Part shown: one piece after another, positions 1 through 64,000 of the stretch
Layout of the letters: every line of letters begins with the position of its first letter
Numbering within the stretch: position 1 is the stretch's first letter
IMG/VR virus record: IMGVR_UViG_3300037725_000018
Location: 124,001-188,000 of that record
DNA: 64,000 bases
Direction: 5' to 3' (one strand)
Program-made: the position numbers and the translations under genes
The notes under the pieces: generated by a model
Seen by the model: the letters and a program-made list of their open reading frames with translations, nothing else
Database searches by the model: none
What the model was told of the DNA's origin: nothing

Positions 1-252
1 CACGTCATTCTTCCGCATTTCAGCAGATACAAACAGGACATTATATCCCGCTTCATTCATGTTCGATAGCATGTCCATCGTAAACGTAGACTTTCCGATT
101 CCCGGATCACCGAAAATCATCGTAACCGTTCCACGGGAAAGCCCACCATCTGCGGACAGGAAATCATCCAGAACATCATGCCCGGTCGAAAGAGGCTCCC
201 AAAGCTTAGGATCAATCGTTTCATTCGAAATCTTCGTCGTCTCTACAGACAT
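1..252 (-). CDS. RadA/Sms-like RecA-fold ATPase, N-terminal part (runs off window; absent from ORF track)
   Basis: Manual translation MSVETTKISNETIDPKLWEPLSTGHDVLDDFLSADGGLSRGTVTMIFGDPGIGKSTF...NVLFVSAEM; STG..LD..GG motif, Walker A GDPGIGKS, VLFVSAE. Confidence 0.85.
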   Translation of the reverse strand, partial: MSVETTKISNETIDPKLWEPLSTGHDVLDDFLSADGGLSRGTVTMIFGDPGIGKSTFTMDMLSNMNEAGYNVLFVSAEMRKNDV

Positions 253-302
253 AAAAGGACGTTGGCGTTTGTGATTGGTTGCTTTCTTTTAAATCCAATC
301 TT

Positions 303-330
303 TCAAACAAGCCTTTTTTAAAACAGTTCC
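303..330 (-). promoter_or_regulatory. Class A promoter (GGAAC-N16-TGTTTGA), representative copy
   Basis: Fixed-spacing motif found about 29 times upstream of genes; CTTCACA further upstream. Confidence 0.65.
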
Positions 331-371
331 GATTTCAAATGTGAAGCTTCTGTTTAGAAACTTAGGTTCGT

Positions 372-584
372 TTAATCTTCATCATCTTCATTGTCGTCAT
401 TTTGGGAGCGGCTTTTGTCATTTGCCATAGCCCGAAGCTTTTTTGAATCTTGCCTGCTCTTCCAATACTTCTTTTGACTTTCTTCAGAAGCGGTGCCTTT
501 GAGCTTTTGCTTCATTTGATCGGTCTTCCCTTCTTTTTCTGCCTGCTCTTTTTTTTCTTTGAACTTATCAAAAAAATCTGACAT
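372..584 (-). CDS. Hypothetical charged protein
   Basis: ATG ORF co-oriented with neighbours. Confidence 0.65.
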   Translation of the reverse strand: MSDFFDKFKEKKEQAEKEGKTDQMKQKLKGTASEESQKKYWKSRQDSKKLRAMANDKSRSQNDDNEDDED

Positions 585-618
585 TATACTACGTTACATG
601 TTTTTAGATGTTATTTTA

Positions 619-813
619 TCAATTTAAAAGTAAATTTTCTCTCTGTATGCGGCTTCTAATAGCATATACTCGTTGAGAATATGTATACTTTACTTTGTCA
701 TTTATATATTTTGAATTAATTGTGAAGAAGAATATACTTCTTTCTCTAAGACTTAATATTTCAAGGTCTGGGAACTCGCTGGATTCATTTTCAGTTAGTA
801 TAACAATAGCCAT
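619..813 (-). CDS. Micro-protein, hydrophobic N-motif family (MAIVILTENE)
   Basis: Family N-terminal motif and size. Confidence 0.6.
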   Translation of the reverse strand: MAIVILTENESSEFPDLEILSLRERSIFFFTINSKYINDKVKYTYSQRVYAIRSRIQRENLLLN

Positions 814-821
814 CGCTGTTA

Positions 822-1280
822 TTAGCCATATCTGTTTTTAATTTTGTCTTTAAGCCCAAGACCACGGTTTACATCCACGATCATGTTTCTGACTCGACCC
901 GAATGGTTTTTCCATCCGGGCTTTTCGGTGTCTTCACCATTGAAGATTTTTTGAATAGCAAACGCGGTTGCCGGGGACCTGCTTTGCCCCGCTTGACAAT
1001 GAACGAAAATATTTTCAGCTTGTGCTTTGTGTTTGTTTACAAAATCAAGAATCTTTCGGGCGTGATACTTTTGAATTGGAAGAAAACGCCCACCAAAGTC
1101 GTCTTCGGAATCGTGAAAGCTTACATAGAGAACGTCCACAAACGCTTCTTCATTAAGGCTGGCGTTTTCAATATCCGGAGAAGATATAGAAATCATAATC
1201 GTATTCAACGGAACGTCTTCTTTTGTTAGACGTTCTGCTTCTCCACGATTAAAAACCCGGATACTTTTAAACTTTTTCAT
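822..1280 (-). CDS. Protein-tyrosine/dual-specificity phosphatase
   Basis: CX5R motif VHCQAGQSRS; upstream FHD loop. Confidence 0.85.
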   Translation of the reverse strand: MKKFKSIRVFNRGEAERLTKEDVPLNTIMISISSPDIENASLNEEAFVDVLYVSFHDSEDDFGGRFLPIQKYHARKILDFVNKHKAQAENIFVHCQAGQSRSPATAFAIQKIFNGEDTEKPGWKNHSGRVRNMIVDVNRGLGLKDKIKNRYG

Positions 1281-1329
1281 AGAATATAGACATTAATATT
1301 TGAATTGAAAACAGATAAAAATTTTATAG

Positions 1330-1743
1330 TGGACCCGGCGGGATTCGAACCCGCGTCCGCAGCACCTTTGCAACATCGGTTGTCACAGTCTTAGAATGGT
1401 CTTTATTTTTGACCGACAGACTATTGTATTAGACCACACAAAAGTTTGTGGGTTTTATTTCAACCCGCTATCGGACTTGTTTTACGTTCTGCCTACCAAG
1501 CAAAACAAGTTGAAGCCCAGTAGGAATATCCGATGGTGTGTGCCTTACTCTCTATCGGAGTCGAGAAGTAAGGCTGCAGTTACGCCGCAAGAGAAGCGCC
1601 GAAGTGCTCCTCCATGTTGACGCCTGCAGGAACGCGGTTAACGTTGCCAAGTATTGATTCCGTCAGTTATTTTATGCCCACCTAACGGTAAGGGCAGACT
1701 GCCGACCTTGCTCCGCGTGCTACGTCGAAGCCGTGTCAGGCCC
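1330..1743 (-). ncRNA. ssrA: tmRNA; tag ORF 1648-1580 encodes GNVNRVPAGVNMEEHFGASLAA*
   Basis: 5' GGGCCTGACACGGCTTCGAC, 3' GCGGGTTCGAATCCCGCCGGGTCCA; G3:U acceptor wobble; tag ends LAA-stop; CCA not encoded. Confidence 0.95.
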
Positions 1744-1822
1744 ATTATGTGAAAGAACCAAGAGGGATTAGACCTTACCGAAACTGAATCGGGGTTGCCC
1801 CTTTGCCTCTTTTTGCGTGTAA

Positions 1823-1850
1823 CTAAATGGTGCTGAAAACAAGTTGTTCC
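1823..1850 (-). promoter_or_regulatory. Class A promoter upstream of tmRNA (GGAAC-N16-CATTTAG)
   Basis: Matches repeated consensus. Confidence 0.6.
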
Positions 1851-1884
1851 CCGCGAAATAAATCTTCATAGAACCTTTAAAGAG

Positions 1885-1956
1885 TGGAGGATAGGGGAAT
1901 CGAACCCCTAACTCTGCCGTGCAAAAGCAGCGTGTTTCCGTTAGCACCAATCCCCC
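1885..1956 (-). tRNA. tRNA-Ala(TGC)
   Basis: Acceptor GGGGGAT/ATCCTCC with G3:U70; anticodon loop TT-TGC-AC; T-loop GGTTCGATTCC. Confidence 0.95.
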
Positions 1957-1966
1957 ATGTCAAAAC

Positions 1967-2203
1967 TTAATACCAGAAAAAACCGTTACATAGATGATCA
2001 ATAAGTTTGTCAATTTCATTTTCGGTGTACGTATTTGCTCCAAGCGGTTTGTCTACAACAATTTTGCCAAACCGCTCGTCAAAATAGATGTACACGTTTT
2101 CAACCTTCAAGCCTTCAACGCCACGGGAGCACTTTTTAATGTACTCAACTCCCGCGCCGTCAAGCTTGTTTTTAACAGCTTCAAGCATGTCTGCGATAGC
2201 CAT
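1967..2203 (-). CDS. Hypothetical protein
   Basis: ATG ORF with class A promoter (-35 at 2253-2257). Confidence 0.7.
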   Translation of the reverse strand: MAIADMLEAVKNKLDGAGVEYIKKCSRGVEGLKVENVYIYFDERFGKIVVDKPLGANTYTENEIDKLIDHLCNGFFWY

Positions 2204-2279
2204 TTGTTCGCCTTGATAACTACACTATCCTGCACGCAAAGGAGAAAGGCTTGTTTCGTGAAGGTTTTTTGAAGACCAC

Positions 2280-2495
2280 CTACCGTTTAACTAACGTCTG
2301 GCAAACAGTGACTTGTCTTTCAATCGCAGCCCCGTTGCTTCGGGTTTCTCCACCCCAAGAAACTTGTGCGGGGCCTTCGGTTTCCCAACCTTCGTTTAAC
2401 GCACTTTCAACTTTGTTCTCAAAGTCTTTTTGATTTTTTGATTTCCCCCGATCTGTTGGGGTCCACCGTCCTGTAATAACTCTGTATCGTTTCAT
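2280..2495 (-). CDS. Hypothetical protein (DUF1737-like pattern)
   Basis: YRVIT...FENKVESALNEGW...CQTLVK. Confidence 0.6.
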   Translation of the reverse strand: MKRYRVITGRWTPTDRGKSKNQKDFENKVESALNEGWETEGPAQVSWGGETRSNGAAIERQVTVCQTLVKR

Positions 2496-2719
2496 AACTT
2501 TTGTAAGTTTAGTTCATTCAGTTTCTTCTTCCGGGTGCGGGTTCTGATCTAAAATTTCATTGCGCTTGCTTTCAGGGAGCATAAGAAACTCGTGAAAGGC
2601 AAGATCGATTCCCCGCTCTTCAAAGTCTTCTTTAATACGATTGATCTTTTCCTGCTTGTCCATAACTTGTTTTGTGTGTTGTTTATATAGATAGCTAAAT
2701 TCTCGGTTGCGTAAATGGT

Positions 2720-3325
2720 CTACGCACTTTTTTGTTTCATCCGGGAAGTGATAAGTTCATGAAGCTTGTCTACATTATGGGTATTTACGTATTTGCTGAT
2801 ATACCTTCCTGACTTCGAAAACTGTCCCTTCGATTCCATCAAATACCTTTTTCGTTGATTAATTCGTCTTAGATTTGAAGAAGAAGTGCTGTGTACATTT
2901 TTAAACTCGAAGGAATGAATCGAAAGAAGGTCCGCAAATCCGGTGTTTTCAGCCAATAGGTCAAACTTGTTTTCAGGCCGAAAACATTTCGGTGTGGTGA
3001 CAAACATGTGTTTGTCAAAACCAAAGTTTGAATATTTTGCAAAACTTATAGCCTCCTGCAAGACATTTTCAGATACATGGTCAAAATCGTCCACATAAAT
3101 GAACAAACGCCGCGTTCGACCTCTCAATTTTTGAAAGCCTGAAAGAGAAGACAAAAACTTCGTAGGATTTCGAAAGTTAGACAACTTTCCACGTTTTCGT
3201 TTAAAGGAAGCTGTAGAGGTTGAAAGAAATACATGAATGCAATCTTGGTGATTTTGATCGTTCTCTTTAGCCTTTTGGATCAGTCTTGACGTTTTTCCGG
3301 TTTGTCGTCCACTAATTTCTAACAT
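2720..3325 (-). CDS. P-loop protein (degenerate terminase/helicase-like ATPase domain)
   Basis: ISGRQTGKT Walker A; IYVDDFD Walker B-like. Confidence 0.6.
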   Translation of the reverse strand: MLEISGRQTGKTSRLIQKAKENDQNHQDCIHVFLSTSTASFKRKRGKLSNFRNPTKFLSSLSGFQKLRGRTRRLFIYVDDFDHVSENVLQEAISFAKYSNFGFDKHMFVTTPKCFRPENKFDLLAENTGFADLLSIHSFEFKNVHSTSSSNLRRINQRKRYLMESKGQFSKSGRYISKYVNTHNVDKLHELITSRMKQKSA

Positions 3326-3341
3326 AACCTTGACTTGTAGT

Positions 3342-4436
3342 TTAGTTCAAAAAGTGTGGAGTGCCTTCAATATATCCCGCATTTGTGATACGAACAAGCT
3401 CTGCATTCTCTTTAAACTCTTGCGTGGTTTTTGCCCCAACATACGAATATGCAGAGCGAAGCCCGTCTTGAATGTCAGTTAAAATTCTTTTCACCGGGCC
3501 TTTGTATTGAACTCTACTCACATTTCCTTCAATATTTCGAACCTCTCGACCATTTTCCCGTTTTGCTTTTTCACTTGCAGATCCACGGTACTCTTTGTAT
3601 AGGTCTTGACTCGGCCAACGCCCGTCGCGGTAAATTTGTCCGGGACTTTCTTTTGTTCCGGCAAACAAACTTCCACACATTACCGTATCCGCGCCAGAAG
3701 CTAACGCTTTGGCAATGTCTCCAATTTTTCGAATGCCACCATCTGCAATAACTGGAACTGGTTTATCACAAGACTTTTGATCGTATGCGGGAGCATCATT
3801 TCCCCAACCAGAATATCCGGATACATACTCTTCAGTTGTTAGTTCTTCAACAATTTTTTGGATACAAGTAATCATGGGAACTCCAACCCCGGTTCGGACT
3901 CTCGTCTCGCAAAGCGAACCGCCGCCAACTCCAACCCGAAGTGCATCGGCTCCCCAATTTACAAGGTCAACCGCCGCTTCAGGTGTTGCGATGTTTCCCG
4001 CGATAAGGTCTACATCTTCACCGAACTCACTTCGAAGCGTTTCTAGGGCTTCTTTAACGTACATGTGGTGCCCATGTGCAACGTCAACCAAAATCACATT
4101 TGCGCCAGAACGAACCAAAGACTTTGCTCGTTCAAGATAATCTCCATTTGCCCCAACAGTTCCACCGACAAGACTTTGGTCTTTTGAAATACGCTCAACC
4201 ATTTTTGTTTGCTCTTCTATCGAGCAATCTCGGTGAACGAAACCCATAGCGCCAAAATTTCGAACTTCACGTGCCATTTCAGCCCCGGTAACTGTGTCCA
4301 TTGGGCTAGAAATAACAGGAAGGTCAATTTTGTGATTTCGGGTCAGTTTCGAACGTGTGTTAACGTTTTTTCTTGACTTAACTTCGCTGTAACTTGGTGA
4401 AATATTTACGTCACTATACGTGAGATGTTCTTTCAT
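3342..4436 (-). CDS. guaB: IMP dehydrogenase/GMP reductase family, no CBS domains
   Basis: [26 protein letters not shown] catalytic Cys, IADGGIR, YRGSAS, EG flap; IMPDH vs GMPR not resolvable by eye. Confidence 0.85.
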
Positions 4437-4636
4437 AACTTTTCTTTTTTAATAGATTGATAAAGCTCGTTTAGTTTTTCGGCAAGATAAGAAAGGCTCT
4501 TTACTTCTTTGGTTTGAACGCTCTTTTTAACTTCGTTTAAATCGCTTTTGTGTGGAGTAAAGTATAGGTCGTCTCCACAAAGGTCCTGCATTTTTTCGAT
4601 TTTTTGTTTGAAGTAAACCCGAACGTTATCGTTCAT
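4433..4636 (-). CDS. Hypothetical protein
   Basis: Overlapping start/stop with neighbours. Confidence 0.7.
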   Translation of the reverse strand: MNDNVRVYFKQKIEKMQDLCGDDLYFTPHKSDLNEVKKSVQTKEVKSLSYLAEKLNELYQSIKKEKL

Positions 4637-5004
4637 GTTATCGCATTGATATACTCTTTATAGAGTTCTCGTATGTCTTGAAACGGTCCTGTAGCGTCTC
4701 TGTGGTGATTAAGGATGTTATAGCAGAACGCAAGAATGTATCTGCTAAAATCGTCGTCTCGAAGATACAAAGAAGAAGACGTAAAGCTACCCACCCCGGC
4801 CTCGGTAAGTTCAATTTCAGAAAACCGAAGCGAGTCTTTCTCAAAACGAACTTCAACGGAAAGGTCATTTGTAAATTTGAAAACAACTTTCGGGTCTTCC
4901 GGATCTCCAAACCGAACAGACCGAAGTTCTTTTTGATCTAAACGCTCTTTGATTTCTTCGGTTTTTTCCCTTTCAAGTTTCTTTTTTCTTGCGCTCTTGC
5001 TCAT
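4633..5004 (-). CDS. Hypothetical protein
   Basis: Overlapping start/stop with neighbours. Confidence 0.7.
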   Translation of the reverse strand: MSKSARKKKLEREKTEEIKERLDQKELRSVRFGDPEDPKVVFKFTNDLSVEVRFEKDSLRFSEIELTEAGVGSFTSSSLYLRDDDFSRYILAFCYNILNHHRDATGPFQDIRELYKEYINAIT

Positions 5005-5678
5005 TCCGCTACATCAATAAGTTGCCAGCCGTTTTCGAGATAACCTTTTGCGTGCTTGTACTTCAACGTAGAAGCTCCAGATTGCTCTGTATCCGCTTCT
5101 TTTGTTGGTACGATAACAACCCTGTCGTTGCGACCGATCTTTTCTTTCAAGGACTTCTCGTAGGTGTTGCCCTTTCTCATTCGCCTGTCGAACATAAGAG
5201 TCCCGTTTAAGTGGTCGATTTCGTGTTGCACAGCAACAGACTCTAGAAGCTGTGGGTTTTCCATGTCCGGAAGCTCGTTGTCCGGGGTAGGTCCGAATCG
5301 AATACGGCTATCGTAGTTGTCAGACTCGACAAGAATGATTTGATTGCGCCGCGTCTCCACTTGCTCGTTCGGGAAGGAAAGACACCCTTCCACGTACCGC
5401 GCTTTTCGTTTTTGATCTACAATACGCGGGTTAACAAGATAAAACGGCTCCTGCACATTTACGACACAAATTCGTTTTTGAATTCCGATTTGAGGTGCAG
5501 AAATGCCAACGCCCCCTTTGTCACTTAACGTACGGAAAAGAGTAGCTGCAATCCGCTCTACATTATCTTCTTCTGTTACCGGATCGCTTTCTTGCTTTAA
5601 CTTTAGTTTGTCTGTAACAACAGGAACCGATTGAGGGTGTTCGTCTCCTGCAAGAATTCGTTCTACAAGGTCTTTCAT
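5001..5678 (-). CDS. def: Peptide deformylase
   Basis: GVGISAPQIG, EGCLS, QHEIDHLNG. Confidence 0.95.
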   Translation of the reverse strand: MKDLVERILAGDEHPQSVPVVTDKLKLKQESDPVTEEDNVERIAATLFRTLSDKGGVGISAPQIGIQKRICVVNVQEPFYLVNPRIVDQKRKARYVEGCLSFPNEQVETRRNQIILVESDNYDSRIRFGPTPDNELPDMENPQLLESVAVQHEIDHLNGTLMFDRRMRKGNTYEKSLKEKIGRNDRVVIVPTKEADTEQSGASTLKYKHAKGYLENGWQLIDVAE

Positions 5679-5958
5679 ATTTGATTTATAACTTCAGTTG
5701 ATGAATGGTGATTCGTCGGAAGAAGATTCACTCGCTATCTTCGCTTTCATCTTCTTCCTTCTTCTTCTTCTTTGCGTACTTGTGAAGGGAGTCGTACTTG
5801 TTTATTTCTTCGACCCACTTCTCATACGCACTCTTTTCGCTGCTGCTTTCTTCTTCAGTCATTGTTTTTGAGCTTTTTAATTTCAAAGGCAGAGAAACCC
5901 CCGTCAAGAGGCACTACATAAAACGCCAAAACACAAAGCTTGTTCCAAAAGAATGTGA

Positions 5959-6864
5959 CTATCTTGTTAAGGCGTCGTATGCAGCCGACGTTTTTGGAAT
6001 ATTTTGCTTAATCCAATTTAGAACCTCTGCCTGTACTTCTGTATTTCGTTTGTAAGGTTTTCCAGCTTCTTTCAACGTTATGTATTTGAAGTCTTTAACA
6101 ACTCGCTTTCCAGCAAACGCTTCTTCTCTGTCTTCGGGGTCTTCCGGATAAACGTCTCTGGACGGGGGCTTGGTTTTAAAATCCCCTTCTCCTTCCGGAT
6201 CTTCAAAGAATACCGTGTGCTCCGGATTACCTAAGATAACACGAACACTTCCGTTTACGCCACTTGGAGTTCCGTTCCGGACAATATCGGTCATTGTATT
6301 TGCCGCCCCTTCATGAGTTTTAAGTACAATGTCGTCGGGCACAATTCGGTCGCGGTCTCTATTTCTCTGTACAGCTATGTGGTAATCGGTAAGAACCCAA
6401 GTAATATGAATATTTTGATCTTGGTATCCTACTTCTTTTAGGTCAGGAAGAACCTCTTTGATTTGGCCGATACGTTTTAACGTAACATCAAAAAGAAGGT
6501 TTGGAAGGCGTCTTTCGTCTCGACCTTTAAGAAGGTTTAGAATCCGTTTTTCTTTAAGGCCAAGTTCGTCTGCAAACCTGTGAAGTTTTGAAACGTCTTG
6601 GGGATTTGAAAGGTCAAGACCGTCAAGCTCGGGATATCTACCTTTTGCGTCGTTGATCTTTAGAAGAAGGTCCTTAAATTGATCAACGTCAATGATTCGG
6701 AATTTATTTCCCTCCATAAAGTTTGAAATTGCAAATCCTTTCCCGGACCCTGCGCCCCCGGCTAAGAATACGACTTGCCCGTGTCTTGCACCGTTGTTAT
6801 ACAGGATTTGCTTTTCCAACAAAATTTCTCTTGTCACTTCTCGAAGCAGGTCATTAAACTTCAT
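5959..6864 (-). CDS. Zeta-toxin-like P-loop kinase with candidate head-targeting N-terminus
   Basis: VFLAGGAGSGKG, IIDVD, LLFDVT, AVQRNRDRDRIVP; N-term MKFNDLLREVTREILLE. Confidence 0.7.
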   Translation of the reverse strand: MKFNDLLREVTREILLEKQILYNNGARHGQVVFLAGGAGSGKGFAISNFMEGNKFRIIDVDQFKDLLLKINDAKGRYPELDGLDLSNPQDVSKLHRFADELGLKEKRILNLLKGRDERRLPNLLFDVTLKRIGQIKEVLPDLKEVGYQDQNIHITWVLTDYHIAVQRNRDRDRIVPDDIVLKTHEGAANTMTDIVRNGTPSGVNGSVRVILGNPEHTVFFEDPEGEGDFKTKPPSRDVYPEDPEDREEAFAGKRVVKDFKYITLKEAGKPYKRNTEVQAEVLNWIKQNIPKTSAAYDALTR

Positions 6865-6936
6865 TTGATTTTTTTGTTTACTAATGTGTTTTCATAAATG
6901 TTGCAAAGTAACTACTAATTTACGTGTATCTTCTGC

Positions 6937-6947
6937 TTTATATATAG
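6937..6947 (-). promoter_or_regulatory. Class B (late-type) promoter CTATATATAAA
   Basis: cTATAwAT motif repeated about 9 times upstream of genes. Confidence 0.55.
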
Positions 6948-6969
6948 CGCCTCAAGACTTCAAGTTTAT

Positions 6970-7752
6970 CTAAAGAGACGTACCGACCGTAATCTTTTTC
7001 GTGTTTCGATACGTTCGGTTTCTTGCGCTAAACACCGTAGGAGCAGGTTCGTTAACCCTGTAGTCCGGATCAACGAAGAACCGAAACCTCTTCTCCGCAA
7101 CGTCTATTACTTTCGTTTGCTTCATGCTGTATGCCCAACGCGGGTGTTTCTTGTGACGTGGCATAGAAACTTCGCTGTAAAAATACAGCGTTCGAATTGG
7201 AAACGGTCTCTGTGAAGAATCTGCAAACACGACTTTGGATGCAACATCAAGTGCCTCCTTCCACCGTTTTGAAGACGTAGAGGAGCTTCCGAATTGGTCA
7301 TACCAAGATTTCGTTGCGTAATACACTCGTCCCCTTCTTCCGGGATTAAACGCAGAAAACTGGTACCTGTCTAAAACAACGTCTCTGTAGGTGTGCTTGC
7401 CGTTAAAACCCATATCCACGCGATTTCGAATCACCCACCCCACATATTTCATTTCATGTAAAGAATCAGTTTCACTATAAATTGCACGCGCAGTCCAAAT
7501 CACATCCGGGTGATACTGCCGTGCATAGTGGCGAAGGCTATCGTGCTTGGCAGACAAGGTAGACAGGTCTTTACTTAAAGAATCGATTTTTAGGTTCCGG
7601 TTTTCAATTCTGTCATTTGCGTTTGAAAGTGCCCGGTTGTTTGAGACTTGAACGTATGCCAAGAACGGAAGGGCAAAAATCAAAACAAAAAGAAAGATTC
7701 CACAGACAGGTGGAGTGATAAGCTCTCGAAATATGCCGTTTCTGCTTTTCAT
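6970..7752 (-). CDS. SleB-like cell wall hydrolase with N-terminal TM and coiled coil
   Basis: ARAIYSE, VIRNRV, YQFSAFN, LYFYS. Confidence 0.85.
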   Translation of the reverse strand: MKSRNGIFRELITPPVCGIFLFVLIFALPFLAYVQVSNNRALSNANDRIENRNLKIDSLSKDLSTLSAKHDSLRHYARQYHPDVIWTARAIYSETDSLHEMKYVGWVIRNRVDMGFNGKHTYRDVVLDRYQFSAFNPGRRGRVYYATKSWYDQFGSSSTSSKRWKEALDVASKVVFADSSQRPFPIRTLYFYSEVSMPRHKKHPRWAYSMKQTKVIDVAEKRFRFFVDPDYRVNEPAPTVFSARNRTYRNTKKITVGTSL

Positions 7753-7873
7753 AGTTGTTTGTTGACTTAAAATTTTAAAGTGACTTCCCCAACTTCCGTT
7801 TAAACATAACGACCCCCCCTCCAGTTTTATTTTGAAGGGGGGATCAAACCTCTGTTAAGTAAAAACGGCTAAT

Positions 7874-8218
7874 TTACTGCTCGTTCATTTGAGTTTTTAG
7901 GTTCACCGCTTTTTGCGCTAGTTCGTAATTCTCGACAGACTCTTGCGCCGAATAGTCAATGATTTGAGTAAGCATATGTTTTGTGTCTTCTCTATTAAGA
8001 CCATATGCTCGACTACCGTAAACGAAAACGTAAACCTCTTTTTTGCCCGTATCTATCATGTGCTGGATTCTATCATAGAGTTTTTGGTATATCTTTTCGG
8101 AGTTTTCTTTGAAGAAGCGTGCAATATTTTCTTCTTCCGGAACCACAATAAGCTTATCGGTATTGATGGTTCTTGTTTTTTCTGCGCTTTCCGGGTGTAG
8201 TCTTACGGAATTCTCCAT
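7874..8218 (-). CDS. Hypothetical protein with C-terminal UVR-like motif
   Basis: ENYELAQKAVNL. Confidence 0.6.
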   Translation of the reverse strand: MENSVRLHPESAEKTRTINTDKLIVVPEEENIARFFKENSEKIYQKLYDRIQHMIDTGKKEVYVFVYGSRAYGLNREDTKHMLTQIIDYSAQESVENYELAQKAVNLKTQMNEQ

Positions 8219-8280
8219 CGTCTTTGTCAGATGCTGTCATAAGTTATGTGAATGTAAAAGTAACCACCGCAGAAGCGGTT

Positions 8281-8595
8281 TTACGATTCATCTTCTAAAA
8301 GTTCCTCCATATACGCAACAAGTTTATTTTTTCGAACAACGCCAACATGCTCTTTTACGAGTTCTCCTTTGTAGTAGACGTGAATAGTTGGAACGCTTCG
8401 AATGCCTTTCTCAGAAACGTGATCTATGTTTTCATCGATGTTAACCTTTACTATTTCGGTTCCGTCAACGTCAACTTTGTCTAATACCTTTGCAAGACGG
8501 TTACACGGCCCGCACCATTCGGCATAGTAATCTATAACCGCAACATCTGTGTTGTTGATAACATCTTCAATTTCTTCTGCCTGTATTTCTTTCAT
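8281..8595 (-). CDS. trxA: Thioredoxin
   Basis: DYYAEWCGPC, VNIDEN, GIRSVPT. Confidence 0.95.
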   Translation of the reverse strand: MKEIQAEEIEDVINNTDVAVIDYYAEWCGPCNRLAKVLDKVDVDGTEIVKVNIDENIDHVSEKGIRSVPTIHVYYKGELVKEHVGVVRKNKLVAYMEELLEDES

Positions 8596-8654
8596 GTAAT
8601 TTAAAGTAGTTTTTATCAGTTCGTTTATTAGTGTTTCGGGTGTTGTGTGTTTTT

Positions 8655-8796
8655 GGCAGCGTCCGGGAATCGAACCCGGAGAGAAAACAGGAGTGAAAAT
8701 TTACAATCCAGTTCTTATGCTGGTTTGTAAGGCCGCAAATTACCTGCCTTCTCAACGCCGAAGATCCGACTTTCGACGTGCCCATCGCAACGCTGC
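8655..8796 (-). ncRNA. tRNA-like RNA (142 nt) with acceptor stem and T-arm but no canonical anticodon arm
   Basis: GCAGCGT/ACGCTGC acceptor; CCGGG-TTCGATT-CCCGG T-arm; long internal stem GAGAAGGCAGG/CCTGTTTTCTC. Confidence 0.75.
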
Positions 8797-8870
8797 TTCA
8801 CTCATATATAAGAGACTTCAAGAAAGCTTCACACTTGAAAACGAAAGCGGTTTGGTTTGTCGTATATCTA

Positions 8871-9306
8871 TTCACACACAAGCAACATTTCGGACACAAT
8901 CTAAAGCGTATGTCGCCTATGCGTTGACCGAACTAATCCGGTTTTTTGACCGGGCACTGATAAACATTTGCCTAGTTCATCGCAGGCTAAAAAAAGTATC
9001 AGCGGGGCCACATACGAAGAGGCGAACGATGCCGAGCACGGCAACCGGGACTGTTTGACAAACAGTTTAAAGAAATCAAACAGGGTTGGTGGGAACGTTC
9101 GCCTCTTACGATCCGACGTAAGATCGTAAATTTTACGTCATACCATATGTCCGAAATAAAACAAGCCCAACTGGAAGCATAAGATCCGGGATCGATTCCG
9201 GTGAGAAGTTCCAGCGGCTAAAACGGCTTGACCGGAGAGTGTTCTAAAATCTCTTCCCGGTTAAGCATGGGGTTTGTATGTCCAAACCCGAATACTGGAG
9301 TGTGAA
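8871..9306 (+). ncRNA. Large structured non-coding RNA of unknown family (~435 nt)
   Basis: At least 10 complementary stem pairs including long-range ones and a pseudoknot; G-U pairs favour + strand; no credible CDS. Confidence 0.65.
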
Positions 9307-9319
9307 GGGAAGCAAAAAA

Positions 9320-9560
9320 AACTTTGAAGTGTTATTTGTAATGCTAGTAGTAATATTAATAGTAGTAGTAGTAGTGAAAGGTGTCTTTGAAGTTTTACTT
9401 TTAAACTAAACTAAAACTGAAAAAACTACACTTGATACTACTGAAAATAACACTTTGAAACCTTTTACAGCTTCACTTTTAAGTTACACTTCCTTTCTTA
9501 CTTTCTACCTATAAATAGAAGTAGAGGGTAAAACACTTTAAAATAGGTTTACGCACTTAA
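9320..9560. repeat. AT-rich low-complexity tract with (AGT)n and dispersed ACACTT repeats
   Basis: AGTAGTAGTAGTAGT; ACACTT near 9428, 9450, 9486, 9534; inverted AAGTGT near 9328. Confidence 0.6.
9509..9518 (+). promoter_or_regulatory. Class B promoter, T4-late-like CTATAAATAG
   Basis: Exact TATAAATA about 65 bp upstream of 9582. Confidence 0.6.
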
Positions 9561-9581
9561 AGCCTAAAACTTAACAAAACT

Positions 9582-9938
9582 ATGAAACTACAAGAAAGAA
9601 AACTTCGCTCGCTTATTAGAGAAATAACAAAAGACGTGTTGTTTGAAGACGAAAAAGACCTAAGTGACGTAGATGTAGAAGAAGGAAAAATGCACCGGGT
9701 TTTAGACATTCCAGAAGACGAAAATATATCTGACAACTACGATTCCGGTGAACAGCTTGCAAGAGACTTAGTAGACGCTGTAGGAGATGAACAAGAAGCT
9801 TCTGGAATGCTTGCATTTGCAGCAAATATTGATCCGGAAGACAACATTTTTGACGACGCTTTAGAAGCAATTGGAGAAATTGACTTTGAAGAGTCTTTGA
9901 AGTTAAAAAACAAGACTAGCTACAAAGACCTCTTTTAG
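9582..9938 (+). CDS. Acidic protein with candidate capsid-targeting propeptide
   Basis: MKLQERKLRSLIREITKDVLFE. Confidence 0.75.
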   Translation: MKLQERKLRSLIREITKDVLFEDEKDLSDVDVEEGKMHRVLDIPEDENISDNYDSGEQLARDLVDAVGDEQEASGMLAFAANIDPEDNIFDDALEAIGEIDFEESLKLKNKTSYKDLF

Positions 9939-10004
9939 TTAGCTAGCTACCATTTTTCTCATTATAACCAACAACAATAACCATCATAGTATTAAAAACA
10001 GGAT

Positions 10005-10301
10005 ATGAAATTTTCAGAACTAGTACAAGAGTTGGTAGTAAAAGAGCAAGAGAAAGGAGAACTAAAGGCCCTAGCAGGTCTTGACCCAAACGAAACGATG
10101 AACGTTGCCGCAGCAAGAGACGTTGGCCGGGAAGTAGCCCAAATGACCGATGAAGAGCGCCGCACTCGCTTTCTAAACATGATTAAAGCTCTTGGCGGGT
10201 ACTACACAGGAAGAAACAGAGAAACGCAGCTAAAGCTTACAGACCTTCGAACCGCCGCTCTTGAAGCGTACAACGAAGAAAGAGGCGAAATTGAAAATTA
10301 A
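10005..10301 (+). CDS. Hypothetical protein with candidate propeptide
   Basis: MKFSELVQELVVKE. Confidence 0.7.
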   Translation: MKFSELVQELVVKEQEKGELKALAGLDPNETMNVAAARDVGREVAQMTDEERRTRFLNMIKALGGYYTGRNRETQLKLTDLRTAALEAYNEERGEIEN

Positions 10302-10528
10302 CTATAGAAGTCAAGTTTAAACATTTCAGAAGCGCCCGTTTTCACATCAAATTTTCCATCATCTTCACCCTTAACATACTTTTTAAAGAGCGGCAATTCA
10401 TTATCTTCGGCAAATTGTCCATTGTAAATATCAACCAAAACTAAAGAATCACCCACGCGCAAGTTTTCGTAGGTGGAGCTAGAACAGAATTTTCGATAGT
10501 CTTTATGATTCTGAAAAACAATATTCAT
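10298..10528 (-). CDS. Micro-protein family (MNIVFQN)
   Basis: Family N-motif. Confidence 0.6.
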   Translation of the reverse strand: MNIVFQNHKDYRKFCSSSTYENLRVGDSLVLVDIYNGQFAEDNELPLFKKYVKGEDDGKFDVKTGASEMFKLDFYS

Positions 10529-10532
10529 TCGC

Positions 10533-10853
10533 TTAGAAACTGTTTGTTAAAAACTTCTTGTAGTGTTTGACTTTTAGCTTCTGTGGAAGCGACGTGTCTA
10601 TTCTTCTTGTCTTTAGGTCAACCGGGTCTTTTGAAATTGAAGATTCTTGGGAAGCAGACAAAACAAAGTCTTTTCTACTTTTGTGACCAAACGCCTTTTG
10701 AGCGCCCACATAAACAATGTAGTCTTTTGGCAATAGCGGAATAGAAGAGTTAGAAATCTTATACCGCTTCCCACCAACCTCAAATATAGAGTTGAATCTA
10801 CTTACGATTTTCTTTCCACACTCTTCAAAGTCTCTGGTAATTAGTATAACCAT
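10533..10853 (-). CDS. Micro-protein family (MVILITRDFE)
   Basis: Family N-motif. Confidence 0.6.
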   Translation of the reverse strand: MVILITRDFEECGKKIVSRFNSIFEVGGKRYKISNSSIPLLPKDYIVYVGAQKAFGHKSRKDFVLSASQESSISKDPVDLKTRRIDTSLPQKLKVKHYKKFLTNSF

Positions 10854-10874
10854 TTTTTAAGATTTCACTACCTG

Positions 10875-12068
10875 TTAATTTTCGTTTGACTCTACGCTCA
10901 TTCCACCGTCTTTTCCGACCTTGTACTTTCTTCCTTTCTTTTTGATTTGATCTTTGAGCGTGTCAATGTCTTCTTTGGTGATTTCGTTTCCACTTTCGTC
11001 GGCAACTTCTTCCACCTGCTCTTGAACCTCTTCGGAAAACTCTTCCATTTCCTCTTTAGAGGCTTTGTCTTCGCTTTCCTCCGGATCTTCTTTTGAAGAA
11101 GGGTGTTGGGTAGGGGTTGAACTTTCTTGCCTTTGAAAGCCTTCAAGAGCCTTCAAATGTCCACCGGAAGAATCTTCTGCCTTCGGAGAAGGGGAAATGA
11201 CAACTCTCTCTACGTCTGGCTTTTCTTCCCTTTCAACAGGAGTTGAAGGTTCATGGACGCTTTCCTCTTCATTTTCGCTGTGCCTTCCAGTCATAACGTT
11301 AAACGCAACGACAAGAGCAACGGCCATTGGGTCAAACACAAACATAATCATCCCAATGAAGATAAGAACGGCGTTGTCTCTTTCAATTCCGAAAAGACCT
11401 GCCGTTTGAATAACCGGGCCAAGTTTTGAGCGAACGTCAACGTTTTCTCCGGTTTTCAAGTCAAGCTTTCTTTGGTTGAACGCAGAAACTGAATCTGTAG
11501 CGACGGAAATTTTATTGTTGATTCGGTCGAGTTGATTTTGCGTATTTGCAATTTGATCTTGAAGGCGTTCAACTGCTTCTTTATCGGTCTTCCATCCCCG
11601 TTCGGCATACTTCTGGCTTGCAGTTTGAAGTTGGGTTCTAAGAGAACGCTTGTCCTCAAGAAGAGCCTTTCTTTCTTGGTCGTATCTGTCAAGCCGATTT
11701 TCATATAGAGCCTTCTTTTCTTCCACCGCTTCGATTCTTTGTTCATTTACAGAAAGAGAAGAAGCCACCTGCTTGTACGAGCTGCTTAGGAAACCATAAA
11801 TTCCGATGCTCGTGACAAGCATCATAATAACGGTGAAGAAAGAAAATACCGACGCAAGCACCCGGCGTTTAGACATAAAAAAGCTATACGCCACGCTTGC
11901 ACACACGAGCTTTCCAGCTTCTAAAACCGTTCCCATAATCTTTGTAGCAATCGGAGAACCACCGAAAAGCTTCGAAATCCCTATAACAGAAAAATACGCC
12001 GCAACCGCCGCAATTGCAAGTGCGACGATCCCGACGATAACTTTCCGAACCCAACTTGTGTTTTCCAT
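10875..12068 (-). CDS. Membrane protein: three N-terminal TM helices, long coiled coil, C-terminal TM, acidic tail
   Basis: AYFSVIGI, LEAGKL, TSIGIYGFLS, FVFDPMAV. Confidence 0.8.
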   Translation of the reverse strand: MENTSWVRKVIVGIVALAIAAVAAYFSVIGISKLFGGSPIATKIMGTVLEAGKLVCASVAYSFFMSKRRVLASVFSFFTVIMMLVTSIGIYGFLSSSYKQVASSLSVNEQRIEAVEEKKALYENRLDRYDQERKALLEDKRSLRTQLQTASQKYAERGWKTDKEAVERLQDQIANTQNQLDRINNKISVATDSVSAFNQRKLDLKTGENVDVRSKLGPVIQTAGLFGIERDNAVLIFIGMIMFVFDPMAVALVVAFNVMTGRHSENEEESVHEPSTPVEREEKPDVERVVISPSPKAEDSSGGHLKALEGFQRQESSTPTQHPSSKEDPEESEDKASKEEMEEFSEEVQEQVEEVADESGNEITKEDIDTLKDQIKKKGRKYKVGKDGGMSVESNEN

Positions 12069-12077
12069 GTCTTTAAT

Positions 12078-12272
12078 TTACTTTGTTCGTGAAAAGTCTT
12101 CTCGCTCCAAGCTTACTTTCTGATCAATTTGCTTAGATAGATTCAAGATTTGCCTAAAAATCTTTACGCAGTCTGTAGCAGAAAGAGATTGCTTCTTTAG
12201 GTTCTTTGCCGCGTTTCGTGCAAGCTCTTGAATGGAGTCGTTCTTTTGTGTTACGTCTGACTTGTATTTCAT
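12078..12272 (-). CDS. Hypothetical protein
   Basis: Co-oriented ATG ORF. Confidence 0.55.
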   Translation of the reverse strand: MKYKSDVTQKNDSIQELARNAAKNLKKQSLSATDCVKIFRQILNLSKQIDQKVSLEREDFSRTK

Positions 12273-12305
12273 TGGTATCTTCGTTTGTTTTGTAAATGAG
12301 TTCGT

Positions 12306-12965
12306 TTAAACAGATGTTCCGTCGAATTTATGCACTTTATATGTATCAACGCTTTCTTTATAACTTAGGTCAAGGGACGAAAGTTCTCCAAGGCAGAAAA
12401 ACCGTGTTCCCTTAACGTTTTTTGTTCTGTTGTGGTGCCAATGTCCAAAAATCCACATGTCCGGTTTGTGGGCTTCAAATAAAGCAGAAAGAAGTTGTCC
12501 GGTGCTTGTTTTAAAAATCTGTTTTGAAGGGAAAAGATTTTCTGTGGCCTCTGGTGGACCGTCGTGTGTTAAAACGACACGTGGACGAGCCTTTTTGTAA
12601 GCGACCAAAGCCTTTTTCATTTTCTTGTATCCAAGCTCTTCTTCTCTCCACCAGTCAACCCCTTCGGTCCTGTGTTTTCTGTCAATAGACCTTGCCCCCC
12701 GGACGAAAAAAACACTTTCATCCCAAGGAAGCGTCCCGTAGTCTCCAAGATGAAAGTCTGGAAGATTGTCGTAATCGTCATGGTTTCCCCCAAAAAACAC
12801 GTGACTGTTCGGGTCAAGACCTTCTTTTTTTACGAAGTGTCCCCTTCGGTTGTAATCTTTTGAAAAACCAAAGTCACCTACTTGAACAGACCGTTGAGAA
12901 CCTTGGATTTTTTTTATGTACCCCGGAACTTTGCCGTGGACATCTCCAACAATTCTTGTTTTCAT
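12306..12965 (-). CDS. Calcineurin-like metallophosphoesterase
   Basis: GDVHG, VGDFG, GNHD, THD, GHWH. Confidence 0.9.
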   Translation of the reverse strand: MKTRIVGDVHGKVPGYIKKIQGSQRSVQVGDFGFSKDYNRRGHFVKKEGLDPNSHVFFGGNHDDYDNLPDFHLGDYGTLPWDESVFFVRGARSIDRKHRTEGVDWWREEELGYKKMKKALVAYKKARPRVVLTHDGPPEATENLFPSKQIFKTSTGQLLSALFEAHKPDMWIFGHWHHNRTKNVKGTRFFCLGELSSLDLSYKESVDTYKVHKFDGTSV

Positions 12966-12986
12966 ATCAGTTTTACGTTAGAAGAA

Positions 12987-13484
12987 TTAAAAGCCCATAT
13001 CATCACCTTCTTCTTCGTCTTCCATTCCGATCACGTCAATGGGGTCTGACTCCAACTGTTCCCACTTGTGGTCTTGACGAAGAATCATAATGTGTACGTG
13101 CTCGCCTTTTTCCCCGTTTTCGTTTGTAACCTTCAAAGCATTTGGGTCAAAATAGTTTGAAAGGCCCGTCTTATTCATAAGCTTTCGGATATAGGTCAAA
13201 ACGTTTTCGGTTTTTTCAAACGTCTTGTCTGTAATTGTATACCGGATATACACGATGTCTTTTAAAGACGTGTACTTGGCACCGAAATACCGAACCATTA
13301 CATCTTTTACTCCCTTTTCAATTGCCTCTTTATGAAACTCGTCTCGAAAAGACTGAATTTCATCAATATACTCAGCCCGATCAATTTCAGTTTCGGCTTT
13401 TTTCTTTTGCCTGTCGTCTTTTACTTGACGCTGGATACTTTTTCGAATCCGGCGAAACTCTTTCTTTTTTTCTTCTGGTTTCAT
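12987..13484 (-). CDS. Hypothetical protein
   Basis: Co-oriented ORF overlapping next gene. Confidence 0.7.
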   Translation of the reverse strand: MKPEEKKKEFRRIRKSIQRQVKDDRQKKKAETEIDRAEYIDEIQSFRDEFHKEAIEKGVKDVMVRYFGAKYTSLKDIVYIRYTITDKTFEKTENVLTYIRKLMNKTGLSNYFDPNALKVTNENGEKGEHVHIMILRQDHKWEQLESDPIDVIGMEDEEEGDDMGF

Positions 13485-13747
13485 ACCTCTTTCTCTGTTT
13501 CTTTTTCGATATCGATGAATCGGTTTTGTGGTTTAAACCTTTTTAGATAGTCAATAAATTCTTCGTCTTTTACAACTCTGTCTGTCTTTGGTGGACTTGA
13601 AAACGGTGGTCCGTCTGGCCTGTTGGGGGATACCGGAGAGTTTCCACTTTCATCGCTACCTCCACCCCCATCGTCCCAATTAGATTGTAGGTATAGGTAG
13701 ATTACGAAAGCAAAAATTAGGCCAATGACAAAAGCTGAAAAGAGCAT
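13481..13747 (-). CDS. Small single-pass membrane protein
   Basis: N-terminal hydrophobic helix, Gly/Pro linker. Confidence 0.7.
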   Translation of the reverse strand: MLFSAFVIGLIFAFVIYLYLQSNWDDGGGGSDESGNSPVSPNRPDGPPFSSPPKTDRVVKDEEFIDYLKRFKPQNRFIDIEKETEKEV

Positions 13748-13772
13748 AGGACTTCAAAGTATGAATTAAAAG

Positions 13773-13847
13773 AGCCGTAGGCGGGACTCGAACCCGCGTA
13801 GACGGATTTGCAGTCCGTCACCTAAAACCAAACTCGGACACCACGGC
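13773..13847 (-). tRNA. tRNA-Cys(GCA)
   Basis: Acceptor GCCGTGG/CTACGGC, discriminator U, anticodon loop CT-GCA-AA, T-loop GGTTCGAGTCC. Confidence 0.93.
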
Positions 13848-13859
13848 CTTGCTACTCTA

Positions 13860-14333
13860 TTAGTTCATAACAGCCGAATATAGGTCGCTGTATTGCTCTG
13901 CCGCTCCAACAAGGGTTGCAAGTTCGGCATAGACGTTAAGAAATTCAACGAGTTGTTCTCGCTCTTCATCGGAAAATTGGTCTCCGTACGGGTCGTTTCC
14001 TTCAAACGGGGACTGGCCCATTGGAGAACCAATTCCTATAGGACCACTACCTCCAAGCATAGAACCAAGGCCAAAGTTGGTTTCACCGTTTTGAATGTTC
14101 TCTCGAATTTTAGCAAAACGGTCACGAACGTCTTCAAGGTTGTCACGAATCACGCGGTAAGAATCCTCTCGCGTCCCGGAGTTTTCCATCATAAGCATTT
14201 GTGCAGAACGGGAAGCCTCTTCATCGTCAAGAGATTTTGAAATTGCTTTTCGGACTTCATATCCCGGACTGGCTTTCAAGTTTACTCCTTCTGTGTTTAG
14301 TGCAATGTGTCGAATCAATCGATCTCTGTCCAT
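13860..14333 (-). CDS. Hypothetical protein
   Basis: Class A promoter (-35 at 14397-14401). Confidence 0.75.
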   Translation of the reverse strand: MDRDRLIRHIALNTEGVNLKASPGYEVRKAISKSLDDEEASRSAQMLMMENSGTREDSYRVIRDNLEDVRDRFAKIRENIQNGETNFGLGSMLGGSGPIGIGSPMGQSPFEGNDPYGDQFSDEEREQLVEFLNVYAELATLVGAAEQYSDLYSAVMN

Positions 14334-14404
14334 AATGACTTGTATTTTGTATTTAAGGGTAAAAGTGCAAGATAAAAACGGTCAGCTTTCGGTCTTGTTT
14401 CAAG

Positions 14405-14845
14405 CTACCTGTTTTGTCGTTCATAAATAATTAATGCTTTACAGTCAGATTCGCATTGTACGACGTGTTTTTGTCCCGGATCAATTGAAACTGAACCCAT
14501 AGACCCAACTGTTTTCGATTCGCCTTGTCCGGTAAGTTTCATTGAACCTTCTAAGATCAAGTAAAAAACACTTCGGTCTTCAATGTTTACCGTTTGTGGC
14601 TTCTTTTCTGAAATTTCATGATACCAACACTCGGTGTCTTCGTTTTTAAAAAGAAGCTTTCCGTTCCACGGAATCTTGTCCCCACAGCAAGGCGTCGGGT
14701 TTGAAGAGTTAATCTGTATACCTTTCAAATTTTCAAATATACCTTTTGCGTCACCGGGAACTTCTTTCATGATCTTTTTTTGAAGATCAACAATTTTTCC
14801 ATGTTCTTTGTTTAGATTGTCAATAAGTTCGTTAGAAGACTTCAT
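14405..14845 (-). CDS. Cupin-fold protein
   Basis: FYLILEGSMKL...SIDPGQKH; class B promoter near 14875. Confidence 0.65.
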   Translation of the reverse strand: MKSSNELIDNLNKEHGKIVDLQKKIMKEVPGDAKGIFENLKGIQINSSNPTPCCGDKIPWNGKLLFKNEDTECWYHEISEKKPQTVNIEDRSVFYLILEGSMKLTGQGESKTVGSMGSVSIDPGQKHVVQCESDCKALIIYERQNR

Positions 14846-14928
14846 TACATTGATTTGGCGTAGTTTATCTGTTTATATATAGACCCTTGCTGTACATACA
14901 AACGCAGACAAACCCGCCTGTCTTTTGA

Positions 14929-15900
14929 CTACAGACGGGTTTGAAAGCGATCTTTCATTTTTTCAACGTGCTTGTCCGGAACCCCGTGAGTCGTTTTTCC
15001 ACCGTGACGATTCTCTTTCACAATGCTGTGGACCCGGTACCCGTTTAGAGAAGCAACATGGTAGTAATAAATCATTTCCCATGTCCGGGTAAACGTGTTG
15101 TCCACAACAATCCGCTCTTTTCCGTCACGCATGGCGTTGAAGACTTGCGTTTGGCACCAAGCGTGTGCCTCGGAAAGACGGCTTTTATCGAAGTTGTAGT
15201 TTCCGTCTTCGTCGGTGAAAAAGTCGTCTGCGGAAACGCGAACGTCCGGATCGATAAGAGAAGAAAACGTCGTCTTTCCAGAGCCGGGAACCCCGCGAAC
15301 CAAAATCAAATCTCCGCGTTTCTTTCGGCTTTCAAACGTGTTTTCAATCTTAGAAAGAATCTTCTCTTCAAAATCCCGAAAGTCCTTTTCGGCTCTTTCT
15401 CTCCGGGCTTCGGTGGTCCGGTCCATATAACCAACCATGTCGTCAGCCTTCGTGAAAGCCTCAAGCATTTCCCAAGCGTTCATGTCAAATCCGGAGGCTT
15501 CCCGCTTCATCCGGTCAACCTTCGAATCAGACATGTCTTCGATGAACTTGATCTTCATGTGGTTTTTCACAATCCACCGAACCAAATCCCGGTTGATTCC
15601 TTCCGGAAACATAAACGGCATGTGGGAAACGTAATCTGCCGAAATGCTCGCGTGCCCGTAAGAAGTCCAATGTCCGTGTTTGGGGTGACGTTTGGTGCAA
15701 TCAATCTTTCCAACGTCGTGAAAGAGAATCGCCCAAATCATCACCTGAACTTCTTCGGCTTCAAACCCCCCACTGAAGTCCCGGATAAAACCATCCATCA
15801 CAAAAGCGGTGTGTCTCCACACGTTGCCTTCAGGGTGATAGTCTTCTCTTTGGGGAGTCTCCCGAAGCTGGTTGAAAATATCTTCAATAAAAGCCTTCAT
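14929..15900 (-). CDS. HD phosphohydrolase fused to P-loop polynucleotide kinase (Pnkp-like end healing)
   Basis: QREDYHPEGNVWRHT...FHDVGK (HD type found in CCA enzymes); RGVPGSGKTT, SADDFF, VVDNT, HGVP. Confidence 0.85.
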   Translation of the reverse strand: MKAFIEDIFNQLRETPQREDYHPEGNVWRHTAFVMDGFIRDFSGGFEAEEVQVMIWAILFHDVGKIDCTKRHPKHGHWTSYGHASISADYVSHMPFMFPEGINRDLVRWIVKNHMKIKFIEDMSDSKVDRMKREASGFDMNAWEMLEAFTKADDMVGYMDRTTEARRERAEKDFRDFEEKILSKIENTFESRKKRGDLILVRGVPGSGKTTFSSLIDPDVRVSADDFFTDEDGNYNFDKSRLSEAHAWCQTQVFNAMRDGKERIVVDNTFTRTWEMIYYYHVASLNGYRVHSIVKENRHGGKTTHGVPDKHVEKMKDRFQTRL

Positions 15901-15984
15901 TGGCTTTGTTCTCTTGAATTAAAAGTCCCCTGTTTGCTCGCTACTTCAAACCCAAAAACACAAGACGTGTTCCGACCGGGAGTT

Positions 15985-16275
15985 TTAAGATCCGGTAAGC
16001 TCTCTTGCGGCATTTCGAATCTTCGGATCTTGAATTTGAATGGTTGAATAGTCGTCAATCACGTCTTCAAGTTTTCCGCAGAGCTTTCGATAACAAAGAG
16101 CCGCCTGCTGTTCGGAAAGCCCCTGCGTTTCCACTCCGTGACTTAACATAACCCGGTCAATGGCGTCCTCGATTTCTTCTTCTAAATCTTCGACAAGCGC
16201 CTTTCTTGAACTTGAACTAAGTTCCTCTTTTATGAGGGTTTCTTTCATTTTCTTTTTAAGGTCAAATTTTTTCAT
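15985..16275 (-). CDS. Hypothetical protein with candidate propeptide
   Basis: MKKFDLKKKMKETLIKEE. Confidence 0.7.
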   Translation of the reverse strand: MKKFDLKKKMKETLIKEELSSSSRKALVEDLEEEIEDAIDRVMLSHGVETQGLSEQQAALCYRKLCGKLEDVIDDYSTIQIQDPKIRNAARELTGS

Positions 16276-16628
16276 GTTTGATTTTCGTTTTTTGTTGTTA
16301 AGTCTCTAATAACCTTGTTTCCTTTTATTAAAATGCTATATATTTCTTTAGGTTTAAGCGTTATCGTTTTCCGCTTTCCGCGCTTAATTTTAAGTCCGTC
16401 ATTTAAGGTCCCCTCCATCAGATGTGGATTGTTGTTTTCATTTTTAAAATCCACATATATTTGTCGAAGATCCCTGTATGGAATCGAAAACACTTGGTCA
16501 AGTTGAAGATTTCCGTTTCGATAGACGGAAATTTCAACAATCCCATTTCTTGTTTCTGGATTCATTCTTTGAAAATCTGCAACGACGGTTCTTCCATTGG
16601 CAATGACCTTTTGAGAGTCTTTTAGCAT
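16272..16628 (-). CDS. Hypothetical protein
   Basis: Class B promoter near 16698. Confidence 0.7.
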   Translation of the reverse strand: MLKDSQKVIANGRTVVADFQRMNPETRNGIVEISVYRNGNLQLDQVFSIPYRDLRQIYVDFKNENNNPHLMEGTLNDGLKIKRGKRKTITLKPKEIYSILIKGNKVIRDLTTKNENQT

Positions 16629-16721
16629 TTAGTAAGTATGTAAGTTGAGTGTGTTCTCACATAAGAGAAAATAACAGTTTTGATGTGAATTCACTCATAT
16701 ATATCGTTCAACTGCTTGTAC

Positions 16722-17879
16722 CTACTCGATGTTTATGCTTTTTAAGACCCGACCTAACTTTCTGTAGTTCATGTCCATCAAGCCTTCTGTAAAGCTTTCA
16801 ACGTTCCCGTCAAGGCGTTGAAAGAAAAGGCCGATGCACTCCTTTCGCTTGTAGTTTTGAACGCTTAAAGCAAACTCTTTGCGCTTCTCCGGGTCGCTAG
16901 GGTCAATGGAAGGGCCACCTGCCTTTTTGTAAGCCTCTTCCATTTCTTTTGCCAGAACCCGGATCTTCTTTTTAATTCGGTCAAATGTGTCTTTGTATTC
17001 TGGAAAGAAATCGATAAGATCATCCTCGTTTCCCAAAACGACCTGTTCGACAAACCCAAACTTCCGGTCCACAATGTTTGAACGGCTTCGGTGTGCAAAC
17101 ACGTAACGTTCAGACTTCACCTTAATTCGCTTGAAGTCTTTGTCAACGATTACAAATCCTTCGTCAAGACCGGAAATGCGCTCTTCCATTAACTGTTGAA
17201 CGTCTTCGGGACCCAAACTTTTGAATTCAGAGTTTGGAATCACGTTTGGAACGTCAAACGTGTCGCTGTAGTTTTCAACCCACTCTTCTTCTAAGGTTTT
17301 GCGGCTTCGAACGCCAATGAGAGTCACCCGGCTTTTGTCGTAAGACTTGACCACACGGTTAAAGGGCGTGCAAAGTTCAAAAACGTAGTTCTTGGACGTG
17401 TCAAGCGTTTCAAGAATTTCGGTTCCATAGACGTTTTCAAACGTTTTCCAAAAGAGGTCTGCAAACGTTTCAAACTCCATGTTTCCCGTGTACTCGTTTT
17501 CCCCCCCAACCGGACCTTCCCCAAACACAGTTCCAAGAGTGTGAGCTTTCCACTCCCCGTCGAAAAAGTAAATCGGGACGCACGTTCCATCCATCTTTTC
17601 GTAAAGCTTTGCAGAGTCCCAATCAATGTTTGCGGCCCGGTCCTTCTCCCCCAAATTGAAAAACTTGCGAAAAGGAAAAGACACAACCGACCAATCCCGA
17701 CGATCTAAGATAAGCCCCCGCGCCTCTTGGCAAATATTAAGAGACATATCCGAATCGATTTGACTGTACTTAAAGCCCACAAGCGGACCCTCGGTTTCAG
17801 ACACGGAAATGTTGTACGGGTCTTCCCGAAGGTCTTCAAGGGCTTTACCGGAACGTAAAAACTTTTGGATTTCAAGCAT
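16722..17879 (-). CDS. T4 Rnl1-like RNA ligase
   Basis: EARGLI, FRKFFN, EKMDGT adenylation motif, FELC, EGFV, KVKS. Confidence 0.9.
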   Translation of the reverse strand: MLEIQKFLRSGKALEDLREDPYNISVSETEGPLVGFKYSQIDSDMSLNICQEARGLILDRRDWSVVSFPFRKFFNLGEKDRAANIDWDSAKLYEKMDGTCVPIYFFDGEWKAHTLGTVFGEGPVGGENEYTGNMEFETFADLFWKTFENVYGTEILETLDTSKNYVFELCTPFNRVVKSYDKSRVTLIGVRSRKTLEEEWVENYSDTFDVPNVIPNSEFKSLGPEDVQQLMEERISGLDEGFVIVDKDFKRIKVKSERYVFAHRSRSNIVDRKFGFVEQVVLGNEDDLIDFFPEYKDTFDRIKKKIRVLAKEMEEAYKKAGGPSIDPSDPEKRKEFALSVQNYKRKECIGLFFQRLDGNVESFTEGLMDMNYRKLGRVLKSINIE

Positions 17880-17994
17880 TGGAAAAATGGTTGGTCTTGA
17901 TTTCTTCTCTTTTTGGTAGCAAAATAGAAAACGGGCAAAAGAAACGCTTGTTCCCTTGCCCGTTTTCGGTCAACCAATATGTTTTCAAAAAAGA

Positions 17995-18032
17995 AAGTTA
18001 CCGCCCTTCCAAGAAGTTACCGCCCTTCCAAG
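17995..18032. repeat. 19-bp perfect tandem duplication
   Basis: AAGTTACCGCCCTTCCAAG x2. Confidence 0.9.
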
Positions 18033-18493
18033 TGAGATTGAAGCATGTACTCGTGAAAATCGTGTTCTCTTTTTCTTTCGATAAGAAAGTCTTCCAACGC
18101 GGAGGCGTCCGGGGCGTCTTCGATTGCATTTTCGATGATGTGGCTAAGAGCCTTATTTAGCCTATACAAATGGTTAATCATCGAAAGGTCTTGTCGGTCA
18201 GGCTCAAAACCTTCTTCGAACATATCATATTCTTGACGACGCGCAACGCTGTTTAACGTCTCCAAAGCTTCTGTAACTCGGGAACTTTCAAACTCAACTG
18301 TTCGGTCTAAGATCCGAATCTGTTCTCCGATTTCATCAAACCCGTCGTCAAGTTCTTCGTAAAGGTCTTGAAAAAGCTCGTGATATGACCGAAAGTTTTC
18401 GCCTCGAACGTTCCAGTGGCACCGTTGCGCCTTTAAACGAAGCGCAAGAGTGCCGTGTAGAATAACATGTAGATTTTCTATGTTCTTTTCCAT
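18017..18493 (-). CDS. dps: Dps/ferritin-like protein
   Basis: HWNVRGENFRSYHELFQDLYEE...DEIGEQIRIL. Confidence 0.88.
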   Translation of the reverse strand: MEKNIENLHVILHGTLALRLKAQRCHWNVRGENFRSYHELFQDLYEELDDGFDEIGEQIRILDRTVEFESSRVTEALETLNSVARRQEYDMFEEGFEPDRQDLSMINHLYRLNKALSHIIENAIEDAPDASALEDFLIERKREHDFHEYMLQSHLEGR

Positions 18494-18547
18494 ATCTCTC
18501 TATTGCTTTTAAATGTTCATCGTTTGTGACCTTCGCTTCCCCTTTTT

Positions 18548-18874
18548 TTAGGAAGTTGGGGTTGCGGTGTTTTTTGCCTTCTTAAACTTGTTTTGGTGGT
18601 CGCGGCGATTTGTAATCCGCTTCTCCCAAATTTCGTTAATGAGGTTCAAGACGTTCGAAGGGTTTTCCATCTGGTGAATCTTTTCTTCGTCTCCCTCGTC
18701 GGCTTCGGCAAGTTCATCGGCATACATGTGGTGAACAACAATGTCCGGTGCCTCTTCGATATCCGAATACTTTTCGGCTTCGGATTCGAAGTCCCGGTCG
18801 TATACTTCATTCATCGCGTCACGAAGATCCGAAGACTTCTCCTTTGCGTAATTTAGAAACTTGAGCTTGTCCAT
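18548..18874 (-). CDS. Hypothetical protein
   Basis: Class A promoter (-35 at 18964-18968). Confidence 0.7.
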   Translation of the reverse strand: MDKLKFLNYAKEKSSDLRDAMNEVYDRDFESEAEKYSDIEEAPDIVVHHMYADELAEADEGDEEKIHQMENPSNVLNLINEIWEKRITNRRDHQNKFKKAKNTATPTS

Positions 18875-18991
18875 GATAGCTTGTGTAACCTATGTTTAAG
18901 TTTTGTTGATAATGTAACGGGTTTGTGTTTCTGTAGTGGTTAAAACCACAAGAGAGCGCCATTGTTTCGTGACGCCCCCTTGAAGTTTTTG

Positions 18992-20959
18992 TTAATTGTT
19001 AATCTCAAACTCGATGTTTTCTCCCCTCTTTCGGCCAATGAGGTTTACATCTTTTTCTTCACCAATCTCGATTAGCTTCTCTGAAACTGGTTCTTCGATC
19101 ATCCGGCGAATGGCACGTTTTAGAGGACGTGCCCCGTATTCGCGGCTGTATCCTTCTTCTGCAAGAAGCTCTTTGGCCGGATCGGTGATTTCAAGATGAA
19201 TGTTCATTGAATCAAGCCGATCAAGAAGGTCTTCAAGTTCAAGATCAATGATTTCAAACACGTCGTCTTTTGAAAGCCCGTGAAAGATCACGTTGTCGTC
19301 AAGCCGATTTAGAAACTCCGGTGCGAAGTTACTTTTTAGCTTGTCGGTAACAACGCTTTTTACTTTTTCGTGGTCAAGGCTTTCCGAATCATCAGACTGG
19401 CTAAATCCAAGCCCATTTCCGGTTTGAATGATTTCAGACGATCCGATGTTTGAAGTCATGATGATAACCGTGTTTCGGAAGCTAACGGTACGCCCAAGTC
19501 CATCGGTAAGCTGCCCGTCGTCAAACACTTGAAGAAGCGTGTTGTAAATTTCCGGGTGAGCCTTTTCGATTTCATCCAAAAGAATTACGCTGTATGGTTT
19601 CCGACGAACCTTTTCTGTAAGCTGTCCACCTTGTTCATGTCCAACATATCCCGGAGGCGAACCAACCATGCGGCTTACGTTAAACTTCTCCGAATACTCG
19701 GACATGTCAAGCCGGATTAGGTTATCTTCGCTTCCAAACACCTCGTCTGCAAGCGTTTTTGCAAGGTGCGTCTTTCCAACGCCCGTTGGGCCAAGGAACA
19801 TAAACACACCGGACGGGCGATTTGGATCTTTCACTCCCGTTCGGCTACGGCGAACCGTCTTTGCAATTCTTTCAATTGCCTTTTCTTGTCCAACGACACG
19901 CTTGGAAAGAATGTCTTCAAGATTTAGAAGCTTCTCCCGTTCATCTTCATTGATGTTTGAAACAGGGACACCGGAAATCATCGAGATCACTTCGTGGATT
20001 TCTTCGTCTCTAACGTCAACAAACTGTTCGTCAAGACTTTTTCTCCACTCTCTACGCCTTTCGTCAAGACGGTTTTGAATTTCTTCTTGAAGATCCCTTG
20101 TTTGTGCGGCACGTTCGAAGTCTTGGGCTTGAACCGCGTCGGACTTCTTCTTTTTAATTTCATCAACTTTCTGTTCAAGCTCTTCAATTTCTTCTGGAAC
20201 TTGAACGTTTTGAAGATGAACGCGGCTTCCTACCTCGTCAATCACGTCAAGAGCCTTATCCGGAAAGTATCTTTCGGTAACGTAGCGCCCGGTTAAGTTA
20301 ATAATTTCTCTGATCTGACTGTCTTTAAACCGGACGTGGTGAAACTGCTCGTATGAGTCCCGAAGGCGGGAAAGAATCTCATACGTTTCTTGCGGAGAAG
20401 GTGGGTCAATGGCAATCTTTTGAAAACGCCGTTCAAGCGCCCCGTCTCCTTCAACAGACTCTCTATACTCGTCAAGCGTGGTCGCGCCGATGCATTGAAT
20501 ATCACCGCGAGCTAGAGCAGGCTTTAGAATGTTTGCGGCGTCTAGACCCCCACGGGTAGATCCTGCACCTACAAGAGTGTGAAGTTCATCAAGAAACAAA
20601 ATTACGTCTTCCCGGTCTTCAAGTTCGGAAATGATACCCCGCATTCGTTCTTCAAACTGTCCACGGTACTTTGTTCCTGCAACAATAGTGGACATTTCAA
20701 TAGAAACGATCTTTTTCCCGTCAAGGGCGTGGCTTACGTCATGGTTTTCAATTCGTTTGGCAAGCCCTTCAACGATAGCGGTCTTTCCCACTCCGGGTTC
20801 TCCGATAATGACAGGATTGTTTTTCTTTCGTCGGCTCAAAATTTGAGCCACACGCTGAATTTCTTTGTCTCTCCCGATAACCGGGTCAAGTTCGTTTTCA
20901 CGTGCAAGCTCGTTTAAGTTTGTGCCGAAGTTCTTTAGAGCACTTGACTTTTTTGACAT
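18992..20959 (-). CDS. clpC: ClpC-type Hsp100 ATPase lacking the N-terminal Clp-repeat domain
   Basis: [18 protein letters not shown]-type M-domain [18 protein letters not shown] ClpP-docking loop, YGARPLKR. Confidence 0.93.
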
Positions 20960-21016
20960 ATTGGTTGATGTTTGTTAACTTGTTAATTGATCCAGTAACC
21001 TTTTGATAAAACTTCA

Positions 21017-21241
21017 CTAAATAGACAGGTTATCAAGCTTAGACTCGATAGAAGATTCTTTTTCTATCCGCTCGTTAATCTGTTCTCTAAAACTTTTAAT
21101 AACATTTGTATTAAACCACTTGTCTGTAACGACCTCTCCGGTTCTGTGTTTCACGATTTCAGACACCTTTACAGACTCTTCATCAAAGTCGTCAATGAAA
21201 ATAACATACGTGTCTCCTTCATGAATGACTTTGAGTTTCAT
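21017..21241 (-). CDS. Hypothetical protein
   Basis: ATG start MKLKVIHEG chosen. Confidence 0.6.
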   Translation of the reverse strand: MKLKVIHEGDTYVIFIDDFDEESVKVSEIVKHRTGEVVTDKWFNTNVIKSFREQINERIEKESSIESKLDNLSI

Positions 21242-21303
21242 TTTCAAAAAGAGTATCTTCAATATCCTTTCGAGTAACTATCGTGTCCGGAAACGGTGAA
21301 GAA

Positions 21304-21567
21304 TCAAGAACTTTGATTTTTCCCACCGTCTTTGAGAGGATACAACGGACTAGATTCTTGGGTTTTGTCATTGGTATGTTCATTTGAGTTTTCGTTTTGT
21401 TTCGAGCGTTTGGCCTTCATAACCGCTTTATAGCTGGAGATAAGGCCATTCATCATACCTAGAAAATCTTCATACTGCTCTTTCTCTAGATCGGTGACGT
21501 TGACTTCTTCTCCGTCTTCGAAACGCAAGATGAAGGCTTCCGCTTCTTTAGGGTTTCTGTTAGCCAT
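21304..21567 (-). CDS. Hypothetical protein
   Basis: ATG start MANRNP chosen. Confidence 0.6.
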   Translation of the reverse strand: MANRNPKEAEAFILRFEDGEEVNVTDLEKEQYEDFLGMMNGLISSYKAVMKAKRSKQNENSNEHTNDKTQESSPLYPLKDGGKNQSS

Positions 21568-21859
21568 AAATTTCTTCTTTGAGTTCTTCAATTCGTTCTT
21601 CGGCCTTGTCTCGCTCTACCAACTCTTCTGCAAACCCACCTTTTTTATCCGGCTTCGGGTAGACGATTTTAGCCATTCGCTTCCAATTCTTGTGACGCTT
21701 CTTTTTCTTTCGGTGTGCCATAACTTATTTATTTGTTTTCTGAATTAATATAGATTTCGATTGGTTTAAATACGCTCAATGCCACGGCAACGCAAAACAA
21801 AATCACCACCGCAGACACAAGAGCATATGGATCAGTCAAAACGAGTCTTAAAACTTCAC

Positions 21860-22474
21860 TCATATTTGAAATTCGGTGTGTTCATTGATAATGATTTTCA
21901 CGTAATCGTTTATGCTTCGTGCCGTGTATTTAACGTTTGACGTTTTTGTCTTGTTCCAAGGTTGAAGCATCAAAACGCCACTTCCCCCCGATGAAGAAAC
22001 GTCTAAAATGTTCTGCGGTTTATCGTCTAAAAGAAAGTCAAGCCCGAAAATAGACTTGTCTCCGTTCCGTGTAACAATTACGTTATCATACGGTATCGAG
22101 TGAAACCGGAGCCACTTAACGGTTGCTTCGGCCCTCGAATACACAGGCTGGTGTGTGCAAATAGACACTTCACACTCCGCAGCGTTTAAGATGTTATAAT
22201 ACTTAGAAAAATGGTTTCTTGCTTCGCTATACGCCTCGGCTTCCCGATACACTTTTCGAACAACCGTCTTTGAAGGGTTGTTGAACATTTTTTCATCAAA
22301 GTGCTCGTACACCGACCCGTTAAAGGGTTTCATTGACCTTTTAAAACTCCAGCTATTTGAAATACCCTTTTTGAAAAACTGTCCGTACTCCGGGTATTCT
22401 TCTTTATAAACGTCAATGACGCGATCTCTTAGCTTCCGAAGAACTCCGTCTACGTCAAATCCTACATGTAACAT
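21860..22474 (-). CDS. HAD-family 5'(3')-deoxyribonucleotidase-like
   Basis: GFDVDGVL, LLDDKP, QPWN. Confidence 0.85.
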   Translation of the reverse strand: MLHVGFDVDGVLRKLRDRVIDVYKEEYPEYGQFFKKGISNSWSFKRSMKPFNGSVYEHFDEKMFNNPSKTVVRKVYREAEAYSEARNHFSKYYNILNAAECEVSICTHQPVYSRAEATVKWLRFHSIPYDNVIVTRNGDKSIFGLDFLLDDKPQNILDVSSSGGSGVLMLQPWNKTKTSNVKYTARSINDYVKIIINEHTEFQI

Positions 22475-22488
22475 ATGTTTTTCCGTAC

Positions 22489-22947
22489 TTATGCTGAAAT
22501 TTTTTGGGCTTTCTGTGGATCTAAGTCGTAGTATGAACTAACAATCGTCTTTAGATCGTTAAACCAATCTACGCCGTGTTTTTCAATAATGTTTTTGAAG
22601 TCCTCAACGTCGTGTTTTTTCGTCTTGAAGTTGTATTCACCCCTCTTTTCAGAGTATTCGGGATGAATGTGTTCAAGCTCATGCCACGTTAAAATGTAGC
22701 GCCGATCTTTATCAAGCTCATCCCAAATCTCTCCGGACATTTCAATGATGTAGTCCGCATTTGAAAAGAAGTGCTCTCGGTTGTTTGCAACTCGGCACTT
22801 TCCGACCGTCGTTTTCGATATGTATGGATACACTTTTACATATCGAACTTTACACATCGAAAGGTCGATTCCTTCTTGCTTAATAACTTCTTGCGCTACT
22901 TGTTCAACGTCGGGTGCTTCTGTATACTCTTTTGTAGACCTATACAT
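22489..22947 (-). CDS. Putative phage metallopeptidase
   Basis: HELEH then HDVEDF...IEKHG. Confidence 0.8.
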   Translation of the reverse strand: MYRSTKEYTEAPDVEQVAQEVIKQEGIDLSMCKVRYVKVYPYISKTTVGKCRVANNREHFFSNADYIIEMSGEIWDELDKDRRYILTWHELEHIHPEYSEKRGEYNFKTKKHDVEDFKNIIEKHGVDWFNDLKTIVSSYYDLDPQKAQKISA

Positions 22948-23041
22948 GATATTTCGATTGTGGTTTTAGGTTTATTTGCATCCATATATAGCCACAACCG
23001 AAATACCCCTTGGAAAGCCCGTTTTGTCCCACTTATTGCGT

Positions 23042-23323
23042 TTACTCTCCGTCTTCAAGTCGGTTTCGCTTTCTTTGAAGCTTGTGATAAATCTGGTTGA
23101 TTTCCCGCATACGCTCTTGACTAAGCTCAGAATCCCTCTTGTACTGTTCAAGAGACTCGATAAGCTCAATGACTTCTTCCGGAATCAAAACGTCCGGGAA
23201 TTCTTCACCGGACTGGTCCGATTCCATCATGTCAGTTTCCATCGCAAAGTCAACGACCTTTTGAAGCTTTTCAAGAATCTTGTCTTGACTGTTCTTTGTG
23301 CTTGTGCTGGTATTGGTAGCCAT
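23042..23323 (-). CDS. Hypothetical protein
   Basis: Co-oriented ATG ORF. Confidence 0.65.
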   Translation of the reverse strand: MATNTSTSTKNSQDKILEKLQKVVDFAMETDMMESDQSGEEFPDVLIPEEVIELIESLEQYKRDSELSQERMREINQIYHKLQRKRNRLEDGE

Positions 23324-23370
23324 AATGTAGCTTCTGTGTTTGAGTTGTTGAAAATAGATTCGGTCCTGTT

Positions 23371-23796
23371 TTATTCACTCATTTGAACAACCTCTATCCC
23401 GGCTTGTTCCAAAAATCGAAGAGATTCATCTTTTCTATACTTTTCTTCGTAGACAACGCGAACAATTCCGGCTTGGTGAACAAGCTTCGAGCAAGAAAGG
23501 CACGGCTGCATTGTGCAATAGATGGTGCCGCCCTCTGCGGAATTTGTGGATTTTGCAAGCTTTGTAATTGCATTTGATTCGGCGTGAAGCACAACGTCTT
23601 TTGTGCTTCCACTTTCATCTTCGCAGCAGTTTGTATGCCACCCGGCAGGAGTCCCGTTATAGCCTTCAGAAAGTATTTGTTTGTCTTTTACTACAATGGC
23701 CCCCACCTTCTTTCTTTCACACGTTGAGCGCCTGCTAACAACCTTAGCAATCTCCATATACATCCGGTCTAAGCTTATTCGGTTTACTGCTTCCAT
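23371..23796 (-). CDS. dCMP deaminase
   Basis: RSTC..KVGA, GYNG, HAE, PCLSC. Confidence 0.92.
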   Translation of the reverse strand: MEAVNRISLDRMYMEIAKVVSRRSTCERKKVGAIVVKDKQILSEGYNGTPAGWHTNCCEDESGSTKDVVLHAESNAITKLAKSTNSAEGGTIYCTMQPCLSCSKLVHQAGIVRVVYEEKYRKDESLRFLEQAGIEVVQMSE

Positions 23797-23960
23797 TTTT
23801 CGTATTCTGTAAACTGTCCTTTAATCGTGCATTTATGGTCTTGAATGCCGTGGTCTTTGTGAGAACTCATTGTATCTGTAATTGCAATGTGGTCTACAAT
23901 GTTTTCTCTAATGAAATTCCAGTTATCAACTAAGCTAAGTTCTTCAAAAATAATATGCAT
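23784..23960 (-). CDS. Micro-protein family (MHIIFEE)
   Basis: Family N-motif. Confidence 0.6.
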   Translation of the reverse strand: MHIIFEELSLVDNWNFIRENIVDHIAITDTMSSHKDHGIQDHKCTIKGQFTEYEKWKQ

Positions 23961-23961
23961 A

Positions 23962-24213
23962 TCACTCAAATATCCAAACGTTTTTTACGTGCCCAACTTC
24001 AAAAGCGTCTTTGATTCTCCATTTGATCCGATCTTTTGAAGACTGGTTGTAGTCGCTTGTAAGTCGCACGTCCCTTGGGTCGTCTCCGTAGCTAATTTGG
24101 TAGGTCTTGTATTTTCCAATGTCAATTCGAACCCACCTTGGGCGATCTGTTTCAAAGATAATTGAACGACCGGGATACTTCGCTAACAGTTTCGTAAACT
24201 CATTTTCTTTCAT
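23962..24213 (-). CDS. Hypothetical protein (internal SIIFE resembles family motif)
   Basis: Tightly packed ORF. Confidence 0.6.
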   Translation of the reverse strand: MKENEFTKLLAKYPGRSIIFETDRPRWVRIDIGKYKTYQISYGDDPRDVRLTSDYNQSSKDRIKWRIKDAFEVGHVKNVWIFE

Positions 24214-24214
24214 T

Positions 24215-24472
24215 TCAAATACAGTATTTCACATGTTCTTCGATGCTTTCTTCAACGCCTCCGGTGACAAGTTTCTTGTTCGCTTTGTCATACTGGATAA
24301 TCTTTGCTAGGTATGACACGTCTTTGAAAGATTTATTCTTGCTTTTTTTAAGCTCTCGGTCTTTTCTGTAGATACGGTCTGAAGCTCTAAAGAAGTTAGA
24401 AAGCCATCCGTCTTTTCCAATTTGACGTTCCATTTGATTGATTCCGGAACGATGCTCGATAACTAAAATCAT
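24215..24472 (-). CDS. Micro-protein family (MILVIEH)
   Basis: Family N-motif. Confidence 0.6.
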   Translation of the reverse strand: MILVIEHRSGINQMERQIGKDGWLSNFFRASDRIYRKDRELKKSKNKSFKDVSYLAKIIQYDKANKKLVTGGVEESIEEHVKYCI

Positions 24473-24477
24473 GTCTG

Positions 24478-24855
24478 TTACTTTACCTTGCTTTCAATTT
24501 TTAGCTCACCGCCACCCCACTCTTGACCGTCGCTTTTTCGAAACTTCGTGCCCGAACTTGTTTGAATCTGTCTGCTTGTTACGGACGTAACTTCTTCCAT
24601 GTCGCCGTTTACGATAACATGATCCCCTGCAGAAAGAGAGGAAAAATCTTCAATCGGATTTAGATGCTTTTCCTTTTCAGAATCGGAAACGTCGTCTGGA
24701 TCAAACACCTTAACAACTTCGTGCCCGTCCGGTTTTAAATTTTCAGAAGGTTGAATTGCTAGTACCCCTTCTTTGGACCGAAGGACCCGAATCGGCTTTT
24801 GTTCTCGGATACACTTTTTCTTTGCAAACTCCAAAACACTTTGTTTGTGGCTCAT
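24478..24855 (-). CDS. Hypothetical protein; C-terminal part resembles that of 33968-34390
   Basis: GDHVIV..EVTSVT..FRKSDGQEWG vs DDVVFV..EVTSRS..FVRRTGKVWG. Confidence 0.7.
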   Translation of the reverse strand: MSHKQSVLEFAKKKCIREQKPIRVLRSKEGVLAIQPSENLKPDGHEVVKVFDPDDVSDSEKEKHLNPIEDFSSLSAGDHVIVNGDMEEVTSVTSRQIQTSSGTKFRKSDGQEWGGGELKIESKVK

Positions 24856-24860
24856 GTTTA

Positions 24861-25544
24861 TTAATTGTTTTCTAAAAACTTATTAACAAGCTGTGCGTTT
24901 TTCGTGAGAAGAGGAAACGAAATTTCAAATCCCCTCTTCCAATATTTTAGCACACGTTCAACTGAAAACACGTAGCGATCCTCTCCGTGTCCGGGAAAGT
25001 TCACGTCTCTCATTACCCGGTCTTTCATTGTCTGTTTCCACTCTCGGGTATATAGCATGTGAAGGTCTCCAAACCGCAAGTTTGTGTGGTCTTCCGACGC
25101 TTTCTTTACAACGCCAACGCAGACCGGAGAAAGATCAAAGTTTGAAAGCGTGTTTGAAAAACTCTTTGAAATAAGTTTTGTAACGTCTAAGGTGTATGTT
25201 TCCCCACCTTCAAGAACCTTATACCCCGTCGAGTGATCCGAAGACCATTCAACATAAGCGTTGTAGTTTGAATTTAGCTGTTCAACAAACTTTTTTCGGT
25301 CTTCTTGGGACAAGAAATAATAGTCAACGTCTTTTGTGTTCCATTCCGGATCTTCATGCTTGTCGCTTGCTTTGAGAACAGACTTTAAGACCCGCCCCCC
25401 CGAAACCATGCAATCGATTCCGGGGGGAATAAATTTCAAATGCGTCCACAGGTCTTTAAAAACAGACTTGACCTTTTTTCGCTTTTGCCCTTCTAGATCT
25501 GAAAGTCGAATACGTTTCATATAATCTATTTCCATAGTTGACAT
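24861..25544 (-). CDS. Pol-beta-fold nucleotidyltransferase (tRNA nucleotidyltransferase-head-like)
   Basis: VSGG, KDVDYYF, NFDL, RVLKYWKRGF. Confidence 0.7.
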   Translation of the reverse strand: MSTMEIDYMKRIRLSDLEGQKRKKVKSVFKDLWTHLKFIPPGIDCMVSGGRVLKSVLKASDKHEDPEWNTKDVDYYFLSQEDRKKFVEQLNSNYNAYVEWSSDHSTGYKVLEGGETYTLDVTKLISKSFSNTLSNFDLSPVCVGVVKKASEDHTNLRFGDLHMLYTREWKQTMKDRVMRDVNFPGHGEDRYVFSVERVLKYWKRGFEISFPLLTKNAQLVNKFLENN

Positions 25545-25557
25545 TTGATTGGTCCTG

Positions 25558-27459
25558 TTATTTTTCAAGGAACTTGTCGTTTAGCGTCTTTGAAACAGAG
25601 TGGACTTCGGTGACAGGAATGAACTTCGAGTCCTTTCCGTACATGCGCTCAAATGCGTCGTTGCCACCGCTTTGAAATCCTCCGTCGTCCCCGATGAAGT
25701 ATCCAAGAATATCCACGTCTTCATCCCGCATTTCTCCAACCATTCGGGCAGTGTGCTTGATTGCGGATTCTCCACCGTACCGACCGGAGTTTGTGGACAT
25801 TCCCGGATATCCGTCGCTGTAGTTTAGGAAGTAGGTGCTTTCGGCCTTGTTTGCGTTTTGCTTGATTTCCTCAAGCGTAGCTTCGTAGCAAAGACCCTCC
25901 GGCGTCTGTCCAGCGGAATGTAGGTGAGGCCAAAACTTGCGGATATGGGCAAACTTGTTCTTTGAAGAGTCGTAGCCGACAAGAACAAGAGGACGCCCGT
26001 TGTGGGTACTGCGGAAAGAAACAGTAACTTCGATGTTGTGAACCTCATCTGCGGCCTTGCAGATTGCCACAACGCTCTTTACCGTTTTCTTCCACTTCTC
26101 TCCGCTCATGCTACCGCTTGCATCTACAGAAATGTGAAGATATGCATCTCCATACTCTTCAACGTTTGTTTGCTTAAAGAGTCGGTTATTGTAACCGATT
26201 TCCGCAAGCATATTTCCGTCAAGCTTTCCACGGCGGCGGCGGGTATTAGTCCACCGCTTCACGTCGTCACGGACTTGAATCTTCTTTCCAAGGCGCTTTC
26301 CAAGGATCATTCCTTCTCGAACCGCTTCGTATGTCCGGTCGTTAGTGTTTTTGCTAATCATCCCGAACATTTCTTGATCAACCATCTTCTGGCTGATGTT
26401 CCGGACAACGTAACAGCTTGTGCGGGGAACCGAACCGGAGTTGTTGTAATGTCCACCACCACCTTCCCGGCTCTTGTCGTCGGAACTTGACTCTTCCCCA
26501 CCGACCTCCATTTGGTTCGTTTGGGTTTCGGAGAAAATGTCAATTTCGATTGCGGTTTCTCCGTCGATTTCTTCCTTGTCAATGTCACCCTCGGCAAAGT
26601 CAATTTGGTCAAGGAAGTCCTCCCCCATTTCTTCAAGCATTTCTTTCAATGCCTCTTCTGCTTCCTTTTTCATCTGTTCCGGGTCCTTTTTCATGTGGTC
26701 CGGAATTTCTTCATCGATGTTATCAACCATGATTTCAAACACGTCCAACGCAACCTTAAATGCATGTTCGGTTGTGTCAATGCGCCGGATGTTCTTTAGG
26801 TCAATGGTCTTGATAATGTCTTCAAGACCGTCAAGGCGACCGGAATTGCGGTAAACCTCGTTGTTTGAAATATTGGTTGTGTGAAAAAGGTAGTTGTTCC
26901 AATTCTCTTCGCTAAGGTCTACCTTTTCACCGTTATCCTTTTCGCGGTACCCGCGCTTTAGGTCTTCGTTGATTTCTTCGGAGTTCCAATACCGCTCGTA
27001 CATGTCGTCATAATACTTGCGGTATCCGGGGCTATTGTCATACACCCATTGGTCAATTCGGCGGTCTTCAACCACGTTCCAAATGTGCTTGACAATCTTT
27101 TTGATTGCTTCGTGGTTGAAGTTTAGCTTCTCTGCCTTTTTGTAAAGCTCGTCGGAAACGTAGCTTTCCGGGTTTTCAAGAAAGTCGTAAAAGAAATCAA
27201 AGTCTGTAAGGCAGATGTGAGAACCTTCGTGAAGAGCAGTCCCCACGACAGAGTTCCACGTTTCATCGGTGATTTCTCCACCGATCACAACCTTTTCTCC
27301 ATCGGTGTACGAACGCTCGTTCTCGTCTTTTGTGTTGTACTTAACCGGAATGTTTTCTCCGGTAAGCACACGAACGTACTGAGAGATTGAGCTTTTTAGA
27401 CGCGCCATTTTAAGCGTGTCTTTGCCAAGCTTTGAATTTGATCCTGTTCCGTAAAACAT
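25558..27459 (-). CDS. Metallopeptidase-like plus VWA domain protein (CobT-like MoxR partner)
   Basis: ALHEGSH, NVVEDRRID, MIDAS DASGSM, GQTPE, SDG. Confidence 0.85.
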   Translation of the reverse strand: MFYGTGSNSKLGKDTLKMARLKSSISQYVRVLTGENIPVKYNTKDENERSYTDGEKVVIGGEITDETWNSVVGTALHEGSHICLTDFDFFYDFLENPESYVSDELYKKAEKLNFNHEAIKKIVKHIWNVVEDRRIDQWVYDNSPGYRKYYDDMYERYWNSEEINEDLKRGYREKDNGEKVDLSEENWNNYLFHTTNISNNEVYRNSGRLDGLEDIIKTIDLKNIRRIDTTEHAFKVALDVFEIMVDNIDEEIPDHMKKDPEQMKKEAEEALKEMLEEMGEDFLDQIDFAEGDIDKEEIDGETAIEIDIFSETQTNQMEVGGEESSSDDKSREGGGGHYNNSGSVPRTSCYVVRNISQKMVDQEMFGMISKNTNDRTYEAVREGMILGKRLGKKIQVRDDVKRWTNTRRRRGKLDGNMLAEIGYNNRLFKQTNVEEYGDAYLHISVDASGSMSGEKWKKTVKSVVAICKAADEVHNIEVTVSFRSTHNGRPLVLVGYDSSKNKFAHIRKFWPHLHSAGQTPEGLCYEATLEEIKQNANKAESTYFLNYSDGYPGMSTNSGRYGGESAIKHTARMVGEMRDEDVDILGYFIGDDGGFQSGGNDAFERMYGKDSKFIPVTEVHSVSKTLNDKFLEK

Positions 27460-27595
27460 ATTTTTGAAGCCTCTTGTTTTTGAAAAATGTTTTCCCGTTT
27501 CAAAAGCCAGCTCTTTGATAAAAAAGCTGACCGGACAAGTGTTTGTTGTTTACACAAACACCTGCCAAGTCAGCTTGTTCCACCACTGGCTTTCT

Positions 27596-28546
27596 TTAGA
27601 TAGACGGAGCGTTCTGGATTTCTTCGTCGGTGAAGATATCCTCGAAGTCTTCGTCTACCCGAACATCTTCGTAGCGTTCAACGATCTTTTCGACCTTGCT
27701 ACGCTCGGAATCTTCTCCCATGTCATCATCGTAGAGAGGATAGATAAGAAGCTCTGCGGCTTCATGGAAGCTAAATCCATCCCGAACAAGCTCTGCCATT
27801 TCAATCGTTTGGCGCGTCGAAATAATCCGGTCAAGGATAGAGGATTCGTTGTCTGCCTCGCGCCGCGTGTCGTTTGCGACCTTAGCGATATACATCAAGG
27901 CATTTTCATCCACGTCCGGGAACTTCGTCTTCAAAAGGTCAAACTCTTCTTCGTCGTCAAGAAGATCCGTTTCGATGTAAGTGAAACGATCTTCAACGGC
28001 CCGGTCGAGCGCCCGTGTTGCCGTGTACGCGCTTCCGATGTTTGCCGTTGCGATGAAGGAAACGGACGGATGAACCCGAACGATGTTCTCTTCTCCCTCC
28101 GAATCGTCTTCGTCAAGGCGAAGGTAACGCTGCTTTTCGTCAAGCACCGTCATGAGGATGTTCCACGCTTCGTGCCCTCCACGGGTAAGCTCGTCCAAAA
28201 GAATCACCGGACCATCTTCCCGCTGAATCGCCCGGACAAACTCCGATTCGTGAAAGTACGTCGAACCGTCGTCTGCCTCCCGCGTCCCGATAAGAGCCGA
28301 ACGCGGGTCCTGCATCGATCCAATGTTGAACCGAACAAGTTCCCGATCAAGATACTGTGCGGCTTGGTACGCGCCTTCGGTCTTACCGCAACCGGAGTGA
28401 CCGATGAACATGACGTTCTTGCCCCGAAGGATAGAGCGAAGAAGATGCTTCCACTTCAGGTCTTTAATCTTGTAGTTCTCCGGTGGAGTCGCGTTGTGAA
28501 TAATGTTTCGAATCTCCTTCGGAGAAGTGACTTCAGTAGAATCCAT
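27596..28546 (-). CDS. MoxR/CbbQ/CobS-family AAA+ ATPase
   Basis: GHSGCGKT, ILLDELTR, FIATAN, LDRAVEDRF, ISTR. Confidence 0.9.
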   Translation of the reverse strand: MDSTEVTSPKEIRNIIHNATPPENYKIKDLKWKHLLRSILRGKNVMFIGHSGCGKTEGAYQAAQYLDRELVRFNIGSMQDPRSALIGTREADDGSTYFHESEFVRAIQREDGPVILLDELTRGGHEAWNILMTVLDEKQRYLRLDEDDSEGEENIVRVHPSVSFIATANIGSAYTATRALDRAVEDRFTYIETDLLDDEEEFDLLKTKFPDVDENALMYIAKVANDTRREADNESSILDRIISTRQTIEMAELVRDGFSFHEAAELLIYPLYDDDMGEDSERSKVEKIVERYEDVRVDEDFEDIFTDEEIQNAPSI

Positions 28547-28655
28547 AATTGTAGTGCTTTGTTAGTCTTGTTAAGTAGCCAGTGATTTTCTGTCAATTCG
28601 CTTGCTTAAATGGTAGCAAGGGTTCTTTGTTTCCATATGTTCTGTGAAGCCTGTG

Positions 28656-28865
28656 TTAACGACCACTTGTTTTCACATCGTTTGGATTTGTTGAAATGTT
28701 GTGGTCGTCAACAAGCTCGTGATCTTTCCGGAGGCTTGGAATTTCAACCGCATGAAACTTTTCGGTCCTCTTCCGTTCTACGCCTCTGTACCTTGCCTCT
28801 TTTACAAGCCCTTTGAAGTTGACATATACTTTCTGTCCGTGCCTATAGTTTTTATTAACTGCCAT
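28656..28865 (-). CDS. Hypothetical small protein
   Basis: ATG ORF. Confidence 0.6.
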   Translation of the reverse strand: MAVNKNYRHGQKVYVNFKGLVKEARYRGVERKRTEKFHAVEIPSLRKDHELVDDHNISTNPNDVKTSGR

Positions 28866-29076
28866 ATCGTGTTTGATTTTTTATATGAGTACAAACTTTT
28901 GAAAGCTCCCAAAAGTATTCTGAAACTTGTATGTAATTTTTTCCAATGTTAAAAAATAAATCCCAACGTTTTTGAAATGCTTTAACATACAAAGCATCTA
29001 CATTTCTTTCGCCATGTTTTTTAAATAGCTCTCGAACGTCTTTTCTATTTAAAGGGTCAAGTTCAATAACAATCAT
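28855..29076 (-). CDS. Micro-protein family (MIVIELD)
   Basis: Family N-motif. Confidence 0.6.
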   Translation of the reverse strand: MIVIELDPLNRKDVRELFKKHGERNVDALYVKAFQKRWDLFFNIGKNYIQVSEYFWELSKVCTHIKNQTRYGS

Positions 29077-29091
29077 GTGCGTATGTGCGTT

Positions 29092-29409
29092 TTATGTGCC
29101 CCAAACCCATTTTGATACTTTTTCAATCGTTTTTTGAAAAAGAGAACCGGAATTTTCTTTGGGCCTTTGCCAGTGGTTTCGTCTTCTAATCGAACAAAGA
29201 ATATCCACCTTCGAATTTAAGGGTTGAGTCGTTTGTTGTACTTTACTCGGACCCCTTCCGGATTCTTTAATGTACCACCCGTTACAATCACTTGGATTGT
29301 CTCCGTACGAATAAACTCGATCAACCCAAGGTTTCATGTTATCGGATAAGATAAAAGCTAGGGGTTTCCCGAAACCTTCAGAAGATCCATGTTTTGAAAT
29401 TACTATCAA
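29092..29409 (-). CDS. Micro-protein family (MIVISK, TTG start)
   Basis: Family N-motif; overlaps upstream stop. Confidence 0.55.
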   Translation of the reverse strand: MIVISKHGSSEGFGKPLAFILSDNMKPWVDRVYSYGDNPSDCNGWYIKESGRGPSKVQQTTQPLNSKVDILCSIRRRNHWQRPKENSGSLFQKTIEKVSKWVWGT

Positions 29410-29630
29410 TTGATATCACCCCTGACTGAATTCAAAAATTCTACTTTACCTTCAAGAGAACCCGTATCAAAATGGTCGTCAATTTTGACGTGGTTGTAAC
29501 CTTCCCGCACCCATCTGCGCGTTTTTCTTTCAAAAGGGAAAGAATTGTACATAAAGTCGGAGTTGTTGCAAAGCTTCATGTACACTTCTTTCGCTGCCAT
29601 GCTGACAGTTTCACCTTCAAGTATAACCAT
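29406..29630 (-). CDS. Micro-protein family (MVILEGE)
   Basis: Family N-motif. Confidence 0.6.
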   Translation of the reverse strand: MVILEGETVSMAAKEVYMKLCNNSDFMYNSFPFERKTRRWVREGYNHVKIDDHFDTGSLEGKVEFLNSVRGDIN

Positions 29631-29636
29631 TATTTG

Positions 29637-29864
29637 TTACGGGGACGTGTGTTTTCCAGATGGAGTCATTTGAAGATATACGTAAGCGTTTCGAAGACAA
29701 CCTTTTGCAATTTCGTCGTCTTCAAAGCCTTCAATCCCCCGGTCGTTAATCCCGAACACTTGACAGGCAAGTTTTCCAAAGACCCCGGATTTTCCGGAGC
29801 CTTTGTACTCCCTCCAAAACCTGTTGAATTCAAGCTGTTCGATTTTGTTTGTCTTGTGGCTCAT
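29637..29864 (-). CDS. Hypothetical protein
   Basis: ATGA overlap. Confidence 0.6.
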   Translation of the reverse strand: MSHKTNKIEQLEFNRFWREYKGSGKSGVFGKLACQVFGINDRGIEGFEDDEIAKGCLRNAYVYLQMTPSGKHTSP

Positions 29865-30109
29865 GAATTTTTCTTTCGGCTTTCGATTTCTTCAAAGATT
29901 TCGTCCACAATGTGAACGTCAAGAATCTCGTTTAGCGTAGACTCCCCAATCTTTGTATAAGGAGGGTCCATTTCAATCTGCCAAAAATCTGTGTCCGAAT
30001 CTTCCTTCTTCAAAAAGCCACTTCCTCCAAGCTCTTTGCATTTGTCGAATACCTTTTGAAGACGGTCGGTTTCGTTTTCGAGTTCTTGCTTGTTGACTAG
30101 TACCTTCAT
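29861..30109 (-). CDS. Hypothetical protein
   Basis: ATG start MKVLVN chosen. Confidence 0.6.
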   Translation of the reverse strand: MKVLVNKQELENETDRLQKVFDKCKELGGSGFLKKEDSDTDFWQIEMDPPYTKIGESTLNEILDVHIVDEIFEEIESRKKNS

Positions 30110-30181
30110 AACTTGTTTTAGTTGCTTTGGTTTTTGATTGTATTGTAGGTTAACGTCTCTTCTATTGGGATGCAACGGGCT

Positions 30182-31000
30182 TTAGACTTCCGTGTTCCAA
30201 CCTTTCTCCTTTAAGAAAGATTGAAGATCATCTATTTGCTCGTCACTTAGATTAGACTCTCCGATTTCTATGGTCACAAACAAATCTCCATTCTCCTTGT
30301 TCCAGCTTTGCACTCCGTGTCCGGAAATCTTAAACGTTTCTCCATTTTTGGTTCCCCTTGGAACCTTCACGTTTATCTTTTTACCGTGTGGGTTTTCAAC
30401 TGTTACCTCCCCACCTATTACTGAGCGAAGTGGAGAGACCTTGACAGTTTTCCAAATGTCGGTTCCGTCTCTTCGGTCAAATTCTTTTGGTTCATTGACG
30501 TGAGCCCGTACAAAAATGTTATAGGCAGGATCTACATTTTTTTCATATCCGCTTTCGGCCCCGGACGGAATTTCGACGGTATACGAGTTTTTACCGTATT
30601 TATACCCGTTTGAAACTTCATACTTTTGGGTTTCTAAAATATCTTCAAAATCCAAGTACAGGTAAAGAACCTTCTTTTTTCTCTTCTTTCTTCGTCTGGA
30701 CCTCTGCTTAAAATCTTGAACGAAGTCTGTAAAAAACTCTTCCGGGTCAACGTGATGTTTGGGGCCAGCCGAATAACCTTGAAACCAATCCCCCGAACTT
30801 TTCTCTCTATCGTATTCTTCCCGCTTTTCGGGATCACTTAAAACTTGGTACGCTTCATTGATTTTTTGAAACGTTTGAACGTCCCCGCCTTTTGTGTCCG
30901 GATGATGTTTTTTTGAAAGTTTTCGAAAAGCGGTTTTGATTTCTTCTTGGGTTGCGTCTTTGTCAACCCCAAGAATGTCGTAGTAACTTTTTTCGCTCAT
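30182..31000 (-). CDS. dnaJ: DnaJ/CbpA-type co-chaperone (no zinc finger)
   Basis: YYDILGV, HHPD, INEAYQVLSD, GDLFV. Confidence 0.92.
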   Translation of the reverse strand: MSEKSYYDILGVDKDATQEEIKTAFRKLSKKHHPDTKGGDVQTFQKINEAYQVLSDPEKREEYDREKSSGDWFQGYSAGPKHHVDPEEFFTDFVQDFKQRSRRRKKRKKKVLYLYLDFEDILETQKYEVSNGYKYGKNSYTVEIPSGAESGYEKNVDPAYNIFVRAHVNEPKEFDRRDGTDIWKTVKVSPLRSVIGGEVTVENPHGKKINVKVPRGTKNGETFKISGHGVQSWNKENGDLFVTIEIGESNLSDEQIDDLQSFLKEKGWNTEV

Positions 31001-31027
31001 CTGTGATATACTTGTTGTGTAAATTTT

Positions 31028-31267
31028 TTACTCGGAACTTCCCCCTCCTGTGTTATACCGATAAGTGATTCGCCCCTTTTCCAAATCATAAGGGCTAAGT
31101 TCAACCTTCACGCGGTCCCCCGGAAGAATGTTGATTTTGTTATTTCGAATGTCCCCGCTACAGTAGCAGTGCGCTTGCTTTCCGTTGTCAAACTCAACGG
31201 TAAAATTGTAATTTGGGTGCTCGTTAACAACGGTTCCATCCTTTTCAATTGGTTCTTGTTTTGCCAT
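31028..31267 (-). CDS. infA: Translation initiation factor IF-1
   Basis: MAKQEPIE...[31 protein letters not shown]. Confidence 0.95.
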
Positions 31268-31364
31268 AAAACAGTATATACTTTTTATTAGTTAGTGAAT
31301 GTTTTCGGTTTATTCTTTGGAAATCCTAAACAAACGGTATCGGGTCTTGTTTCTTGAAGTTTAT

Positions 31365-31565
31365 TTAAAGATACCCGCGCCTGTATATGTATCTCGTGAT
31401 TCCGTTTGCAGAGAGATTTGAAAACTGCATTTGTCTTCTAGAAAGGCTGTACGCGGTGAATCTAGGGTTCCGGGTTCCTTGAACGTACGAAGAAACAAGG
31501 CACCCCGAAGAAATCAAAGACATTACCGCTTCAAATTCCCTCTGTTTGTTGGTTAAAATTACCAT
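31365..31565 (-). CDS. Micro-protein family (MVILTNK)
   Basis: Family N-motif. Confidence 0.55.
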   Translation of the reverse strand: MVILTNKQREFEAVMSLISSGCLVSSYVQGTRNPRFTAYSLSRRQMQFSNLSANGITRYIYRRGYL

Positions 31566-31763
31566 TGACCTGCTTGCTTAACATTCATGCGTATATGTAT
31601 ATAGCTTAAAAAGCGAGTCACTTGCAAGCACGTCAAATTCGGAGACTTCCGTGATCCGCGATTTCTTCAATCCACTGAATGTGGTGGGTGATCCATTCTT
31701 CCTCATAGTCAGCTACTTTTCTTGTTCCGTTTCTTGGATCTGACACACAGGAAAGAATAGGTT

Positions 31764-31991
31764 TCACGCCCATCTTTTAATGTAAACACGTTTCATTATG
31801 TCGGTTCGAATGCGACCGTCTCTCATTTCCATTCTCCGAAACGTCATTCCGGACGTTTTATGTGTATCCCCCCGTTCGCTTTCTGAATGTCTGTTTACAA
31901 TCTTTTTTACAAGCCCAATGACTTTATCTAAATTTGTTCGGCTTGGGTCCGGGTGGTTTTTAAAAGAAAGGTAAGCTGTATTGTTTGTCAT
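31764..31991 (-). CDS. Hypothetical protein
   Basis: ATG ORF. Confidence 0.55.
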   Translation of the reverse strand: MTNNTAYLSFKNHPDPSRTNLDKVIGLVKKIVNRHSESERGDTHKTSGMTFRRMEMRDGRIRTDIMKRVYIKRWA

Positions 31992-32178
31992 GCTGGTTTT
32001 TTGGTTTTGAATGTGTATTCTACCTCTGTAAAACCAACTTAGAGCTTTTTTGTTTCATGAAGCTTTTGAAAACAAGTTCATAGGATCTTCATATTTTAGA
32101 TTGAAACCTGTTTCGGGTTTCTGCGTGTAACGTAGTGAAGTTAAGAGAGGGAACCCCTTACCAAACGGCTTAAAAAAG

Positions 32179-32751
32179 ATGGATTTCTCGGAAGTCACAC
32201 AAATTCCCCCGAAGCCGCAAAACGAAACGGACTTTGATTTCAAAGAGTCCAAAGTGGAAATGCGGGAATTCGCAGAAAGCAAGCTTGAAGAGTTTGGCCT
32301 CGTCGAAAAAGGCTGGACGTTCAAGTTTAATGGTCGCATTAAAAAGGCTGTTGGGAAATGCCGCCCAAGAAAGCGGACCATTGAAGTTTCTTCGACGTGG
32401 TTCGTCAAGTATGGGCCGAAAAAGCTTGCCGAAGAAGGTGCCCGTGAAGACCTGTTTGAAGATGTGGTCCTTCACGAAATTGCCCATGCCGTTGACTTTG
32501 AGCGGCGGGGAACGTCCGACCATTCCCGGTTTTGGAAAGAGGTTGCGCGGGAAGTGGGTGCGGACCCGACCCGGACGTGCAAGATTCCGAAAACGCTCCG
32601 GGCGCTTGTTGCAAAATGGGCTTTGGAATGCCCCGAATGCGGGAACCGGAGCTACTATCACCGGAAGCCAAAGCCGAACAAGTCCTGTGGTCGGTGCTCT
32701 AACAGCTACGATTCGCGGTATCACCTTGAACTGGTAAAGCTTGACAATTAA
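32179..32751 (+). CDS. SprT-like zinc metalloprotease with Zn ribbon
   Basis: AVGKC, LHEIAHA, H...WK, CPECG..CGRC; class A promoter at 32103. Confidence 0.9.
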   Translation: MDFSEVTQIPPKPQNETDFDFKESKVEMREFAESKLEEFGLVEKGWTFKFNGRIKKAVGKCRPRKRTIEVSSTWFVKYGPKKLAEEGAREDLFEDVVLHEIAHAVDFERRGTSDHSRFWKEVAREVGADPTRTCKIPKTLRALVAKWALECPECGNRSYYHRKPKPNKSCGRCSNSYDSRYHLELVKLDN

Positions 32752-32839
32752 CAATTCCTTCAAAGACCCTTGGGAACCACCCCCAAGGGTCTTTGTTTAC
32801 TTAAATGCACAAGAGAGGGAACCAAACCCAACAAAGAAG

Positions 32840-33172
32840 ATGAAAAACGAAAAGGTTGAATACATCGTCACCTTCGAAGCTTCCATCGGAAACAAGATTT
32901 CCCTTATCAAGCACTTTCGTTCTCTAACAAAGTCCTACATCAAGCCTGCTAAGGATGCAATCACGTCGGCAGTGAGCCGGGAGAAGTGGGAGGGGGTTGC
33001 CGATGGGGAAATCGATTCGTATTCCTTCAACATCATCATGGGTGAAGAGGCGTTCAAAGAGCTTTCAAAAAACGTCATGATGCGGGAAGTCAATGCGGGT
33101 GGGGGCGAGCTTTCCGTCACGGGAGTTAAAGAAATTTTTCTTCCCGAAAATTACGGGCGCTTGGATGATTAG
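32840..33172 (+). CDS. Hypothetical protein with bL12 C-terminal-like motif
   Basis: GNKISLIKHFRSLT...KPAKDAI; class A promoter at 32773. Confidence 0.6.
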   Translation: MKNEKVEYIVTFEASIGNKISLIKHFRSLTKSYIKPAKDAITSAVSREKWEGVADGEIDSYSFNIIMGEEAFKELSKNVMMREVNAGGGELSVTGVKEIFLPENYGRLDD

Positions 33173-33326
33173 ATGATTAGCTAACTGCCTCCTTACTTAT
33201 GAATAATGTAATGTGGGGAAGGCGCGTTCACTTGCGCCTTCCCTGCTTTTTATTTGTGGGAACAACGGGCCAAAGGTTTGGTTTGTCCTGTGGCTTGACA
33301 AAAACAAAAGAAGAAAGGAAAAGATC

Positions 33327-33890
33327 ATGAAAGCATTAAAAACGATTTTTATTTTAACCATCGGGATCATGATTGGGATCTGGTTTGGGGCTCCGGAACC
33401 CGAAGTCAAAACCAAAACGATTGTGAAAACGAAAACTGTAGAGAGGTCTTCGCCAAAAGACCTTCACATGAACGCGGAATATTTGGCTTCGGCTCTGTAT
33501 TCGGAAACGAAAGATATGTCCAACTTTGAATACATCGCTTGGACAATTCGAAACCGTGTTGAAAGCGAAGACTACCCGGATACGGTTATGGACGTAATCC
33601 TGCAAGAGCACCAATTTTCCGCATTCAACACAAGAGAAGGGCGCGAAAAGTACCTTTCCCTAACGCTTCAAACCACGTCAAGCACGCACTACAGACGTGC
33701 TTACCGGGTTGCAAGGTACGTGCTAAACGCTCCAATGGAAGTTAATCCGATGGAGGGGGTAACACACTTCTTCATGGAAGACACCTTAAAACAGACGCAG
33801 GGGATCTCTCAGCCTTTTTGGGCCGAAGGCAAGACGCCGTATTTTGTGAACGGACAGACGAAGTATTACCGTGGCATCCGGGCACCGTAA
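33327..33890 (+). CDS. Second SleB-like cell wall hydrolase with N-terminal signal/TM
   Basis: LASALYSE, TIRNRV, YPDTV, HQFSAFN, THFF. Confidence 0.85.
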   Translation: MKALKTIFILTIGIMIGIWFGAPEPEVKTKTIVKTKTVERSSPKDLHMNAEYLASALYSETKDMSNFEYIAWTIRNRVESEDYPDTVMDVILQEHQFSAFNTREGREKYLSLTLQTTSSTHYRRAYRVARYVLNAPMEVNPMEGVTHFFMEDTLKQTQGISQPFWAEGKTPYFVNGQTKYYRGIRAP

Positions 33891-33967
33891 CGGCGGTCTT
33901 CGGAACAAGATTTAACTTTCGTCATTTATAAGATACGCAGTAACAGAAACCAACCACATAAAATAAA

Positions 33968-34390
33968 ATGAGCGATACAGACACCCGCGAAGTTTTGGTT
34001 CGCCGCACGCTTCTTTACGTGATTGACGTGCCAAAGAGCCAAAACAGAGAAGAGGCAATTGTCGAAGCAAAAATGATTTCCACGTCGAAAGCGCAAGAAG
34101 AGCGGTTTGAGCTTGGTGGAATTGAATCTCAAAGAGACATTGAAGATGAAACAGCCGCCAACTCAAGCGTAGAGAGAATTGAAGATGCGTCGGTTCTTCA
34201 AAAGTGTGACGACGTTGTTTTCGTAGATTCAAACCACGACGGTCGCGTGATGGAAGTCACAAGCCGAAGCGTCAAGGTTCTTGACCTTGAAACAATGGAG
34301 CCAATTTCGTTTGTCCGTCGAACCGGAAAGGTTTGGGGAGAAGACGACGGAGATCACATTTCCGACGTGCTTATGCGCGTAGCTTCTTAA
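33968..34390 (+). CDS. Hypothetical protein
   Basis: Class A promoter at 33902. Confidence 0.75.
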   Translation: MSDTDTREVLVRRTLLYVIDVPKSQNREEAIVEAKMISTSKAQEERFELGGIESQRDIEDETAANSSVERIEDASVLQKCDDVVFVDSNHDGRVMEVTSRSVKVLDLETMEPISFVRRTGKVWGEDDGDHISDVLMRVAS

Positions 34391-34498
34391 AGCGCGTTTA
34401 ACAAATCTTCACAAGCCCCGTGGGAACCCTCGCGTTCCTGCGGGGTTTTAAGTATTGCAATTAGGAAGGGAAACCGCTCATCAAACCTTTTGCCCAAG

Positions 34499-34873
34499 AT
34501 GAAGTATTCTGTTTTCCAGTACAAAAAGAACGCTCACGAAATTGATCTTGAGCGTTACCGCAACTACGCTCACGGCAAGATCGTTGAAACCGAAGACGGG
34601 GAAACCAAAAACGTTCCGTCTACCGCTTCTCTTTGGGATCGGCGGGATCTTATGAACCACGTCGCAGACGTTGAGGTTGACGCCGGGACGGATCTTGAAC
34701 AGATGTTTCGAATGATGCAACACGGGGAAGAGGCGTGGACGGATCGGGAGTTTGTGACAGCCGTTGAAAACCCGGCCACAAGCCTCTCGGTTGGGGACAT
34801 TCTTTGGAATCGGGACACCGGAGAAGCCGTTGTTGTCCGGAGGTTCGGGTTCGACCGAATTGACGTTCTCTAA
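34499..34873 (+). CDS. YodL-like protein
   Basis: YSVFQ...LEQMF...SLSVGDIL...FGF; class A promoter at 34423. Confidence 0.65.
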   Translation: MKYSVFQYKKNAHEIDLERYRNYAHGKIVETEDGETKNVPSTASLWDRRDLMNHVADVEVDAGTDLEQMFRMMQHGEEAWTDREFVTAVENPATSLSVGDILWNRDTGEAVVVRRFGFDRIDVL

Positions 34874-35142
34874 AAGGCGCTTGTTTGAAGGGAAGGGAAG
34901 GGCAAAGGCTCTTCCCTTCTTTCGTTTGTGCGTTCGTTCTGAACGTTTTGAAACCCTACATTCACCCGTTGCTATGAACCCTGCTGCTTTAAGCACACAG
35001 TCTGCACACGTCACCGAAGTAAACCTCAAAAAGTCTTTACATTCCGCGTCGGAACCAGCTTATAGCTAACGCATGTAATTAAGCGCAGAAAGGGGAGGGA
35101 GCTTTTCCTAAGACAGTTTCCCAAACAAAACCATTTGAGAAG

Positions 35143-35529
35143 ATGGACACGATTGAGATTCAGGGAGAACAGGTTGACGTTTCCGACATGGCAGAGCGGC
35201 TTGCCCCGTATGGGAACGTTGAAAACGGCCTTCGCAAGTCTCGCCCAAAAAACGAAAGCGGTTTGGCGCAGTACGTTTGGCGCATGGCCCGGTTTCACTC
35301 CGGGAAAGACACTCACATGCCCGTGACGTGCGAGTTTTGGCTTACCTCTTGGATGGAAGAGAGGGGAATGATTCCCACGATCCAAGAATCCACGTCTTCG
35401 CGGGATCGGCGTTCGAAGATCACGGAAGCCACCAAAGAAATTGAGCCGCTTGTGACTTCGGTTCTTGAAGAGTTTGGCCTTGACGACACGAAGGCAGCAA
35501 GCCGCTGGAGCAAGGCAGGGCTTTTCTAA
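35143..35529 (+). CDS. Hypothetical protein
   Basis: Class A promoter at 35051; downstream hairpin. Confidence 0.75.
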   Translation: MDTIEIQGEQVDVSDMAERLAPYGNVENGLRKSRPKNESGLAQYVWRMARFHSGKDTHMPVTCEFWLTSWMEERGMIPTIQESTSSRDRRSKITEATKEIEPLVTSVLEEFGLDDTKAASRWSKAGLF

Positions 35530-35549
35530 AAGGCGTTCGCTTCAAACAA

Positions 35550-35580
35550 AGGGAAGGGCAAAGGCCCCTTCCCTTTTTTT
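35550..35580 (+). terminator. Intrinsic terminator
   Basis: AGGGAAGGG-CAAAGG-CCCCTTCCCT plus T-run; related hairpin near 34890-34920. Confidence 0.7.
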
Positions 35581-35608
35581 ATTTGAAAGCGATATAGGTG
35601 GTACTGAC

Positions 35609-35788
35609 ATGATTGTGCTTTACGAGTCTAGAAAAGAGTGGGGGGAAATCCGCGAATTTTCTGTTGGTCCCAACCCCACGATAGAGCTTCGGGGAGAAAC
35701 GTGCTCGATTGAAAACTTAGGTGATAACATTACAACCGTCAAATTCAAAAAAATTAAAATCAAGCGGGCCTTAAAAGAAATTTCATAA
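35609..35788 (+). CDS. Micro-protein family (MIVLYES)
   Basis: Family N-motif. Confidence 0.6.
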   Translation: MIVLYESRKEWGEIREFSVGPNPTIELRGETCSIENLGDNITTVKFKKIKIKRALKEIS

Positions 35789-35871
35789 AAAAGTAGGAAC
35801 CGGGCTTTATTCTCCCTGTTAAAGCAAACGGAAAAAGAGGGAACCCTTTTCACCAACGAACCCTGTTTGCT

Positions 35872-36153
35872 ATGAACGCCACGAAAGAAGAGATCCGCGA
35901 AAAGTTTTCTCTTCCGTCTGACAGTCGGGCAAGGAAGCTTCGGGACATGTTTTCGAAGCACGTCACGTATCTGGACAAGAGCCTAAACCGGGCTTGGAAG
36001 GGTCCGGTCGAAGCGGTTGTGCCGAAAGAGAAGGCTAAAGACATGCGGGAAGCAATGAGCTTCATCGGTGCTCATGTGGATAAGACCGAAAGCCTTCCGG
36101 GTGGCCGCGTTCGGCTTTACAGCCGGGGCTACTACGTTCACGTTGGGGCTTAA
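35872..36153 (+). CDS. Hypothetical protein
   Basis: Class A promoter at 35796; hairpin at 36188-36219. Confidence 0.75.
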   Translation: MNATKEEIREKFSLPSDSRARKLRDMFSKHVTYLDKSLNRAWKGPVEAVVPKEKAKDMREAMSFIGAHVDKTESLPGGRVRLYSRGYYVHVGA

Positions 36154-36310
36154 ATGAAGCGACAGCTTCCCATTCAAACCCGCAGGAAGGCCCACAGGGG
36201 GAAACCTCTTGTGGGCCTTTGCCATACCCTTTTCGGTTCCGAAAACTTCTTAGAAACAATTGTGTGGACAGGCAATATCTACCAGTAGACAAAGAAAAAT
36301 AACAAAGAAA

Positions 36311-36532
36311 ATGATTGCAGTTATAGTCTCGACGCCAAAAGACTACGGAGAAGCTTCAAAGCTTCGGATCTATCTTTCCGTTAATGACGTTTTTAAAGAA
36401 GGAAAAAAAGACTCCAAAGAAATTCAGGTTATTTCAACCCCAAATTTCACCCGAAAGCAAAACAACCAGATTGAAGAAAAGAGTTGGTTTAAAAATATAA
36501 GGTCTAAAAAAGAACAAGTAAAAAACCTTTAA
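36311..36532 (+). CDS. Micro-protein (MIAVIVST)
   Basis: Family N-motif. Confidence 0.6.
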   Translation: MIAVIVSTPKDYGEASKLRIYLSVNDVFKEGKKDSKEIQVISTPNFTRKQNNQIEEKSWFKNIRSKKEQVKNL

Positions 36533-36536
36533 CGGC

Positions 36537-36689
36537 ATGATCATCATACTTAGCGAAACAGAAGAAGAAGATTATAAAGTGGAAGAAGTATTTGAATATG
36601 GCCCCGCTTCTATGTCTTGGTATCTTACAGATGATGAAGTTTCGAGAGAAGAGATTAGACACATAAAAAAAGACCTAAAAACATGGTAG
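36537..36689 (+). CDS. Micro-protein (MIIILSE), 50 aa
   Basis: Manual translation. Confidence 0.6.
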   Translation: MIIILSETEEEDYKVEEVFEYGPASMSWYLTDDEVSREEIRHIKKDLKTW

Positions 36690-37015
36690 TTTTCTTTGAA
36701 TCAAAAACGGAATTTTCAAATGCGCTTTCGAACTCTACGTCCAAAAACACACTTCTTGATCTTTCGGTTCGCGTAAACGGTGTTAAGCTTTCGTACGCGG
36801 AACACGAAAAGACATACAAAAAACATGTAAGTCCCAAATCTTTAAAGTTAGCGCAGAAGCAGGGGACGGTATTTGGGCTTTCCGACGAAAAAAAGCGGCT
36901 TACTCTGTCCGGTGGAAAGCTTGTATACAATTCGGGTTCATTTGCACTTTCTTCTGCTTTGTTTTCAACGTTTAAGTCAATATCCGGCTCGCACAAAACT
37001 GGCAATATAATATAA
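36683..37015 (+). CDS. Micro-protein (MVVFFES)
   Basis: Family N-motif; VNG subfamily. Confidence 0.65.
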   Translation: MVVFFESKTEFSNALSNSTSKNTLLDLSVRVNGVKLSYAEHEKTYKKHVSPKSLKLAQKQGTVFGLSDEKKRLTLSGGKLVYNSGSFALSSALFSTFKSISGSHKTGNII

Positions 37016-37031
37016 CACAAGTTGAAAACCC

Positions 37032-37202
37032 ATGATTATCGTTGTGTCTGAAAATGAAAGAGATCGAAGAAGTCTTGTTGGCTTTCCTCTTCACAACAAG
37101 GGAGGATGCAAGCACGTACTAAACACAAAGCAATCTAAAGCCGCAAACTTGAAAAAGTCTATCGTGGCTAGAATTGAAATTGTGAACTTGCACGGTTGGT
37201 AA
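37032..37202 (+). CDS. Micro-protein (MIIVVSE), 56 aa
   Basis: Manual translation. Confidence 0.6.
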   Translation: MIIVVSENERDRRSLVGFPLHNKGGCKHVLNTKQSKAANLKKSIVARIEIVNLHGW

Positions 37203-37208
37203 AAGAAG

Positions 37209-37388
37209 ATGATTTTCATAATGTACGAAACAAAAAAAGAGCAGAGGCGTTCTTACATTAACGCAAATGGAGAAGGTTTTTGTTTTTTTGGTTGGGAGGG
37301 AATGAAACTTTTGCCGGAAACAAAACTTAAAAGAATTGTAATCGAAAGGTTCAGAGAAGCTAGAGTGAAAAATGGTCGTCATTTTTGA
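37209..37388 (+). CDS. Micro-protein (MIFIMYE), 59 aa
   Basis: Manual translation. Confidence 0.6.
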   Translation: MIFIMYETKKEQRRSYINANGEGFCFFGWEGMKLLPETKLKRIVIERFREARVKNGRHF

Positions 37389-37617
37389 AACAGAAAAAGA
37401 AGTCGTTGACGCAATTTCATATAAAAACGTTCCCGCAAAGTGGGAAGTCAACGGAAAACCAGTAGAGGCAAAAGAGGTTATCGTAATGCCAAATAACCTA
37501 ACAAAAAATCACTTTCCCGCCCACAAACAAATTGTGAAACGAAATCTTCACGAAAAGCAAGAAGACCTCTCGATTCTAAAAAAAGTTTGGTCGTTTGCAG
37601 CGTCAATCTTCAACTAA
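37372..37617 (+). CDS. Micro-protein (MVVIFET)
   Basis: Family N-motif; VNG subfamily. Confidence 0.65.
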   Translation: MVVIFETEKEVVDAISYKNVPAKWEVNGKPVEAKEVIVMPNNLTKNHFPAHKQIVKRNLHEKQEDLSILKKVWSFAASIFN

Positions 37618-37625
37618 AAATGCCC

Positions 37626-37799
37626 ATGCCCATAATCGTCGGAAAAAGAAAGGAGCTTAAAGAGGCTTACGTTATCCCAATGACACAAAGACAGTCCCGG
37701 ACCTACAAATGGTTTAAGCATTCTGAAGTAAGAAATATGGGAACTAAGATGGTCAAGGAGTTAATCAGAGAAATATCATCTGAACTTAAAAGAAATTGA
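37626..37799 (+). CDS. Micro-protein (MPIIVGK)
   Basis: Variant N-motif. Confidence 0.55.
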   Translation: MPIIVGKRKELKEAYVIPMTQRQSRTYKWFKHSEVRNMGTKMVKELIREISSELKRN

Positions 37800-37809
37800 A
37801 ACCCAAGTT

Positions 37810-37995
37810 ATGTTCATTGTATTTGAAAGCGAAAAAGAGCGAAAAGAAGCTGTAAACACCGACAAATCATCGGTTCGTTCATTTTGGATTGAGGAAGAAA
37901 TGATTTCAATTAAAAACGTCATGCGGGTTTACAGTTGGGACAACATGCGGCTCGGAAAGTCTCAGGCACGCAAAAAAGTAGCACATAGGCTTTAA
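37810..37995 (+). CDS. Micro-protein (MFIVFES)
   Basis: Family N-motif. Confidence 0.65.
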   Translation: MFIVFESEKERKEAVNTDKSSVRSFWIEEEMISIKNVMRVYSWDNMRLGKSQARKKVAHRL

Positions 37996-38002
37996 TAAGG
38001 AT

Positions 38003-38188
38003 ATGCAAATTATATTCGAGACGTACCTAAAATTTCAAGCTCACTCCACGCCGGAGCTTAGTTTTTCCGGCTTCAAGGTCGGGGAAGCAAGAGACGTGCC
38101 TTCCCGTTGCATCCATGTTAAAAACACAGACACGATCCGGTCTATAAAAAAGCGGCTTCGAAAAGGGCTCGCGCAAGGCAAAAATTGA
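38003..38188 (+). CDS. Micro-protein (MQIIFET)
   Basis: Family N-motif. Confidence 0.65.
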   Translation: MQIIFETYLKFQAHSTPELSFSGFKVGEARDVPSRCIHVKNTDTIRSIKKRLRKGLAQGKN

Positions 38189-38276
38189 CTTCCATATCGA
38201 GACCGGGTAGAGAAACGATTTCAAAAGACCTACCCCCCTTCAAATAACAAGTTCAATTGACCCCCCCCCCTTAAGG

Positions 38277-38438
38277 ATGGTTTTGATTGCACATTCGCAT
38301 AAAGAACTTCAAATTGCAGTTAGAATGTCACACGACCTTCTTCTTGTTCACGATTCGGTTTTCTTTCCCCGCTCTTCATACTGGATTCGAAACAAAGAAA
38401 ATATGCATCGGTTCATAAAAAGTGATTTGAAAGTGTAA
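38277..38438 (+). CDS. Micro-protein (MVLIAHS), 53 aa
   Basis: Manual translation. Confidence 0.55.
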   Translation: MVLIAHSHKELQIAVRMSHDLLLVHDSVFFPRSSYWIRNKENMHRFIKSDLKV

Positions 38439-38455
38439 AGATTAGTAGTAACATC

Positions 38456-38665
38456 ATGGTTGTTGTATATACAAAGAAAACATTAAGGAAGATAGAATCA
38501 AAGGTCGTGGAAAAGTTTTTAGAAGAAGATGAGGACGCTTTTATTATGCCAGTGGAGCTTCCGGTGTTGAACTACAAGACGCAGCGGAGCATTGTCCAAA
38601 ACGCGATTCAGTCTACGTCGTGGGAAGAATACACAAACCCTGAAATGCGACCTCAAAACATATGA
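38456..38665 (+). CDS. Micro-protein (MVVVYTK)
   Basis: Family N-motif. Confidence 0.6.
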   Translation: MVVVYTKKTLRKIESKVVEKFLEEDEDAFIMPVELPVLNYKTQRSIVQNAIQSTSWEEYTNPEMRPQNI

Positions 38666-38844
38666 TCATTATCCTTCCAGAAAACGAAAAAGAACACGGG
38701 GCAGCTCTTTGGCGTCGGTGGGACAAAAATCCCAAGATACTTGTCCTTCCATACCGAATGTCAAGTTTTCAAGGAGAAGGTGGGGCAGCCGTTTTCGGGA
38801 GGGTAAGGTTTCACGTAAAAGACAAACTAAGTAAAAAAGCATGA
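38662..38844 (+). CDS. Micro-protein (MIIILPE)
   Basis: Family N-motif; ATGA overlap. Confidence 0.65.
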   Translation: MIIILPENEKEHGAALWRRWDKNPKILVLPYRMSSFQGEGGAAVFGRVRFHVKDKLSKKA

Positions 38845-39035
38845 TGGTTTTGATCTTTCAAGATGAAGAGTAAAGAAGTAAGGTTCTTGAGCAGCCCGGA
38901 GCAACCTTTTTTTCAAAAGTCAAATGCCACGACAAGAACATTAGAATTAAAGAAACGTGTGAATTTCTTCAAGGCAGGCTAAGAAACTCTAAAAAGCTGT
39001 CTAAACTTTTGAGGCTAAAAATTAAAACGGCTTAA
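38841..39035 (+). pseudogene. Micro-protein with premature TAA (MMVLIFQDEE*RSKVLEQ...KIKTA*)
   Basis: In-frame TAA at 38871-38873; frame stays open to 39035. Confidence 0.65.
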
Positions 39036-39043
39036 TAGAAGAA

Positions 39044-39238
39044 ATGCAAATCATCTTCAACGACATAGACGAAATCAAATCGTGCATCGAAGAGTCAATA
39101 TATGCCAACTCGAAAACGCGCACCCTTAGAGGAACAAATGTTTCCATAAACGTTTGGGACATGTGGCACACCGATTATGTGCGAGCTAATGGAGCAGAGG
39201 TTATAAAAAAAGTTAGATCCAAATTGAAAGAAGAATGA
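39044..39238 (+). CDS. Micro-protein (MQIIFND)
   Basis: Family N-motif. Confidence 0.65.
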   Translation: MQIIFNDIDEIKSCIEESIYANSKTRTLRGTNVSINVWDMWHTDYVRANGAEVIKKVRSKLKEE

Positions 39239-39450
39239 TTATATACTTCGAACGTGGCGAAAAACAAAAAAGCCACCTGCGCGGCCTTTTTGGAAGGCAA
39301 AAGAAAACAGACCTTTCCTTCCACTTCGGAAAGATTGAAGACACAGACTGCTATTGGTATAACATTTCCGGAAACACAAAACGAAAAAGACCGGGTGAAG
39401 GTCTTAGAAGCAGAGAGCACTTAAAATTCATAACCGAAATTGCAATTTGA
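39235..39450 (+). CDS. Micro-protein (MIIYFER)
   Basis: Family N-motif; ATGA overlap. Confidence 0.65.
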   Translation: MIIYFERGEKQKSHLRGLFGRQKKTDLSFHFGKIEDTDCYWYNISGNTKRKRPGEGLRSREHLKFITEIAI

Positions 39451-39457
39451 AAACCCC

Positions 39458-39643
39458 ATGCATATACTTTTTGAGGACACACGCGAATTTAAAAAATACG
39501 ACGGGACGTTTTATTACTTCAACGGTGGGCCGGAAATTTACGCGCATGAAGCAAGTGTTTTGACATACAGACGCAAAAAACTTACATTAGACAAACAAAA
39601 AAGAAAGCGCGTAAAAAAGAGGCTCAAAAAAAACATCGCATAA
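39458..39643 (+). CDS. Micro-protein (MHILFED)
   Basis: Family N-motif. Confidence 0.65.
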   Translation: MHILFEDTREFKKYDGTFYYFNGGPEIYAHEASVLTYRRKKLTLDKQKRKRVKKRLKKNIA

Positions 39644-39662
39644 CGGCGGCAGCAGGCAAAAA

Positions 39663-39848
39663 ATGGTTATTATAGTATCGGAAGAAAACACAAAACAAAA
39701 AACGTGGACGTTTTACGATAAAAATTTTTTTTCAGATCACAAGACGTGGTTTATCCCCACGGAGTCTTATGAAATAGAGCAAGGAGAAAGGTTCCCAAGC
39801 GTCCGGAGAAAAGCGAATACATCCCATATCATCAAGTCTCTTTCTTAA
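39663..39848 (+). CDS. Micro-protein (MVIIVSE)
   Basis: Family N-motif. Confidence 0.65.
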   Translation: MVIIVSEENTKQKTWTFYDKNFFSDHKTWFIPTESYEIEQGERFPSVRRKANTSHIIKSLS

Positions 39849-39852
39849 ACCA

Positions 39853-40020
39853 GTGATTATAGCAATTCCAGAATCCAAATTTGAGTGGCAAGTTTTCTAT
39901 CAAGACTTACCTTTTAAAGATTTAAAAGTTGTCCCGGAACCCCGAATTTACGATAACTACATAGAAATGTCAAGAAAAAGAACGGTTCTTTCGATAATAA
40001 AGGAACAAACAACTTCTTGA
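39853..40020 (+). CDS. Micro-protein (GTG start, MIIAIPE), 55 aa
   Basis: Manual translation. Confidence 0.55.
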   Translation: MIIAIPESKFEWQVFYQDLPFKDLKVVPEPRIYDNYIEMSRKRTVLSIIKEQTTS

Positions 40021-40022
40021 AA

Positions 40023-40082
40023 ATGATCATCACGATTCCAGCGGAGAATAATAAAGAAAGAGAAAAATGGGAATGCTTGTAA
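40023..40082 (+). pseudogene. Truncated micro-protein remnant MIITIPAENNKEREKWECL*
   Basis: Family N-motif, only 19 aa. Confidence 0.45.
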
Positions 40083-40249
40083 TCTTTGAAAATTTTGAAG
40101 AAATGGACAAAGTTTCAAAACCGAAGGGAAAGTACGAGCTTGTCGGGGAAGCAAAAGTCCCCGCGTTCAACGTCCACGTCAAAAGAAACTTCAAACGCCC
40201 AAGCGTGTTTAGAAGAGAAATGAAAATAGCTGTGTTCTCTAAGTTGTAA
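40073..40249 (+). CDS. Micro-protein (MLVIFEN)
   Basis: Family N-motif. Confidence 0.65.
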   Translation: MLVIFENFEEMDKVSKPKGKYELVGEAKVPAFNVHVKRNFKRPSVFRREMKIAVFSKL

Positions 40250-40428
40250 GAGCAAAAGCAATAAGACAGCCATCCCGACCACTTTTCCTTGGACATGATA
40301 CAGACAAAGAGTATTACAACATCCGGTCACACAAACCCGAAAGCGGTTTATTAGTAGGTGGTTTGCATATAAACGGGGAAAAGCTTTCTAGCCATTGGAT
40401 ATATGTCAGGTGAGTGAATGGAAGAAAG

Positions 40429-40461
40429 CCCCACACAAGGCAAATAAAACCTCACGTGAGG
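40429..40461. repeat. CCCCACACAAGGC imperfect hairpin, copy 1
   Basis: Related copies at 41217 and 46867. Confidence 0.7.
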
Positions 40462-40788
40462 TAAAATATGGTTTTTATATTGAGACCGGGGCGAAAACCA
40501 TTTCATTTTTACCGGGGGTACCGATTATAGCAAGTTATTTTTACCCCCACCCCCCTGTAGAATGTACACAGCCTTGTAGTAGATGGTAGAATGTACATGT
40601 GAATTCAAAAAGCCGTTTCAAAACGAAATGCAAAAGCTTCAATTCAAGACAAAGCACATGTAGTTTTTACCGTTTGCAGTTTTGGCATGGAATTTGCCTT
40701 CTGCGTCAAAACAAGACGTGTAGCTTTTACAAGGGAGGTGGGCGTTGGCATACAGTTTGCTTTAAAAAACCATAAACAGATAATTGGC

Positions 40789-40950
40789 ATGATTGTTGTT
40801 ATCGAAAGAAGAGAAGACATAAACGGCTCCAGCCTTAAATTTTTTGATTCTGAAATAAGGCTAAAAGTAGGCAGGGCAGTTGTTCGTAGGTGGTGCCCGT
40901 CTGGGTGGCCTTTACGATACAAAAGAGAGTACATCCGAAAGCATATTTGA
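40789..40950 (+). CDS. Micro-protein (MIVVIER)
   Basis: Family N-motif. Confidence 0.6.
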   Translation: MIVVIERREDINGSSLKFFDSEIRLKVGRAVVRRWCPSGWPLRYKREYIRKHI

Positions 40951-40969
40951 AAACCAGTTGAAAAAAGAT

Positions 40970-41143
40970 ATGATCGTTATCCTTGTTGAAGAGAAGGCCA
41001 ATTCTTTTAGCGTCGAAGACTTTGAAAAAGAAGTTGCAGTTATCCCAAGTGCAAAGGCGTACGTCTCTCTTTCGGTTCTTTCAAATGTTCAAGGGCTAAA
41101 GATGCGGAGGCGACATGTGGATAATGCCATTCGAAAGCTTTAA
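40970..41143 (+). CDS. Micro-protein (MIVILVE)
   Basis: Family N-motif. Confidence 0.6.
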   Translation: MIVILVEEKANSFSVEDFEKEVAVIPSAKAYVSLSVLSNVQGLKMRRRHVDNAIRKL

Positions 41144-41216
41144 TAGAAGCCTCTGTCTTTTCTTCTAAGAAGTTTTTCATGTGTGCCCTTGCGGTGGGAT
41201 AGGCAAATAAAAAAAA

Positions 41217-41250
41217 CCCCACACAAGGCAAATTGGCGCCTCGCGTGGGG
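41217..41250. repeat. CCCCACACAAGGC imperfect hairpin, copy 2 (convergent junction, possible terminator)
   Basis: CCCCACACAAGGC-AAATTGGC-GCCTCGCGTGGGG. Confidence 0.75.
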
Positions 41251-41277
41251 AATTGGGTGCCCGAATGTGGCCGACGT

Positions 41278-41523
41278 TTACAGATTCATCGCCATAGCCG
41301 AAGCCAAGTGCTTCAAGAAGTGATGGATATCTCCGTTTTTGAAATCAATCTTTCGAATGATCCTTTCAATCCGTTTCCTCTCTTGTCCCCGCGTCTGTTT
41401 GATCTGTTCAATCACATTTGAAGCTTGGATGTAGTTGACGGTTCCGTTTTCAGACTCGACGGTGTAAGTGCGGGTAGTGTCAACGTCTGCTTCCTTGAAG
41501 TACGTCGTGATGAAGTCGTTCAT
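41278..41523 (-). CDS. Hypothetical protein (MNDFITTYF)
   Basis: Class A promoter at 41600. Confidence 0.75.
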   Translation of the reverse strand: MNDFITTYFKEADVDTTRTYTVESENGTVNYIQASNVIEQIKQTRGQERKRIERIIRKIDFKNGDIHHFLKHLASAMAMNL

Positions 41524-41627
41524 CGGCTTTTTGTTTTGTGAAAGAGTCTCCATTGTCACGTCTAACAACACAATTAAAAAACGAGCGCCCCCCAAGGATG
41601 TTCCCAAGGGAGGCGCTCGTCTTGGTT

Positions 41628-41897
41628 TTACCAATCCCAACTGTCCCAATTGTTTTCGGTTTCAAAAACCACTTCTCCGTCTTCGACTCGCTGAATAATG
41701 TTTTTGTTATACAACGTGTACGTTCTCATTCGCCCGTCAGAATACTTCATGACAAGCGAGTGGTCGGAAGGAAGAGTCTTCGTCTCCCGGCCTTCATTTT
41801 TGGAAAAACGAAAGTAATGCTTTGCTTCTTCTTTCCGGTAAAACACATTCAAGTGTTCATCGGAGAGAACAAAAAACGGGGCTTCGTAATCAAACAT
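41628..41897 (-). CDS. Hypothetical protein (MFDYEAPF)
   Basis: Class A promoter at 41966. Confidence 0.7.
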   Translation of the reverse strand: MFDYEAPFFVLSDEHLNVFYRKEEAKHYFRFSKNEGRETKTLPSDHSLVMKYSDGRMRTYTLYNKNIIQRVEDGEVVFETENNWDSWDW

Positions 41898-42013
41898 GTT
41901 TCTGTTTGCTTTTATGAAGTTTCCTCTCTTTAAGCCAGTGCAATAAACAAGCGCCCCCCAAGGGTGTTCCCAAGGAAGACGCTCGTTTTGGTTTTTCAAT
42001 TGCAACTTCCTTT

Positions 42014-42184
42014 TTACGAAGGAAGTGGAACTTCCGTCACGTTGGGTTCGCCATAGTTTTCTTCTAGCTCTTCAATCGAATCGTACCCGGCGTCGTCTAC
42101 GTAATACGCCAAAGCATCTTCTTTGCTTTCGGCGGCGTAGAGGCCCAACATGGTTCCGTTTGCGGAAATCTCAAATGCTTTCAT
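42014..42184 (-). CDS. Small acidic protein (MKAFEISANG)
   Basis: Class A promoter at 42248. Confidence 0.7.
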   Translation of the reverse strand: MKAFEISANGTMLGLYAAESKEDALAYYVDDAGYDSIEELEENYGEPNVTEVPLPS

Positions 42185-42237
42185 GAGCTTCGGTGGTTTT
42201 TGTTTTCTTTCCCTGTGCAACCTTGTAAACCCACAGC

Positions 42238-42510
42238 CTACGAGTATGTTTCACGAACGCACGTGAACGTTTCTTCCGGCCACGGGGGACCGGAGATTTC
42301 CCGAAGCTGCCTTCCGTCTTCATCAATCTCAAAGACTTCCACATCTTCGAGCTTCGCCTCTTCCCACGGGAACAGGTTTAGCTCCATGTGGGCTTGATTT
42401 CGAGCGTTGTCTACCGCCTTTTGTGGACTTGCACTTGACCGGGCATAGACAAACCCGTATCGGCCCGAGTCCTTGCCAGTTGCAACTGCCGATGCTTCGT
42501 AGGTAGCCAT
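42238..42510 (-). CDS. Hypothetical protein
   Basis: ATG ORF. Confidence 0.7.
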   Translation of the reverse strand: MATYEASAVATGKDSGRYGFVYARSSASPQKAVDNARNQAHMELNLFPWEEAKLEDVEVFEIDEDGRQLREISGPPWPEETFTCVRETYS

Positions 42511-42646
42511 TTGTTTCTTTTGTCTTTGTGAACAGGTTCTCTTTTCTAAGCCACTACAACAACAACAACAACAACAAACAAAAGGGAAGGGGAACTGCTC
42601 CCCTTCCCGTGTGAAGATTTGTTTAACTAGTGAAACTTAGCTTCAG

Positions 42647-42841
42647 TTAAGAAGAAGACTTAGGGTAGATGATTTCCGAACCAACAGTTCGGGCGTCTTC
42701 GTCTTCGTAGCGGTAGAGAACTTCCGCGTCTTCCCCAAGACGCTTTGCGTGGTTTATAGCCTCTACCTCCGAAAGATAAAACGCGGTGTCCGGGCCGTAG
42801 TTTCCATCGGGGGAAACAAGGTATTCTTCTGAAATCGTCAT
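42647..42841 (-). CDS. Small acidic protein (MTISEEY)
   Basis: ATG ORF. Confidence 0.65.
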   Translation of the reverse strand: MTISEEYLVSPDGNYGPDTAFYLSEVEAINHAKRLGEDAEVLYRYEDEDARTVGSEIIYPKSSS

Positions 42842-42894
42842 ATCGGTTTTTGTTGTTAACTGTCTGTCTTGAAGCTTTGAGTTTCCTGTTAACC

Positions 42895-43176
42895 TCACAC
42901 ACTTGCCCAATCGGGATCTTCCCCTTCACGGGTAATGTCTTCGGCAGAAAAGCTTCGGACCCGGTGAGGAAAGAAATACACCTTCATATTTTCCCCATCG
43001 ATAGAAGCGACGTATCCACCACTTCCTTCGGTGGCCTTGTCAAGTTGACGCCGCACCTCGTAGGATTGGGGAGTGTCGTCAAACTCGACGGTAATGGTTC
43101 CTTCTTCCTCAAGCTGGTGCCAGAACTCTTCAGTTGCCGGGTGCGGGTCTTCAACGTGAACGTGAATGTTATCCAT
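42895..43176 (-). CDS. Small acidic protein
   Basis: Class A promoter at 43251. Confidence 0.75.
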   Translation of the reverse strand: MDNIHVHVEDPHPATEEFWHQLEEEGTITVEFDDTPQSYEVRRQLDKATEGSGGYVASIDGENMKVYFFPHRVRSFSAEDITREGEDPDWASV

Positions 43177-43995
43177 AGGGTTAAGTGTTTGGGATGTTGC
43201 GGATTGTCTGCCGAAAAATGCGTGTGCTTAAAAAGGTGTTGGAAGATGAAGTTCCGTGAAGCTTGTGTGAAGTGTGAATACTCTGTGAAGAGGGAACACT
43301 TTGTTGGTTTGAAGGTTTAAGTTAGTGCAGGGGGAGGAATATCTTTTTTTGCGTAAGTAGATTCTGTGAAGTGGAATGAATATTGCTTCGGTAGCAAATT
43401 CCATTCCAACCCTTCCGGCAGGTGTTCATTCAATATTGATTTATGTTTCCTGTAGAGACTCAAGTAAACTTATTTTAGCCCCCAACCCTCTTAGACGCCG
43501 TTGAACGGGCTTTGGGCTTTTATTTGAATATTGAATATTGAATATTGAACGCCAAGTGCCAACCAACCTGCCTTCAGCGGCTACAGACGTAGATTCTATG
43601 TTTCTCGCTCGGGGTTTGGTAAACTTATTTATTGTTGGAACGGGTTTTGCTACCGTAGACATACAATAACACATCAAATACTATGCCACACCCCAAGGCA
43701 CATAGATCGCCTCTAAGCGGTTTAAGTGTTTGTAGGTATGTGGGGCAAGGCCATGTGGCGAAATCCACGCACACACGCGCACGTGCGCCCGTGAGGCTTG
43801 TCTTGATGTTAGCGGTGCAACGCTGTCCCCGCGTCTTTTGACACACGCTCCCTTGTGAGCTTAGGGACCTAAGTATGAGAAAAGATGCGGGGACGCTTTT
43901 CACGTGTCCCCGTTGACAGACGCCGAAGTTTTTTGATACACATTTGCCGGGTGGGAACAAACTTATAGTTTCCCCCGTTTTAGCGCCAAAAAAAG

Positions 43996-44169
43996 ATGAT
44001 CGTCGTTATAGACAAAAAAGAAAGAGAAGACTTCGCTGCAACCAAGTTTCACAAGTTCGTAAACGTCCCTCCGGGTATGAGAAAAGACGTGGGGTGTCTT
44101 CATAACTTAGAAGACGGGTCCGGGCACCTTCTTCGGTTTGCAAAAGTTTTAGTCAAGTCTTACTTGTGA
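43996..44169 (+). CDS. Micro-protein (MIVVIDK), 57 aa
   Basis: Manual translation. Confidence 0.6.
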   Translation: MIVVIDKKEREDFAATKFHKFVNVPPGMRKDVGCLHNLEDGSGHLLRFAKVLVKSYL

Positions 44170-44243
44170 AAGAAAAAGCTGACGTGCGTGGTCCCCGTAT
44201 ACAATTTTTATTAGCCAATGCCAATGTCAATTTTTATCCGTTT

Positions 44244-44456
44244 ATGGTTGTTCTTATTGAAACAAAAACAGAAGACGAAGAGTTTTACAATTACGTGTCC
44301 GGGATGCGGGTTTTGGTTTTGGGGACTTTTGAAACGGTCCCTTTATATCGAATACCGGATTTTGAAATTTTTAAGGTAGCCAAAACTGAAGGCTTCTGTG
44401 TAAAGGAGAATGGTCGGCTCACAATTCTTCATCACGGAATAGCAAAAGTGAGGTAA
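44244..44456 (+). CDS. Micro-protein (MVVLIET)
   Basis: Paralog of next ORF. Confidence 0.7.
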   Translation: MVVLIETKTEDEEFYNYVSGMRVLVLGTFETVPLYRIPDFEIFKVAKTEGFCVKENGRLTILHHGIAKVR

Positions 44457-44461
44457 AAAAG

Positions 44462-44665
44462 ATGGTTCTTGTTTTCGAAGACGAAACAGAAAAAGAAAGG
44501 TTTGACAAACAGGTGTCCGAAACGGGCGTGGGAGTGTTTGGCCTTTTTGAAACCCTTTCTTTGTATAAAGAAAAAGCATTTAAGGTTCTTCGGTTTGCCA
44601 AAAGAGAAGGGCTAATTACAAGAGAAGACGGGCGTCTCATTTTAGTTTACTATGGAGTAGAGTAA
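44462..44665 (+). CDS. Micro-protein (MVLVFED)
   Basis: Paralog of previous ORF. Confidence 0.7.
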   Translation: MVLVFEDETEKERFDKQVSETGVGVFGLFETLSLYKEKAFKVLRFAKREGLITREDGRLILVYYGVE

Positions 44666-44681
44666 AACGTAGGGAAAAAAG

Positions 44682-44906
44682 ATGGTTATTCTTGTTGAAA
44701 ACAAAAGAGAAAAAACCCCTTTGAAAAAAGCGTGTGGGGGAAGAGTTGAAGACGAATTTGAACTTTTAAAAGAGCGGATTCTGTTGCACGCGGGGCACTC
44801 GTCTCCGATGGATTTTCTAGTGTACATCAAAAAAAGGCTCCACTCTTGCCCAAGCACCGGAAGACTTACCTGCGACATAACGCCAATACGTAACAACAAA
44901 AAATAA
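44682..44906 (+). CDS. Micro-protein (MVILVEN)
   Basis: Family N-motif. Confidence 0.65.
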   Translation: MVILVENKREKTPLKKACGGRVEDEFELLKERILLHAGHSSPMDFLVYIKKRLHSCPSTGRLTCDITPIRNNKK

Positions 44907-44915
44907 CAGACAGTT

Positions 44916-45113
44916 GTGGTTGTTATCATTGAAGACTCGAAACTTGTTTCAGAAATTCAAGACTACTTCTCCGTCTGTTTAGAGGAAAATCTTGATGTGT
45001 ATGAGCAGGTTTGGCTTTGCCGTGTGGATAGCAGCAAGCCGGAATATTTGCGTTTTATGAAAAAACGCGGATTTGACAGGATAGAAGAGAACAAAAGAAT
45101 GATTTTTAAGTAA
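44916..45113 (+). CDS. Micro-protein (MVVIIED)
   Basis: Family N-motif. Confidence 0.65.
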   Translation: MVVIIEDSKLVSEIQDYFSVCLEENLDVYEQVWLCRVDSSKPEYLRFMKKRGFDRIEENKRMIFK

Positions 45114-45165
45114 GCATACGCAAGGGAAAAATTAGCTCCTTCATCAAAACTGCGTAAAGTGTGCA

Positions 45166-45351
45166 ATGATTGTTTTCGTTGTTGAAAGCACAGAAGGCAA
45201 GTCCGCGTTTTTTGATTTGACAAACAAAAACCGGAAAAACTTTGGAAGCGGCGTAAGCGTGGTTTTCTCTCATAAGTACGTCGGCTCCGGAACGGCCCGA
45301 GAATGCGCTTTGAAAGTCAAACAAAAGATCAAAAAATCCAAGCAAAAGTAA
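45166..45351 (+). CDS. Micro-protein (MIVFVVE)
   Basis: Family N-motif. Confidence 0.6.
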   Translation: MIVFVVESTEGKSAFFDLTNKNRKNFGSGVSVVFSHKYVGSGTARECALKVKQKIKKSKQK

Positions 45352-45357
45352 TGAGCC

Positions 45358-45543
45358 GTGGTTATCCTAATAGAAAGCAAAAAAGAGGAAAAAGAGCTTA
45401 ATAACTTAGTGAGGAGTTCTGGTTTTGAACTTGACTTTCTTGAAAGACTTCCTGCCTTTTGGCACGTGCCGGAACTTTTGCTGCGTGACCTGAAAACGGT
45501 AGGTTTTAAAACAGAACAAAGGCGATTAAAATTTAATCGGTAG
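45358..45543 (+). CDS. Micro-protein (MVILIES)
   Basis: Family N-motif. Confidence 0.65.
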   Translation: MVILIESKKEEKELNNLVRSSGFELDFLERLPAFWHVPELLLRDLKTVGFKTEQRRLKFNR

Positions 45544-45558
45544 TAACCGAATCAGCTA

Positions 45559-45753
45559 ATGATTGTCATTTTGAAAAACATACAGGAGGGCAGGCATTTA
45601 GAAAATGTTAAGGGGGTGGGTCCCAAAAGAGAAGAGGTCGTATACGAATATAGATATGGGCCACGCCTGCGGGTTCAAATCCTAAGAGATTGCAGAAAAG
45701 GGGCAAAAGAAGGTGGGGAGCGGCTGAAAATTCCGGGCCGAATACGTCAGTAA
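45559..45753 (+). CDS. Micro-protein (MIVILKN)
   Basis: Paralog of next ORF. Confidence 0.7.
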   Translation: MIVILKNIQEGRHLENVKGVGPKREEVVYEYRYGPRLRVQILRDCRKGAKEGGERLKIPGRIRQ

Positions 45754-45769
45754 AAACAGATATGTAAAT

Positions 45770-45970
45770 ATGATCGTCATTGCAAATAACTTAAATGAAG
45801 ACCGTTGGATAGTGGGACACCCGAATATCGAAAGAAAAGAAATTGCCTACGTTTACGTGTGGACACGGGAAGAGAGGACCCGTCTTTTAAAAGACTTCAG
45901 GCGGGGGATAAAAAAGAGTGGCAAAAGGCTAAAAATGCCCGATCACATGGAAACAAGTAAAAAATGGTAA
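45770..45970 (+). CDS. Micro-protein (MIVIANN)
   Basis: Paralog of previous ORF. Confidence 0.7.
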   Translation: MIVIANNLNEDRWIVGHPNIERKEIAYVYVWTREERTRLLKDFRRGIKKSGKRLKMPDHMETSKKW

Positions 45971-45981
45971 AAACGCTTCCC

Positions 45982-46173
45982 ATGATATTCATCTTCAAAG
46001 AGTTTGAGTACTCAAACAACATTGACTTCTTTAAAGAGACGATTATTTCAAGCGACGGGTTGGTAAAGTCCGGTTCTGTCGTTGCCGATTCTCCCGGAAC
46101 AATCCCTCTAACAAAGAGTTCATACAAAAAAATCAAAGAATACGTCAAAACCCGGTTGTCAAACAAACAGTGA
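45982..46173 (+). CDS. Micro-protein (MIFIFKE)
   Basis: Family N-motif. Confidence 0.6.
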   Translation: MIFIFKEFEYSNNIDFFKETIISSDGLVKSGSVVADSPGTIPLTKSSYKKIKEYVKTRLSNKQ

Positions 46174-46355
46174 TCATCATCGAAGAAAACATGTTTGAAC
46201 AGAAGCTAACGTTTCCCATTCGGCTTGCCCCCGAAGAACGAGTAAGCCGAAAAGACGCTTTCTTAAACGGGTGTATCTCTGCGCTTACTTTGCATAACCC
46301 AAGTGAAGGCTGGACGAAAAGGCGGCTTTGTTTAATCACCGAACGTTACCAATAA
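46170..46355 (+). CDS. Micro-protein (MIIIEEN, GTG start)
   Basis: GTGA overlap. Confidence 0.6.
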   Translation: MIIIEENMFEQKLTFPIRLAPEERVSRKDAFLNGCISALTLHNPSEGWTKRRLCLITERYQ

Positions 46356-46374
46356 CGAAACCCTTTGAAAAGAT

Positions 46375-46572
46375 ATGGTCGTTTGCTTTGAAAACGAAAA
46401 TGAACTTGTTTCCAATACAACGATTCTTTTCGGGCGCAAGTCCGTAAACGGAATCATTCTTGACCCTGAAGAAATTTGTATAGTCAAAAGACCGGATAAT
46501 ATCCATGCCCAAGTTGAAAAAAGCTTTTCGACCTGTCGCCTCACCTGTTTTGTAAAAAGTTCACGCACATAA
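46375..46572 (+). CDS. Micro-protein (MVVCFEN)
   Basis: VNG subfamily. Confidence 0.65.
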   Translation: MVVCFENENELVSNTTILFGRKSVNGIILDPEEICIVKRPDNIHAQVEKSFSTCRLTCFVKSSRT

Positions 46573-46583
46573 AAACCGGACTC

Positions 46584-46784
46584 ATGGTTGTCTATTTTGA
46601 AAAAAGAACGGAGTTTCTAAACCATTCACAATTCACAAATCGATTTCGAACAACAATAACCGTTAACGGGCAGGTTCTTGTCAATTGCGAATATATCGTC
46701 TCGCCCAATAAAAAAGCGCCCCTTCAAATAAAAGAAAAGGACGTTCCTTTGTATCCGGGAACGCGCCTTGTTTTCGTTTTTTAA
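46584..46784 (+). CDS. Micro-protein (MVVYFEK)
   Basis: VNG subfamily. Confidence 0.65.
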   Translation: MVVYFEKRTEFLNHSQFTNRFRTTITVNGQVLVNCEYIVSPNKKAPLQIKEKDVPLYPGTRLVFVF

Positions 46785-46866
46785 ACGCTTGCCCAAAGCT
46801 TTGCAGAAGGCGCAAGACGGGTTTTCGGCTTTCGGTCTTTAAGGTACCCTTTACATACAGAGAAAA

Positions 46867-46900
46867 CCCCACACAAGGCGTCCATTTGCCTCATGTGGGG
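46867..46900. repeat. CCCCACACAAGGC imperfect hairpin, copy 3 (convergent junction, possible terminator)
   Basis: CCCCACACAAGGC-GTCCATTT-GCCTCATGTGGGG. Confidence 0.75.
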
Positions 46901-46928
46901 CCTCTTTTGTTTATGTGTTGGGGGGGGA

Positions 46929-47408
46929 TTACAAAAGCCTTCTTAGGGCTCGAAGAAGCGCCCCGCGAAAGTAGTTTCCGCTTTGCCGGGGGTCTCCGTC
47001 TCCGTAGGATCGGTACTTAACAAGCCCCCTACGCCGAAGTGCCCTCTTTGTTGCCGTTGGGTTTGCTGAAGTGACAAGCGGTTTGGTCGGGTCGTCTGCG
47101 TGAATGACGGTTGCGCGAATCACCTCCTTCATGGTTTCGGAAAGCTCTTCGGTGGACTGAAGGCGTGCAAGCTCGACCATTGACTTGCAATCCTCCGGGT
47201 CCCACATCCGATACCAACCGTCCGCTAAGTTGCGTGCAGGGTTAATGTCAAGAAACTCCGCAAGCCGATCAAGAGCCTCCTTGACCTCCTTTTCGCTTAT
47301 GTTAACACCATCGGCATTTAAAGCCATGTAAACGTCATGGGCGGTGAAGGCTTGCCCGTCCTCGTATTCGTTTTTCACCGTACTTGCAGTTTTCAAAATT
47401 ACGTCCAT
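46929..47408 (-). CDS. Hypothetical protein, possibly winged-helix DNA-binding
   Basis: FTAHDVY..ISEKEVKEAL; ATKRALRRRGLV; class A promoter at 47484. Confidence 0.7.
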   Translation of the reverse strand: MDVILKTASTVKNEYEDGQAFTAHDVYMALNADGVNISEKEVKEALDRLAEFLDINPARNLADGWYRMWDPEDCKSMVELARLQSTEELSETMKEVIRATVIHADDPTKPLVTSANPTATKRALRRRGLVKYRSYGDGDPRQSGNYFRGALLRALRRLL

Positions 47409-47524
47409 CGTCTCTTTTGTTTGTTTGTTGGAAAGGACTTCCCTCTCTGTTTCGTGTGCTTAAAATAGAAAAGCCCGTGGACAGTTCCACGGGCCGTGTG
47501 AAGCGTTTGTTAACAAGTGATTTT

Positions 47525-47785
47525 TTAAGAAAGGTCCCACGTGATCGATTCAACCGCATCAGCCTTATTTCGGACACTTTCCAAATCCGAATGCACTTGA
47601 ATCATCTTTTTGCGCTGGAAGGCAAGACCGGCCTTCCCATCAATTTGAATGTACGCCATTGCGACGTTTGCGGTTTTTTCCGGGTCGTAGTATTCGGGGT
47701 CCCCGTAAGAGTGTCTTCCTCGCTCTCGAAGCCGGGACTCGATCTCTTCTTGAATTTTCGAAAGCGCGTCTTCTACGATGCTCAT
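47525..47785 (-). CDS. Hypothetical protein
   Basis: ATG ORF. Confidence 0.7.
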   Translation of the reverse strand: MSIVEDALSKIQEEIESRLRERGRHSYGDPEYYDPEKTANVAMAYIQIDGKAGLAFQRKKMIQVHSDLESVRNKADAVESITWDLS

Positions 47786-47818
47786 GGGCTTTTGGTTTTG
47801 GTTTGTGAAAATTCGGCT

Positions 47819-48028
47819 TTAAGAGAAAGGATCTCGAAGATAGTCGTACCGGATATCGAAGTATGCCATTTTCTTCGTGTCAGTTACCCCGACGATGTTT
47901 CCGGTATCTTCGTCCTTTACGTGCCACTCGCTTAGGCTTTTTCGGACTTCAAAAGACCGACCGTCTTCTCGTTTTGCGCGGTAGCGGCCCCGCTCGATCT
48001 TGCTTGTTTCAATTTCAAACGTGTCCAT
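47819..48028 (-). CDS. Hypothetical protein
   Basis: Class A promoter at 48105. Confidence 0.7.
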   Translation of the reverse strand: MDTFEIETSKIERGRYRAKREDGRSFEVRKSLSEWHVKDEDTGNIVGVTDTKKMAYFDIRYDYLRDPFS

Positions 48029-48152
48029 TTTTCAAGCCTTGTTTTATCGTTTGAAAACGACCTCCCCTTTCTTGCGTGTATATAAACTGGTGGCCCACTG
48101 GACGGTTCCAGTGGGCCACATGAAGATTCGGTAAAATAAAGCCCGTAGCCTG

Positions 48153-48359
48153 TCACATCTTTCGGGAAGGGTTTCGGCTCTTTTCAAGGGTGTGCCGGGT
48201 AAACCCGTTTAGCCACCACTTTCGAAACGTTGAGCCTATCGCATACGGGCAATCGCTTACCCACCCGCCTTCCTTTTTCGCAGCATATCCTTCCTTGCGA
48301 ATTTCTTCTTTTAGGTCCGAATGAGGGAGAGGCTCCATGTTTCCAACAAGGTCTTTCAT
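48153..48359 (-). CDS. Ribosome modulation factor (Rmf)-like protein
   Basis: EGYAAKKEGGWVSDCPY...RKWWLNGF matches the Rmf G-Y-x-A...CPY...W-L-x-G pattern. Confidence 0.65.
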   Translation of the reverse strand: MKDLVGNMEPLPHSDLKEEIRKEGYAAKKEGGWVSDCPYAIGSTFRKWWLNGFTRHTLEKSRNPSRKM

Positions 48360-48400
48360 CGTCTTTTTGGGTTGGTTGGTAAAGGTCTTGTGGATTTGAT

Positions 48401-48634
48401 TTAGCTGAAGTTTCGGGCAAGAACCATCATGGCAGCTTTCATAAGCTGCTTTTCGGTCACGTCCGCTTTAGTATGCACAGACAGGTACTTGTACGACGAG
48501 CCGGGGCGAACCCCAAGGGTCACGTCAAAATCCATGTAGTGACCGGAGGACTCCAAGAGGTCTTTAACTTTTTCCCCCTGACCCGGAAGAATGTACCCAA
48601 GGTTTGCAGTCGTGCGGCTACCAGAAGTTTCCAT
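48401..48634 (-). CDS. Hypothetical protein
   Basis: ATG ORF. Confidence 0.7.
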   Translation of the reverse strand: METSGSRTTANLGYILPGQGEKVKDLLESSGHYMDFDVTLGVRPGSSYKYLSVHTKADVTEKQLMKAAMMVLARNFS

Positions 48635-48734
48635 TGCGTTGGGAAGCTTTTAAGTTCAACAGGCGGCTTTGAAAAAAACGCCGGAAGGCGGGTTTCACCC
48701 CCCGGCGCGTTTGGCTACTTTTGATTTTGGATTA

Positions 48735-48959
48735 TTAGAAGAACTGTTCGTCAAGCCACTCCTCAACGATGTGGAATTCTTCGTCGGTGATCTTCTCACC
48801 GTCCTTTTCCCCATCGGAGGGGTAGTGCTCGATCCAAACGGCCCGTTCGACCTCGACGGACGTTTCCGCAGGGGAACGCCGCGTTGCCTTCATGTGGCTA
48901 ACGCTCATGTCAACTTCGATCACGCCGTCTTCGTGATGAACCGATTCGGTAACTGTCAT
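48735..48959 (-). CDS. Small acidic protein
   Basis: Class A promoter at 49047. Confidence 0.7.
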   Translation of the reverse strand: MTVTESVHHEDGVIEVDMSVSHMKATRRSPAETSVEVERAVWIEHYPSDGEKDGEKITDEEFHIVEEWLDEQFF

Positions 48960-49093
48960 GGCTGTAAGCTGCTTTTGTTTGAAAGATCAAACCCGAAGGG
49001 GCTTTCCCCCTTCTTGCGCTACTTTACACACGCGAAAAACGGATTGGTTCCCGGCCAAAGTGTGAAGCCTTTGTGAAGCCAAGCCCCGGCCCG

Positions 49094-49375
49094 TTAAAGA
49101 AGCTCACCGAGCCGGATCGGTTCCGGGGAAGAGCGGAGGGCTTCCCGCTCGCGCTTGCGGGACCGAAGCGCGGACATGCGCTTTTTGATGTTGCGCCTCT
49201 GCTCTTTGGCTTGCCGCTCTTTTTCGCGGCGAATGGCTTCTTTATACTCCGCTTTGGAGTCGTAAGAAGTCCAGTAGCGGCCCAAAGGCCCGTCCCACTC
49301 GATCCGCAGGCCATCAAAGTCGCTAAAGCGGGTGGAAGCGCGAACGGCTTTTTGGGTAGGCTCGCAAATATTCAT
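49094..49375 (-). CDS. Small basic protein
   Basis: Class A promoter at 49437. Confidence 0.65.
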   Translation of the reverse strand: MNICEPTQKAVRASTRFSDFDGLRIEWDGPLGRYWTSYDSKAEYKEAIRREKERQAKEQRRNIKKRMSALRSRKREREALRSSPEPIRLGELL

Positions 49376-49647
49376 TGTCTTTGGGGGATTGGTTCCCTCT
49401 CTTTCGCAATACCTTACACGCGGGGAAAGCGGGTCTGTTCCGGTTTAGGATGTGAAGAAGCTGTAAGCTCCTTCGGGCCTTTTGTTTTGCTTTTAAGCGT
49501 GTTTTGAACCTGCCTTTCCCCTACCCATTTCCACGGAGAGAAAAGTCCTTGTGGGCTTTCACAAAAACCTCAAAAGCCGCTGCGTAAAGGCGTGCCCCGC
49601 CGAAAATGGGCAGGGCACGCAGGCGCTACTTGCTTTTTTGGTTTCTT

Positions 49648-49860
49648 TTAAGCTTCCGGCGTGTAGGAAACAAACGCCGGGTCGCTTTCGCTTTCGAGCT
49701 TTTCGTCAATCCCGGAAAGCTCTTCCCGTTCGATCTTGTTGCGAACGTCGTAGTGAACCACGTCCCAACCACCACGGGCGTCAAGAAAGTAAATCACCTT
49801 CTCCCCCGGCTCGATGTGGTTTTCGGCGTAGTCACGCGCTTGGGCAAGAGTCATAACCAT
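49648..49860 (-). CDS. Small acidic protein
   Basis: Class A promoter at 49939. Confidence 0.7.
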   Translation of the reverse strand: MVMTLAQARDYAENHIEPGEKVIYFLDARGGWDVVHYDVRNKIEREELSGIDEKLESESDPAFVSYTPEA

Positions 49861-49990
49861 AGCAGCTTTAACTTTTTTGTTTGCTTGAAGGGGCCTTTCC
49901 CCGTCTTGCGTGTGTGTAAACCCACCGAAACCGGGGTTGTTTCGGTTTTGAATGTGAAGCGTCTGTGAAGGAAGGTTTCTTGGCAGACAT

Positions 49991-50028
49991 AAAAAAGCGG
50001 GTCACGGAAAGCCCGTGACCCGCTTTTT
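49991..50028. terminator. Bidirectional intrinsic terminator
   Basis: AAAAAAGCGGGTCACGG-AAAGC-CCGTGACCCGCTTTTT. Confidence 0.85.
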
Positions 50029-50047
50029 GGTTCTGTGTGGCTGACTT

Positions 50048-50350
50048 TTAGCTAAGAGAATCAAGGTAGCCGGAAAGAGCGCCAACCGAAAGCCGCTTGG
50101 ACTCTCCGGTTTTCATGTCGCTAACCTTCACGCGACCGTCTTCTTTAACGGAAAGCACGTAGCGGTCAAACTCTGCAATCGACCACCCGTGACGCTCTTC
50201 CCGAACGGTCGGGCCGAAAGAGATTCCCGTGACTTTAAGCTCGTCACGGCCAATCTTCTCCCCGGTGCTAATGTCCGGGTTGGTGTATCCGGCGCTGAAA
50301 AGCTTCTGGTTGGCTTTCCGGTAGATTTCGTTTTTGGCCTTGTCAGTCAT
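50048..50350 (-). CDS. Hypothetical protein (MTDKAK)
   Basis: Class A promoter at 50419. Confidence 0.7.
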   Translation of the reverse strand: MTDKAKNEIYRKANQKLFSAGYTNPDISTGEKIGRDELKVTGISFGPTVREERHGWSIAEFDRYVLSVKEDGRVKVSDMKTGESKRLSVGALSGYLDSLS

Positions 50351-50442
50351 GGGCTTTCTCTTTTGATGAGGGGTTTCCCTTCCTAAGTGCAATATGTAAA
50401 TGCGCTTTTATAGGAGCAGTTCCAAGCTCTCTTGTGAAGACT

Positions 50443-50754
50443 TTATGAAGACAGAGAGCTTTCAAGGTCTTCAATCACCATTTCAACGCGGCTTAAAACC
50501 GGGCTTTCCTTCTCTTCGGATACAGACGTTCGGTACATTTGTCCGGTCATTTCCATAAGCCTCTCGTACGCAAATCTAGACGGGCTTCCGTATGGAAACG
50601 TTTCCACGTCTTTCATGTCTTCTGCGTGAGCCGCCAAAACCTTGTACGTGGCCTTTAAGTCCGAATAGGTGCCACGGGTTATGATCGCCTCTTTTATCTT
50701 TCGAAAATGGCTTAGAAGGCGTTGTGCAACCTCTCGCTTGCGTTTGTCTTTCAT
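50443..50754 (-). CDS. Hypothetical protein (MKDKRK)
   Basis: Class A promoter at 50823. Confidence 0.7.
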   Translation of the reverse strand: MKDKRKREVAQRLLSHFRKIKEAIITRGTYSDLKATYKVLAAHAEDMKDVETFPYGSPSRFAYERLMEMTGQMYRTSVSEEKESPVLSRVEMVIEDLESSLSS

Positions 50755-50904
50755 GTCGGCTTGGTTTTGTTTTTCTAAAAGTAGAGTGAATGCGCGTACG
50801 TATACAAAAAGAAAAGGTCGGTGTTCCCGCCTTTTTTGGAACACACAAGGCCACCTGTTAGTTTGGGCCTCTTGTAGAAAGCCAACAAACAAAAAGCGAA
50901 ACCG

Positions 50905-51105
50905 ATGATACAAGTTGTTGTGGATACAAGTGAAGAATCCGCTTGGATGCAGACGTTTTCAAAAGAGTTTCCAACTGAAGAAGTGGACTATTTTCATTCT
51001 GGTAAGGCAATGGAAGAGCTTGGGCTAGCCCCAATAGAAACCGGATATCGAATCTACATTTCAAATAAGCTTGAACACAGGTTTAAAGCGACAAAAAAGA
51101 CATGA
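50905..51105 (+). CDS. Micro-protein (MIQVVVD)
   Basis: Family N-motif; array 3. Confidence 0.6.
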   Translation: MIQVVVDTSEESAWMQTFSKEFPTEEVDYFHSGKAMEELGLAPIETGYRIYISNKLEHRFKATKKT

Positions 51106-51257
51106 CGATATTGATTGAAAAACCCAATGAGGCAAACCGTTTTTTAAACTTTAAGATACGGTCGGGTGAACGCATGATTGCAAAACCTAGTTCCCTCAAA
51201 AACAAAATTATTGCATTGCGCCAAATCAAAGAATCTGTAAGGGCCGAAAAGAAATGA
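51102..51257 (+). CDS. Micro-protein (MTILIEK), 51 aa
   Basis: Manual translation; ATGA overlaps on both sides. Confidence 0.6.
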   Translation: MTILIEKPNEANRFLNFKIRSGERMIAKPSSLKNKIIALRQIKESVRAEKK

Positions 51258-51478
51258 TCATCATTGAAAGACAAAGTCAAAAACGGTGGGAAGTTACGGT
51301 TCGCTCTGCAAAAAGGGAAGTTTTTACCAAAGAAACACATTCGGAAATGGGGGGTAGAATCGAAAAAAAGTATTCCGTCAAACATCAAGACTCCAATGTA
51401 AAAAGAGTCTTGCGCCACATGCTAAATAATTACGACCACGAATACTCTTTAGTTACCGCTAGCAGCTTCTTGAATTAG
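51254..51478 (+). CDS. Micro-protein (MIIIERQ)
   Basis: Family N-motif. Confidence 0.6.
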   Translation: MIIIERQSQKRWEVTVRSAKREVFTKETHSEMGGRIEKKYSVKHQDSNVKRVLRHMLNNYDHEYSLVTASSFLN

Positions 51479-52036
51479 TTCCTTGACAAATTCAACCCGA
51501 ACGCTGTCAACGCCTGTTGGAACGCCAGCTTGAGACTTGTCAACTGCAGGAACCTCTTCGGTTCCCAAAGCTGCCGGGACGTAAGCTTGAAGAATAAAGG
51601 CGATTTGCTCGTGTGGACGCCTCATGTACCGGGAATTAAAATTAATATTGTCAACGGGAACGCCAAACATCTTGAACATAATCGGGGTTCTGTTTGCGAT
51701 TTCAACAGAATCGGCTAAAAGTTTTGTGTCCATTTCCCCCGTGTTGTGGTGAAGAAGGTGAATGATCTCGTGGTTTAAAGTTTGGCTGTCCCGCCACTTT
51801 GCAAGAACGATTTCCCCCTCTTTGCGATACATACCCGCAATTGTGTTCTTTTCGTTGATTTTGTCCAAAACTTCAACGGGAATGTCTTGCCCGATTTGGT
51901 TTTCCAAGGCCGAAAGAACCTCTTTTTCACCACGAGTGAGCCCGTGCCCGTTTTTTTTCTTATCTACGAACGTGAAGAGAAAGAAAAGGGTCAAAAACGA
52001 AATCAAAAAAGTGCGTGAAATTTTCATTGGCTTCAT
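51449..52036 (-). CDS. Membrane-anchored zincin-like metallopeptidase
   Basis: N-terminal TM, IAGMY, HEIIH, downstream PHEQIA. Confidence 0.7.
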   Translation of the reverse strand: MKPMKISRTFLISFLTLFFLFTFVDKKKNGHGLTRGEKEVLSALENQIGQDIPVEVLDKINEKNTIAGMYRKEGEIVLAKWRDSQTLNHEIIHLLHHNTGEMDTKLLADSVEIANRTPIMFKMFGVPVDNINFNSRYMRRPHEQIAFILQAYVPAALGTEEVPAVDKSQAGVPTGVDSVRVEFVKELIQEAASGN

Positions 52037-52121
52037 TTTTGCTGTTTGTGGAAAGAAACTTTCTTTTGTCGTCTTTGTTACGTGAATAGACAAACGACGA
52101 AAAGGTTTCTTTTTTGCTTAT

Positions 52122-52298
52122 ATGATTTTTATTATCACCGAAGACCGAAACGAGTTTTTCGAAGCTTGTGGCATGTACCAACACAGGCACGCGCCAAGTG
52201 CTCTTGCCCAAGTGCTTCCGGACCACGTTGAAATCGCTTCCCTGCCATACAGAAACAAGTTTGCAATCAAAAAACACCTTTCAAAAACCCCAAAGTAA
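52122..52298 (+). CDS. Micro-protein (MIFIITE), 58 aa
   Basis: Manual translation. Confidence 0.6.
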   Translation: MIFIITEDRNEFFEACGMYQHRHAPSALAQVLPDHVEIASLPYRNKFAIKKHLSKTPK

Positions 52299-52300
52299 AC

Positions 52301-52585
52301 ATGTACGTAATAATTAGCGCCGAAGAAAAACGTAAGCTTTCAAAACAAAACTTCCTATCCGGCCTAGAGTGGAGGCTGGACGTGCCTTCCTCAATTCGCG
52401 TAGTAAGAAATTTAAAGATAAACAGACAAAGAATCAAAGAAACCAAATCTGACATAGCAAGGCATTACCTCCGAAAAATGAAAACAGATAGAACTTGGAT
52501 CACCGGAAGTTTAAAGGACAAAGAGGCGCTAGAGATCATTCAAGGCAAAAAGTTAAAAGACTGTCATGATCATTATTTTGTATAG
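52301..52585 (+). CDS. Micro-protein (MYVIISAEE)
   Basis: Family N-motif. Confidence 0.6.
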   Translation: MYVIISAEEKRKLSKQNFLSGLEWRLDVPSSIRVVRNLKINRQRIKETKSDIARHYLRKMKTDRTWITGSLKDKEALEIIQGKKLKDCHDHYFV

Positions 52586-52724
52586 AACAAATAAAGAGTG
52601 GGACGGAGTTCACGACGCTTTTAACACAGAAGCCTCTGACCCTTCCGAAGACTTGTTTATCATTCCGGATGAAAAAAGCCACTACTTTACCGCGAAACTA
52701 ATTTTTGGCACAAAAAACGCTTGA
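52566..52724 (+). CDS. Micro-protein (MIIILYR), 52 aa
   Basis: Manual translation. Confidence 0.55.
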   Translation: MIIILYRTNKEWDGVHDAFNTEASDPSEDLFIIPDEKSHYFTAKLIFGTKNA

Positions 52725-52743
52725 AGACAGCTTTGGCCGTTAG

Positions 52744-53226
52744 TTAATAGTCGTACATCCCCTTTCGAAGCGGAACTTCTCCGAAGTGAAGAAACGCGCA
52801 ATTTGGGCACACGATTTTTAAGTTTTCCCAACGGTGGTCTCTTTTGTCCCCGTTTTCGTGCATCAAAACAAGCGGGACTTTCTTATCTGTTACTCTCCGC
52901 TCGTCAAATCCACAGATTTCACATTCTTCTTTTTTATACCCGGAGCGAAGAAGCCTCTTTTTTAGTTTTACAGAATCGTATCCGGGCTTTTTCCCGTCAA
53001 TAATGTCGTCAAGCGCGTCTTTTCCTTCATGAAGATTATGTGGGTTTGGAATCCCTTTCCCCGCTTGGTTTTTCTGCTCCTCGAAAAGCCCGTACATCTT
53101 GGCGTACTTTTTGTAGGTGTTATACGAACAGCCTAAGTATTCAGCCGCCTGCCTGCAAGACTTTGTTAGGTCATTTGCATTTTCAATCTCCGCTTTCGAG
53201 AAGTTGTATGAACTTGTATCGGGCAT
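52744..53226 (-). CDS. HTH plus HNH-endonuclease-like protein
   Basis: SCRQAAEYLGCSYNTYKKYA; CEICG...HENGD...ENLKIVCPNC. Confidence 0.8.
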   Translation of the reverse strand: MPDTSSYNFSKAEIENANDLTKSCRQAAEYLGCSYNTYKKYAKMYGLFEEQKNQAGKGIPNPHNLHEGKDALDDIIDGKKPGYDSVKLKKRLLRSGYKKEECEICGFDERRVTDKKVPLVLMHENGDKRDHRWENLKIVCPNCAFLHFGEVPLRKGMYDY

Positions 53227-53266
53227 AACAGTTTAAAAAAGGATTACTACTGTTAATTGATAATGA

Positions 53267-53557
53267 TTAATAAAAAGCGTCTAAGCCGCCTAGAACGTTT
53301 AGGTCAACAACGTTTTCGATTGCCCCTGTAATGTTGTCCCAATTGAGCATAGCACCCGGATACGCCAAAATATAGACGTTTTCAGGCACTCGAATCGATT
53401 GGTTTGTGTAGTCTTCGGGGCGAATTTTAATCAAAACCCGCTCGTCTGCCGTGGAGTTTTGGGCCGCGTCAAATACTGCTTTTGAAAGCTCTGATGGGCT
53501 GTAATATTCGCGGTGCGCGTCGTTGTTTTTTGAAACTGTAATTAAACTTGTGTTCAT
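53267..53557 (-). CDS. Hypothetical protein (likely virion-associated)
   Basis: Follows tail fibre genes on same strand. Confidence 0.65.
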   Translation of the reverse strand: MNTSLITVSKNNDAHREYYSPSELSKAVFDAAQNSTADERVLIKIRPEDYTNQSIRVPENVYILAYPGAMLNWDNITGAIENVVDLNVLGGLDAFY

Positions 53558-53580
53558 TTTCTTGTAAGGCGTTTTCTTCG

Positions 53581-53961
53581 TTACAAGTCTTCAAATTGAT
53601 TTTCTGCGTCTGCGAAGAACGAAAGGTTGCCTCGGGCGTCTGTCCACCACACCGGGTTGGGCTCCACGCTGTCCGGAGCGCCTTTCTCCGTGCCTTTTAC
53701 GTAATTGTATGCGACCACGTAAATGTTTTCGCCACCTACAATAGCACGCTGATAAATGATTTCGAGATCGGGCTCGGAAACCGTGTAGCTTTTGCGAGCA
53801 GCGATTCCTCGCCTTGGGTATTGAAGCCTTCGTGCTTGGTTTTCGTACCCGGCGAGTTGGATTTGCCCGGTCTTGTTGATCTTGTCAATGGTTACTGAAC
53901 TGATAATCCAATATGATGCCGTGACGCCTCTCGGCGTTTCCATGTCTTTAATTAGTGCCAT
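53581..53961 (-). CDS. Putative tail fibre accessory/chaperone
   Basis: MALIK...GVTASYWII...AYNYVK...FADA; directly after fibre gene. Confidence 0.65.
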   Translation of the reverse strand: MALIKDMETPRGVTASYWIISSVTIDKINKTGQIQLAGYENQARRLQYPRRGIAARKSYTVSEPDLEIIYQRAIVGGENIYVVAYNYVKGTEKGAPDSVEPNPVWWTDARGNLSFFADAENQFEDL

Positions 53962-53982
53962 AAGAATGTTGAGTGGTTTAGG

Positions 53983-56900
53983 TTAATAGATTTCCCAATC
54001 GTCGTTCGTTGAGTTGTAAACAAGCGTAACGGAGTTGTTGTCTGTCGGAATAGTTGCGTTTGTGGAATCGTCAATGGTCGAAGATCCGGCAGTTTCAATC
54101 GTTACTGTTCCAGAGCCGTTGTTTTTAACGTTGATTTCTTTTCCGTCAATGTTTTCAGAAGATTGAATTGTTAAGGTAACGTTCCCGCTGGACGTGTCCA
54201 CAGAGTAGTATCCGCTTCCGTCTGTGTTTTGTGTTGAAGAAACGTCTAAGCGGTCGTTGATGAGCGTTCCACCTATAAATTGAAGGTCGGTGTTTGTTAC
54301 GACCCGATCTCCACCAAGACCAACGTAGTTTGAAGTTGAAATGGTGATGTTTCCGATTGCAACTGCATTGTCTGCGCCAACTGTGGACCCGGAACCGACC
54401 GCAAAACTACCATTTACAGTAATAGCGCCGTTATCTAAACTTCCATTAGCTAAAAGAACGGTATTTTCAACATCTTGTGAAAGACCGTTTCCTGACCAAT
54501 AAGCTGTGATTGCGCCCTGCCCAACTCTAAATATGTTTCCCGGAAGAATAGGACCGGAAAAGTCAAAATCACTTAAATCAGAAACCCCAAGAAGGAATAG
54601 ATTTTGAAGAATATTTCCGGAAGGAAATGCGTTTGTGTTGTTTCCGGATTTCCAAAGAAAGAGATCATTTGCGCTATCGGTGTTTAAGTTAAGATCGCTT
54701 CCTAAAAGAACTGACGTTGTGAGAATTTGATCTCCGGAAAATACGCTGTCTCCAATCAAAATTCCGTTTGCGTTTGAACTGGACGTTCTTCCAGATACGT
54801 CGTTTGTAGTTCCGAAGAATATCGATCCGGCTGGAGAAAATGAAAGCGCGTCTTGTGAAGCGGAAGGATTAACAGTTGCCACATAATTGGAGGTATAAAC
54901 TGTAGCTTCGGTTTCGTCACTTCCACGCCGAACTACAAATGAATCTCTGCGGGAGAATGATGTGCCCGATCCCACAACAAAGTCTTCTTCTTGATTATTC
55001 CATTCACCAACAGCCACTCCAGCTTCTTCAGTCATTTGAAGACCACGTCCAATTGTAATTGCTGAATTATTTTCTGCGGTATTTGCTGCATTTTCTTCAC
55101 CACCAAGAACAATAGAAGAAGGAAACTTTGAAGAACCTACTTCTCTAAATCCAATTGTAAATGCAAAGTTTTCATCATATGATGCTCCAAATCCCTCCGC
55201 ACCAAAGTCTGTGGATTCAAGGGTTCGAAGTTCTCCCGTGGAAGTGTCTCGTATGACAAACTCACCACCAACATCTTCAGCATTTCTAACATGATGGGTA
55301 ACTACCCCGGTATCGGAAACGCTAAACGCTTTGTCAATTGAGTCTCCAACAGAAGTGTTGTATAGGTTAATGCTAAACACGTCAGATATGCTTCCACTCG
55401 ACTGTTTAACAACAACACCCTCTGTATCTCCAAGAACAACACGGTTCTCGGTATCCGCAACTGCGGTTCCACCAATTGCAATAGAGTTGGTTCGGGCTTC
55501 ACCTTTAATGGCAATAGCGTCAGAACCGCGAACATCACCTTTAATCGAAACGGAACGCCGCGCTTCATTCAAGTATGTCCCTGTGTCCGGATCTCTTTCG
55601 ATACTTCCGTCTGCAAAAACTGCCGAATTTTCTGCCAAGTTGTCAAAATCCGATGAAGAAAAGAACGCTCTAAACGCTCCACCAACTTTGAAAAGGTTTT
55701 CAATTGAAGATGAATAAAGAGAGGTTTCTCCAACCACCGATAAGTCGTCAACTCCAAATAAGATTGCTGACTCGATTCTTGTAGAAGGTGTAGATGAATT
55801 TCCGTTGCCACTTTCCCAAAGAAGCGATTGCACTATGTTGTCATTCGGTACAATATCGCTAGAAACAAGAATTGAGTCAAGTATATCAGACCCACTACCT
55901 ATTGTAGTTTTTAGGATAATGGAATCACCTACCGAATTCGTACCCATTCCGGTAAAGTCGGAAAAATCTCCTACAACAACAGACCCTTGAACATCTACGT
56001 CTTGTTCAACGGGGTCGGAGGCAGAACTTGGAGAAAATCCTGAACTCAAAAAGGCATTTGCATAAACTACGCTTCCATCCGAACCTTCTCGCACGTAAAA
56101 AAGATCGGATCTGTCACCATCCGATACCCCATTACCTACAGTAAATTCATAATCATTTGCGTTGTACTGCCCAAGAACAACTCTATTTGCATTTGATATA
56201 TCAATTCCTCTACCAATTGCATATGAAGAACCAGTAAATGCAGGTGGATTTACGTTAATATCTGCGCCAATTCCTATACTTAATGCCTCCGATACGCTAA
56301 CTCCAAAATTATTTGAAGAATCCCCACCACCTATGGCTATTGTGCTTTGGTCATTTGCGGACACGTTCCTACCGATTGCAATGCTATCTTGTCCGCTAGC
56401 CCCTGTTTTATCTGTAGAAGTTCCACCAAAAACAATGGAATTATTACCCGTTGTTCCGGTTCTATAGCCAAATGTGAATGAATTATTGTTTCCACCGTAC
56501 TTTGCTTCAAGATTATCCGAATCAGAAAGTGTAATCAACTCTCCGGTGGAAGAGTCTTGAAGGATGAAATTTGACTCAGTATCGGCTTCGGTGATACCAA
56601 GTCCAACGGAACCACCAACATCACCTTGAACGATTGTTCCGGTTTCATCTATCTCGAAAACTGTCTCGTACTGGCCCAAGCTGGCGTTATAAGCGTCAAC
56701 AGAAAGGCCGTGACGAACATGGGTTCCATCCCGATACGTTACGTACAGCCCATCCACTTCCCCGCGACCATCATAATATATGTTATCTCCGGGGCTTGCG
56801 GCAGGCGCTCCGTCCCCAACCCCAACTGCAAATATCCGGCTAGAATCTGTTAGGTTGGCGATTTGATTAATTTTGCTTGCCAGATAGTCTTCGTTGTATG

Positions 56901-59853
56901 TCCCCACCGTAAAGTTTGCCACGTTTTTGGAAACGGTGGCTCGCCCAATTGCCGCTGAATCGTTTGCGGTTGCCGTGGCGTTTCGCCCCACGGTAACAGA
57001 GAAGTTTCCGGAAGACTCTAGCCCCCGGCCAATGGCAATCGCGGCAAAGCCGCTTGCCTCCGAATCCCCAATCACGATGCTGTCGGAGCTTTCGTTTCCA
57101 GACCTTTTTCCGAACGTGAACGCCCCGTTCCCACCGTACCTAGCCGATAGGTTCGAGCCGGATAGGGTAATGAGTTCTCCGGTGGAAGCATCTTGAAGGA
57201 CAAATTCGCTTGCGGCGTTTTGCCCGGTAACGTCAACGCTAACCGTAGTGGCTCCTGTGGACGGATTGAACGCGGAGGTAAGACCAATTCCAGTTTGAAT
57301 GTTTGACGTGCCGCCACCGCCTCCAAGCAACGAACCGTCTACGTACTCAAGCTCTTTTGTGCTTGGGTTTCGAACAAGAACCTGTGAAGTGTTCGACCCG
57401 GAAGTGATCTCCCTTCCGATAGACAGAACGGACTCATACGTTCCGAGACTTTCGTTATAAGCGTCAACAGAAAGGCCGTGGCGAACATGTGTCCCGTCAC
57501 GATATGTGACATACAGCGAATCCACGCGGCCTCGACCGTCGAAGTAATCGTTGGCACCAGAATTTGCTGAAGGGTTGTCTCCAGCACCAACTTGAAGCAC
57601 GCGGTCGGAGGCGGCGATTCCTGAAATAGATCCGGGCTCCGTTCCCACGTCCTCGTTGTAGTTACCTATAGCTGCGCCTCCGTGGAATCCGGCTCGCGTG
57701 AACGATCCCGTGGCCAGAGCGCCAAGTCCGCTAGCCACGGTTTCGGAACCTGCGGCTAGGCTGGCGAATCCAGAGGCAACGGTGAATCCACCGAATGCGG
57801 CTGCGACGTTGTTGGTGGCTTCGGTGAACCGACCGAAAGCAACGGCATTGGGCGCTGTAGCTTTCACATTAGTTCCTTGCGTGAACGCGGACTCGCCCGT
57901 GCTGTCGTTGAATATGCCGAAGGCAACCGAACCGACGCCACTGGCCTCGTTGAAACTGCCCACCGTGAAACTGTTGCTTCCAACACTGCCCGAGCGCCCA
58001 CCGAACGTGACTGCGCCGTTGCCTTCATACGTTATTTCGGAGTTTTCGACAAGCTCGCCTGAAGACTTGATGAACCCAAAGCCTGCAGCCACGTCTTCGC
58101 TACCGGGGTTCAGGTTCACCGTAAACTCGTCCGTGCTGGCGTTATAAAACGTGCTGATGCTTGTGCCACCTGTAACGTTCACAGCTCCCGACATCAAACT
58201 GCTCCCGGCAACGTATTCAAGCTCGTTGGTGGAGGGATTGCGAACAAGAACCTGTGAAGTGTTCGTTCCAACAGAAAGGTCATTGAGCTTTAGAGTGGTT
58301 AAGATGTTCACGGAACCCCCCGATATTACTTCTAAGGCGTTCGAACGGTCAGAGTCTCCGGTTCCGTTTCCGATTATGAAAAGACGATCTTCATCGCTTG
58401 AAGTATCGCTTGGAATAGTATTGTACTCTCCAATTACAGTTGTGTGTATTTCATCTTTATAATTTAAAGAAAGTCCACGACCACTTCCAAATGTCAAGCC
58501 AAAATTATTGTTTGTATATCCACTGGTATTAAGTTCATTTTCTTTCCCAAATACAGTCAAGTTTGAAACAACTGGTCCATCATAAGTTGTAATTTCATTT
58601 AGTGATCCTGAGACAAAACCTCTCGTTAATTGTTTTGTGGAAAAACTAAAAGAAGGAACAAATTGGAGGTCTTTTCTATCAAAAGAAGAAATATCGGTAT
58701 CATTTAAAGGATTCGATGATGGAAAGGTGAGAACGTATTCGTCTGTACTCGAATTATACTCAACGGTGTCAGGTGTAGTCCAGTTTCCGGAACCCAACTT
58801 TCCAATTGAGTTATACTTCCATCGACCATCCAAAATGGGATTGTTTTCTAGGTTCGCACCTATAAGACGAAGTTCATTTGTTGTAGAATTATATGAAAAT
58901 CCAGCGTCTCCTCGAAATACTATGTTTATCGAATTTTCAGCTCCCTGAACAAAAACCGTATTAGCAAACGCTATAGAACTTTCTCTACTAAAATTAGCTA
59001 AATTAATAACTTCTTCTGCAGAAACGCTGTCTCCCGCAGCAAAAAAACTTTGGATATTATTCCAATGCTGACTTTCGACACCGATTGAAGCTGATTGTAC
59101 AAATTCATTTAGAACACCGGGCATTTCGCCAATGATTAAAGAACCTTCCACCGAAAAAGATTCTACCTCTTCATCTACCCTGTCAGACACAATAACAGAG
59201 TGGTTCGCCCCGTCAAATGATCCGTTCTCTTCGCTATCCCCCTGCAAAAGTATAACAGAATTGCGACTTTGTGAATTTAGCTTGGTATTATTTAATGAAA
59301 TAAAAGATCGTTCTAAGTTACCATCAACTTCTCCGGAATTAGACGTAAAGAAACTTCCTTCTATATTACCACCCGAGCTTGGAATAGTGCCTGTTGCTGA
59401 TACGAAACTAGTTGTTGTGCCAAGATTACCAAATGAAGCAGTGTCTCCGGACAAATATGATGCTTGATGTCCTCCGCTACCAACGTCAAAAGCAAATCCT
59501 ATAAATGAAGAGTATAAAGACACAAACGTTTGTGAGGAGAAGTCTACATCACTCCCCACAACTAAATTTTGTATTCCCGATTCAACATTAGTTATCGTAT
59601 CTCCAAGGGCTAACCCGGAACCGGAACCTTCAATTTTTAACAGGTCGTTACTTTTATCATAAACAAAGGTAGAGTCAGATCCAAAACTTCCAGCGTCATT
59701 GAAGATGATCTCCCCGTCAGAGCCGGGTGCGATAACGTCGCTGCTATCTACACCAACACTAATATCCGGAAGTCCTGTGGATTGGTTGATAAAAGCGGTA
59801 ATATTGGAAGATCGGTCCAAGTCTTCGACCGTTACGTGCGTCTTTTTTGCCAT
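53983..59853 (-). CDS. Long tail fibre/adhesin with YadA-head-like repeats (1956 aa)
   Basis: Repeated ASG..S.A.G / A.AIG 14-mers, FIIGNG...RSNA connectors, S/G/N/D rich; class B promoter near 59927. Confidence 0.85.
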   Translation of the reverse strand: MAKKTHVTVEDLDRSSNITAFINQSTGLPDISVGVDSSDVIAPGSDGEIIFNDAGSFGSDSTFVYDKSNDLLKIEGSGSGLALGDTITNVESGIQNLVVGSDVDFSSQTFVSLYSSFIGFAFDVGSGGHQASYLSGDTASFGNLGTTTSFVSATGTIPSSGGNIEGSFFTSNSGEVDGNLERSFISLNNTKLNSQSRNSVILLQGDSEENGSFDGANHSVIVSDRVDEEVESFSVEGSLIIGEMPGVLNEFVQSASIGVESQHWNNIQSFFAAGDSVSAEEVINLANFSRESSIAFANTVFVQGAENSINIVFRGDAGFSYNSTTNELRLIGANLENNPILDGRWKYNSIGKLGSGNWTTPDTVEYNSSTDEYVLTFPSSNPLNDTDISSFDRKDLQFVPSFSFSTKQLTRGFVSGSLNEITTYDGPVVSNLTVFGKENELNTSGYTNNNFGLTFGSGRGLSLNYKDEIHTTVIGEYNTIPSDTSSDEDRLFIIGNGTGDSDRSNALEVISGGSVNILTTLKLNDLSVGTNTSQVLVRNPSTNELEYVAGSSLMSGAVNVTGGTSISTFYNASTDEFTVNLNPGSEDVAAGFGFIKSSGELVENSEITYEGNGAVTFGGRSGSVGSNSFTVGSFNEASGVGSVAFGIFNDSTGESAFTQGTNVKATAPNAVAFGRFTEATNNVAAAFGGFTVASGFASLAAGSETVASGLGALATGSFTRAGFHGGAAIGNYNEDVGTEPGSISGIAASDRVLQVGAGDNPSANSGANDYFDGRGRVDSLYVTYRDGTHVRHGLSVDAYNESLGTYESVLSIGREITSGSNTSQVLVRNPSTKELEYVDGSLLGGGGGTSNIQTGIGLTSAFNPSTGATTVSVDVTGQNAASEFVLQDASTGELITLSGSNLSARYGGNGAFTFGKRSGNESSDSIVIGDSEASGFAAIAIGRGLESSGNFSVTVGRNATATANDSAAIGRATVSKNVANFTVGTYNEDYLASKINQIANLTDSSRIFAVGVGDGAPAASPGDNIYYDGRGEVDGLYVTYRDGTHVRHGLSVDAYNASLGQYETVFEIDETGTIVQGDVGGSVGLGITEADTESNFILQDSSTGELITLSDSDNLEAKYGGNNNSFTFGYRTGTTGNNSIVFGGTSTDKTGASGQDSIAIGRNVSANDQSTIAIGGGDSSNNFGVSVSEALSIGIGADINVNPPAFTGSSYAIGRGIDISNANRVVLGQYNANDYEFTVGNGVSDGDRSDLFYVREGSDGSVVYANAFLSSGFSPSSASDPVEQDVDVQGSVVVGDFSDFTGMGTNSVGDSIILKTTIGSGSDILDSILVSSDIVPNDNIVQSLLWESGNGNSSTPSTRIESAILFGVDDLSVVGETSLYSSSIENLFKVGGAFRAFFSSSDFDNLAENSAVFADGSIERDPDTGTYLNEARRSVSIKGDVRGSDAIAIKGEARTNSIAIGGTAVADTENRVVLGDTEGVVVKQSSGSISDVFSINLYNTSVGDSIDKAFSVSDTGVVTHHVRNAEDVGGEFVIRDTSTGELRTLESTDFGAEGFGASYDENFAFTIGFREVGSSKFPSSIVLGGEENAANTAENNSAITIGRGLQMTEEAGVAVGEWNNQEEDFVVGSGTSFSRRDSFVVRRGSDETEATVYTSNYVATVNPSASQDALSFSPAGSIFFGTTNDVSGRTSSSNANGILIGDSVFSGDQILTTSVLLGSDLNLNTDSANDLFLWKSGNNTNAFPSGNILQNLFLLGVSDLSDFDFSGPILPGNIFRVGQGAITAYWSGNGLSQDVENTVLLANGSLDNGAITVNGSFAVGSGSTVGADNAVAIGNITISTSNYVGLGGDRVVTNTDLQFIGGTLINDRLDVSSTQNTDGSGYYSVDTSSGNVTLTIQSSENIDGKEINVKNNGSGTVTIETAGSSTIDDSTNATIPTDNNSVTLVYNSTNDDWEIY

Positions 59854-59937
59854 TTAACTATTTAGCTAGTTTAAAATTCGCCTGTGTTTCAAAAAGATGT
59901 GAAAACCTTTTAAAGTCTTTGTTAATATATAGGTAGT

Positions 59938-62900
59938 TTAAATCTCTTCAGATGTTACGTTTCCGTTGTTGTCTACTGCAATTCGGTATTGGGTAGTTCC
60001 ATCCGGTGTCGTGACAACCACTCCGTTTCCGGGGGTTTGAATGTCGATTTCATCATCAACAATGGTTACGTTTCCACCATAAAAGTCTGTGCCTCCTGTG
60101 TCCCCGATTGCAACTGTGTTTGACGTGGAAACTGACGCAATTCCACCGATTGCTACAGAGTTGTTTGCACCATCTGAAACATTTCCACCGGAAATGGAAG
60201 TTGCATTTGAAGCATTGCCGATGAATCCACCATTTTTCCCGGCTATGATAACAGACCCATCCCGTTGAAGACCACCCGCATAGGCTAAAATTTGCTTTTC
60301 GTTATATGCAAAAACCGTTACATTTGAAGTTGAATTGTTTTGTTGTCTAAACTCATCTATATTTGAAGAATCTATATCTGTTTTTATAAGGAACGTACCA
60401 AAGTCTATAGTAGCGTCAACTCCGTCAACGCTACTTGTAAACATGGCATTATCGAAGAAAGTAAGATTACTAACGTTAGTTAAAGAACTATTATAAAAGA
60501 AACTGTCGGCAACTCCCGCATCCCCCACGTCAGAATTTAGCAAAAAACTTTGACTTGGAGACCCATCTCCAGTAGAGTTAATTATTATAGAATTTGTAGG
60601 TGAACCGAATCCCGTATCGTTTAGGGTTGAATCTGTAGATGAAGGGAGATGAACAGATGTTGTAGTAAAAATGGGAGTACCAGTTTTTACCTCTATAAAC
60701 GCTCCAGTAATTCGTGTGCTGTCATTTTCACCCACCCCGACTTCAAATGAAGCATCTGACACGCCTTCATTATATGTTCCTATCAAAGTTTTACCGCTGC
60801 CAAATCCCCCCGAATTTAAGTTTAAGTTATTCCCTAAAACAACCGTTTCAGTTGGAGAATTTGTAACATTGTTTTGAAAACCAATGATTAAAGTTTCATC
60901 TGAAGAGTTTGTGTTTCCTATTCCAAAGGCAAAAGAGTTGTTTGCTTCAATGTTTTGCCGGGTTCCAGAAAAAGAACCTGCACCTCCTATGGCAACGGAT
61001 CTTTCACCTCTAATATAATTTCCATAGCCCAAAGCCGCAGAAAAACGTGCTTGGTCGAAGCTACCGCTATTAATCTCGTTATAATGACCCACTATAACAT
61101 TTCCTTCACCATTAGCAAAGTTTTCGGTATCTGAAGCAAGGCTTGGGTCTGCACCACCAAAAACGGAACTATACTGTCCTGTATCGGTGCCTCTTCTATA
61201 TCCTACCGTAAATGATCCGTTTCCTTCATGTTTTGCCGTGAGATCCGCACCACTAGAAAGAGAAATCAACTCTCCGGTGGAAGAATCTTGAAGAATCATA
61301 TCCGATTCTGTATCGGCTTCAACCGGGTCAACATCAAGCGTTGTATTTCCTGTAGAGGCGTTGAATGTAGATGTAAGCCCAAGTCCTGCAAGAATTGCTC
61401 CACCGTTTCCACCACCACCGTTAAGTGCATTTAAGTCAAACGTCTCAATCTCTCCGGTGTTTGGGTTTCGAACAAGGGCTTCAGATATGTTAGAGCCAGA
61501 ATCCGGCTTTCCGATTTTGATTGTTCCATCATCTTCAACTGTGAAAACTTGATTTACAGCGTCTCCAACAGAAGTGTTGTATAGATTCACAGAGAAAAGG
61601 TCTGCTGTAGAACCTTGAACCTGCTTGACAACAGTTCCGTTGTCGTTTCCAAGAACAATTCTATCCGAAGTGTTCACTTCAACATTTGGCCCGATACCCA
61701 CAGAACGTGGAGCCCTCATTGTTGCCCCGCGAATGGAAAGAGAGTTTTGAACGTCTTTGATCGGGCTATCAACAGATCCGGTTCCAACCAAAACAAGCGA
61801 TCCTTCTCTTTCGTTGTTTGGACCAACGGCTTGATAAGCCAAAATGGTATCGTCGTTGAACGCAAATACACTAATCGGTCCTGCTCCAGTTTCCGTTACG
61901 GCAAACTTTCTGCTGTTATCGTTATTCCCCTGACCGTCTTGACCAATTCTAGTTGAGTGAATAAAGGCATTTTCGTAAATTTCCGAAACACTATTTTGTG
62001 GAGTTAATTCGGCATTGATAAACATAGAGCCATCTCCACCTTGAGTTACGCCTTCGGATACAATACTGCTGTTTAAAACGAAAGAACCACCTAGTTCACC
62101 CTCTCCAATTATAGAGTCAACAATAATGCTGTTAGATACGAAAGCACTACCTTCATTTACTCCGGATTCTACAGAGCTGGAAATAACGATATTTCTCCCA
62201 CCGCGAAGCCCCCTCCAAGATGCTGTCGGGTCAATGTTGAGATATAGGTTATCTAGGTGAGTAACAGTTTCCTCATCTGCATTTCCTAAACGTTTAACAG
62301 CCAGTGCATTTCTTCGGGCCGAATCAGTTCCGCTTCCAACAAGAAAAGCCAAGTCCGTGCTTGAAGCAATGTCTAAGTTTCCAGACCCAATAATTACAGT
62401 TGGAAGAAAGGACGTATCTCCACTTCCCCAAGAAATATCATTACCGATAGCAAAGGTATTATCTGATGCATCTTGAAAAATCGTGTTATTTTCACCTATT
62501 GCATAAAACGATTCAGAACCAAATGAGCTTTCAAGAGTATTATTACGCCCAAAAGCGTATCCATTTTCTGGATAAATTGTATTTCCTATTCCTATTCCAA
62601 CGGTTCCGGTATTTTCTAACGTGTTGTTCGAGCCAAAGGCAAAAGACAGGTTAGTTTCGGTATTGAACGTAGAGTTAAATCCTACTGAATTTCCCGGCCC
62701 AATTGCAACGTTGTTTGTTCCGGGAGCCGAAGACGGATTGGATTCGGTAGCGCCGATAACAACGCTGCTTTCGCCAATTCCATTTGAAACGCTTCTGTAT
62801 CCAAGTGTAAGCGCCCCATTCCCTTCGTATCGTGCCCCAAGTGCAGGTGAACCACCATCATCGAGCGTGATCAACTCCCCTGTTAGAGAGTCTCGAACAA

Positions 62901-63138
62901 GCAAATCGCCAGCCGAATCCCCGCCGTTAGGGTTGGCAAGCGTGACTTCGCCAAACTCGTTGACTTCAAACACAGATTCTTCTGTTCCCGTGCTTGGGTT
63001 AAACGATTTCACGGAAAGGGAAGACTGTTCGGTTCGAGTCAAAATTTCATCTTCTTCAAACCGAATCGCAGCGCCGGAATAATCGTAGTCTACAGAAACC
63101 GTAGGTTGATTTTTAAGTTGTGTTTCTATAAGTGCCAT
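59938..63138 (-). CDS. Tail fibre/adhesin with YadA-like repeats (1066 aa)
   Basis: AFG.NN repeats, shared STGELI modules, C-terminal TPDGT.YRI.VDN.G. Confidence 0.85.
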   Translation of the reverse strand: MALIETQLKNQPTVSVDYDYSGAAIRFEEDEILTRTEQSSLSVKSFNPSTGTEESVFEVNEFGEVTLANPNGGDSAGDLLVRDSLTGELITLDDGGSPALGARYEGNGALTLGYRSVSNGIGESSVVIGATESNPSSAPGTNNVAIGPGNSVGFNSTFNTETNLSFAFGSNNTLENTGTVGIGIGNTIYPENGYAFGRNNTLESSFGSESFYAIGENNTIFQDASDNTFAIGNDISWGSGDTSFLPTVIIGSGNLDIASSTDLAFLVGSGTDSARRNALAVKRLGNADEETVTHLDNLYLNIDPTASWRGLRGGRNIVISSSVESGVNEGSAFVSNSIIVDSIIGEGELGGSFVLNSSIVSEGVTQGGDGSMFINAELTPQNSVSEIYENAFIHSTRIGQDGQGNNDNSRKFAVTETGAGPISVFAFNDDTILAYQAVGPNNEREGSLVLVGTGSVDSPIKDVQNSLSIRGATMRAPRSVGIGPNVEVNTSDRIVLGNDNGTVVKQVQGSTADLFSVNLYNTSVGDAVNQVFTVEDDGTIKIGKPDSGSNISEALVRNPNTGEIETFDLNALNGGGGNGGAILAGLGLTSTFNASTGNTTLDVDPVEADTESDMILQDSSTGELISLSSGADLTAKHEGNGSFTVGYRRGTDTGQYSSVFGGADPSLASDTENFANGEGNVIVGHYNEINSGSFDQARFSAALGYGNYIRGERSVAIGGAGSFSGTRQNIEANNSFAFGIGNTNSSDETLIIGFQNNVTNSPTETVVLGNNLNLNSGGFGSGKTLIGTYNEGVSDASFEVGVGENDSTRITGAFIEVKTGTPIFTTTSVHLPSSTDSTLNDTGFGSPTNSIIINSTGDGSPSQSFLLNSDVGDAGVADSFFYNSSLTNVSNLTFFDNAMFTSSVDGVDATIDFGTFLIKTDIDSSNIDEFRQQNNSTSNVTVFAYNEKQILAYAGGLQRDGSVIIAGKNGGFIGNASNATSISGGNVSDGANNSVAIGGIASVSTSNTVAIGDTGGTDFYGGNVTIVDDEIDIQTPGNGVVVTTPDGTTQYRIAVDNNGNVTSEEI

Positions 63139-63153
63139 AAAATTTTTATGAAT

Positions 63154-64000
63154 TTAAAGTTCTTCTGATACAATCGTACCGTCGTTCTTGACTTTCACGC
63201 GAAATCTAGTTCCATCGGGGCTTTTCAAAATTTGCCCAAGCCCCGGCGTCGTAACCTCCATTTCTCCAGACGTGACCCGAACAGAACCGCCGAAGTCAAC
63301 TGCTTTCGCCACAACGTCCGAAAGCTCTACGGTGAAAGCGTCCGTGCTAGCGTTGTAGCTGGAGTCAATTCCTATGCCGCCAACAACGTTTGTCGAGCCG
63401 CCACCACCGGAAAAGTTGCTTGCATCTATGTATTCTAGCTCTTTCGTACTTGGGTTTCGAACAAGCACTTGTGAGGCGTTGGTGCCCTCTGCGATTTCAC
63501 GTCCAATTGACAGAACGGTTTCAACTTGTGTTACGCCATCTACGTTCTTAATGTATTCGCCTGTGGAGTCGTTTACCTGAAATCGTTCAACCGTTAAGCC
63601 TTCACGAACATATGTTCCGTCCCTGTAGGTGACGTACAATCCGTCTGCTCTTCCAAGTCCGTCATTAAATTCACTACCAAATCCTTGTTGACTTGGATTA
63701 TCACCAACTCCAACAGCAAGTAAGCGGTCCTGCGGCGTGATATCTTCAATACCGTCGGGCTCGTTGCCTGTGCCAAGGTAATCTTCATTATAAACACCTT
63801 GAGCGATTCCAGCATACGTGCGAGAGATTGTATAGTTTCCCATTGCTGTGGAACTATAGCCTTTTGCTTCTGTGTAAATTCCCATCGCGGTAGATCCAAT
63901 GCCGCTTGTTTCTGTGTTGGACCCCATTGCAACGGATTGGTTGGCGTTTGCTATTGTGCTAATTCCCATTGCAATGGAGTAAAAACCGTTTGCTTCTGTG
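63154..64000 (-). CDS. Tail fibre/adhesin, C-terminal part (start outside window)
   Basis: S.AMG..T repeats, LYVTYRDGT, QVLVRNPSTKELEY, C-terminal SPDGTRFRV.V.NDG. Confidence 0.85.
   Translation of the reverse strand, partial: TEANGFYSIAMGISTIANANQSVAMGSNTETSGIGSTAMGIYTEAKGYSSTAMGNYTISRTYAGIAQGVYNEDYLGTGNEPDGIEDITPQDRLLAVGVGDNPSQQGFGSEFNDGLGRADGLYVTYRDGTYVREGLTVERFQVNDSTGEYIKNVDGVTQVETVLSIGREIAEGTNASQVLVRNPSTKELEYIDASNFSGGGGSTNVVGGIGIDSSYNASTDAFTVELSDVVAKAVDFGGSVRVTSGEMEVTTPGLGQILKSPDGTRFRVKVKNDGTIVSEEL

What the first reader, a model, noticed from the sequence alone, without database searches (positions are those of the whole stretch)
303..50827. ECF-sigma-like promoter G(G/A)AAC-N16-NRT(T/G)T with upstream CTTCACA, about 29 copies
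Seen, always in sense orientation upstream of genes with a 16-bp spacer. Minus-strand -35 boxes at 326, 1846, 2253, 5942, 14397, 15969, 17950, 18964, 27577, 28629, 31349, 41600, 41966, 42248, 43251, 47484, 48105, 49047, 49437, 49939, 50419, 50823; plus-strand at 32103, 32773, 33259, 33902, 34423, 35051, 35796. Many have CTTCAC(A) about one helical turn upstream, sometimes twice. Established: GGAAC/GAAAC -35 boxes with rigid spacers are typical of ECF sigma factors, and this is not the Bacteroidota housekeeping TTTG/TAnnTTTG pattern. Inference: an early/middle regulon driven by a phage-encoded or hijacked ECF-type sigma, with a possible activator box.
Basis: partly seen in the sequence, partly recalled or inferred. 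Interest (0 to 1): 0.65.

Follow-up and report, generated by a model that had tools for sequence, protein, structure and literature searches.

The report
ECF-type early promoters of a T4-like jumbo phage
About sixty copies of a promoter built like those read by bacterial stress (ECF) sigma factors drive the early and middle genes of an uncultured 223-kb T4-like phage, replacing the host-type promoters its relatives use, and no matching sigma factor gene can be found in the phage.

Summary
53 of 60 sites point with the local genes.

Consensus: CTTCACA boxes in 11-bp phase, then G(G/A)AAC(A/C), N16, C(G/A)T(T/G)T(A/T)A, N6, and a conserved Y-G(C/A)A 34 nt after the first G of GGAAC. A purine-rich leader follows, and the ATG lies 54-125 nt downstream of GGAAC. 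This is canonical ECF geometry (GGAAC-N17-GTT).

The motif precedes prereplicative genes: helicase, RecA-like ATPase, RNA ligases, Pnk-like protein, chaperones, tRNAs, tmRNA and many small ORFs. It also precedes the phage's only sigma-like gene, a gp55-like protein that most likely reads a separate -10-only late motif, CTATATATAA.

The motif is kept in related phages with a similar or higher G+C (G156, L031, L033, L147). It is absent from 25 other relatives, and the low-GC ones use Bacteroidota sigmaA-type promoters instead.

No canonical ECF sigma gene was found in the phage. The motif is not enriched in 156 Bacteroidota genomes. About a fifth of the copies embed a terminator hairpin, like T4 PeSL cassettes.

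The reader of the motif is unresolved. A host ECF sigma is my leading guess. No transcript data could be obtained.

The parts
294..346 (-). E promoter (CTTCACA box, GGAAC at 326-330). Predicted start 296. Drives the RecA/KaiC-like 360-aa gene that ends the window's left edge.
   Evidence: 17.0 bits; Pfam for the gene
1814..1866 (-). E promoter upstream of the phage tmRNA gene (1327-1743).
   Evidence: 18.2 bits; tmRNA
2221..2273 (-). E promoter with the CTTCAC box abutting GAAAC. Drives a 78-aa ORF and tRNA-Ala (1884-1956).
   Evidence: 21.3 bits; tRNA
2702..2754 (-).
   Evidence: 14.5 bits
5910..5962 (-). Best-scoring E promoter. Heads an operon that includes peptide deformylase (5001-5678).
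   Evidence: 31.3 bits; best hit of model R1; PHROG
13026..13078 (-). E-like site before the metallophosphoesterase gene (12306-12965). It lies in the 3' end of the upstream ORF.
   Evidence: 17.8 bits; PHROG
14365..14417 (-).
   Evidence: Below 14 bits after refinement; sequence
15937..15989 (-). E promoter of the HD + AAA_33 (Pnk-like) gene, 14929-15900.
   Evidence: 26.1 bits; Pfam
17918..17970 (-). E promoter with an embedded hairpin. Drives the T4 Rnl1-type RNA ligase gene, 16722-17879.
   Evidence: 25.3 bits; hairpin -17 kcal/mol; Pfam
18932..18984 (-). E promoter inside a strong hairpin placed just after the ClpB-like gene. Drives a 108-aa ORF.
   Evidence: 16.6 bits; hairpin -20.7 kcal/mol
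23374..23426 (-). Drives a 93-aa ORF. Its near-palindromic mirror at 23384(+) is probably not functional.
   Evidence: 26.5 bits and 17.8 bits
27545..27597 (-). Weak E site before the 633-aa CobT-like gene, 25558-27459.
   Evidence: 14.7 bits; PHROG
28597..28649 (-). E promoter with a CTTCACA box. Drives the MoxR/CbbQ-type AAA gene, 27596-28546.
   Evidence: 22.3 bits; Pfam
31317..31369 (-). E promoter of a 79-aa ORF followed by a DnaJ gene.
   Evidence: 18.1 bits; DnaJ
32087..32139 (+). E promoter, the first of the plus-strand block. Drives a 190-aa ORF whose G156 ortholog is also preceded by the motif.
   Evidence: 24.9 bits
32757..32809 (+). E promoter embedded in a terminator-like hairpin. 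Drives a 110-aa ORF.
   Evidence: 27.6 bits; hairpin -24.5 kcal/mol
33243..33295 (+).
   Evidence: Below 14 bits after refinement
33886..33938 (+). E promoter of a 140-aa ORF.
   Evidence: 18.0 bits
34407..34459 (+). E promoter with a CTTCACA box and an embedded hairpin. Drives a 124-aa ORF.
   Evidence: 24.9 bits; hairpin -21.3 kcal/mol
35035..35087 (+). E promoter of a 128-aa ORF whose G156 ortholog also has the motif 85 nt upstream.
   Evidence: 25.3 bits
35780..35832 (+). E promoter heading a run of small plus-strand ORFs.
   Evidence: 22.2 bits
41568..41620 (-). Hairpin plus T-run with GGAAC in the loop. Weak as a promoter; mainly terminator-like.
41934..41986 (-). E promoter inside a strong hairpin. 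Drives an 89-aa ORF.
   Evidence: 22.8 bits; hairpin -25.0 kcal/mol
42216..42268 (-). E promoter of a 56-aa ORF.
   Evidence: 24.6 bits
42768..42820 (-). E-like site within an ORF. Function doubtful.
   Evidence: 18.8 bits; next ORF start is 294 nt away
43219..43271 (-).
43277..43329 (+). Good match on the plus strand, divergent from 43251 and sharing the box cluster in inverted form. Role unclear.
   Evidence: 23.7 bits
47452..47504 (-). E promoter/terminator composite before a 159-aa ORF.
   Evidence: 14.1 bits; hairpin seen
48073..48125 (-). E promoter/terminator composite before a 69-aa ORF.
   Evidence: 15.2 bits
49015..49078 (-). E promoter with two CTTCACA boxes 11 bp apart. Drives a 74-aa ORF.
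   Evidence: 30.8 bits; boxes
49405..49457 (-). E promoter with a CTTCACA box. Drives a 93-aa ORF.
   Evidence: 29.2 bits
49907..49970 (-). E promoter with two CTTCACA boxes 11 bp apart. Drives a 70-aa ORF.
   Evidence: 25.3 bits
50387..50439 (-). Slightly below the refined threshold but it has every element.
50791..50843 (-). E promoter of a 103-aa ORF.
   Evidence: 18.8 bits
6939..6946 (-). The other promoter class, T4-late-like and -10-only (C-TATATATA-A), 82 nt before the 301-aa gene 5959-6864. Given for contrast.
14874..14881 (-). Late-like C-TATATATA-A motif 36 nt before the 146-aa gene 14405-14845.

Best explanation
The motif is the prereplicative (early/middle) promoter of an uncultured T4-like jumbo myovirus whose host is probably a Bacteroidota bacterium. 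It is a two-block sigma70-family promoter of the ECF type: a -35 element G(G/A)AAC(A/C), a rigid 16-bp spacer, and a -10 element C(G/A)T(T/G)T(A/T)A. Transcription is predicted to start at the conserved G 34 nt after the first G of GGAAC. Host core RNA polymerase carrying an ECF-type sigma factor reads it. That sigma is neither the host housekeeping sigmaA nor, most likely, the phage's gp55-like sigma. My leading guess is a host ECF sigma that is present or released at infection; a phage factor that sequence searches cannot recognise is the main alternative. CTTCACA boxes in 10-11-bp phase at -5, -15 and -26 from GGAAC probably bind an accessory activator, or a regulator that also sits just downstream of some late promoters. 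One E promoter drives the gp55-like sigma gene, whose product then reads the -10-only late promoters (CTATATATAA) before structural genes. The result is a T4-like cascade. In about a fifth of the copies a G+C-rich hairpin fills the spacer and the T-rich -10 serves as its U-tract, so a single ~50-bp cassette ends one small gene and starts the next, as T4 PeSL cassettes do. Shown: the motif, its statistics, orientation, gene class and conservation; the absence of a canonical sigma; the gp55-like fold. Inferred: the start site, the sigma class, the host origin of the sigma, and the role of the boxes.
For: Motif statistics and controls. Orientation and intergenic placement. Ungapped consensus with conserved Y-G at +33/+34 and a purine-rich leader. 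The geometry equals published ECF consensus sequences (sigmaH GGAAc-N17-GTT, sigmaR GGAAT-N18-GTT, as quoted in 10.1101/172254). Bacteroidota ECF genes in MAGs show (G/T)TAAC-N16-CGTC upstream, the same geometry. Genes driven are of the early/middle kind: UvrD/Dda-like helicase, RecA/KaiC-like ATPase, Pnk-like protein, Rnl1 and Rnl2 ligases, MoxR/CobT pair, peptide deformylase, DnaJ, tRNAs, tmRNA and many small ORFs. Conservation: three sense intergenic sites in L031; sites in L033 including a double CTTCAC box; 33 sites in the 263-kb phage G156, at a different G+C, with the same boxes and GCA start; orthologous genes keep the promoter in both phages; in the 93%-identical L147 the -35 and RTTT blocks are kept while the spacer changed. 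It replaces sigmaA-type promoters: TTG-N18-21-TAnnTTTG is enriched in motif-lacking relatives (G166 90 vs 37, G165 52 vs 26, and a clear family in Mel-JY01) but not in motif-bearing genomes (G000 21 vs 34, G156 9 vs 6). gp55-like sigma: immuto ORF with a weak phrog_234 hit is homologous to g103; fold match to T4 gp55 at Z 10.9 and to sigma region 2; an E site 64 nt before its ATG; the late motif lacks a -35 and lies before structural genes; TATATATA, TATAAATA or ATATTTAT follows the sigma gene in relatives. Hairpins. PeSL precedent: PMC4122927.
Against: No sigma that could read the motif has been identified. The motif is at chance level in 5 + 151 Bacteroidota genomes, and the chance hits there are not upstream of sigma genes. 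The precise matrix is not enriched upstream of 30 sigma genes from five MAGs. A phage whose first transcription depends on a normally sequestered ECF sigma has no precedent known to me. The gp55-like family aligns with ECF sigmas over both domains by HHalign (88%, E 3e-6), so it could in principle read a -35/-10 promoter. The host is unknown; Bacteroidota is inferred from relatives, MAG bins and leaders without Shine-Dalgarno sequences.
Confidence: 0.5

Rival explanations
1. The phage's own gp55-like sigma (g103, genome 74431-75204, outside the window) reads the motif. The family is really a two-domain ECF-like sigma, the gene is autoregulated from its own E promoter as ECF genes usually are, and the E class is therefore 'middle'. 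The TATATATA motif would be read by something else.
For: HHalign of the family against a Bacteroidota ECF profile gives 88%, E 2.9e-6, spanning both ECF domains. The AF2 model has two helical domains joined by a disordered linker. One member is named 'sigma24 family' by JGI. A strong E site lies directly upstream of the gene in G000 and L147.
Against: The family is present in at least 568 viral contigs, including 25 scanned records, immuto and Mel-JY01, which all lack the motif. An AT-rich -10-only motif accompanies the family everywhere it was looked for. The best fold match is T4 gp55. The C-terminal domain alone has no significant sigma region 4 match (best Z 5.4). There is a bootstrapping problem: no sigmaA-type or other early promoter exists to make the first sigma. 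In L031-L034 the gene has no promoter of its own.
Confidence: 0.15
2. A phage-encoded factor specific to this sub-clade reads or enables the motif. It could be an unrecognisably divergent sigma, possibly carried in the virion, or a sigma-appropriation pair in the manner of T4 MotA/AsiA that retargets host sigmaA. The CTTCACA or GGAAC box would be its binding site.
For: The motif is restricted to one sub-clade (G000, G156, L031, L033, L147). 60 G000 proteins are shared with G156 but not with the motif-lacking genomes G165 and G166, and most have no known function. One of them, the 188-aa g123, is E-driven in both phages and has a weak WYL-like fold, as some transcription regulators do. The gp55-like sigma itself was invisible to Pfam, so another could be too. 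The phased boxes suggest a DNA-binding protein.
Against: No sigma, MotA or classical regulator domain was found in 175 proteins of 95-330 aa or in the sub-clade-specific set. No paralog of g103 exists. Single-sequence HHalign against an ECF profile finds nothing, but at low power. The -10 block does not resemble the Bacteroidota sigmaA -7 element that an appropriation mechanism would keep. Motif-bearing phages also differ in G+C from motif-lacking ones (43-49% against 29-35%), which fits a host difference equally well.
Confidence: 0.22
3. The repeats are not promoters. They would be intrinsic terminators with a conserved loop, or recombination/mobile cassettes, or sites for a DNA-binding protein unrelated to initiation.
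For: 9-13 of 53 copies hold strong hairpins followed by T-runs. A bacterial terminator with GGAAC in its loop matched the model by chance (L065). PeSLs are proposed recombination points (PMC4122927).
Against: Some 40 copies have no hairpin, yet keep both blocks, the fixed spacing, the Y-G site and a leader at a fixed distance from the ATG. Mean fold energy is only modestly below controls. Copies precede tRNA and tmRNA genes and the first genes of operons. The two blocks, not the spacer, are conserved between phages of 43% and 49% G+C.
Confidence: 0.06

Closest known systems
ECF (group 4) sigma promoters, e.g. E. coli sigmaE, B. subtilis sigmaW, M. tuberculosis sigmaH, S. coelicolor sigmaR
   Same: A -35 element with an AAC core (GGAAC), a rigid 16-17-bp spacer, a -10 element with a CGT/GTT core, and little else conserved. 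The geometry is identical to the consensus sequences quoted in 10.1101/172254.
   Different: About 60 copies lie in a phage genome, heading most prereplicative transcription units. No cognate ECF sigma or anti-sigma gene lies nearby or anywhere in the genome. There is an extended T-rich -10 (TTTAA), a conserved G(C/A)A start, phased upstream CTTCACA boxes, and often an embedded terminator.
PeSL (promoter-early stem-loop) cassettes of T4-like phages (Arbiol 2010, PMC2839356; Comeau 2014, PMC4122927)
   Same: The setting is a T4-like myovirus. Short composite terminator/promoter units flank small, variable early ORFs, many per genome.
   Different: In PeSLs the promoter is of the host sigma70 type and, by my recollection, the stem-loop lies beside it. 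Here the promoter is ECF-type, the hairpin sits inside the spacer, and only about a fifth of the copies have one. A role in recombination was not tested.
Phage-encoded ECF-like or alternative sigmas with their own promoter classes (phiEco32 gp36, PMC12276001 and PMC8948821; SPO1 gp28/gp34, PMC13401047)
   Same: A phage-specific promoter class differs from the host housekeeping consensus and drives a temporal class of genes.
   Different: Those phages encode a recognisable sigma, made from host-type early promoters, that reads middle or late genes. Here no host-type early promoters and no such sigma are found, and the motif heads the earliest-looking genes.
T4 middle promoters (MotA box plus AsiA-remodelled sigma70; review PMC2988021)
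   Same: A T4-like phage has a phage-specific box replacing the host -35 and driving prereplicative genes, tRNAs and the late sigma gene.
   Different: The -10 block is not the host (Bacteroidota) -7 element. No MotA domain was seen among proteins of 95-330 aa. Proteins of AsiA size were not scanned.
T4 gp55-dependent late promoters (TATAAATA)
   Same: This applies to the second motif of this genome (CTATATATAA, -10-only, before structural genes) and to the gp55-like protein g103.
   Different: It is not the motif under study. g103 is about 70 residues longer than gp55 and aligns with ECF sigmas over a C-terminal domain as well.
Bacteroidota sigmaA promoters (TTG/TTTG at -33, TAnnTTTG at -7)
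   Same: They are used by relatives of this phage (Mel-JY01, G165, G166) in what appears to be the equivalent role.
   Different: They are absent as a class from this genome and from G156. The two promoter types appear mutually exclusive among the genomes examined.

Membership tests
ECF-sigma-dependent promoter | -35 element containing the AAC core (GGAAC-like) | tested here: met
   G, A, A, C is invariant in the selected sites, with G/A at position 2 and A/C at position 6. Invariance is partly a result of selection, but the literal pattern is 3.4-fold over shuffles.
ECF-sigma-dependent promoter | -10 element with a CGT/GTT core at a rigid 16-17-bp distance | tested here: met
   Counts are C 30/53, G/A 53/53, T 52/53, T 42/53 at +21 to +24. 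An ungapped alignment of 44 sites holds the register.
ECF-sigma-dependent promoter | Transcription starts 6-9 nt after the -10 element | not testable with these tools
The only support is a conserved pyrimidine-G at +33/+34 (43/53 G), in the right place.
ECF-sigma-dependent promoter | A cognate ECF sigma (sigma2 + sigma4 domains) exists that recognises it, usually autoregulated and paired with an anti-sigma | tested here: not met
   Tested in the phage only. Sigma70_r2 gives no hit at E<=10. The r4/r4_2 hits are homing endonucleases. No sigma domain was found in 175 scanned proteins. The only sigma-like protein is gp55-like. A host sigma could not be tested because the host is unknown.
ECF-sigma-dependent promoter | The motif occurs in the host genome upstream of the sigma's own regulon | tested here: inconclusive
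   156 Bacteroidota genomes give hits at the chance rate (16 of 151 with one hit at E<=0.1), none before sigma genes. The model's power for a small regulon in a 5-Mb genome is low, and the true host may not have been sampled.
PeSL cassette of T4-like phages | The genome is a T4-like myovirus | tested here: met
   Portal_T4 E 3e-74, tail sheath, gp25, prohead protease S77, clamp loader, SbcCD-like nuclease and a gp55-like sigma.
PeSL cassette of T4-like phages | Composite of a stem-loop terminator and an early promoter between small ORFs | tested here: inconclusive
   Met for 9-13 of 53 copies (hairpins of -10 to -26 kcal/mol ending at the T-rich -10). The other copies have no hairpin.
PeSL cassette of T4-like phages | The promoter part matches the host housekeeping sigma consensus | tested here: not met
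   There is no resemblance to TTG...TAnnTTTG, and that pattern is not enriched in the genome.
PeSL cassette of T4-like phages | Cassettes mark indel or replacement boundaries between close relatives | not tested
   Only structural-region loci of near-identical relatives were available (L021-L024, L147).
T4 MotA/AsiA middle promoter | The host sigma -10 element is retained and a phage activator box replaces the -35 | tested here: not met
   The -10 block CGTTTAA is unlike the Bacteroidota -7 element TAnnTTTG.
T4 MotA/AsiA middle promoter | MotA and AsiA homologs are encoded | tested here: inconclusive
   No MotA domain appears among the listed Pfam hits for proteins of 95-330 aa (7 families of one set were not displayed). 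Proteins under 95 aa were not scanned.
T4 gp55-type late sigma (for protein g103, not for the motif) | Sigma region-2-like fold closest to gp55, with a -10-only AT-rich late promoter before structural genes | tested here: met
   7d7c_F gives Z 10.9 over 115 residues; sigma region 2 domains give Z 8-10 at rmsd 2.3-3 A. The C-TATATATA-A motif has no upstream block. Recognition itself was not tested.
Bacteroidota sigmaA promoter | TTG/TTTG at -33 and TAnnTTTG at -7 | tested here: not met

The most novel reading that the evidence does not exclude
A sub-clade of T4-like jumbo phages of Bacteroidota has given up host-housekeeping early promoters altogether. It runs its whole pre-late programme on a host ECF sigma factor, for instance one released by the envelope damage of infection itself, with a phased upstream activator site. 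This would be the first phage whose immediate-early transcription depends on hijacking an ECF stress sigma. Equally novel would be a virion-delivered or otherwise unrecognisable sigma of a new family.
Probability: 0.3. Interest if true: 0.85.

Novelty: new variant of a known kind. Interest (0 to 1): 0.62.

Why it matters
T4-like phages are the textbook case of a virus that starts by mimicking the host's strongest housekeeping promoters. Here a whole sub-clade, in a family found on at least 568 metagenomic viral contigs, appears to have swapped that class for ECF-type promoters, while sister phages keep the Bacteroidota sigmaA type.

If a host ECF sigma is used, infection would be wired to a stress pathway, which bears on host range, timing and defence. 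If a hidden phage factor is used, it is a new sigma or sigma-appropriation family.

In either case the 50-bp cassettes are compact, portable promoter/terminator parts for Bacteroidota, a phylum with few genetic tools. The finding also gives a concrete way to look for the host: find the genome whose ECF sigma gene carries this promoter.

Tried and rejected
- Close cultured relatives by DNA or by the 1066-aa protein: none.
- Canonical sigma in the phage: Sigma70_r2, r4_2, phrog_234 and phrog_12791 six-frame searches found nothing useful. The r4 hits are GIY-YIG homing endonucleases.
- g103 against Pfam, PHROGs and PDB sequences: nothing.
- Fold of the g103 C-terminal domain alone: only noise-level matches.
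- Housekeeping-promoter idea: the motif model is at chance in 5 MAGs that carry related phage contigs and in 151 Bacteroidota genomes. The chance hits are not before sigma genes. The precise matrix is not enriched before 30 Bacteroidota sigma genes.
- A third, host-type early promoter class: inspection of 109 motif-free upstream gaps showed mostly tRNA genes and spurious ORFs and no sigmaA-type family.
- RecA-like protein as bait for orthologous upstream regions: the patterns were too generic and returned unrelated P-loop proteins. These served only as a negative control.
- Collection-wide DNA pattern scan for the motif: not run, because every pattern with enough specified bases would give hundreds of chance hits.
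- Sub-clade-specific proteins as the factor: the best conserved are an Rnl2-type ligase, a deaminase, a metallopeptidase and a zinc-ribbon protein. g123 is WYL-like, not sigma-like.
- Single-sequence HHalign of 116 proteins against an ECF profile: nothing, but g103 itself scores only 3.7% this way, so the test has little power. A first attempt timed out.
- My greedy ORF caller (ATG only, longest first) picks some wrong-strand ORFs. The 'intergenic' and 'co-oriented' counts are therefore conservative.

Full report
**What the window is.**
The window is bases 124001-188000 of a 223,357-bp IMG/VR virus record rated complete, with 43.5% G+C. The record is a distant T4-like myovirus. It encodes a T4 gp20-type portal (E 3e-74), tail sheath, gp25, prohead protease, clamp loader and a fused SbcCD-like nuclease. 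It also carries about 40 tRNA genes and a tmRNA gene.

The nearest cultured relatives by portal are Microcystis phage Mel-JY01 (47%), Flavobacterium phage immuto (45%) and Rhodothermus phage RM378 (32%). Start codons are preceded by A-rich sequence without a Shine-Dalgarno motif. Contigs carrying the clade's sigma-like gene are binned mostly into Bacteroidota MAGs: Saprospirales, Cyclobacteriaceae, Flavobacteriales and Bacteroidia. A Bacteroidota host is therefore likely but not shown.

**Checking the observation.**

| Test | Observed | Control |
|---|---|---|
| Literal two-block pattern, window | 36 | 10.7 in shuffles |
| CTTCACA, window | 29 | 8.9 in shuffles |
| Matrix from the 29 sites, whole genome, >14 bits | 55 | 2-6 in shuffles |
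| Refined matrix, >14 bits | 60 | 4.7 in shuffles |
| Refined matrix, >16 bits | 56 | 1.4 in shuffles |
| Same matrix, 374 kb of unrelated viral DNA | 2 (>14 bits), 0 (>16 bits) | - |

- 24 of the 29 listed sites pass 14 bits. The other five are degenerate copies. Five or six further sites in the window were missed.
- The sites follow the gene blocks. Plus-strand sites lie only in the two plus-strand blocks, and 53 of 60 agree with the local orientation (p = 4e-10).
- 30 of 56 sites lie in called intergenic DNA against 6.8 expected. 50 of 56 have an ATG-initiated ORF within 125 nt.

**Anatomy.**
An ungapped alignment gives this order of elements:
- T-T-c-A-c-a at -15 to -10, the CTTCACA box;
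- G-(G/A)-A-A-C-(A/C)-A at 0 to +6;
- a variable 14-nt stretch;
- C-(G/A)-T-(T/G)-T-(A/T)-A at +21 to +27;
- A-(G)-(T/C)-G-(C/A)-A at +31 to +36, with G at +34 in 43 of 53 sites;
- a purine-rich stretch at +40 to +47, and an A/C-rich leader up to the ATG.

The box begins at -15 in 18 of 53 sites (0.97 expected). Further copies lie at -26/-27 and at -5, which is 10-11-bp phasing. Sometimes the box is inverted. The same heptamer, inverted, follows several late promoters.

Nine to thirteen sites hold a strong hairpin (-10 to -26 kcal/mol) whose 5' arm or loop contains GGAAC and whose 3' end abuts the T-rich second block. The remaining sites have none.

**What it drives.**
Downstream genes include:
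- a UvrD/Dda-like helicase and a RecA/KaiC-like ATPase;
- an HD + AAA_33 Pnk-like protein, and Rnl1- and Rnl2-type RNA ligases;
- a MoxR/CobT-like pair, peptide deformylase, a metallophosphoesterase and DnaJ;
- tRNA clusters and the tmRNA;
- dozens of 50-190-aa ORFs of unknown function.

This is the content of T4 early and middle transcription units. Structural modules are instead preceded by a different motif, C-TATATATA-A. It lies 30-60 nt before the ATG and has no conserved upstream block, like T4 late promoters.

**The sigma question.**
- Six-frame searches with Sigma70_r2 find nothing. The r4 and r4_2 hits are GIY-YIG homing endonucleases.
- Pfam scans of 175 proteins of 95-330 aa show no sigma, MotA or classical regulator domain.
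- T4 gp55 profiles also miss. However, an immuto ORF with a weak gp55 hit has a clear homolog in this genome: g103, at 74431-75204 on the minus strand, 257 aa.
- The g103 family has at least 497 metagenomic members without any Pfam domain and occurs on at least 568 IMG/VR contigs.
- Its AlphaFold model has two helical domains. The best structural match is T4 gp55 (Z 10.9), followed by many sigma region 2 domains.
- A profile comparison with 18 Bacteroidota ECF sigmas gives 88% probability over both domains. The C-terminal domain alone has no significant fold match.
- g103 has no paralog. It lies before the baseplate genes in all relatives. In this genome it is preceded by one of the best E sites.

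**Comparative evidence.**
The E motif is conserved in these relatives:
- L031 (sigma 58% identical): three sites, all sense and intergenic.
- L033: sites that include the double box.
- L147 (93% identical): both blocks kept, spacer changed.
- G156, a complete 263-kb phage with 48.7% G+C and sigma 45% identical: 33 matrix hits with boxes, both blocks and the GCA start. Several lie before orthologs of genes that are E-driven here.

A sequence-only covariance model of 44 sites finds 37 hits in this genome. It finds none in immuto, Mel-JY01 and RM378, and none, apart from a single hit in one record, in 25 other records of the clade, four of them complete.

The motif-lacking genomes are AT-rich and show the Bacteroidota sigmaA pattern above its control:

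| Genome | E motif | TTG-N18-21-TAnnTTTG | Control |
|---|---|---|---|
| G166 | lacking | 90 | 37 |
| G165 | lacking | 52 | 26 |
| Mel-JY01 | lacking | an obvious family | - |
| G000 (this genome) | present | 21 | 34 |
| G156 | present | 9 | 6 |

AT-rich -10-only motifs (TATATATA, TATAAATA, ATATTTAT, CTATTTAA) occur in both groups, notably right after the sigma gene. The gp55-like sigma and a TATA-type late motif are therefore universal in the clade. The E motif and sigmaA-type promoters are alternatives.

This is the main reason I assign g103 to the late motif. I take E to play the role that host-type early promoters play in the sister phages.

**Is it a host housekeeping promoter?**
No, as far as could be tested. 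Five MAGs that carry related phage contigs, and 151 genomes drawn across the phylum, give hits at the chance rate. None has more than one at E<=0.1. These hits are not before sigma genes. Bacteroidota MAGs encode 7-35 sigma70-family genes each (21-35 in four of the five), and some show (G/T)TAAC-N16-CGTC upstream. The geometry is therefore native to the phylum, although the exact matrix is not enriched there.

Published ECF consensus sequences (GGAAc-N17-GTT and relatives) match the E core. An ECF-like motif accounts for about 5% of mapped starts in Chlorobaculum, which belongs to the related green sulfur bacteria (10.1101/172254).

**Mechanism proposed.**
*Shown:* a conserved, oriented, rigidly spaced two-block element at a fixed distance before prereplicative genes. 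It is specific to one sub-clade, alternates with sigmaA-type promoters, and is sometimes fused to a terminator hairpin.

*Inferred:*
- It is a promoter read by core RNA polymerase with an ECF-type sigma, starting at the G at +34.
- The sigma is most likely the host's (about 0.4). Otherwise it is an unrecognised sub-clade-specific phage factor (about 0.2) or g103 itself (about 0.15).
- The CTTCACA repeats bind an accessory protein.
- The hairpin-containing copies act as terminator and promoter in one cassette. This is the functional analogue of T4 PeSLs (PMC4122927, PMC2839356).
- The E promoter before g103 links the early/middle class to the late class.

**Limits.**
- No transcript data could be obtained.
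- The host is unknown.
- ORF calls are crude.
- Pfam scans covered proteins of 95-330 aa plus the largest ones.
- The search for a hidden factor among the 60 sub-clade-specific proteins was shallow.

**Verdict.**
The 'phage-encoded ECF sigma' is not found.

The feature is a new variant of known kinds: ECF promoters, phage-specific promoter classes and T4 PeSL cassettes. The unusual point is that it seems to replace host-type early promoters in a whole sub-clade.

Noticed in passing
window 6939-6946, 14874-14881, 2682-2689; genome-wide about 16-20 sites (e.g. genome 360, 17405, 35795, 52942, 70186, 197685): A second promoter-like class, C-TATATATA-A, with no -35 element. It lies 30-60 nt before structural genes and resembles T4 late promoters. 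In five sites an inverted CTTCAC-type box (GTGAA) follows within 12 nt.
   Followed up: partly
genome 74431-75204 (-), = L014:2434-3204; outside the window: A gp55-like sigma of a large family without Pfam annotation (at least 497 proteins, at least 568 IMG/VR contigs). It aligns with ECF sigmas over two domains. A conserved 93-98-aa gene always precedes it and might be a gp33 analogue.
   Followed up: partly
record PP395634.1 (Microcystis phage Mel-JY01), e.g. 62957-69478 and 142995-150702: This phage, reported on a cyanobacterium, carries about 25 copies of a textbook Bacteroidota promoter (TTGCATAC...CGTAnnTTTG). Its portal is 47% identical to this Bacteroidota-type clade. The true host may be a Bacteroidota bacterium.
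   Followed up: no
window 1327-1743 (-): A phage-encoded tmRNA (Rfam 91 bits) with its own E promoter. ARAGORN predicts an unusually long tag peptide.
   Followed up: no
genome about 205-216 kb (L019/L020), outside the window: A sialic-acid gene set: NeuB, a CMP-sugar cytidylyltransferase, three GT29 sialyltransferase-like proteins and a GT25 protein. This is unusual cargo for a phage.
   Followed up: no
genome 24048, 25841, 58835 and 194175 upstream regions; window 7874-8218 upstream: A recurrent ACATAAGTT / AAGTTATA motif (about 9-fold enriched) before some large structural genes. It may be a further promoter variant.
   Followed up: no
genome 85042-85608 (-), = L014:13045-13608: A 188-aa protein, 59% identical in G156 and absent from motif-lacking relatives, E-driven in both phages, with a weak WYL_2-like predicted fold. 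It is a candidate regulator.
   Followed up: partly
genome 1-80 kb (one member of alignment A4): A weak hit to an ADP-ribosyltransferase family (Tox-ART-HYD1, E 8e-4). This could be an Alt/Mod-like modifier of RNA polymerase. The protein was not pinned down.
   Followed up: no
window 42520-42610 (-): A hairpin with GGAGC in place of GGAAC, followed by a (TTG)n run of about 20 nt and then an E-type leader. It looks like a decayed or variant cassette.
   Followed up: no
record LR756508.1 (484-kb uncultured phage), 15741, 70989, 365670, 408051, 417069, 447499 (+): Six weak matches to the E model, all on one strand (E 0.02-0.3). This is possibly a related promoter class in a huge phage.
   Followed up: no
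genome 79298-79828 (+): A 176-aa ORF on the opposite strand to its neighbours, next to a tRNA-Met gene, with a zinc ribbon and a C-terminal HTH. It is probably a mobile or regulatory insertion.
   Followed up: partly

What the first reader, a model, noticed from the sequence alone, without database searches (positions are those of the whole stretch)
8871..9306. Unclassified ~435-nt multi-stem RNA with a pseudoknot
Seen pairings: TTCACAC 8871/GTGTGAA 9300 (closing); ATTTCGGACA 8887/TGTCCGAAAT 9148; CGTATGT 8907/ACATACG 9010; CTGATA 8957/TATCAG 8997; AAGAGGCGAACG 9017/CGTTCGCCTCTT 9096 enclosing CTGTTTGA/TCAAACAG; hairpin TTACGATC 9106/GATCGTAA 9122 whose loop GACGTAA pairs with TTACGTC 9133 (H-type pseudoknot); CTGGAA 9171/TTCCAG 9209; GCTTGACCGG 9226/CCGGTTAAGC 9257; GGGTTTG/CAAACCC. 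G-U pairs favour the + strand and there is no credible CDS. Established: phages carry large structured RNAs of unknown function near tRNAs (GOLLD, ROOL). I cannot assign this one to them, to RNase P or to an intron. Inference: a new large ncRNA or ribozyme, or a replication primer RNA given the adjacent AT-rich tract.
Basis: partly seen in the sequence, partly recalled or inferred. Interest (0 to 1): 0.82.

Follow-up and report, generated by a model that had tools for sequence, protein, structure and literature searches.

The report
Unclassified 440-nt structured phage RNA
A jumbo-phage genome from tidal-flat metagenomes carries a ~440-base non-coding stretch that folds into an unusually stable many-helix RNA, is conserved far better than the neighbouring protein genes and matches no known RNA family, so it is probably a new phage RNA gene of unknown function.

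Summary
The fold is far more stable than shuffles (z -6.7), and perfect stems and the H-type pseudoknot are far commoner than chance. No reading frame is open.

The window comes from a 223-kb IMG/VR phage contig. The only relatives that carry the element are close ones from tidal-flat and brine metagenomes. In the one diverged lineage (L084), the element is 94.5% identical. Flanking genes are 75-85% identical and the spacers 59-71%. It is therefore the best-conserved segment in about 10 kb.

Changes in helices are C-to-U opposite G or one compensatory C-G to U-A pair. The rest sit in loops or at helix ends.

The + strand is favoured, though not proven. The evidence is A-rich loops, G.U-type changes, better-retained stability in L084, and a conserved TATA-like box at the 5' edge.

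Rfam (4227 families) gives nothing, so it is not ROOL, GOLLD, RNase P, an intron, a T-box or tmRNA. No distant homologue was found, so covariation cannot be tested statistically. No RNA-seq run was listed.

Best reading: a new, lineage-restricted, trans-acting structured RNA, next to a diverging non-canonical tRNA-like gene. The replication-primer idea has no support.

The parts
8863..9340 (+). Block conserved between the two diverged lineages (window and L084); sequence on both sides diverges sharply
   Evidence: Alignments A1 and A2. Identity is 0.945 over 8871-9306, against 0.71 for 8798-8862 and 0.62 for 9321-9581. The contig of run X10 also stops matching at 9333.
8863..8870 (+). Conserved TATA-like box (TATATCTA) at the 5' edge of the conserved block; candidate -10 element for rightward transcription (inferred)
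   Evidence: Identical in L084 although the 20 nt before it are unalignable. Similar TATA boxes lie upstream of the tRNA-like gene, of ORF 9582 and in two other intergenic regions.
8871..9306 (+). The structured RNA proper (ends inferred from closing helix P1; true ends unknown)
   Evidence: MFE -157.7, z -6.7. No Rfam match. No ORF.
8871..8877 (+). P1 5' strand, pairs with 9300-9306; closes the molecule
   Evidence: In L084, X8 and X10, 8875 C>U keeps the pair as G.U on the + strand only.
8887..8896 (+). P2 5' strand, pairs with 9148-9157 (10 perfect bp across 250 nt); encloses the 5' and central domains and the pseudoknot
   Evidence: 9156 A>U in L084 breaks the second-outermost pair. RNAalifold instead pairs 8886-8888 with 9267-9269.
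8907..9016 (+). 5' domain: P3 (8907-8913/9010-9016), 8915-8918/9005-9008, hairpin 8937-8954, helix 8957-8962/8997-9002, hairpin 8970-8987
   Evidence: 8907 C>U (L084) and 9008 C>U (X10, X14) both fall opposite G. This is the most variable domain.
9017..9107 (+). Central domain: 12-bp P4 (9017-9028/9096-9107) enclosing hairpin 9030-9043, helix 9044-9048/9086-9090 and helix 9051-9058/9076-9083. CAAACAG occurs twice (9059 and 9077), giving an alternative partner for 9051-9057
   Evidence: Invariant in all haplotypes except the 17-nt terminal loop (9067, 9073, 9075).
9108..9139 (+). Candidate H-type pseudoknot: S1 9108-9113/9122-9127, one-nt L1 (9114), S2 9115-9121/9133-9139, A-rich L3 9128-9132. 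The nested alternative is a 10-bp hairpin 9115-9124/9130-9139
   Evidence: Read from the sequence. The arrangement occurs in 2/2000 shuffles. It lies inside a 67-nt stretch (9076-9142) invariant in every haplotype seen, so there is no covariation for or against.
9164..9219 (+). 3' domain arm 1: 9164-9167/9216-9219, 9171-9176/9209-9214, hairpin 9186-9191/9196-9201 whose loop region holds the palindrome AUCGAU
   Evidence: The only fully compensatory change is 9186 C>U with 9201 G>A, turning C-G into U-A.
9226..9266 (+). 3' domain arm 2: 14-bp interrupted hairpin (one G.U, which would be an A.C mismatch on the minus strand)
   Evidence: All three changes (9240, 9244, 9246) fall in the 11-nt terminal loop.
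9270..9289 (+). 3' domain arm 3: local hairpin, or alternatively 9271-9276 pairs with 8878-8883 to extend P1
   Evidence: Local hairpin in the single-sequence fold. L084 has three changes in the 3' half (9282, 9286, 9290) while the 5' half and 8878-8883 are invariant, and RNAalifold prefers the long-range pairing. Unresolved.
8655..8796 (-). Neighbouring, divergently oriented non-canonical tRNA-like gene. It has a 7-bp acceptor stem, no D stem, an 8-bp arm with a 9-nt loop, a long arm of about 70 nt and a canonical T arm (GGTTCGATTCC). It is not part of the large RNA but is the only other conserved non-coding block in the spacer
   Evidence: Fold z -4.1. Several compensatory changes in the long-arm base, the T stem and the 8-bp arm across three haplotypes, with G.U pairs only on the minus strand. 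Not called by default ARAGORN or Rfam tRNA. The best Rfam match is tRNA-Sec at 16.8 bits, E 3.3.
9307..9581 (.). AT-rich (28% GC), poorly conserved tract between the RNA and ORF 9582-9938; holds a conserved promoter-like block at about 9487-9520

Best explanation
This is a real non-coding RNA gene of about 440 nt, of a family not yet described, carried by one narrow lineage of jumbo phages.

It is most likely transcribed rightward (+ strand). The start would lie just after a conserved TATA-like box at 8863-8870, in the 73-bp spacer it shares with a leftward tRNA-like gene.

The transcript folds into a closed architecture. P1 and P2 bring the two ends together. Inside P2 lie a variable 5' domain, an invariant central domain closed by a 12-bp helix, and a compact H-type pseudoknot. 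Three hairpin arms lie between P2 and P1.

Helices and single-stranded, A-rich joints are conserved almost equally. I therefore infer a densely packed tertiary fold that acts in trans as a stable scaffold or partner-binding RNA, not as a message or a leader. It would resemble ROOL and GOLLD in kind: large phage RNAs near tRNA genes. Its likeliest sphere is the phage's translation and tRNA module: tRNA-like RNA, tmRNA, tRNAs and peptide deformylase within 8 kb.

Shown: the structure signal, the non-coding nature, the purifying selection and the absence from all Rfam families. Inferred: the strand, the ends, the pseudoknot, action in trans, and any link to tRNA biology.
For: Structure far beyond chance:
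- z -6.7. Stem and pseudoknot enrichment.
- Other non-coding gaps of the window give z between -1.8 and +1.7.

Non-coding:
- Stops in all frames and a 1-nt indel in the relative.

Selection:
- 94.5% identity to L084, against 75-85% for nine flanking genes and 59-71% for spacers.
- The same holds in the read and contig data of four runs.

Pairing retained:
- Of 125 curated pairs, 98.8% of cells pair.
- One compensatory C-G>U-A (9186/9201).
- Three C>U changes opposite G (8875, 8907, 9008).
- All three changes of arm 2 fall in its terminal loop.

Strand:
- Unpaired bases are 45% A on +, the same as the window's tmRNA in sense, against 40% U on the minus strand.
- The L084 sequence folds to -152.7 on + against -146.7 on the minus strand.
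- A conserved TATA-like box sits exactly at the left edge of the conserved block, and none sits at the right edge.

Independent unit:
- ORF 9582 has its own conserved promoter-like block.
- Its homologue in a 263-kb relative (L002) has no such RNA upstream.

No known family.
Against: - No transcript evidence: no RNA run was listed.
- Only two diverged haplogroups exist in every collection searched, so covariation cannot be tested. The shuffle control is uninformative at 261/500.
- Against the unbiased single-sequence MFE, 13 of 25 variant positions fall in predicted pairs, so there is no depletion. Several of these break weak or terminal pairs (8962, 8967, 8969, 8983, 9156).
- In the window itself both strands fold equally well.
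- No recognisable sigma-70 promoter or intrinsic terminator bounds the element.
- The proposed function rests on context and analogy alone.
Confidence: 0.55

Rival explanations
1. The RNA is made from the minus strand. It would be the 5' part of the leftward transcription unit that continues into the tRNA-like gene and thioredoxin. RNase P cleavage at the 5' end of the tRNA-like element would then release it.
For: - All genes to the left, including the adjacent tRNA-like gene, are on the minus strand.
- A single divergent promoter region in the AT-rich tract would be the simplest layout.
- The minus strand folds as well as the plus strand in the window (-156.9, z -6.9).
- Two U>C changes (8967, 8969) would be G.U-compatible only on the minus strand.
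Against: - Three C>U changes opposite G become A.C mismatches on the minus strand. The one in the middle of P1 costs 6.2 kcal/mol on the minus strand against 1.9 on plus.
- L084 folds 6 kcal/mol worse on the minus strand.
- Loops would be U-rich.
- The tRNA-like gene has its own conserved upstream box, and the 50 nt between the two elements are poorly conserved.
- No TATA-like box lies at the right edge.
Confidence: 0.15
2. It is a cis-acting 5' leader (a riboswitch-, attenuator- or T-box-like sensor) that controls the two small downstream + strand ORFs (9582-9938 and 10005-10301).
For: - It has the same orientation as the favoured strand and lies upstream of these ORFs in both lineages.
- Hairpin 9106-9129 followed by AUUUU scores as terminator-like and competes with the alternative hairpin 9115-9139.
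- The duplicated CAAACAG gives alternative pairings.
Against: - 275-340 nt of unalignable AT-rich DNA separate it from the ORF.
- The ORF has its own conserved promoter-like block.
- The ORF's homologue in L002 has no such leader.
- Conservation continues 170 nt beyond the putative terminator.
- No riboswitch or T-box model matches.
Confidence: 0.08
3. It is a ribozyme: either self-cleaving or self-processing, or an RNase-P-like processor for the odd tRNA-like RNA next door.
For: - Size, closed multi-domain architecture, a pseudoknot in the most conserved 67 nt, and conservation of unpaired nucleotides are typical of large ribozymes.
- It sits next to a tRNA-like gene that standard tools do not recognise.
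Against: - No match, even at E up to 10, to RNase P (bacterial A or B, archaeal), group I or II introns, or any small ribozyme model.
- There is no exon context and no interrupted gene.
- The universal RNase P CR-I/CR-V motifs were not seen on reading the sequence.
Confidence: 0.07
4. It works at the DNA level: an origin of replication with a primer transcript, a packaging site or another protein-binding array. The inverted repeats would then be DNA features.
For: - An adjacent AT-rich tract with short repeats.
- Four GATC sites within 90 nt (9110-9193).
- 7-nt terminal inverted repeats.
Against: - The helices are nested over 430 nt. Nine G.U pairs are mismatches in DNA.
- Variation preserves G.U and compensatory pairs.
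- The AT-rich tract is the least conserved part.
- The GC-skew minimum and the gene-strand switch are at about 32 kb, not here.
- Gene orientation does not diverge around the element beyond a 1.4-kb island.
Confidence: 0.05

Closest known systems
ROOL RNA (Rfam RF03087)
   Same: Large (hundreds of nt), multi-stem, pseudoknotted, with no ORF. It is encoded by phages and prophages, often near tRNA islands, and its function is unknown (PMC12286853). The element here is also phage-borne, next to a tRNA-like gene and within 8 kb of a tmRNA and two tRNAs. It has A-rich joints and a palindromic loop sequence (AUCGAU) that could in principle form a kissing contact.
   Different: No sequence or structure match to the ROOL model even at E up to 10. 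It is shorter (about 440 nt). It is known from one phage lineage only. There is no evidence of oligomerisation.
GOLLD RNA (Rfam RF01998)
   Same: Phage- and prophage-encoded, large, ornate and tRNA-associated; expression rises during lysis; function unknown (PMC12286853).
   Different: GOLLD members often exceed 800 nt and share a conserved 3' region. There is no match here and no tRNA embedded within the element.
tmRNA and bacterial RNase P RNA (closed, multi-domain, pseudoknotted RNAs of the tRNA and translation sphere)
   Same: The 5' and 3' ends are paired, there are nested domains and H-type pseudoknots, about 45% of unpaired bases are A, and the genomic company is tRNA genes.
   Different: The window has its own canonical tmRNA elsewhere (1327-1743, 91 bits). 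This element has no tRNA-like acceptor/T-arm end of its own, no tag ORF and no RNase P conserved regions, and matches neither model.
T-box leader RNAs
   Same: Both are long structured RNAs that read a tRNA by base pairing. Here an 8-nt stretch of the pseudoknot region (9110-9117) is complementary to the 9-nt loop of the neighbouring tRNA-like RNA.
   Different: There is no T-box model match. No aminoacyl-tRNA synthetase or amino-acid gene lies downstream. The complementarity is expected by chance about 3% of the time for that loop, was noticed after the fact, and is not testable by covariation because both sites are invariant.

Membership tests
ROOL (RF03087) | Match to the family covariance model (sequence plus consensus structure) at or near the gathering score | tested here: not met
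   No hit at the gathering threshold. No hit at E up to 10 with permissive filters on 1151 nt and on 466 nt.
ROOL / GOLLD | Phage or prophage location near tRNA genes | tested here: met
   The 223-kb IMG/VR phage contig. A tRNA-like gene lies 75 nt away. A tmRNA, tRNA-Ala and tRNA-Cys lie within 4.5-7.5 kb. This is context only and does not define membership.
ROOL / GOLLD | Assembly into RNA-only homo-oligomeric cages | not testable with these tools
   Needs native gels or cryo-EM of the transcript.
GOLLD (RF01998) | Match to the covariance model, including the universally conserved 3' region | tested here: not met
   No hit.
RNase P RNA (bacterial A/B, archaeal) | Covariance-model match; P4 helix formed by the conserved CR-I and CR-V regions | tested here: not met
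   No hit at E up to 10. No CR-I-like motif was seen on reading 8871-9306.
Group I intron (RF00028) | Model match; insertion in a gene, with exons that join to a functional product | tested here: not met
   No hit. The flanks are non-coding, poorly conserved spacers, and no interrupted ORF or tRNA spans the element.
Group II intron | Domain V/VI model match; 5' GUGYG and 3' AY boundaries | tested here: not met
   No hit. GUGUG occurs only at the 3' end of the element (9300), as the P1 strand.
tmRNA (RF00023) | tRNA-like acceptor/T-arm domain formed by the two ends, plus a tag reading frame | tested here: not met
   The tmRNA model and ARAGORN find the window's tmRNA at 1327-1743 only. Nothing is found in 8871-9306.
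Guide RNAs of IscB/IsrB/TnpB (HEARO / omega RNA) and retron msr-msd | An adjacent gene for the partner protein (IscB, IsrB, TnpB or reverse transcriptase), and a model match where one exists | tested here: not met
   Neighbours are thioredoxin and two small ORFs with no Pfam family. No HEARO hit.
Riboswitch / T-box leaders | Model match and direct linkage to the regulated ORF | tested here: not met
   No hit within the element. The weak PreQ1 hit at 9538-9589 (17 bits against a gathering score of 39) is not conserved in L084.

The most novel reading that the evidence does not exclude
The element is the founding member of a new class of large phage RNAs that forms a higher-order particle. It would either self-assemble, as ROOL and GOLLD do (a palindromic AUCGAU loop and A-rich joints are present), or dock the neighbouring D-arm-less tRNA-like RNA. 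The docking would use the 8-nt complementarity between that RNA's 9-nt loop and the invariant pseudoknot region. On this reading the pair is a two-RNA device used in takeover of host translation or in counter-defence.
Probability: 0.12. Interest if true: 0.85.

Novelty: new variant of a known kind. Interest (0 to 1): 0.6.

Why it matters
Large, highly structured non-coding RNAs with no assigned function are rare. The few known phage examples, ROOL and GOLLD, turned out to build RNA-only nanocages.

A further, unrelated example in a jumbo phage would widen that class. This one is compact (about 440 nt), extremely stable in silico, and conserved better than the surrounding proteins. It sits beside a second unusual RNA, a tRNA-like gene without a D stem.

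The sequence alone is enough to start on it, by in-vitro transcription, chemical probing and cryo-EM.

The main limit is that it is known from one narrow lineage, so neither covariation nor expression could be shown here.

Tried and rejected
**Searches for homologues, all negative beyond close relatives**
- blastn in 'distant' mode against GenBank phages and megablast of 20 kb.
- Exact 18-20-mers from invariant parts in IMG/VR: self only.
- The same in JGI metagenome contigs: none, then three chance hits.
- The same in GTDB genomes: two chance hits.
- nhmmer against 83 loci (1 Mb) of phages sharing the zeta-like protein.
- Contigs of the five nearest homologues of the neighbouring hydrolase and thioredoxin. 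Only L084/L085 (80% amino-acid identity) carry the element. Relatives at 45-53% identity (L086, L089, L090, L092) lack it at the syntenic place.
- Covariance models of the central domain (R1) and of the tRNA-like gene (R2) against 1.1 Mb: self only.

**Other checks**
- RNA-seq: no run listed.
- Paralogues inside the window: none.
- Alternative genetic code or hidden CDS: rejected.
- Promoter motifs (CTTCACACTT, ACACTTTGAA, TTGAAG-N4-AT box): not clearly enriched or not informative.
- The sigma-70 and terminator scan gave nothing convincing at the ends.
- tRNA with an intron: ARAGORN -i proposes tRNA-Thr(UGU) with a 61-nt intron at position 29-30. The covariation supports an 8-bp arm and a long arm instead.
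- Functions of ORF 9582 and ORF 10005: no family found.
- Shared 7-9-mers between the tRNA-like gene and the RNA: 14 runs against about 5-7 expected. I judged this a weak lead only.
- One script timed out and gave nothing.

Full report
**Where the window comes from**

The flanking proteins match IMGVR_UViG_3300037725_000018 at 100% identity. This is a 223-kb viral contig. Public runs that hold the stretch are tidal-flat metagenomes, one brine metagenome and one run with no recorded organism.

The neighbourhood is typical of a jumbo phage that carries translation-related and auxiliary genes:
- a canonical tmRNA (1327-1743, 91 bits);
- tRNA-Ala and tRNA-Cys;
- IMP dehydrogenase/GMP reductase, peptide deformylase, a ClpB-like ATPase and thioredoxin.

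The finding lies in a 986-nt gap between thioredoxin (8281-8595, minus) and a small acidic ORF (9582-9938, plus).

The 436-nt stretch folds to -157.7 kcal/mol. Dinucleotide shuffles give -114.8 +/- 6.4, so z = -6.7. MFE and centroid agree closely.

Counts of perfect Watson-Crick stems:
- 22 of 7 nt or more against 6.1 expected (0 of 1000 shuffles reach this);
- 4 of 10 nt or more against 0.09 (1 of 1000).

The H-type pseudoknot arrangement at 9106-9139 appears in 2 of 2000 shuffles. Three other long non-coding gaps of the same window give z of -1.8, +1.7 and -1.0. The signal is therefore not a property of this genome's intergenic DNA.

All six frames carry four or more stops of mixed type. The phage uses all three stop codons as terminators, and the relative has a 1-nt deletion inside the longest ORF. 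The stretch is non-coding.

**Relatives**

No match was found in GenBank phages. In IMG/VR only the source contig matched. JGI metagenome contigs gave nothing or chance hits, and GTDB genomes gave chance hits only.

Searching the neighbouring hydrolase and thioredoxin against 5.8 billion proteins showed a sparse clade. There are identical or 96-97% copies, one lineage at about 80% amino-acid identity (L084/L085, JGI 3300022700 and 3300022699), and then nothing above about 50%.

L084 is fully syntenic and carries the element. Relatives at 45-53% identity (L086, L089, L090, L092) keep the hydrolase, deformylase, IMPDH and helicase genes. They lack thioredoxin, the tRNA-like gene and the RNA at that place.

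Further searches found nothing but the query itself:
- nhmmer against the fetched loci;
- a covariance model of the central domain against 1.1 Mb of fetched loci.

The element is therefore known from one narrow lineage only.

**Conservation**

| Segment (window vs L084) | Identity |
|---|---|
| RNA 8871-9306 | 94.5% |
| tRNA-like gene | 92.3% |
| Nine flanking protein genes | 74.5-85.5% |
| Spacers | 59-71% |
| AT-rich tract | 62% |

The conserved block runs from 8863 to about 9340 with sharp edges. Contigs of runs X8 and X10 show the same picture: about 3% change inside and about 10% in 8650-8870.

The element is thus the most constrained sequence in about 10 kb. The constraint covers predicted single strands as well as helices.

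**What the variation says about structure**

L084 differs at 23 positions plus one deletion. X10 and X14 add 9008 C>U.

The changes fall as follows:
- One pair changes on both sides (9186/9201, C-G to U-A).
- 8875 and 8907 change C to U opposite G, and 9008 does the same.
- Three cells are broken: 8962, a terminal pair; 9156, next to terminal in P2; and 9286, which a one-step register slip using G9269 could compensate.
- The rest lie in loops and joints. All three changes of the 9226-9266 arm are in its 11-nt terminal loop.

RNAalifold finds a model with no broken pair. It replaces the local 9270-9289 hairpin by 8878-8883/9271-9276 and shortens P2. This fits the cluster of three changes in 9282-9290, but it is fitted to the data.

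Two caveats apply. With two sequences the shuffle control is uninformative, at 261/500. Against the unbiased single-sequence MFE, 13 of 25 variant positions fall in predicted pairs, so there is no depletion. The comparative data are compatible with the fold and mildly supportive. They are not proof.

**Strand**

In the window both strands fold equally well. Four observations favour the + strand:
- The three C>U changes opposite G are wobble pairs on + and A.C mismatches on the minus strand. The one in P1 costs 1.9 against 6.2 kcal/mol.
- The L084 sequence folds to -152.7 on + and -146.7 on the minus strand.
- Unpaired bases are 45% A on +, as in the sense strand of the window's tmRNA. They are 40% U on the minus strand.
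- A TATA-like box (8863-8870) is conserved exactly at the left edge after 20 unalignable bases. Comparable boxes precede the tRNA-like gene, ORF 9582 and two other intergenic gene starts. No such box lies at the right edge.

Against this, two U>C changes (8967, 8969) would suit the minus strand. The simplest operon layout would also have the RNA on the minus strand. I put the + strand at roughly 3:1.

**The neighbour**

Positions 8655-8796 on the minus strand encode a 142-nt RNA with these parts:
- a 7-bp acceptor stem;
- a 10-nt linker in place of a D arm;
- an 8-bp arm with a 9-nt loop;
- a long arm of about 70 nt;
- a canonical T arm.

Across three haplotypes the base of the long arm, the T stem and the 8-bp arm show several compensatory or wobble changes. 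These make sense only on the minus strand. The distal 44 nt of the long arm are invariant.

Default ARAGORN and Rfam tRNA do not call it. ARAGORN's intron mode proposes a tRNA-Thr with a 61-nt intron, which the covariation does not support. It is a genuine, unusual tRNA-like gene.

The large RNA and this gene are the only two conserved islands in the spacer, and they point away from each other. An 8-nt stretch of the pseudoknot region (9110-9117) is complementary to the tRNA-like 9-nt loop. For that loop this is expected by chance about 3% of the time. It was noticed after the fact, so it is a lead only.

**What it is not**

Rfam 15 gives nothing at gathering thresholds, and nothing relevant at E up to 10 on 1151 nt or 466 nt. 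That excludes, as far as these models reach, the following:
- ROOL, GOLLD, OLE, raiA and HEARO;
- RNase P, group I and II introns, and small ribozymes;
- tmRNA, T-box and riboswitches.

No partner-protein gene (IscB, TnpB, reverse transcriptase) is adjacent. No gene is interrupted.

The replication-primer idea finds no support:
- The AT-rich tract is the least conserved part.
- It contains what looks like ORF 9582's own promoter.
- The GC-skew minimum and strand switch lie near 32 kb.

A leader role is unlikely for the same reason. In addition, the ORF's homologue in the 263-kb relative has no such upstream RNA.

**Most likely mechanism**

The best reading is an independently transcribed, stable, trans-acting RNA. 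Its ends are clamped by P1 and P2. Its invariant central domain and pseudoknot (9017-9142) form the functional core.

By kind it sits closest to ROOL and GOLLD. Those are large, ornate RNAs of phages and prophages, often near tRNA islands, with unknown function (PMC12286853). It fails membership of both families.

Whether it binds a protein, the tRNA-like RNA or the ribosome, or assembles with itself, cannot be decided here.

**Verdict**

It is a new family of a known kind, restricted to one phage lineage. Expression, distant homologues and function are all still missing.

Noticed in passing
window 8655-8796 (minus strand): Non-canonical tRNA-like gene (7-bp acceptor, no D stem, 8-bp arm with 9-nt loop, long arm of about 70 nt, canonical T arm). 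Compensatory changes across three haplotypes support it. Default ARAGORN and Rfam tRNA miss it. No homologue in 1.1 Mb of related phage loci.
   Followed up: yes
window 9110-9117 vs 8763-8770: GATCCGAC occurs in both places on the + DNA strand. A + strand large RNA would therefore be complementary over 8 nt to the 9-nt loop of the minus-strand tRNA-like RNA. Both sites are invariant. Chance is about 3% for that loop, and this was noticed post hoc. A 9-nt inverted match (9176-9184 vs 8713-8721) involves the other loop but is broken in L084.
   Followed up: partly
window 1327-1743 and 1884-1956 (minus strand): Phage-encoded one-piece tmRNA (91 bits; tag peptide GNVNRVPAGVNMEEHFGASLAA) next to tRNA-Ala(UGC). 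A relative (L090 2279-2726) also carries a tmRNA.
   Followed up: partly
window 9307-9581: AT-rich (28% GC) tract with TAG/TAGTAG runs and three + strand copies of a CTTTGAA-like word. It is almost unalignable with L084 except for a block at about 9487-9520 that ends in TATAAATAG, probably the promoter of ORF 9582. A weak PreQ1-like hit at 9538-9589 is not conserved.
   Followed up: partly
window 10298-10528 (minus strand): This 76-aa ORF has no counterpart in the otherwise syntenic L084 (alignment identity 0.12). It is a replaced or inserted cassette right after the + strand island.
   Followed up: no
window about 31000-32050: A gap of about 1 kb with no ORF of 80 aa or more coincides with the cumulative GC-skew minimum and a switch of gene strand. 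This is a better candidate for a replication origin or module boundary than the finding's AT tract. It is not unusually structured (z -1.8).
   Followed up: partly
window 37618-48472: Several further gaps of 300-970 nt with no ORF of 80 aa or more (37618-38591, 39421-40029, 45224-45896, 46167-46928, 47936-48472). The two that were folded are not unusually structured (z +1.7 and -1.0).
   Followed up: partly
L086 about 1500-1610 (263-kb relative, tRNA cluster): A stretch with paired ends (GGGCGAT...ATCGCCCA) and two T-arm-like hairpins (GGTTCGAATCC and GAGTTCGAATCTC). The Rfam tRNA model does not call it. It is possibly another odd tRNA-like gene in this phage group.
   Followed up: no
window 8827-8834, 8870-8877; L084 spacer: The P1 5' strand word TTCACAC is repeated 43 nt upstream in the window. 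It occurs in three copies, two of them imperfect, in L084's spacer. The upstream copy could pair with 9300-9307 if transcription started further left. Its meaning is unknown.
   Followed up: no

Follow-up and report, generated by a model that had tools for sequence, protein, structure and literature searches.

The 223-kb genome of an uncultured phage carries about 48 tightly packed genes for proteins of about 60 residues that have only their first ten residues in common, with the consensus Met, four aliphatic residues, Glu, three residues, Glu. We infer, tentatively and at somewhat less than an even chance, that these genes form a fast-evolving multigene family in which an N-terminus-locked beta-strand acts as a constant docking or assembly handle.

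Organization of the Family

Within the window (the whole 64,000-nucleotide stretch of DNA that was analysed), the members lie mostly in three plus-strand arrays:

619..813, minus strand: scattered member, 64 aa, M-A-I-V-I-L-T-E, motif offset by one residue
10298..10528, minus strand: scattered member, 76 aa, M-N-I-V-F-Q, weaker match (Asn at residue 2)
10533..10853, minus strand: scattered member, 106 aa, M-V-I-L-I-T-R-D
23784..23960, minus strand: scattered member, 58 aa, M-H-I-I-F-E-E
24215..24472, minus strand: scattered member, 85 aa, M-I-L-V-I-E
28855..29076, minus strand: member between the MoxR and DnaJ genes, 73 aa, M-I-V-I-E
29092..29409, minus strand: member between the MoxR and DnaJ genes, 105 aa, TTG start, (M)-I-V-I-S-K
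29406..29630, minus strand: member between the MoxR and DnaJ genes, 74 aa, M-V-I-L-E-G-E
31365..31565, minus strand: member adjoining an IF1-like gene, 66 aa, M-V-I-L-T-N-K
35609..35788, plus strand: solitary member, 59 aa, start M-I-V-L-Y-E
36311..40249, plus strand: array 1a, about 19 tandem family genes of 50-110 aa (18 starts listed: 36311, 36537, 36683, 37032, 37209, 37372, 37620, 37810, 38003, 38277, 38456, 38662, 39044, 39235, 39458, 39663, 39853, 40073)
40789..41143, plus strand: array 1b, two family genes (40789-40950 and 40970-41143)
43996..46784, plus strand: array 2, 13 tandem family genes of 57-74 aa (starts 43996, 44244, 44462, 44682, 44916, 45166, 45358, 45559, 45770, 45982, 46170, 46375, 46584)
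50905..51478, plus strand: array 3a, three overlapping family genes (50905, 51102, 51254) with ATGA overlaps
52122..52724, plus strand: array 3b, three family genes (52122, 52301, 52566)

Plus-strand members number 40 (35609; 36311-41143; 43996-46784; 50905-52724), counting one at 37620-37799 that begins M-P-M-P-I-I-V. The original prediction had listed 51 members; its ORFs and coordinates are as described, and all nine of its minus-strand copies checked out, but the recounted total is about 48-49. The genes abut or overlap as claimed: their coordinates leave a median of about 9 nt between genes, with ATGA or GTGA overlaps at five junctions. Intergenic gaps in array 1a range from -17 to +199 nt, and a 540-nt gene-free gap precedes array 1b. 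We found no host-type promoter consensus upstream of the arrays. A hairpin lies at 35548-35576, just upstream of the solitary member at 35609.

The Small ORFs Are Genes by Sequence Criteria

Judged by conservation and codon usage, the family ORFs are real genes. Orthologues of array 2 in a strain contig (L003, 82% DNA identity) keep the exact ORF lengths, with dN/dS values of 0.08-0.54. This test covers array 2; the other arrays were judged by codon usage and by the gene calls of others. For 41 of 45 members the reading frame of the gene has the best codon usage, the in-frame score is positive for most array 1a genes, and most genes of that array are called by the JGI and Logan gene callers. 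On contig L009, two of the three array 3a genes and all three array 3b genes are called. Could the ORFs nevertheless be non-coding chance frames in repeated DNA? Many fall below usual gene-calling cut-offs, and homologues of members were not found outside the lineage. Against this stand the codon usage, the purifying selection and preserved ORF lengths between strains, a twenty-fold motif enrichment over shuffles, and a second phage with the same class of genes; moreover, the arrays have no DNA repeat structure beyond short coding similarities. An artefact is refuted for array 2, and we give it next to no chance overall.

The members had been called hypervariable, which holds for the paralogues, as these are unalignable, but not for strain orthologues, which are 77-95% identical and under purifying selection. 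Pooled dN/dS is nearly equal in the N-terminus (0.31) and the body (0.30), so that the bodies are as constrained between strains as the N-terminus and the description "diversified library" was overstated.

The N-Terminal Motif Is Selected as Protein

A strict pattern (M, four residues from I, V, L, F, Y, C and M, 0-1 residue, then E or D) was counted on ORFs of 45-120 aa and compared with 100 dinucleotide-preserving shuffles. As proposed, the motif is above chance: it occurs in 30 ORFs, against a mean of 1.5 and a maximum of 5 in the shuffles, and a looser pattern occurs in 52 ORFs against 9. Most strict matches (23/30) are on the plus strand at 35.6-46.8 kb. The motif is exclusive to the family, being absent from all 37 larger genes and 22 small genes outside the family that were compared; these 59 genes begin M-K, M-S, M-D or M-E. 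Consistent with the earlier claim that interleaved genes lack the tag, none of 15 interleaved minus-strand genes begins in this way. Nearly all members keep the motif at residue 2. An acidic residue occupies position 6 or 7 in 35 of 45 members and position 10 or 11 in 32 of 45, which bears out the second Glu noted earlier, and the ratio (Ile+Val)/Leu is 7.2 at residues 2-5 versus 1.8 elsewhere.

At which level is the motif selected? Its information content is 3-nt periodic and highest at codon position 2, with a free wobble position, and synonymous codons at residues 2-6 match genome usage, with no significant difference. We conclude that the motif is an amino-acid-level feature under selection, not a DNA or RNA motif. 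A nucleotide- or translation-level signal (an RNA operator, a downstream box, or unstructured initiation without Shine-Dalgarno pairing) would fit the A-rich start contexts, which lack a Shine-Dalgarno sequence as described for Bacteroidetes (PMC6847099). It would also fit the IF1-like gene, which in the second phage lies within the array, and the ATGA overlaps, which couple some genes translationally. However, the ATGA/GTGA overlaps occur at 5 junctions only and the other 59 genes of the window start differently. Such a signal is largely refuted by the codon-position periodicity and the normal synonymous usage, and we consider it most improbable.

The Bodies Are Divergent and Match No Described Family

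As first noted, members cannot be aligned beyond about residue 12: the bodies are no more alike than unrelated proteins, with the exception of two small subfamilies left by recent tandem duplication. The only phmmer links between members are 44244/44462/45358 and 45559/45770, and 44916 joins the former by alignment. Sequence-related subfamilies are thus confined to array 2, where duplicates range from less to more diverged and one (45770, absent from L003) is strain-specific. When residues 1-12 were removed, hhalign gave a median score of 8.4 for family-family and 8.8 for family-unrelated comparisons, and no family pair exceeded 20% probability. Members have a median size of 63 aa (interquartile range 58-70 aa). 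Their bodies are Lys/Arg-rich, as reported, with a net charge of +7.7 per 100 aa versus -1.9 in neighbouring small genes; cysteine makes up 1% of residues and Cys+Ser+Thr 13.6%.

The expectation that no described family would match was confirmed with Pfam, PHROGs, a HMMER search of 1.84 billion proteins and Foldseek. A Pfam scan of 45 members at E up to 10 returned no match at E<0.005 and no Pfam family on more than one member, and a PHROG search with ten members returned none below E 0.08. Ribosomal protein bS21 was considered for its size, basic tail and M-I-I-V start, a Bacteroidetes-type feature of bS21, and rejected, as Pfam Ribosomal_S21 matches no member even at E up to 10. A glutaredoxin/NrdH thioredoxin fold was likewise rejected: the best Foldseek matches, on a pLDDT 49 model, have E>1 and a probability of about 0.1, and cysteine makes up 1% of residues where a CxxC motif would be expected. 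Prochlorosin-type RiPP precursors and conotoxin-like sets also combine many small paralogues with a conserved N-terminus and a divergent rest. However, the constant part of the family is only 5-10 residues, and its bodies are folded-protein-sized units under purifying selection that are not Cys/Ser/Thr-rich. A RiPP precursor library was rejected on the constant part of about 10 residues, where a leader of 15 or more is expected; a scan of neighbouring genes revealed no RiPP-type modifying enzyme.

A Second Phage Keeps the Hydrophobic Start

Phage L012, whose neighbouring VWA protein is 50% identical, carries about 22 genes of about 60 aa (interquartile range 52-65 aa) with a Met-Ile/Val-aliphatic start. 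Their bodies are neutral, not basic, and no body similarity to members of the first phage was found. The Met-aliphatic start is kept, Glu6/Glu10 are weak, and the body charge and C-terminal helix are not kept. In L012, the interval matching MoxR-DnaJ (the 28855..29076 region) also contains small genes with the motif, and 23784..23960 and 24215..24472 have no counterparts at the syntenic place. By these comparisons, the N-terminal motif is the only element that persists across the paralogues and the two divergent phages.

What Does the N-Terminal Strand Do?

In models, the claimed N-terminal beta-strand is predicted either as a strand or as an extended stretch, with a helix after it. The AlphaFold model of one subfamily (pLDDT 49) has a strand at residues 2-5 that pairs within the monomer and leads into a helix. 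The model of a second member (pLDDT 69) leaves residues 1-7 extended and without a pairing partner; a helix and a hairpin come next, and a long helix forms the C-terminus. These two models, of low to moderate confidence, disagree on strand pairing within the monomer; the unpaired segment of the second is suggestive of a strand that needs an outside partner.

The members could also be ordinary diverged paralogues of one small fold, the strand being a buried core and the last remnant of common ancestry, with no partner or signal involved. The narrow sizes in both phages, the visible series of duplication and divergence, the pairing in the first model and the equal dN/dS of N-terminus and body would agree with this, and the shared body charge fits a single diverged fold equally well. 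Several features argue against it: (i) body profiles show no excess similarity over unrelated proteins; (ii) L012 keeps the start but not the charge, the two Glu or the C-terminal helix; (iii) the motif is locked to residue 2, whereas core strands normally tolerate N-terminal extensions; (iv) a 60-residue monomer hardly buries four consecutive hydrophobics on both faces; and (v) the second model leaves the segment unpaired. We regard a simple fold core as unlikely, though by no means negligible.

Under the docking or assembly handle that we favour, a lineage-specific family of ~60-residue proteins would grow via tandem duplication and gene gain and loss, with divergence so fast that only the N-terminus, the size of ~60 aa and, in this phage, a basic C-terminal helix persist. 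The persisting N-terminus comprises Met1, four mostly beta-branched aliphatics, a capping acidic residue at position 6 or 7, and a Glu at position 10. Its all-hydrophobic edge strand may pair with a like strand in homo- or hetero-oligomers or, alternatively, insert by beta-augmentation into one common partner, while the divergent basic body would give each member its own target. The arrays may be transcribed together as accessory genes that probably serve host takeover or anti-defence.

Which partner could the strand have? ClpC, MoxR/VWA and deformylase had been put forward, and no link between the motif and any of these proteins emerged. The ClpC/MoxR/VWA proposal is unsupported. LR756508 (484 kb) has the cluster and no such genes anywhere in its genome, and L014 and L015, which also have it, show no members within 10 kb of the cluster. 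Acidic residues flanking a hydrophobic run are unfavourable for Hsp70-type binding. The motif might still be a degron or unfoldase handle, making the proteins short-lived substrates of the ClpC-like protein with host ClpP, or of host Lon or ClpXP; early effectors would then come in a timed pulse. One phage gene encodes a ClpC-like double-AAA protein without an N-domain but with an L-G-F loop retained at the position of the tripeptide that docks ClpP; others encode a tmRNA with a ...LAA tag and a peptide deformylase. N-terminal hydrophobic recognition motifs for ClpX are known. Besides the three phages with the cluster, two points tell against a degron: neither ClpP nor an adaptor turned up in the window, and a degron alone leaves the uniform size unexplained. 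We consider it quite unlikely.

Comparison with Known Systems

The nearest precedent is, by analogy, the set of T4 internal proteins, whose one common element is a capsid-targeting sequence. T-even internal proteins are highly diverse apart from this sequence (PMC3012670), a 10-20 aa N-terminal propeptide that gp21 removes; the SPN3US protease motif ends in Glu and is cut directly after it (PMC7411985). Like IPI, IPII, IPIII and Alt, the family consists of otherwise unrelated, fast-evolving, small and often basic proteins with a short Glu-ended N-terminal peptide of about 10 residues as sole common element (PMC3012670, PMC7411985): residues 1-10 are common and the bodies unalignable. T-even bodies have diversified counter-defence roles, and we propose such a role for the family. 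The family peptide is a beta-branched aliphatic run, whereas the T-even peptide is an amphipathic segment; there are about 48 copies versus 3-5 internal proteins; and, unlike theirs, the family genes form tandem arrays away from structural genes.

The first 6-10 residues might be a propeptide that steers the proteins into the prohead and that the prohead protease cuts off after Glu, the basic bodies being packed with DNA and injected as a diversified anti-defence set. An [ILV]-x-E motif lies within the first 12 residues of 31/45 members (exactly at residues 4-6 in 16/45), and the bodies are small and basic. Nonetheless, the second phage keeps the hydrophobic start with weak Glu6/Glu10, tandem arrays of tiny genes apart from structural genes resemble early regions rather than virion modules, a cargo of about 48 different species would have no precedent, and no gene for a prohead protease or scaffold turned up in the scan of window proteins. 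To our knowledge, the T4 targeting sequence bears no likeness to the family motif. We rate packaging as improbable.

The family also resembles the small host-takeover and accessory arrays of large phages and the multigene families of large DNA viruses, with tiny orphan genes packed densely on one strand, gene birth and death through tandem duplication, content that differs between strains, and no database homologues. We know of no start-locked motif that unites otherwise unalignable members of such arrays. That the Met-aliphatic4-acidic start is a sorting or docking signal, locked to the N-terminus and not known before, is a rather doubtful but serious possibility. If so, one phage machine would handle a library of about 50 diversified mini-effectors, and candidates for this machine are the prohead core, acting in packaging and injection, a shared scaffold, or a protease that serves as a timer.

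A start-locked motif in mini-gene arrays

The mini-proteins share a start of Met, four aliphatic residues, an acidic residue at position 6 or 7, and Glu10. We count 40 members on the plus strand and nine on the minus strand; the original prediction had listed the same nine minus-strand copies and 42 on the plus strand. The motif is above chance: 30 ORFs of 45–120 aa match a strict pattern (Met, four residues from I, V, L, F, Y, C and M, zero or one residue, then Glu or Asp) against 1.5 expected and a maximum of 5 in dinucleotide shuffles, and a loose pattern matches 52 ORFs against 9 in the shuffles. Residues 2–5 are hydrophobic in 87–98%. An acidic residue stands at position 6 or 7 in 35/45 members and at position 10 or 11 in 32/45, in line with the second acidic residue noted before. 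Such a start is absent from all 37 larger genes and all 22 other small genes compared, and the interleaved minus-strand genes, described as untagged, are all among these negatives. Genes abut or overlap as described: gaps have a median of about 9 nt, and the coordinates give ATGA or GTGA overlaps at five junctions.

At what level does selection act? Selection on the motif acts at the protein level; the motif is locked to Met1 and exclusive to one size class. In aligned start regions, information is 1.0–1.45 bits at the middle base of codons 2–5 and small at the first and third bases, while synonymous choice at residues 2–6 is that of the rest of the genome (Ile, P = 0.49; Val, 0.057; Phe, 0.08; Leu, 0.51). 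The (Ile+Val)/Leu ratio is 7.2 at residues 2–5 vs 1.8 in the bodies (the remainder beyond about residue 12), a preference that points to a beta-strand. Together, these three observations make it unlikely that the start reflects base composition, a DNA motif or an RNA operator. A DNA motif, promoter or RNA operator was rejected because codon position 2 is informative, the wobble position free and synonymous usage normal. Direct repeats in the region are short coding similarities only. A general translation optimum was also rejected, since 0/59 other genes have such a start.

The mini-proteins are encoded by real genes under constraint

The family ORFs are real genes. A 5-kb contig from a different sample (L003) is syntenic with 43821-49665 at 82–90% DNA identity and holds orthologues for 11 of the 13 genes of array 2 (43996-46784, plus strand), nearly all of identical length. 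Their protein identity is 72–95% and their dN/dS 0.08–0.54, the same range as in neighbouring non-family genes. Pooled dN/dS is 0.31 for residues 2–11 and 0.30 for the remainder; thus, the bodies are constrained between strains. The earlier label "hypervariable" therefore fits paralogues, whose bodies are unalignable, and not strains. For arrays 1 (36311-41143, plus strand) and 3 (50905-52724, plus strand), other contigs are 99.7–100% identical and the dN/dS test covers array 2 only; coding support there comes from codon usage, with the best score in frame for 41/45 members family-wide, and from independent gene calls.

Divergent bodies and gene turnover

Members have a median size of 63 aa (interquartile range 58–70), against 86 aa for other small genes. 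Their bodies are Lys/Arg-rich, as had been noted, with a net charge of +7.7 per 100 aa vs −1.9 in other small genes, and most members carry a net positive charge over their last 20 residues. By phmmer, the only links among members (named by start coordinate) are 44244/44462/45358 and 45559/45770; 44916 joins the first group by alignment. When residues 1–12 were removed, the subfamily did not grow in an iterated HMM search, and in all-against-all hhalign family pairs scored no higher than family-to-unrelated pairs, none exceeding 20% probability. The claim that the bodies cannot be aligned thus extends to remote homology.

Gene 45770 is absent from L003, which indicates a recent gain or loss. 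Members 23784 and 24215 (23784-24472, minus strand) flank a gene (23962-24213) conserved in L012, a contig of a relative (region L012 12815-13525), and have no counterparts there; single members thus appear to have entered modules that are otherwise conserved. We conclude that the family's membership changes through tandem duplication and through gain and loss.

Two minus-strand genes outside the family, 47525-47785 and 47819-48028, are missing from L003 (47428-48144 vs L003 3448-3541). The insertion is flanked by two copies of a ~90-nt regulatory-looking repeat, and the sequence suggests cassette gain or loss through recombination between repeated intergenic elements. The non-coding elements are as follows.

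Hairpins and intergenic repeats
40429-40461, 41217-41250 and 46866-46901: conserved hairpin element (A-run, CCCCACACAAGGC, loop, GCCTCRCGTGGGG), just past plus-strand array ends
34447-34485/50362-50400, 34866-34922/35522-35578 and 41576-41629/41942-41995: repeated intergenic elements of 39–57 nt, 77–90% identity

The copy at 41217-41250 has the look of a strong intrinsic terminator serving convergent minus-strand genes. The 39–57-nt repeats lie upstream of non-family genes, one pair being inverted and 16 kb apart, and are probably the "class-A promoters" of the original prediction together with their hairpins. In two stretches, 40250-40788 (540 nt) and 43180-43995 (800 nt), there is no convincing ORF, and Rfam gave no match at its gathering threshold; regulatory regions or unrecognised RNAs may lie here.

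Gene setting and host

The source, IMGVR_UViG_3300037725_000018, is a viral contig of 223,357 bp (the window being its positions 124001-188000) without a DNA match among 50,697 GenBank phage records. Transcription in the left half of the window is on the minus strand.

Genes around the arrays
1327-1743 (minus): tmRNA
1885-1956 (minus): tRNA-Ala(TGC)
13773-13847 (minus): tRNA-Cys(GCA)
5001-5678 (minus): peptide deformylase (Pfam E=4e-28)
8281-8595 (minus): thioredoxin with WCGPC motif
18992-20959 (minus): ClpC-like double-AAA protein, 655 aa
31028-31267 (minus): IF1-like (S1/OB fold) translation initiation factor, adjoining DnaJ
Left half (minus): DnaJ
Left half (minus): MoxR-type ATPase adjoining a 633-aa protein whose relatives have VWA domains
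Left half (minus): IMPDH/GMP-reductase-family protein; RNA ligase
Left half (minus): ferritin-like protein
52744-53226 (minus): weak NUMOD1/HNH match
53983-63969 (minus), right end; also contig L009, 1-13201: giant tail-fibre-like proteins of 1956, 1066 and 1460 aa

The tmRNA tag peptide ends in ASLAA. The ClpC-like protein is without the N-terminal adaptor-binding domain, has a short, UVR-type middle domain and carries an L-G-F tripeptide at the site of ClpP-docking loops; it has a 56% identical counterpart in the 484-kb phage LR756508. The NUMOD1/HNH match, between array 3 and the tail-fibre genes, suggests a putative homing endonuclease. The tail-fibre-like proteins have internal repeated segments in common (75–86% DNA identity), and beyond the window their run is followed by a protein that carries a Peptidase_S74 chaperone domain. 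Leaders ahead of start codons are A-rich and without a Shine-Dalgarno sequence, the pattern described for Bacteroidetes (PMC6847099). The host is probably a member of the Bacteroidota, an assignment we infer; a Bacteroides host-type promoter consensus was not found upstream of the arrays.

The start outlasts the rest of the protein

The neighbouring VWA protein has its closest distinct relative (50% identical) on L012, a 36-kb Logan contig that also keeps the gene order of the window: DnaJ, MoxR, VWA, NT5C, ClpC, RNA ligase. Upstream of DnaJ in L012 lie about 22 same-strand ORFs (median 60 aa) that begin Met-Ile/Val, Val/Ile, Ile/Leu, hydrophobic residue; the IF1 homologue (5544-5756, Pfam eIF-1a) is embedded in this mini-gene array, and two further members sit between DnaJ and MoxR, the same place as in the window. 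The L012 bodies have no similarity to window members and are neutral, not basic, and Glu6/Glu10 are weak. What the clade conserves is thus the start-locked aliphatic run and the size, and the motif outlasts all other protein features across two phage lineages.

More distant relatives (L014 and L015, VWA identity 38–39%) have no family genes within 10 kb of the ClpC/MoxR/VWA cluster. The complete LR756508 has 15 strict matches, at most 2 per 5 kb, against 25 in the window, with up to 10 per 5 kb. It has the cluster without the family, and we found no positive evidence for the proposed links to ClpC, MoxR/VWA or the deformylase. IMG/VR DNA encoding M-I-V-I-F-E by chance gave 90 loci and 0 arrays. 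Homologues were absent from GenBank phages (megablast and tblastn), and IMG/VR scans returned the source contig alone. A word-indexed search of 5.8 billion proteins and exhaustive HMMER of 1.84 billion representatives gave nothing beyond this lineage, and nothing turned up when metagenomes were scanned with a conserved neighbouring gene.

Possible roles of the N-terminal strand

The family is genuine, statistically solid and undescribed, and its start-locked signature is unusual. That it belongs to no described family agrees with the lack of a match for 45 members in Pfam or ten in PHROGs. The N-termini of bS21, CsrA-like, receiver, PIN and Toprim proteins are alike by eye and were rejected, as Pfam gave them no support at any E-value up to 10; a glutaredoxin/NrdH fold was dismissed because its Foldseek hits were sub-threshold and on a poor model. 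A hydrophobic-hydrophobic-Pro motif that had been noticed by eye in mid-protein shows no enrichment (11 vs 7.5 expected, P=0.10). AlphaFold predicts, for the four-member subfamily (pLDDT 49), a strand at 2–5, a helix at 8–19, then strand-helix-strand-strand; for 37810-37995 with 22 aligned members (pLDDT 69), residues 1–7 form an extended, unpaired segment ahead of a helix (8–14), a hairpin (24–33) and a helix (43–60). Foldseek of the models against PDB and BFVD gave no match below E=1.

What could the strand do? In the plainest alternative to a shared handle, all members have one diverged fold whose core is the strand, a reading that the present data also fit. A run of four beta-branched hydrophobic residues would not easily be buried on both faces in a 60-residue monomer, which speaks for a constant pairing or docking strand. 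We therefore tentatively favour a constant handle that would pair with itself or with one partner and bear a divergent body. Alternatively, though less probably, the start may be a capsid-targeting propeptide, which has literature precedent: T-even internal proteins are described as highly diverse and as having nothing but a capsid-targeting sequence in common (PMC3012670), and this sequence is a propeptide of 10–20 aa cut off by the prohead protease (PMC7411985). The [ILV]-x-E present in 31/45 members is compatible with such packaging; however, Glu is weak in L012, and the arrays look like an early region. For the handle too, the concept of one short address for many cargoes has a precedent in T4.

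On the plainest reading, this is still a virus multigene family that duplicated, diverged to unrecognisability and selectively retained five residues, all in one locus, and gene callers that apply a size cut-off overlook a considerable part of a genome of this kind. Should the strand serve as a shared handle, some fifty orphan proteins would become approachable through a single interaction, and one pull-down with a 12-residue peptide could identify the partner for all. This would extend the T4 principle to a much larger protein set in an unrelated jumbo phage, and might give a portable tag for protein targeting.
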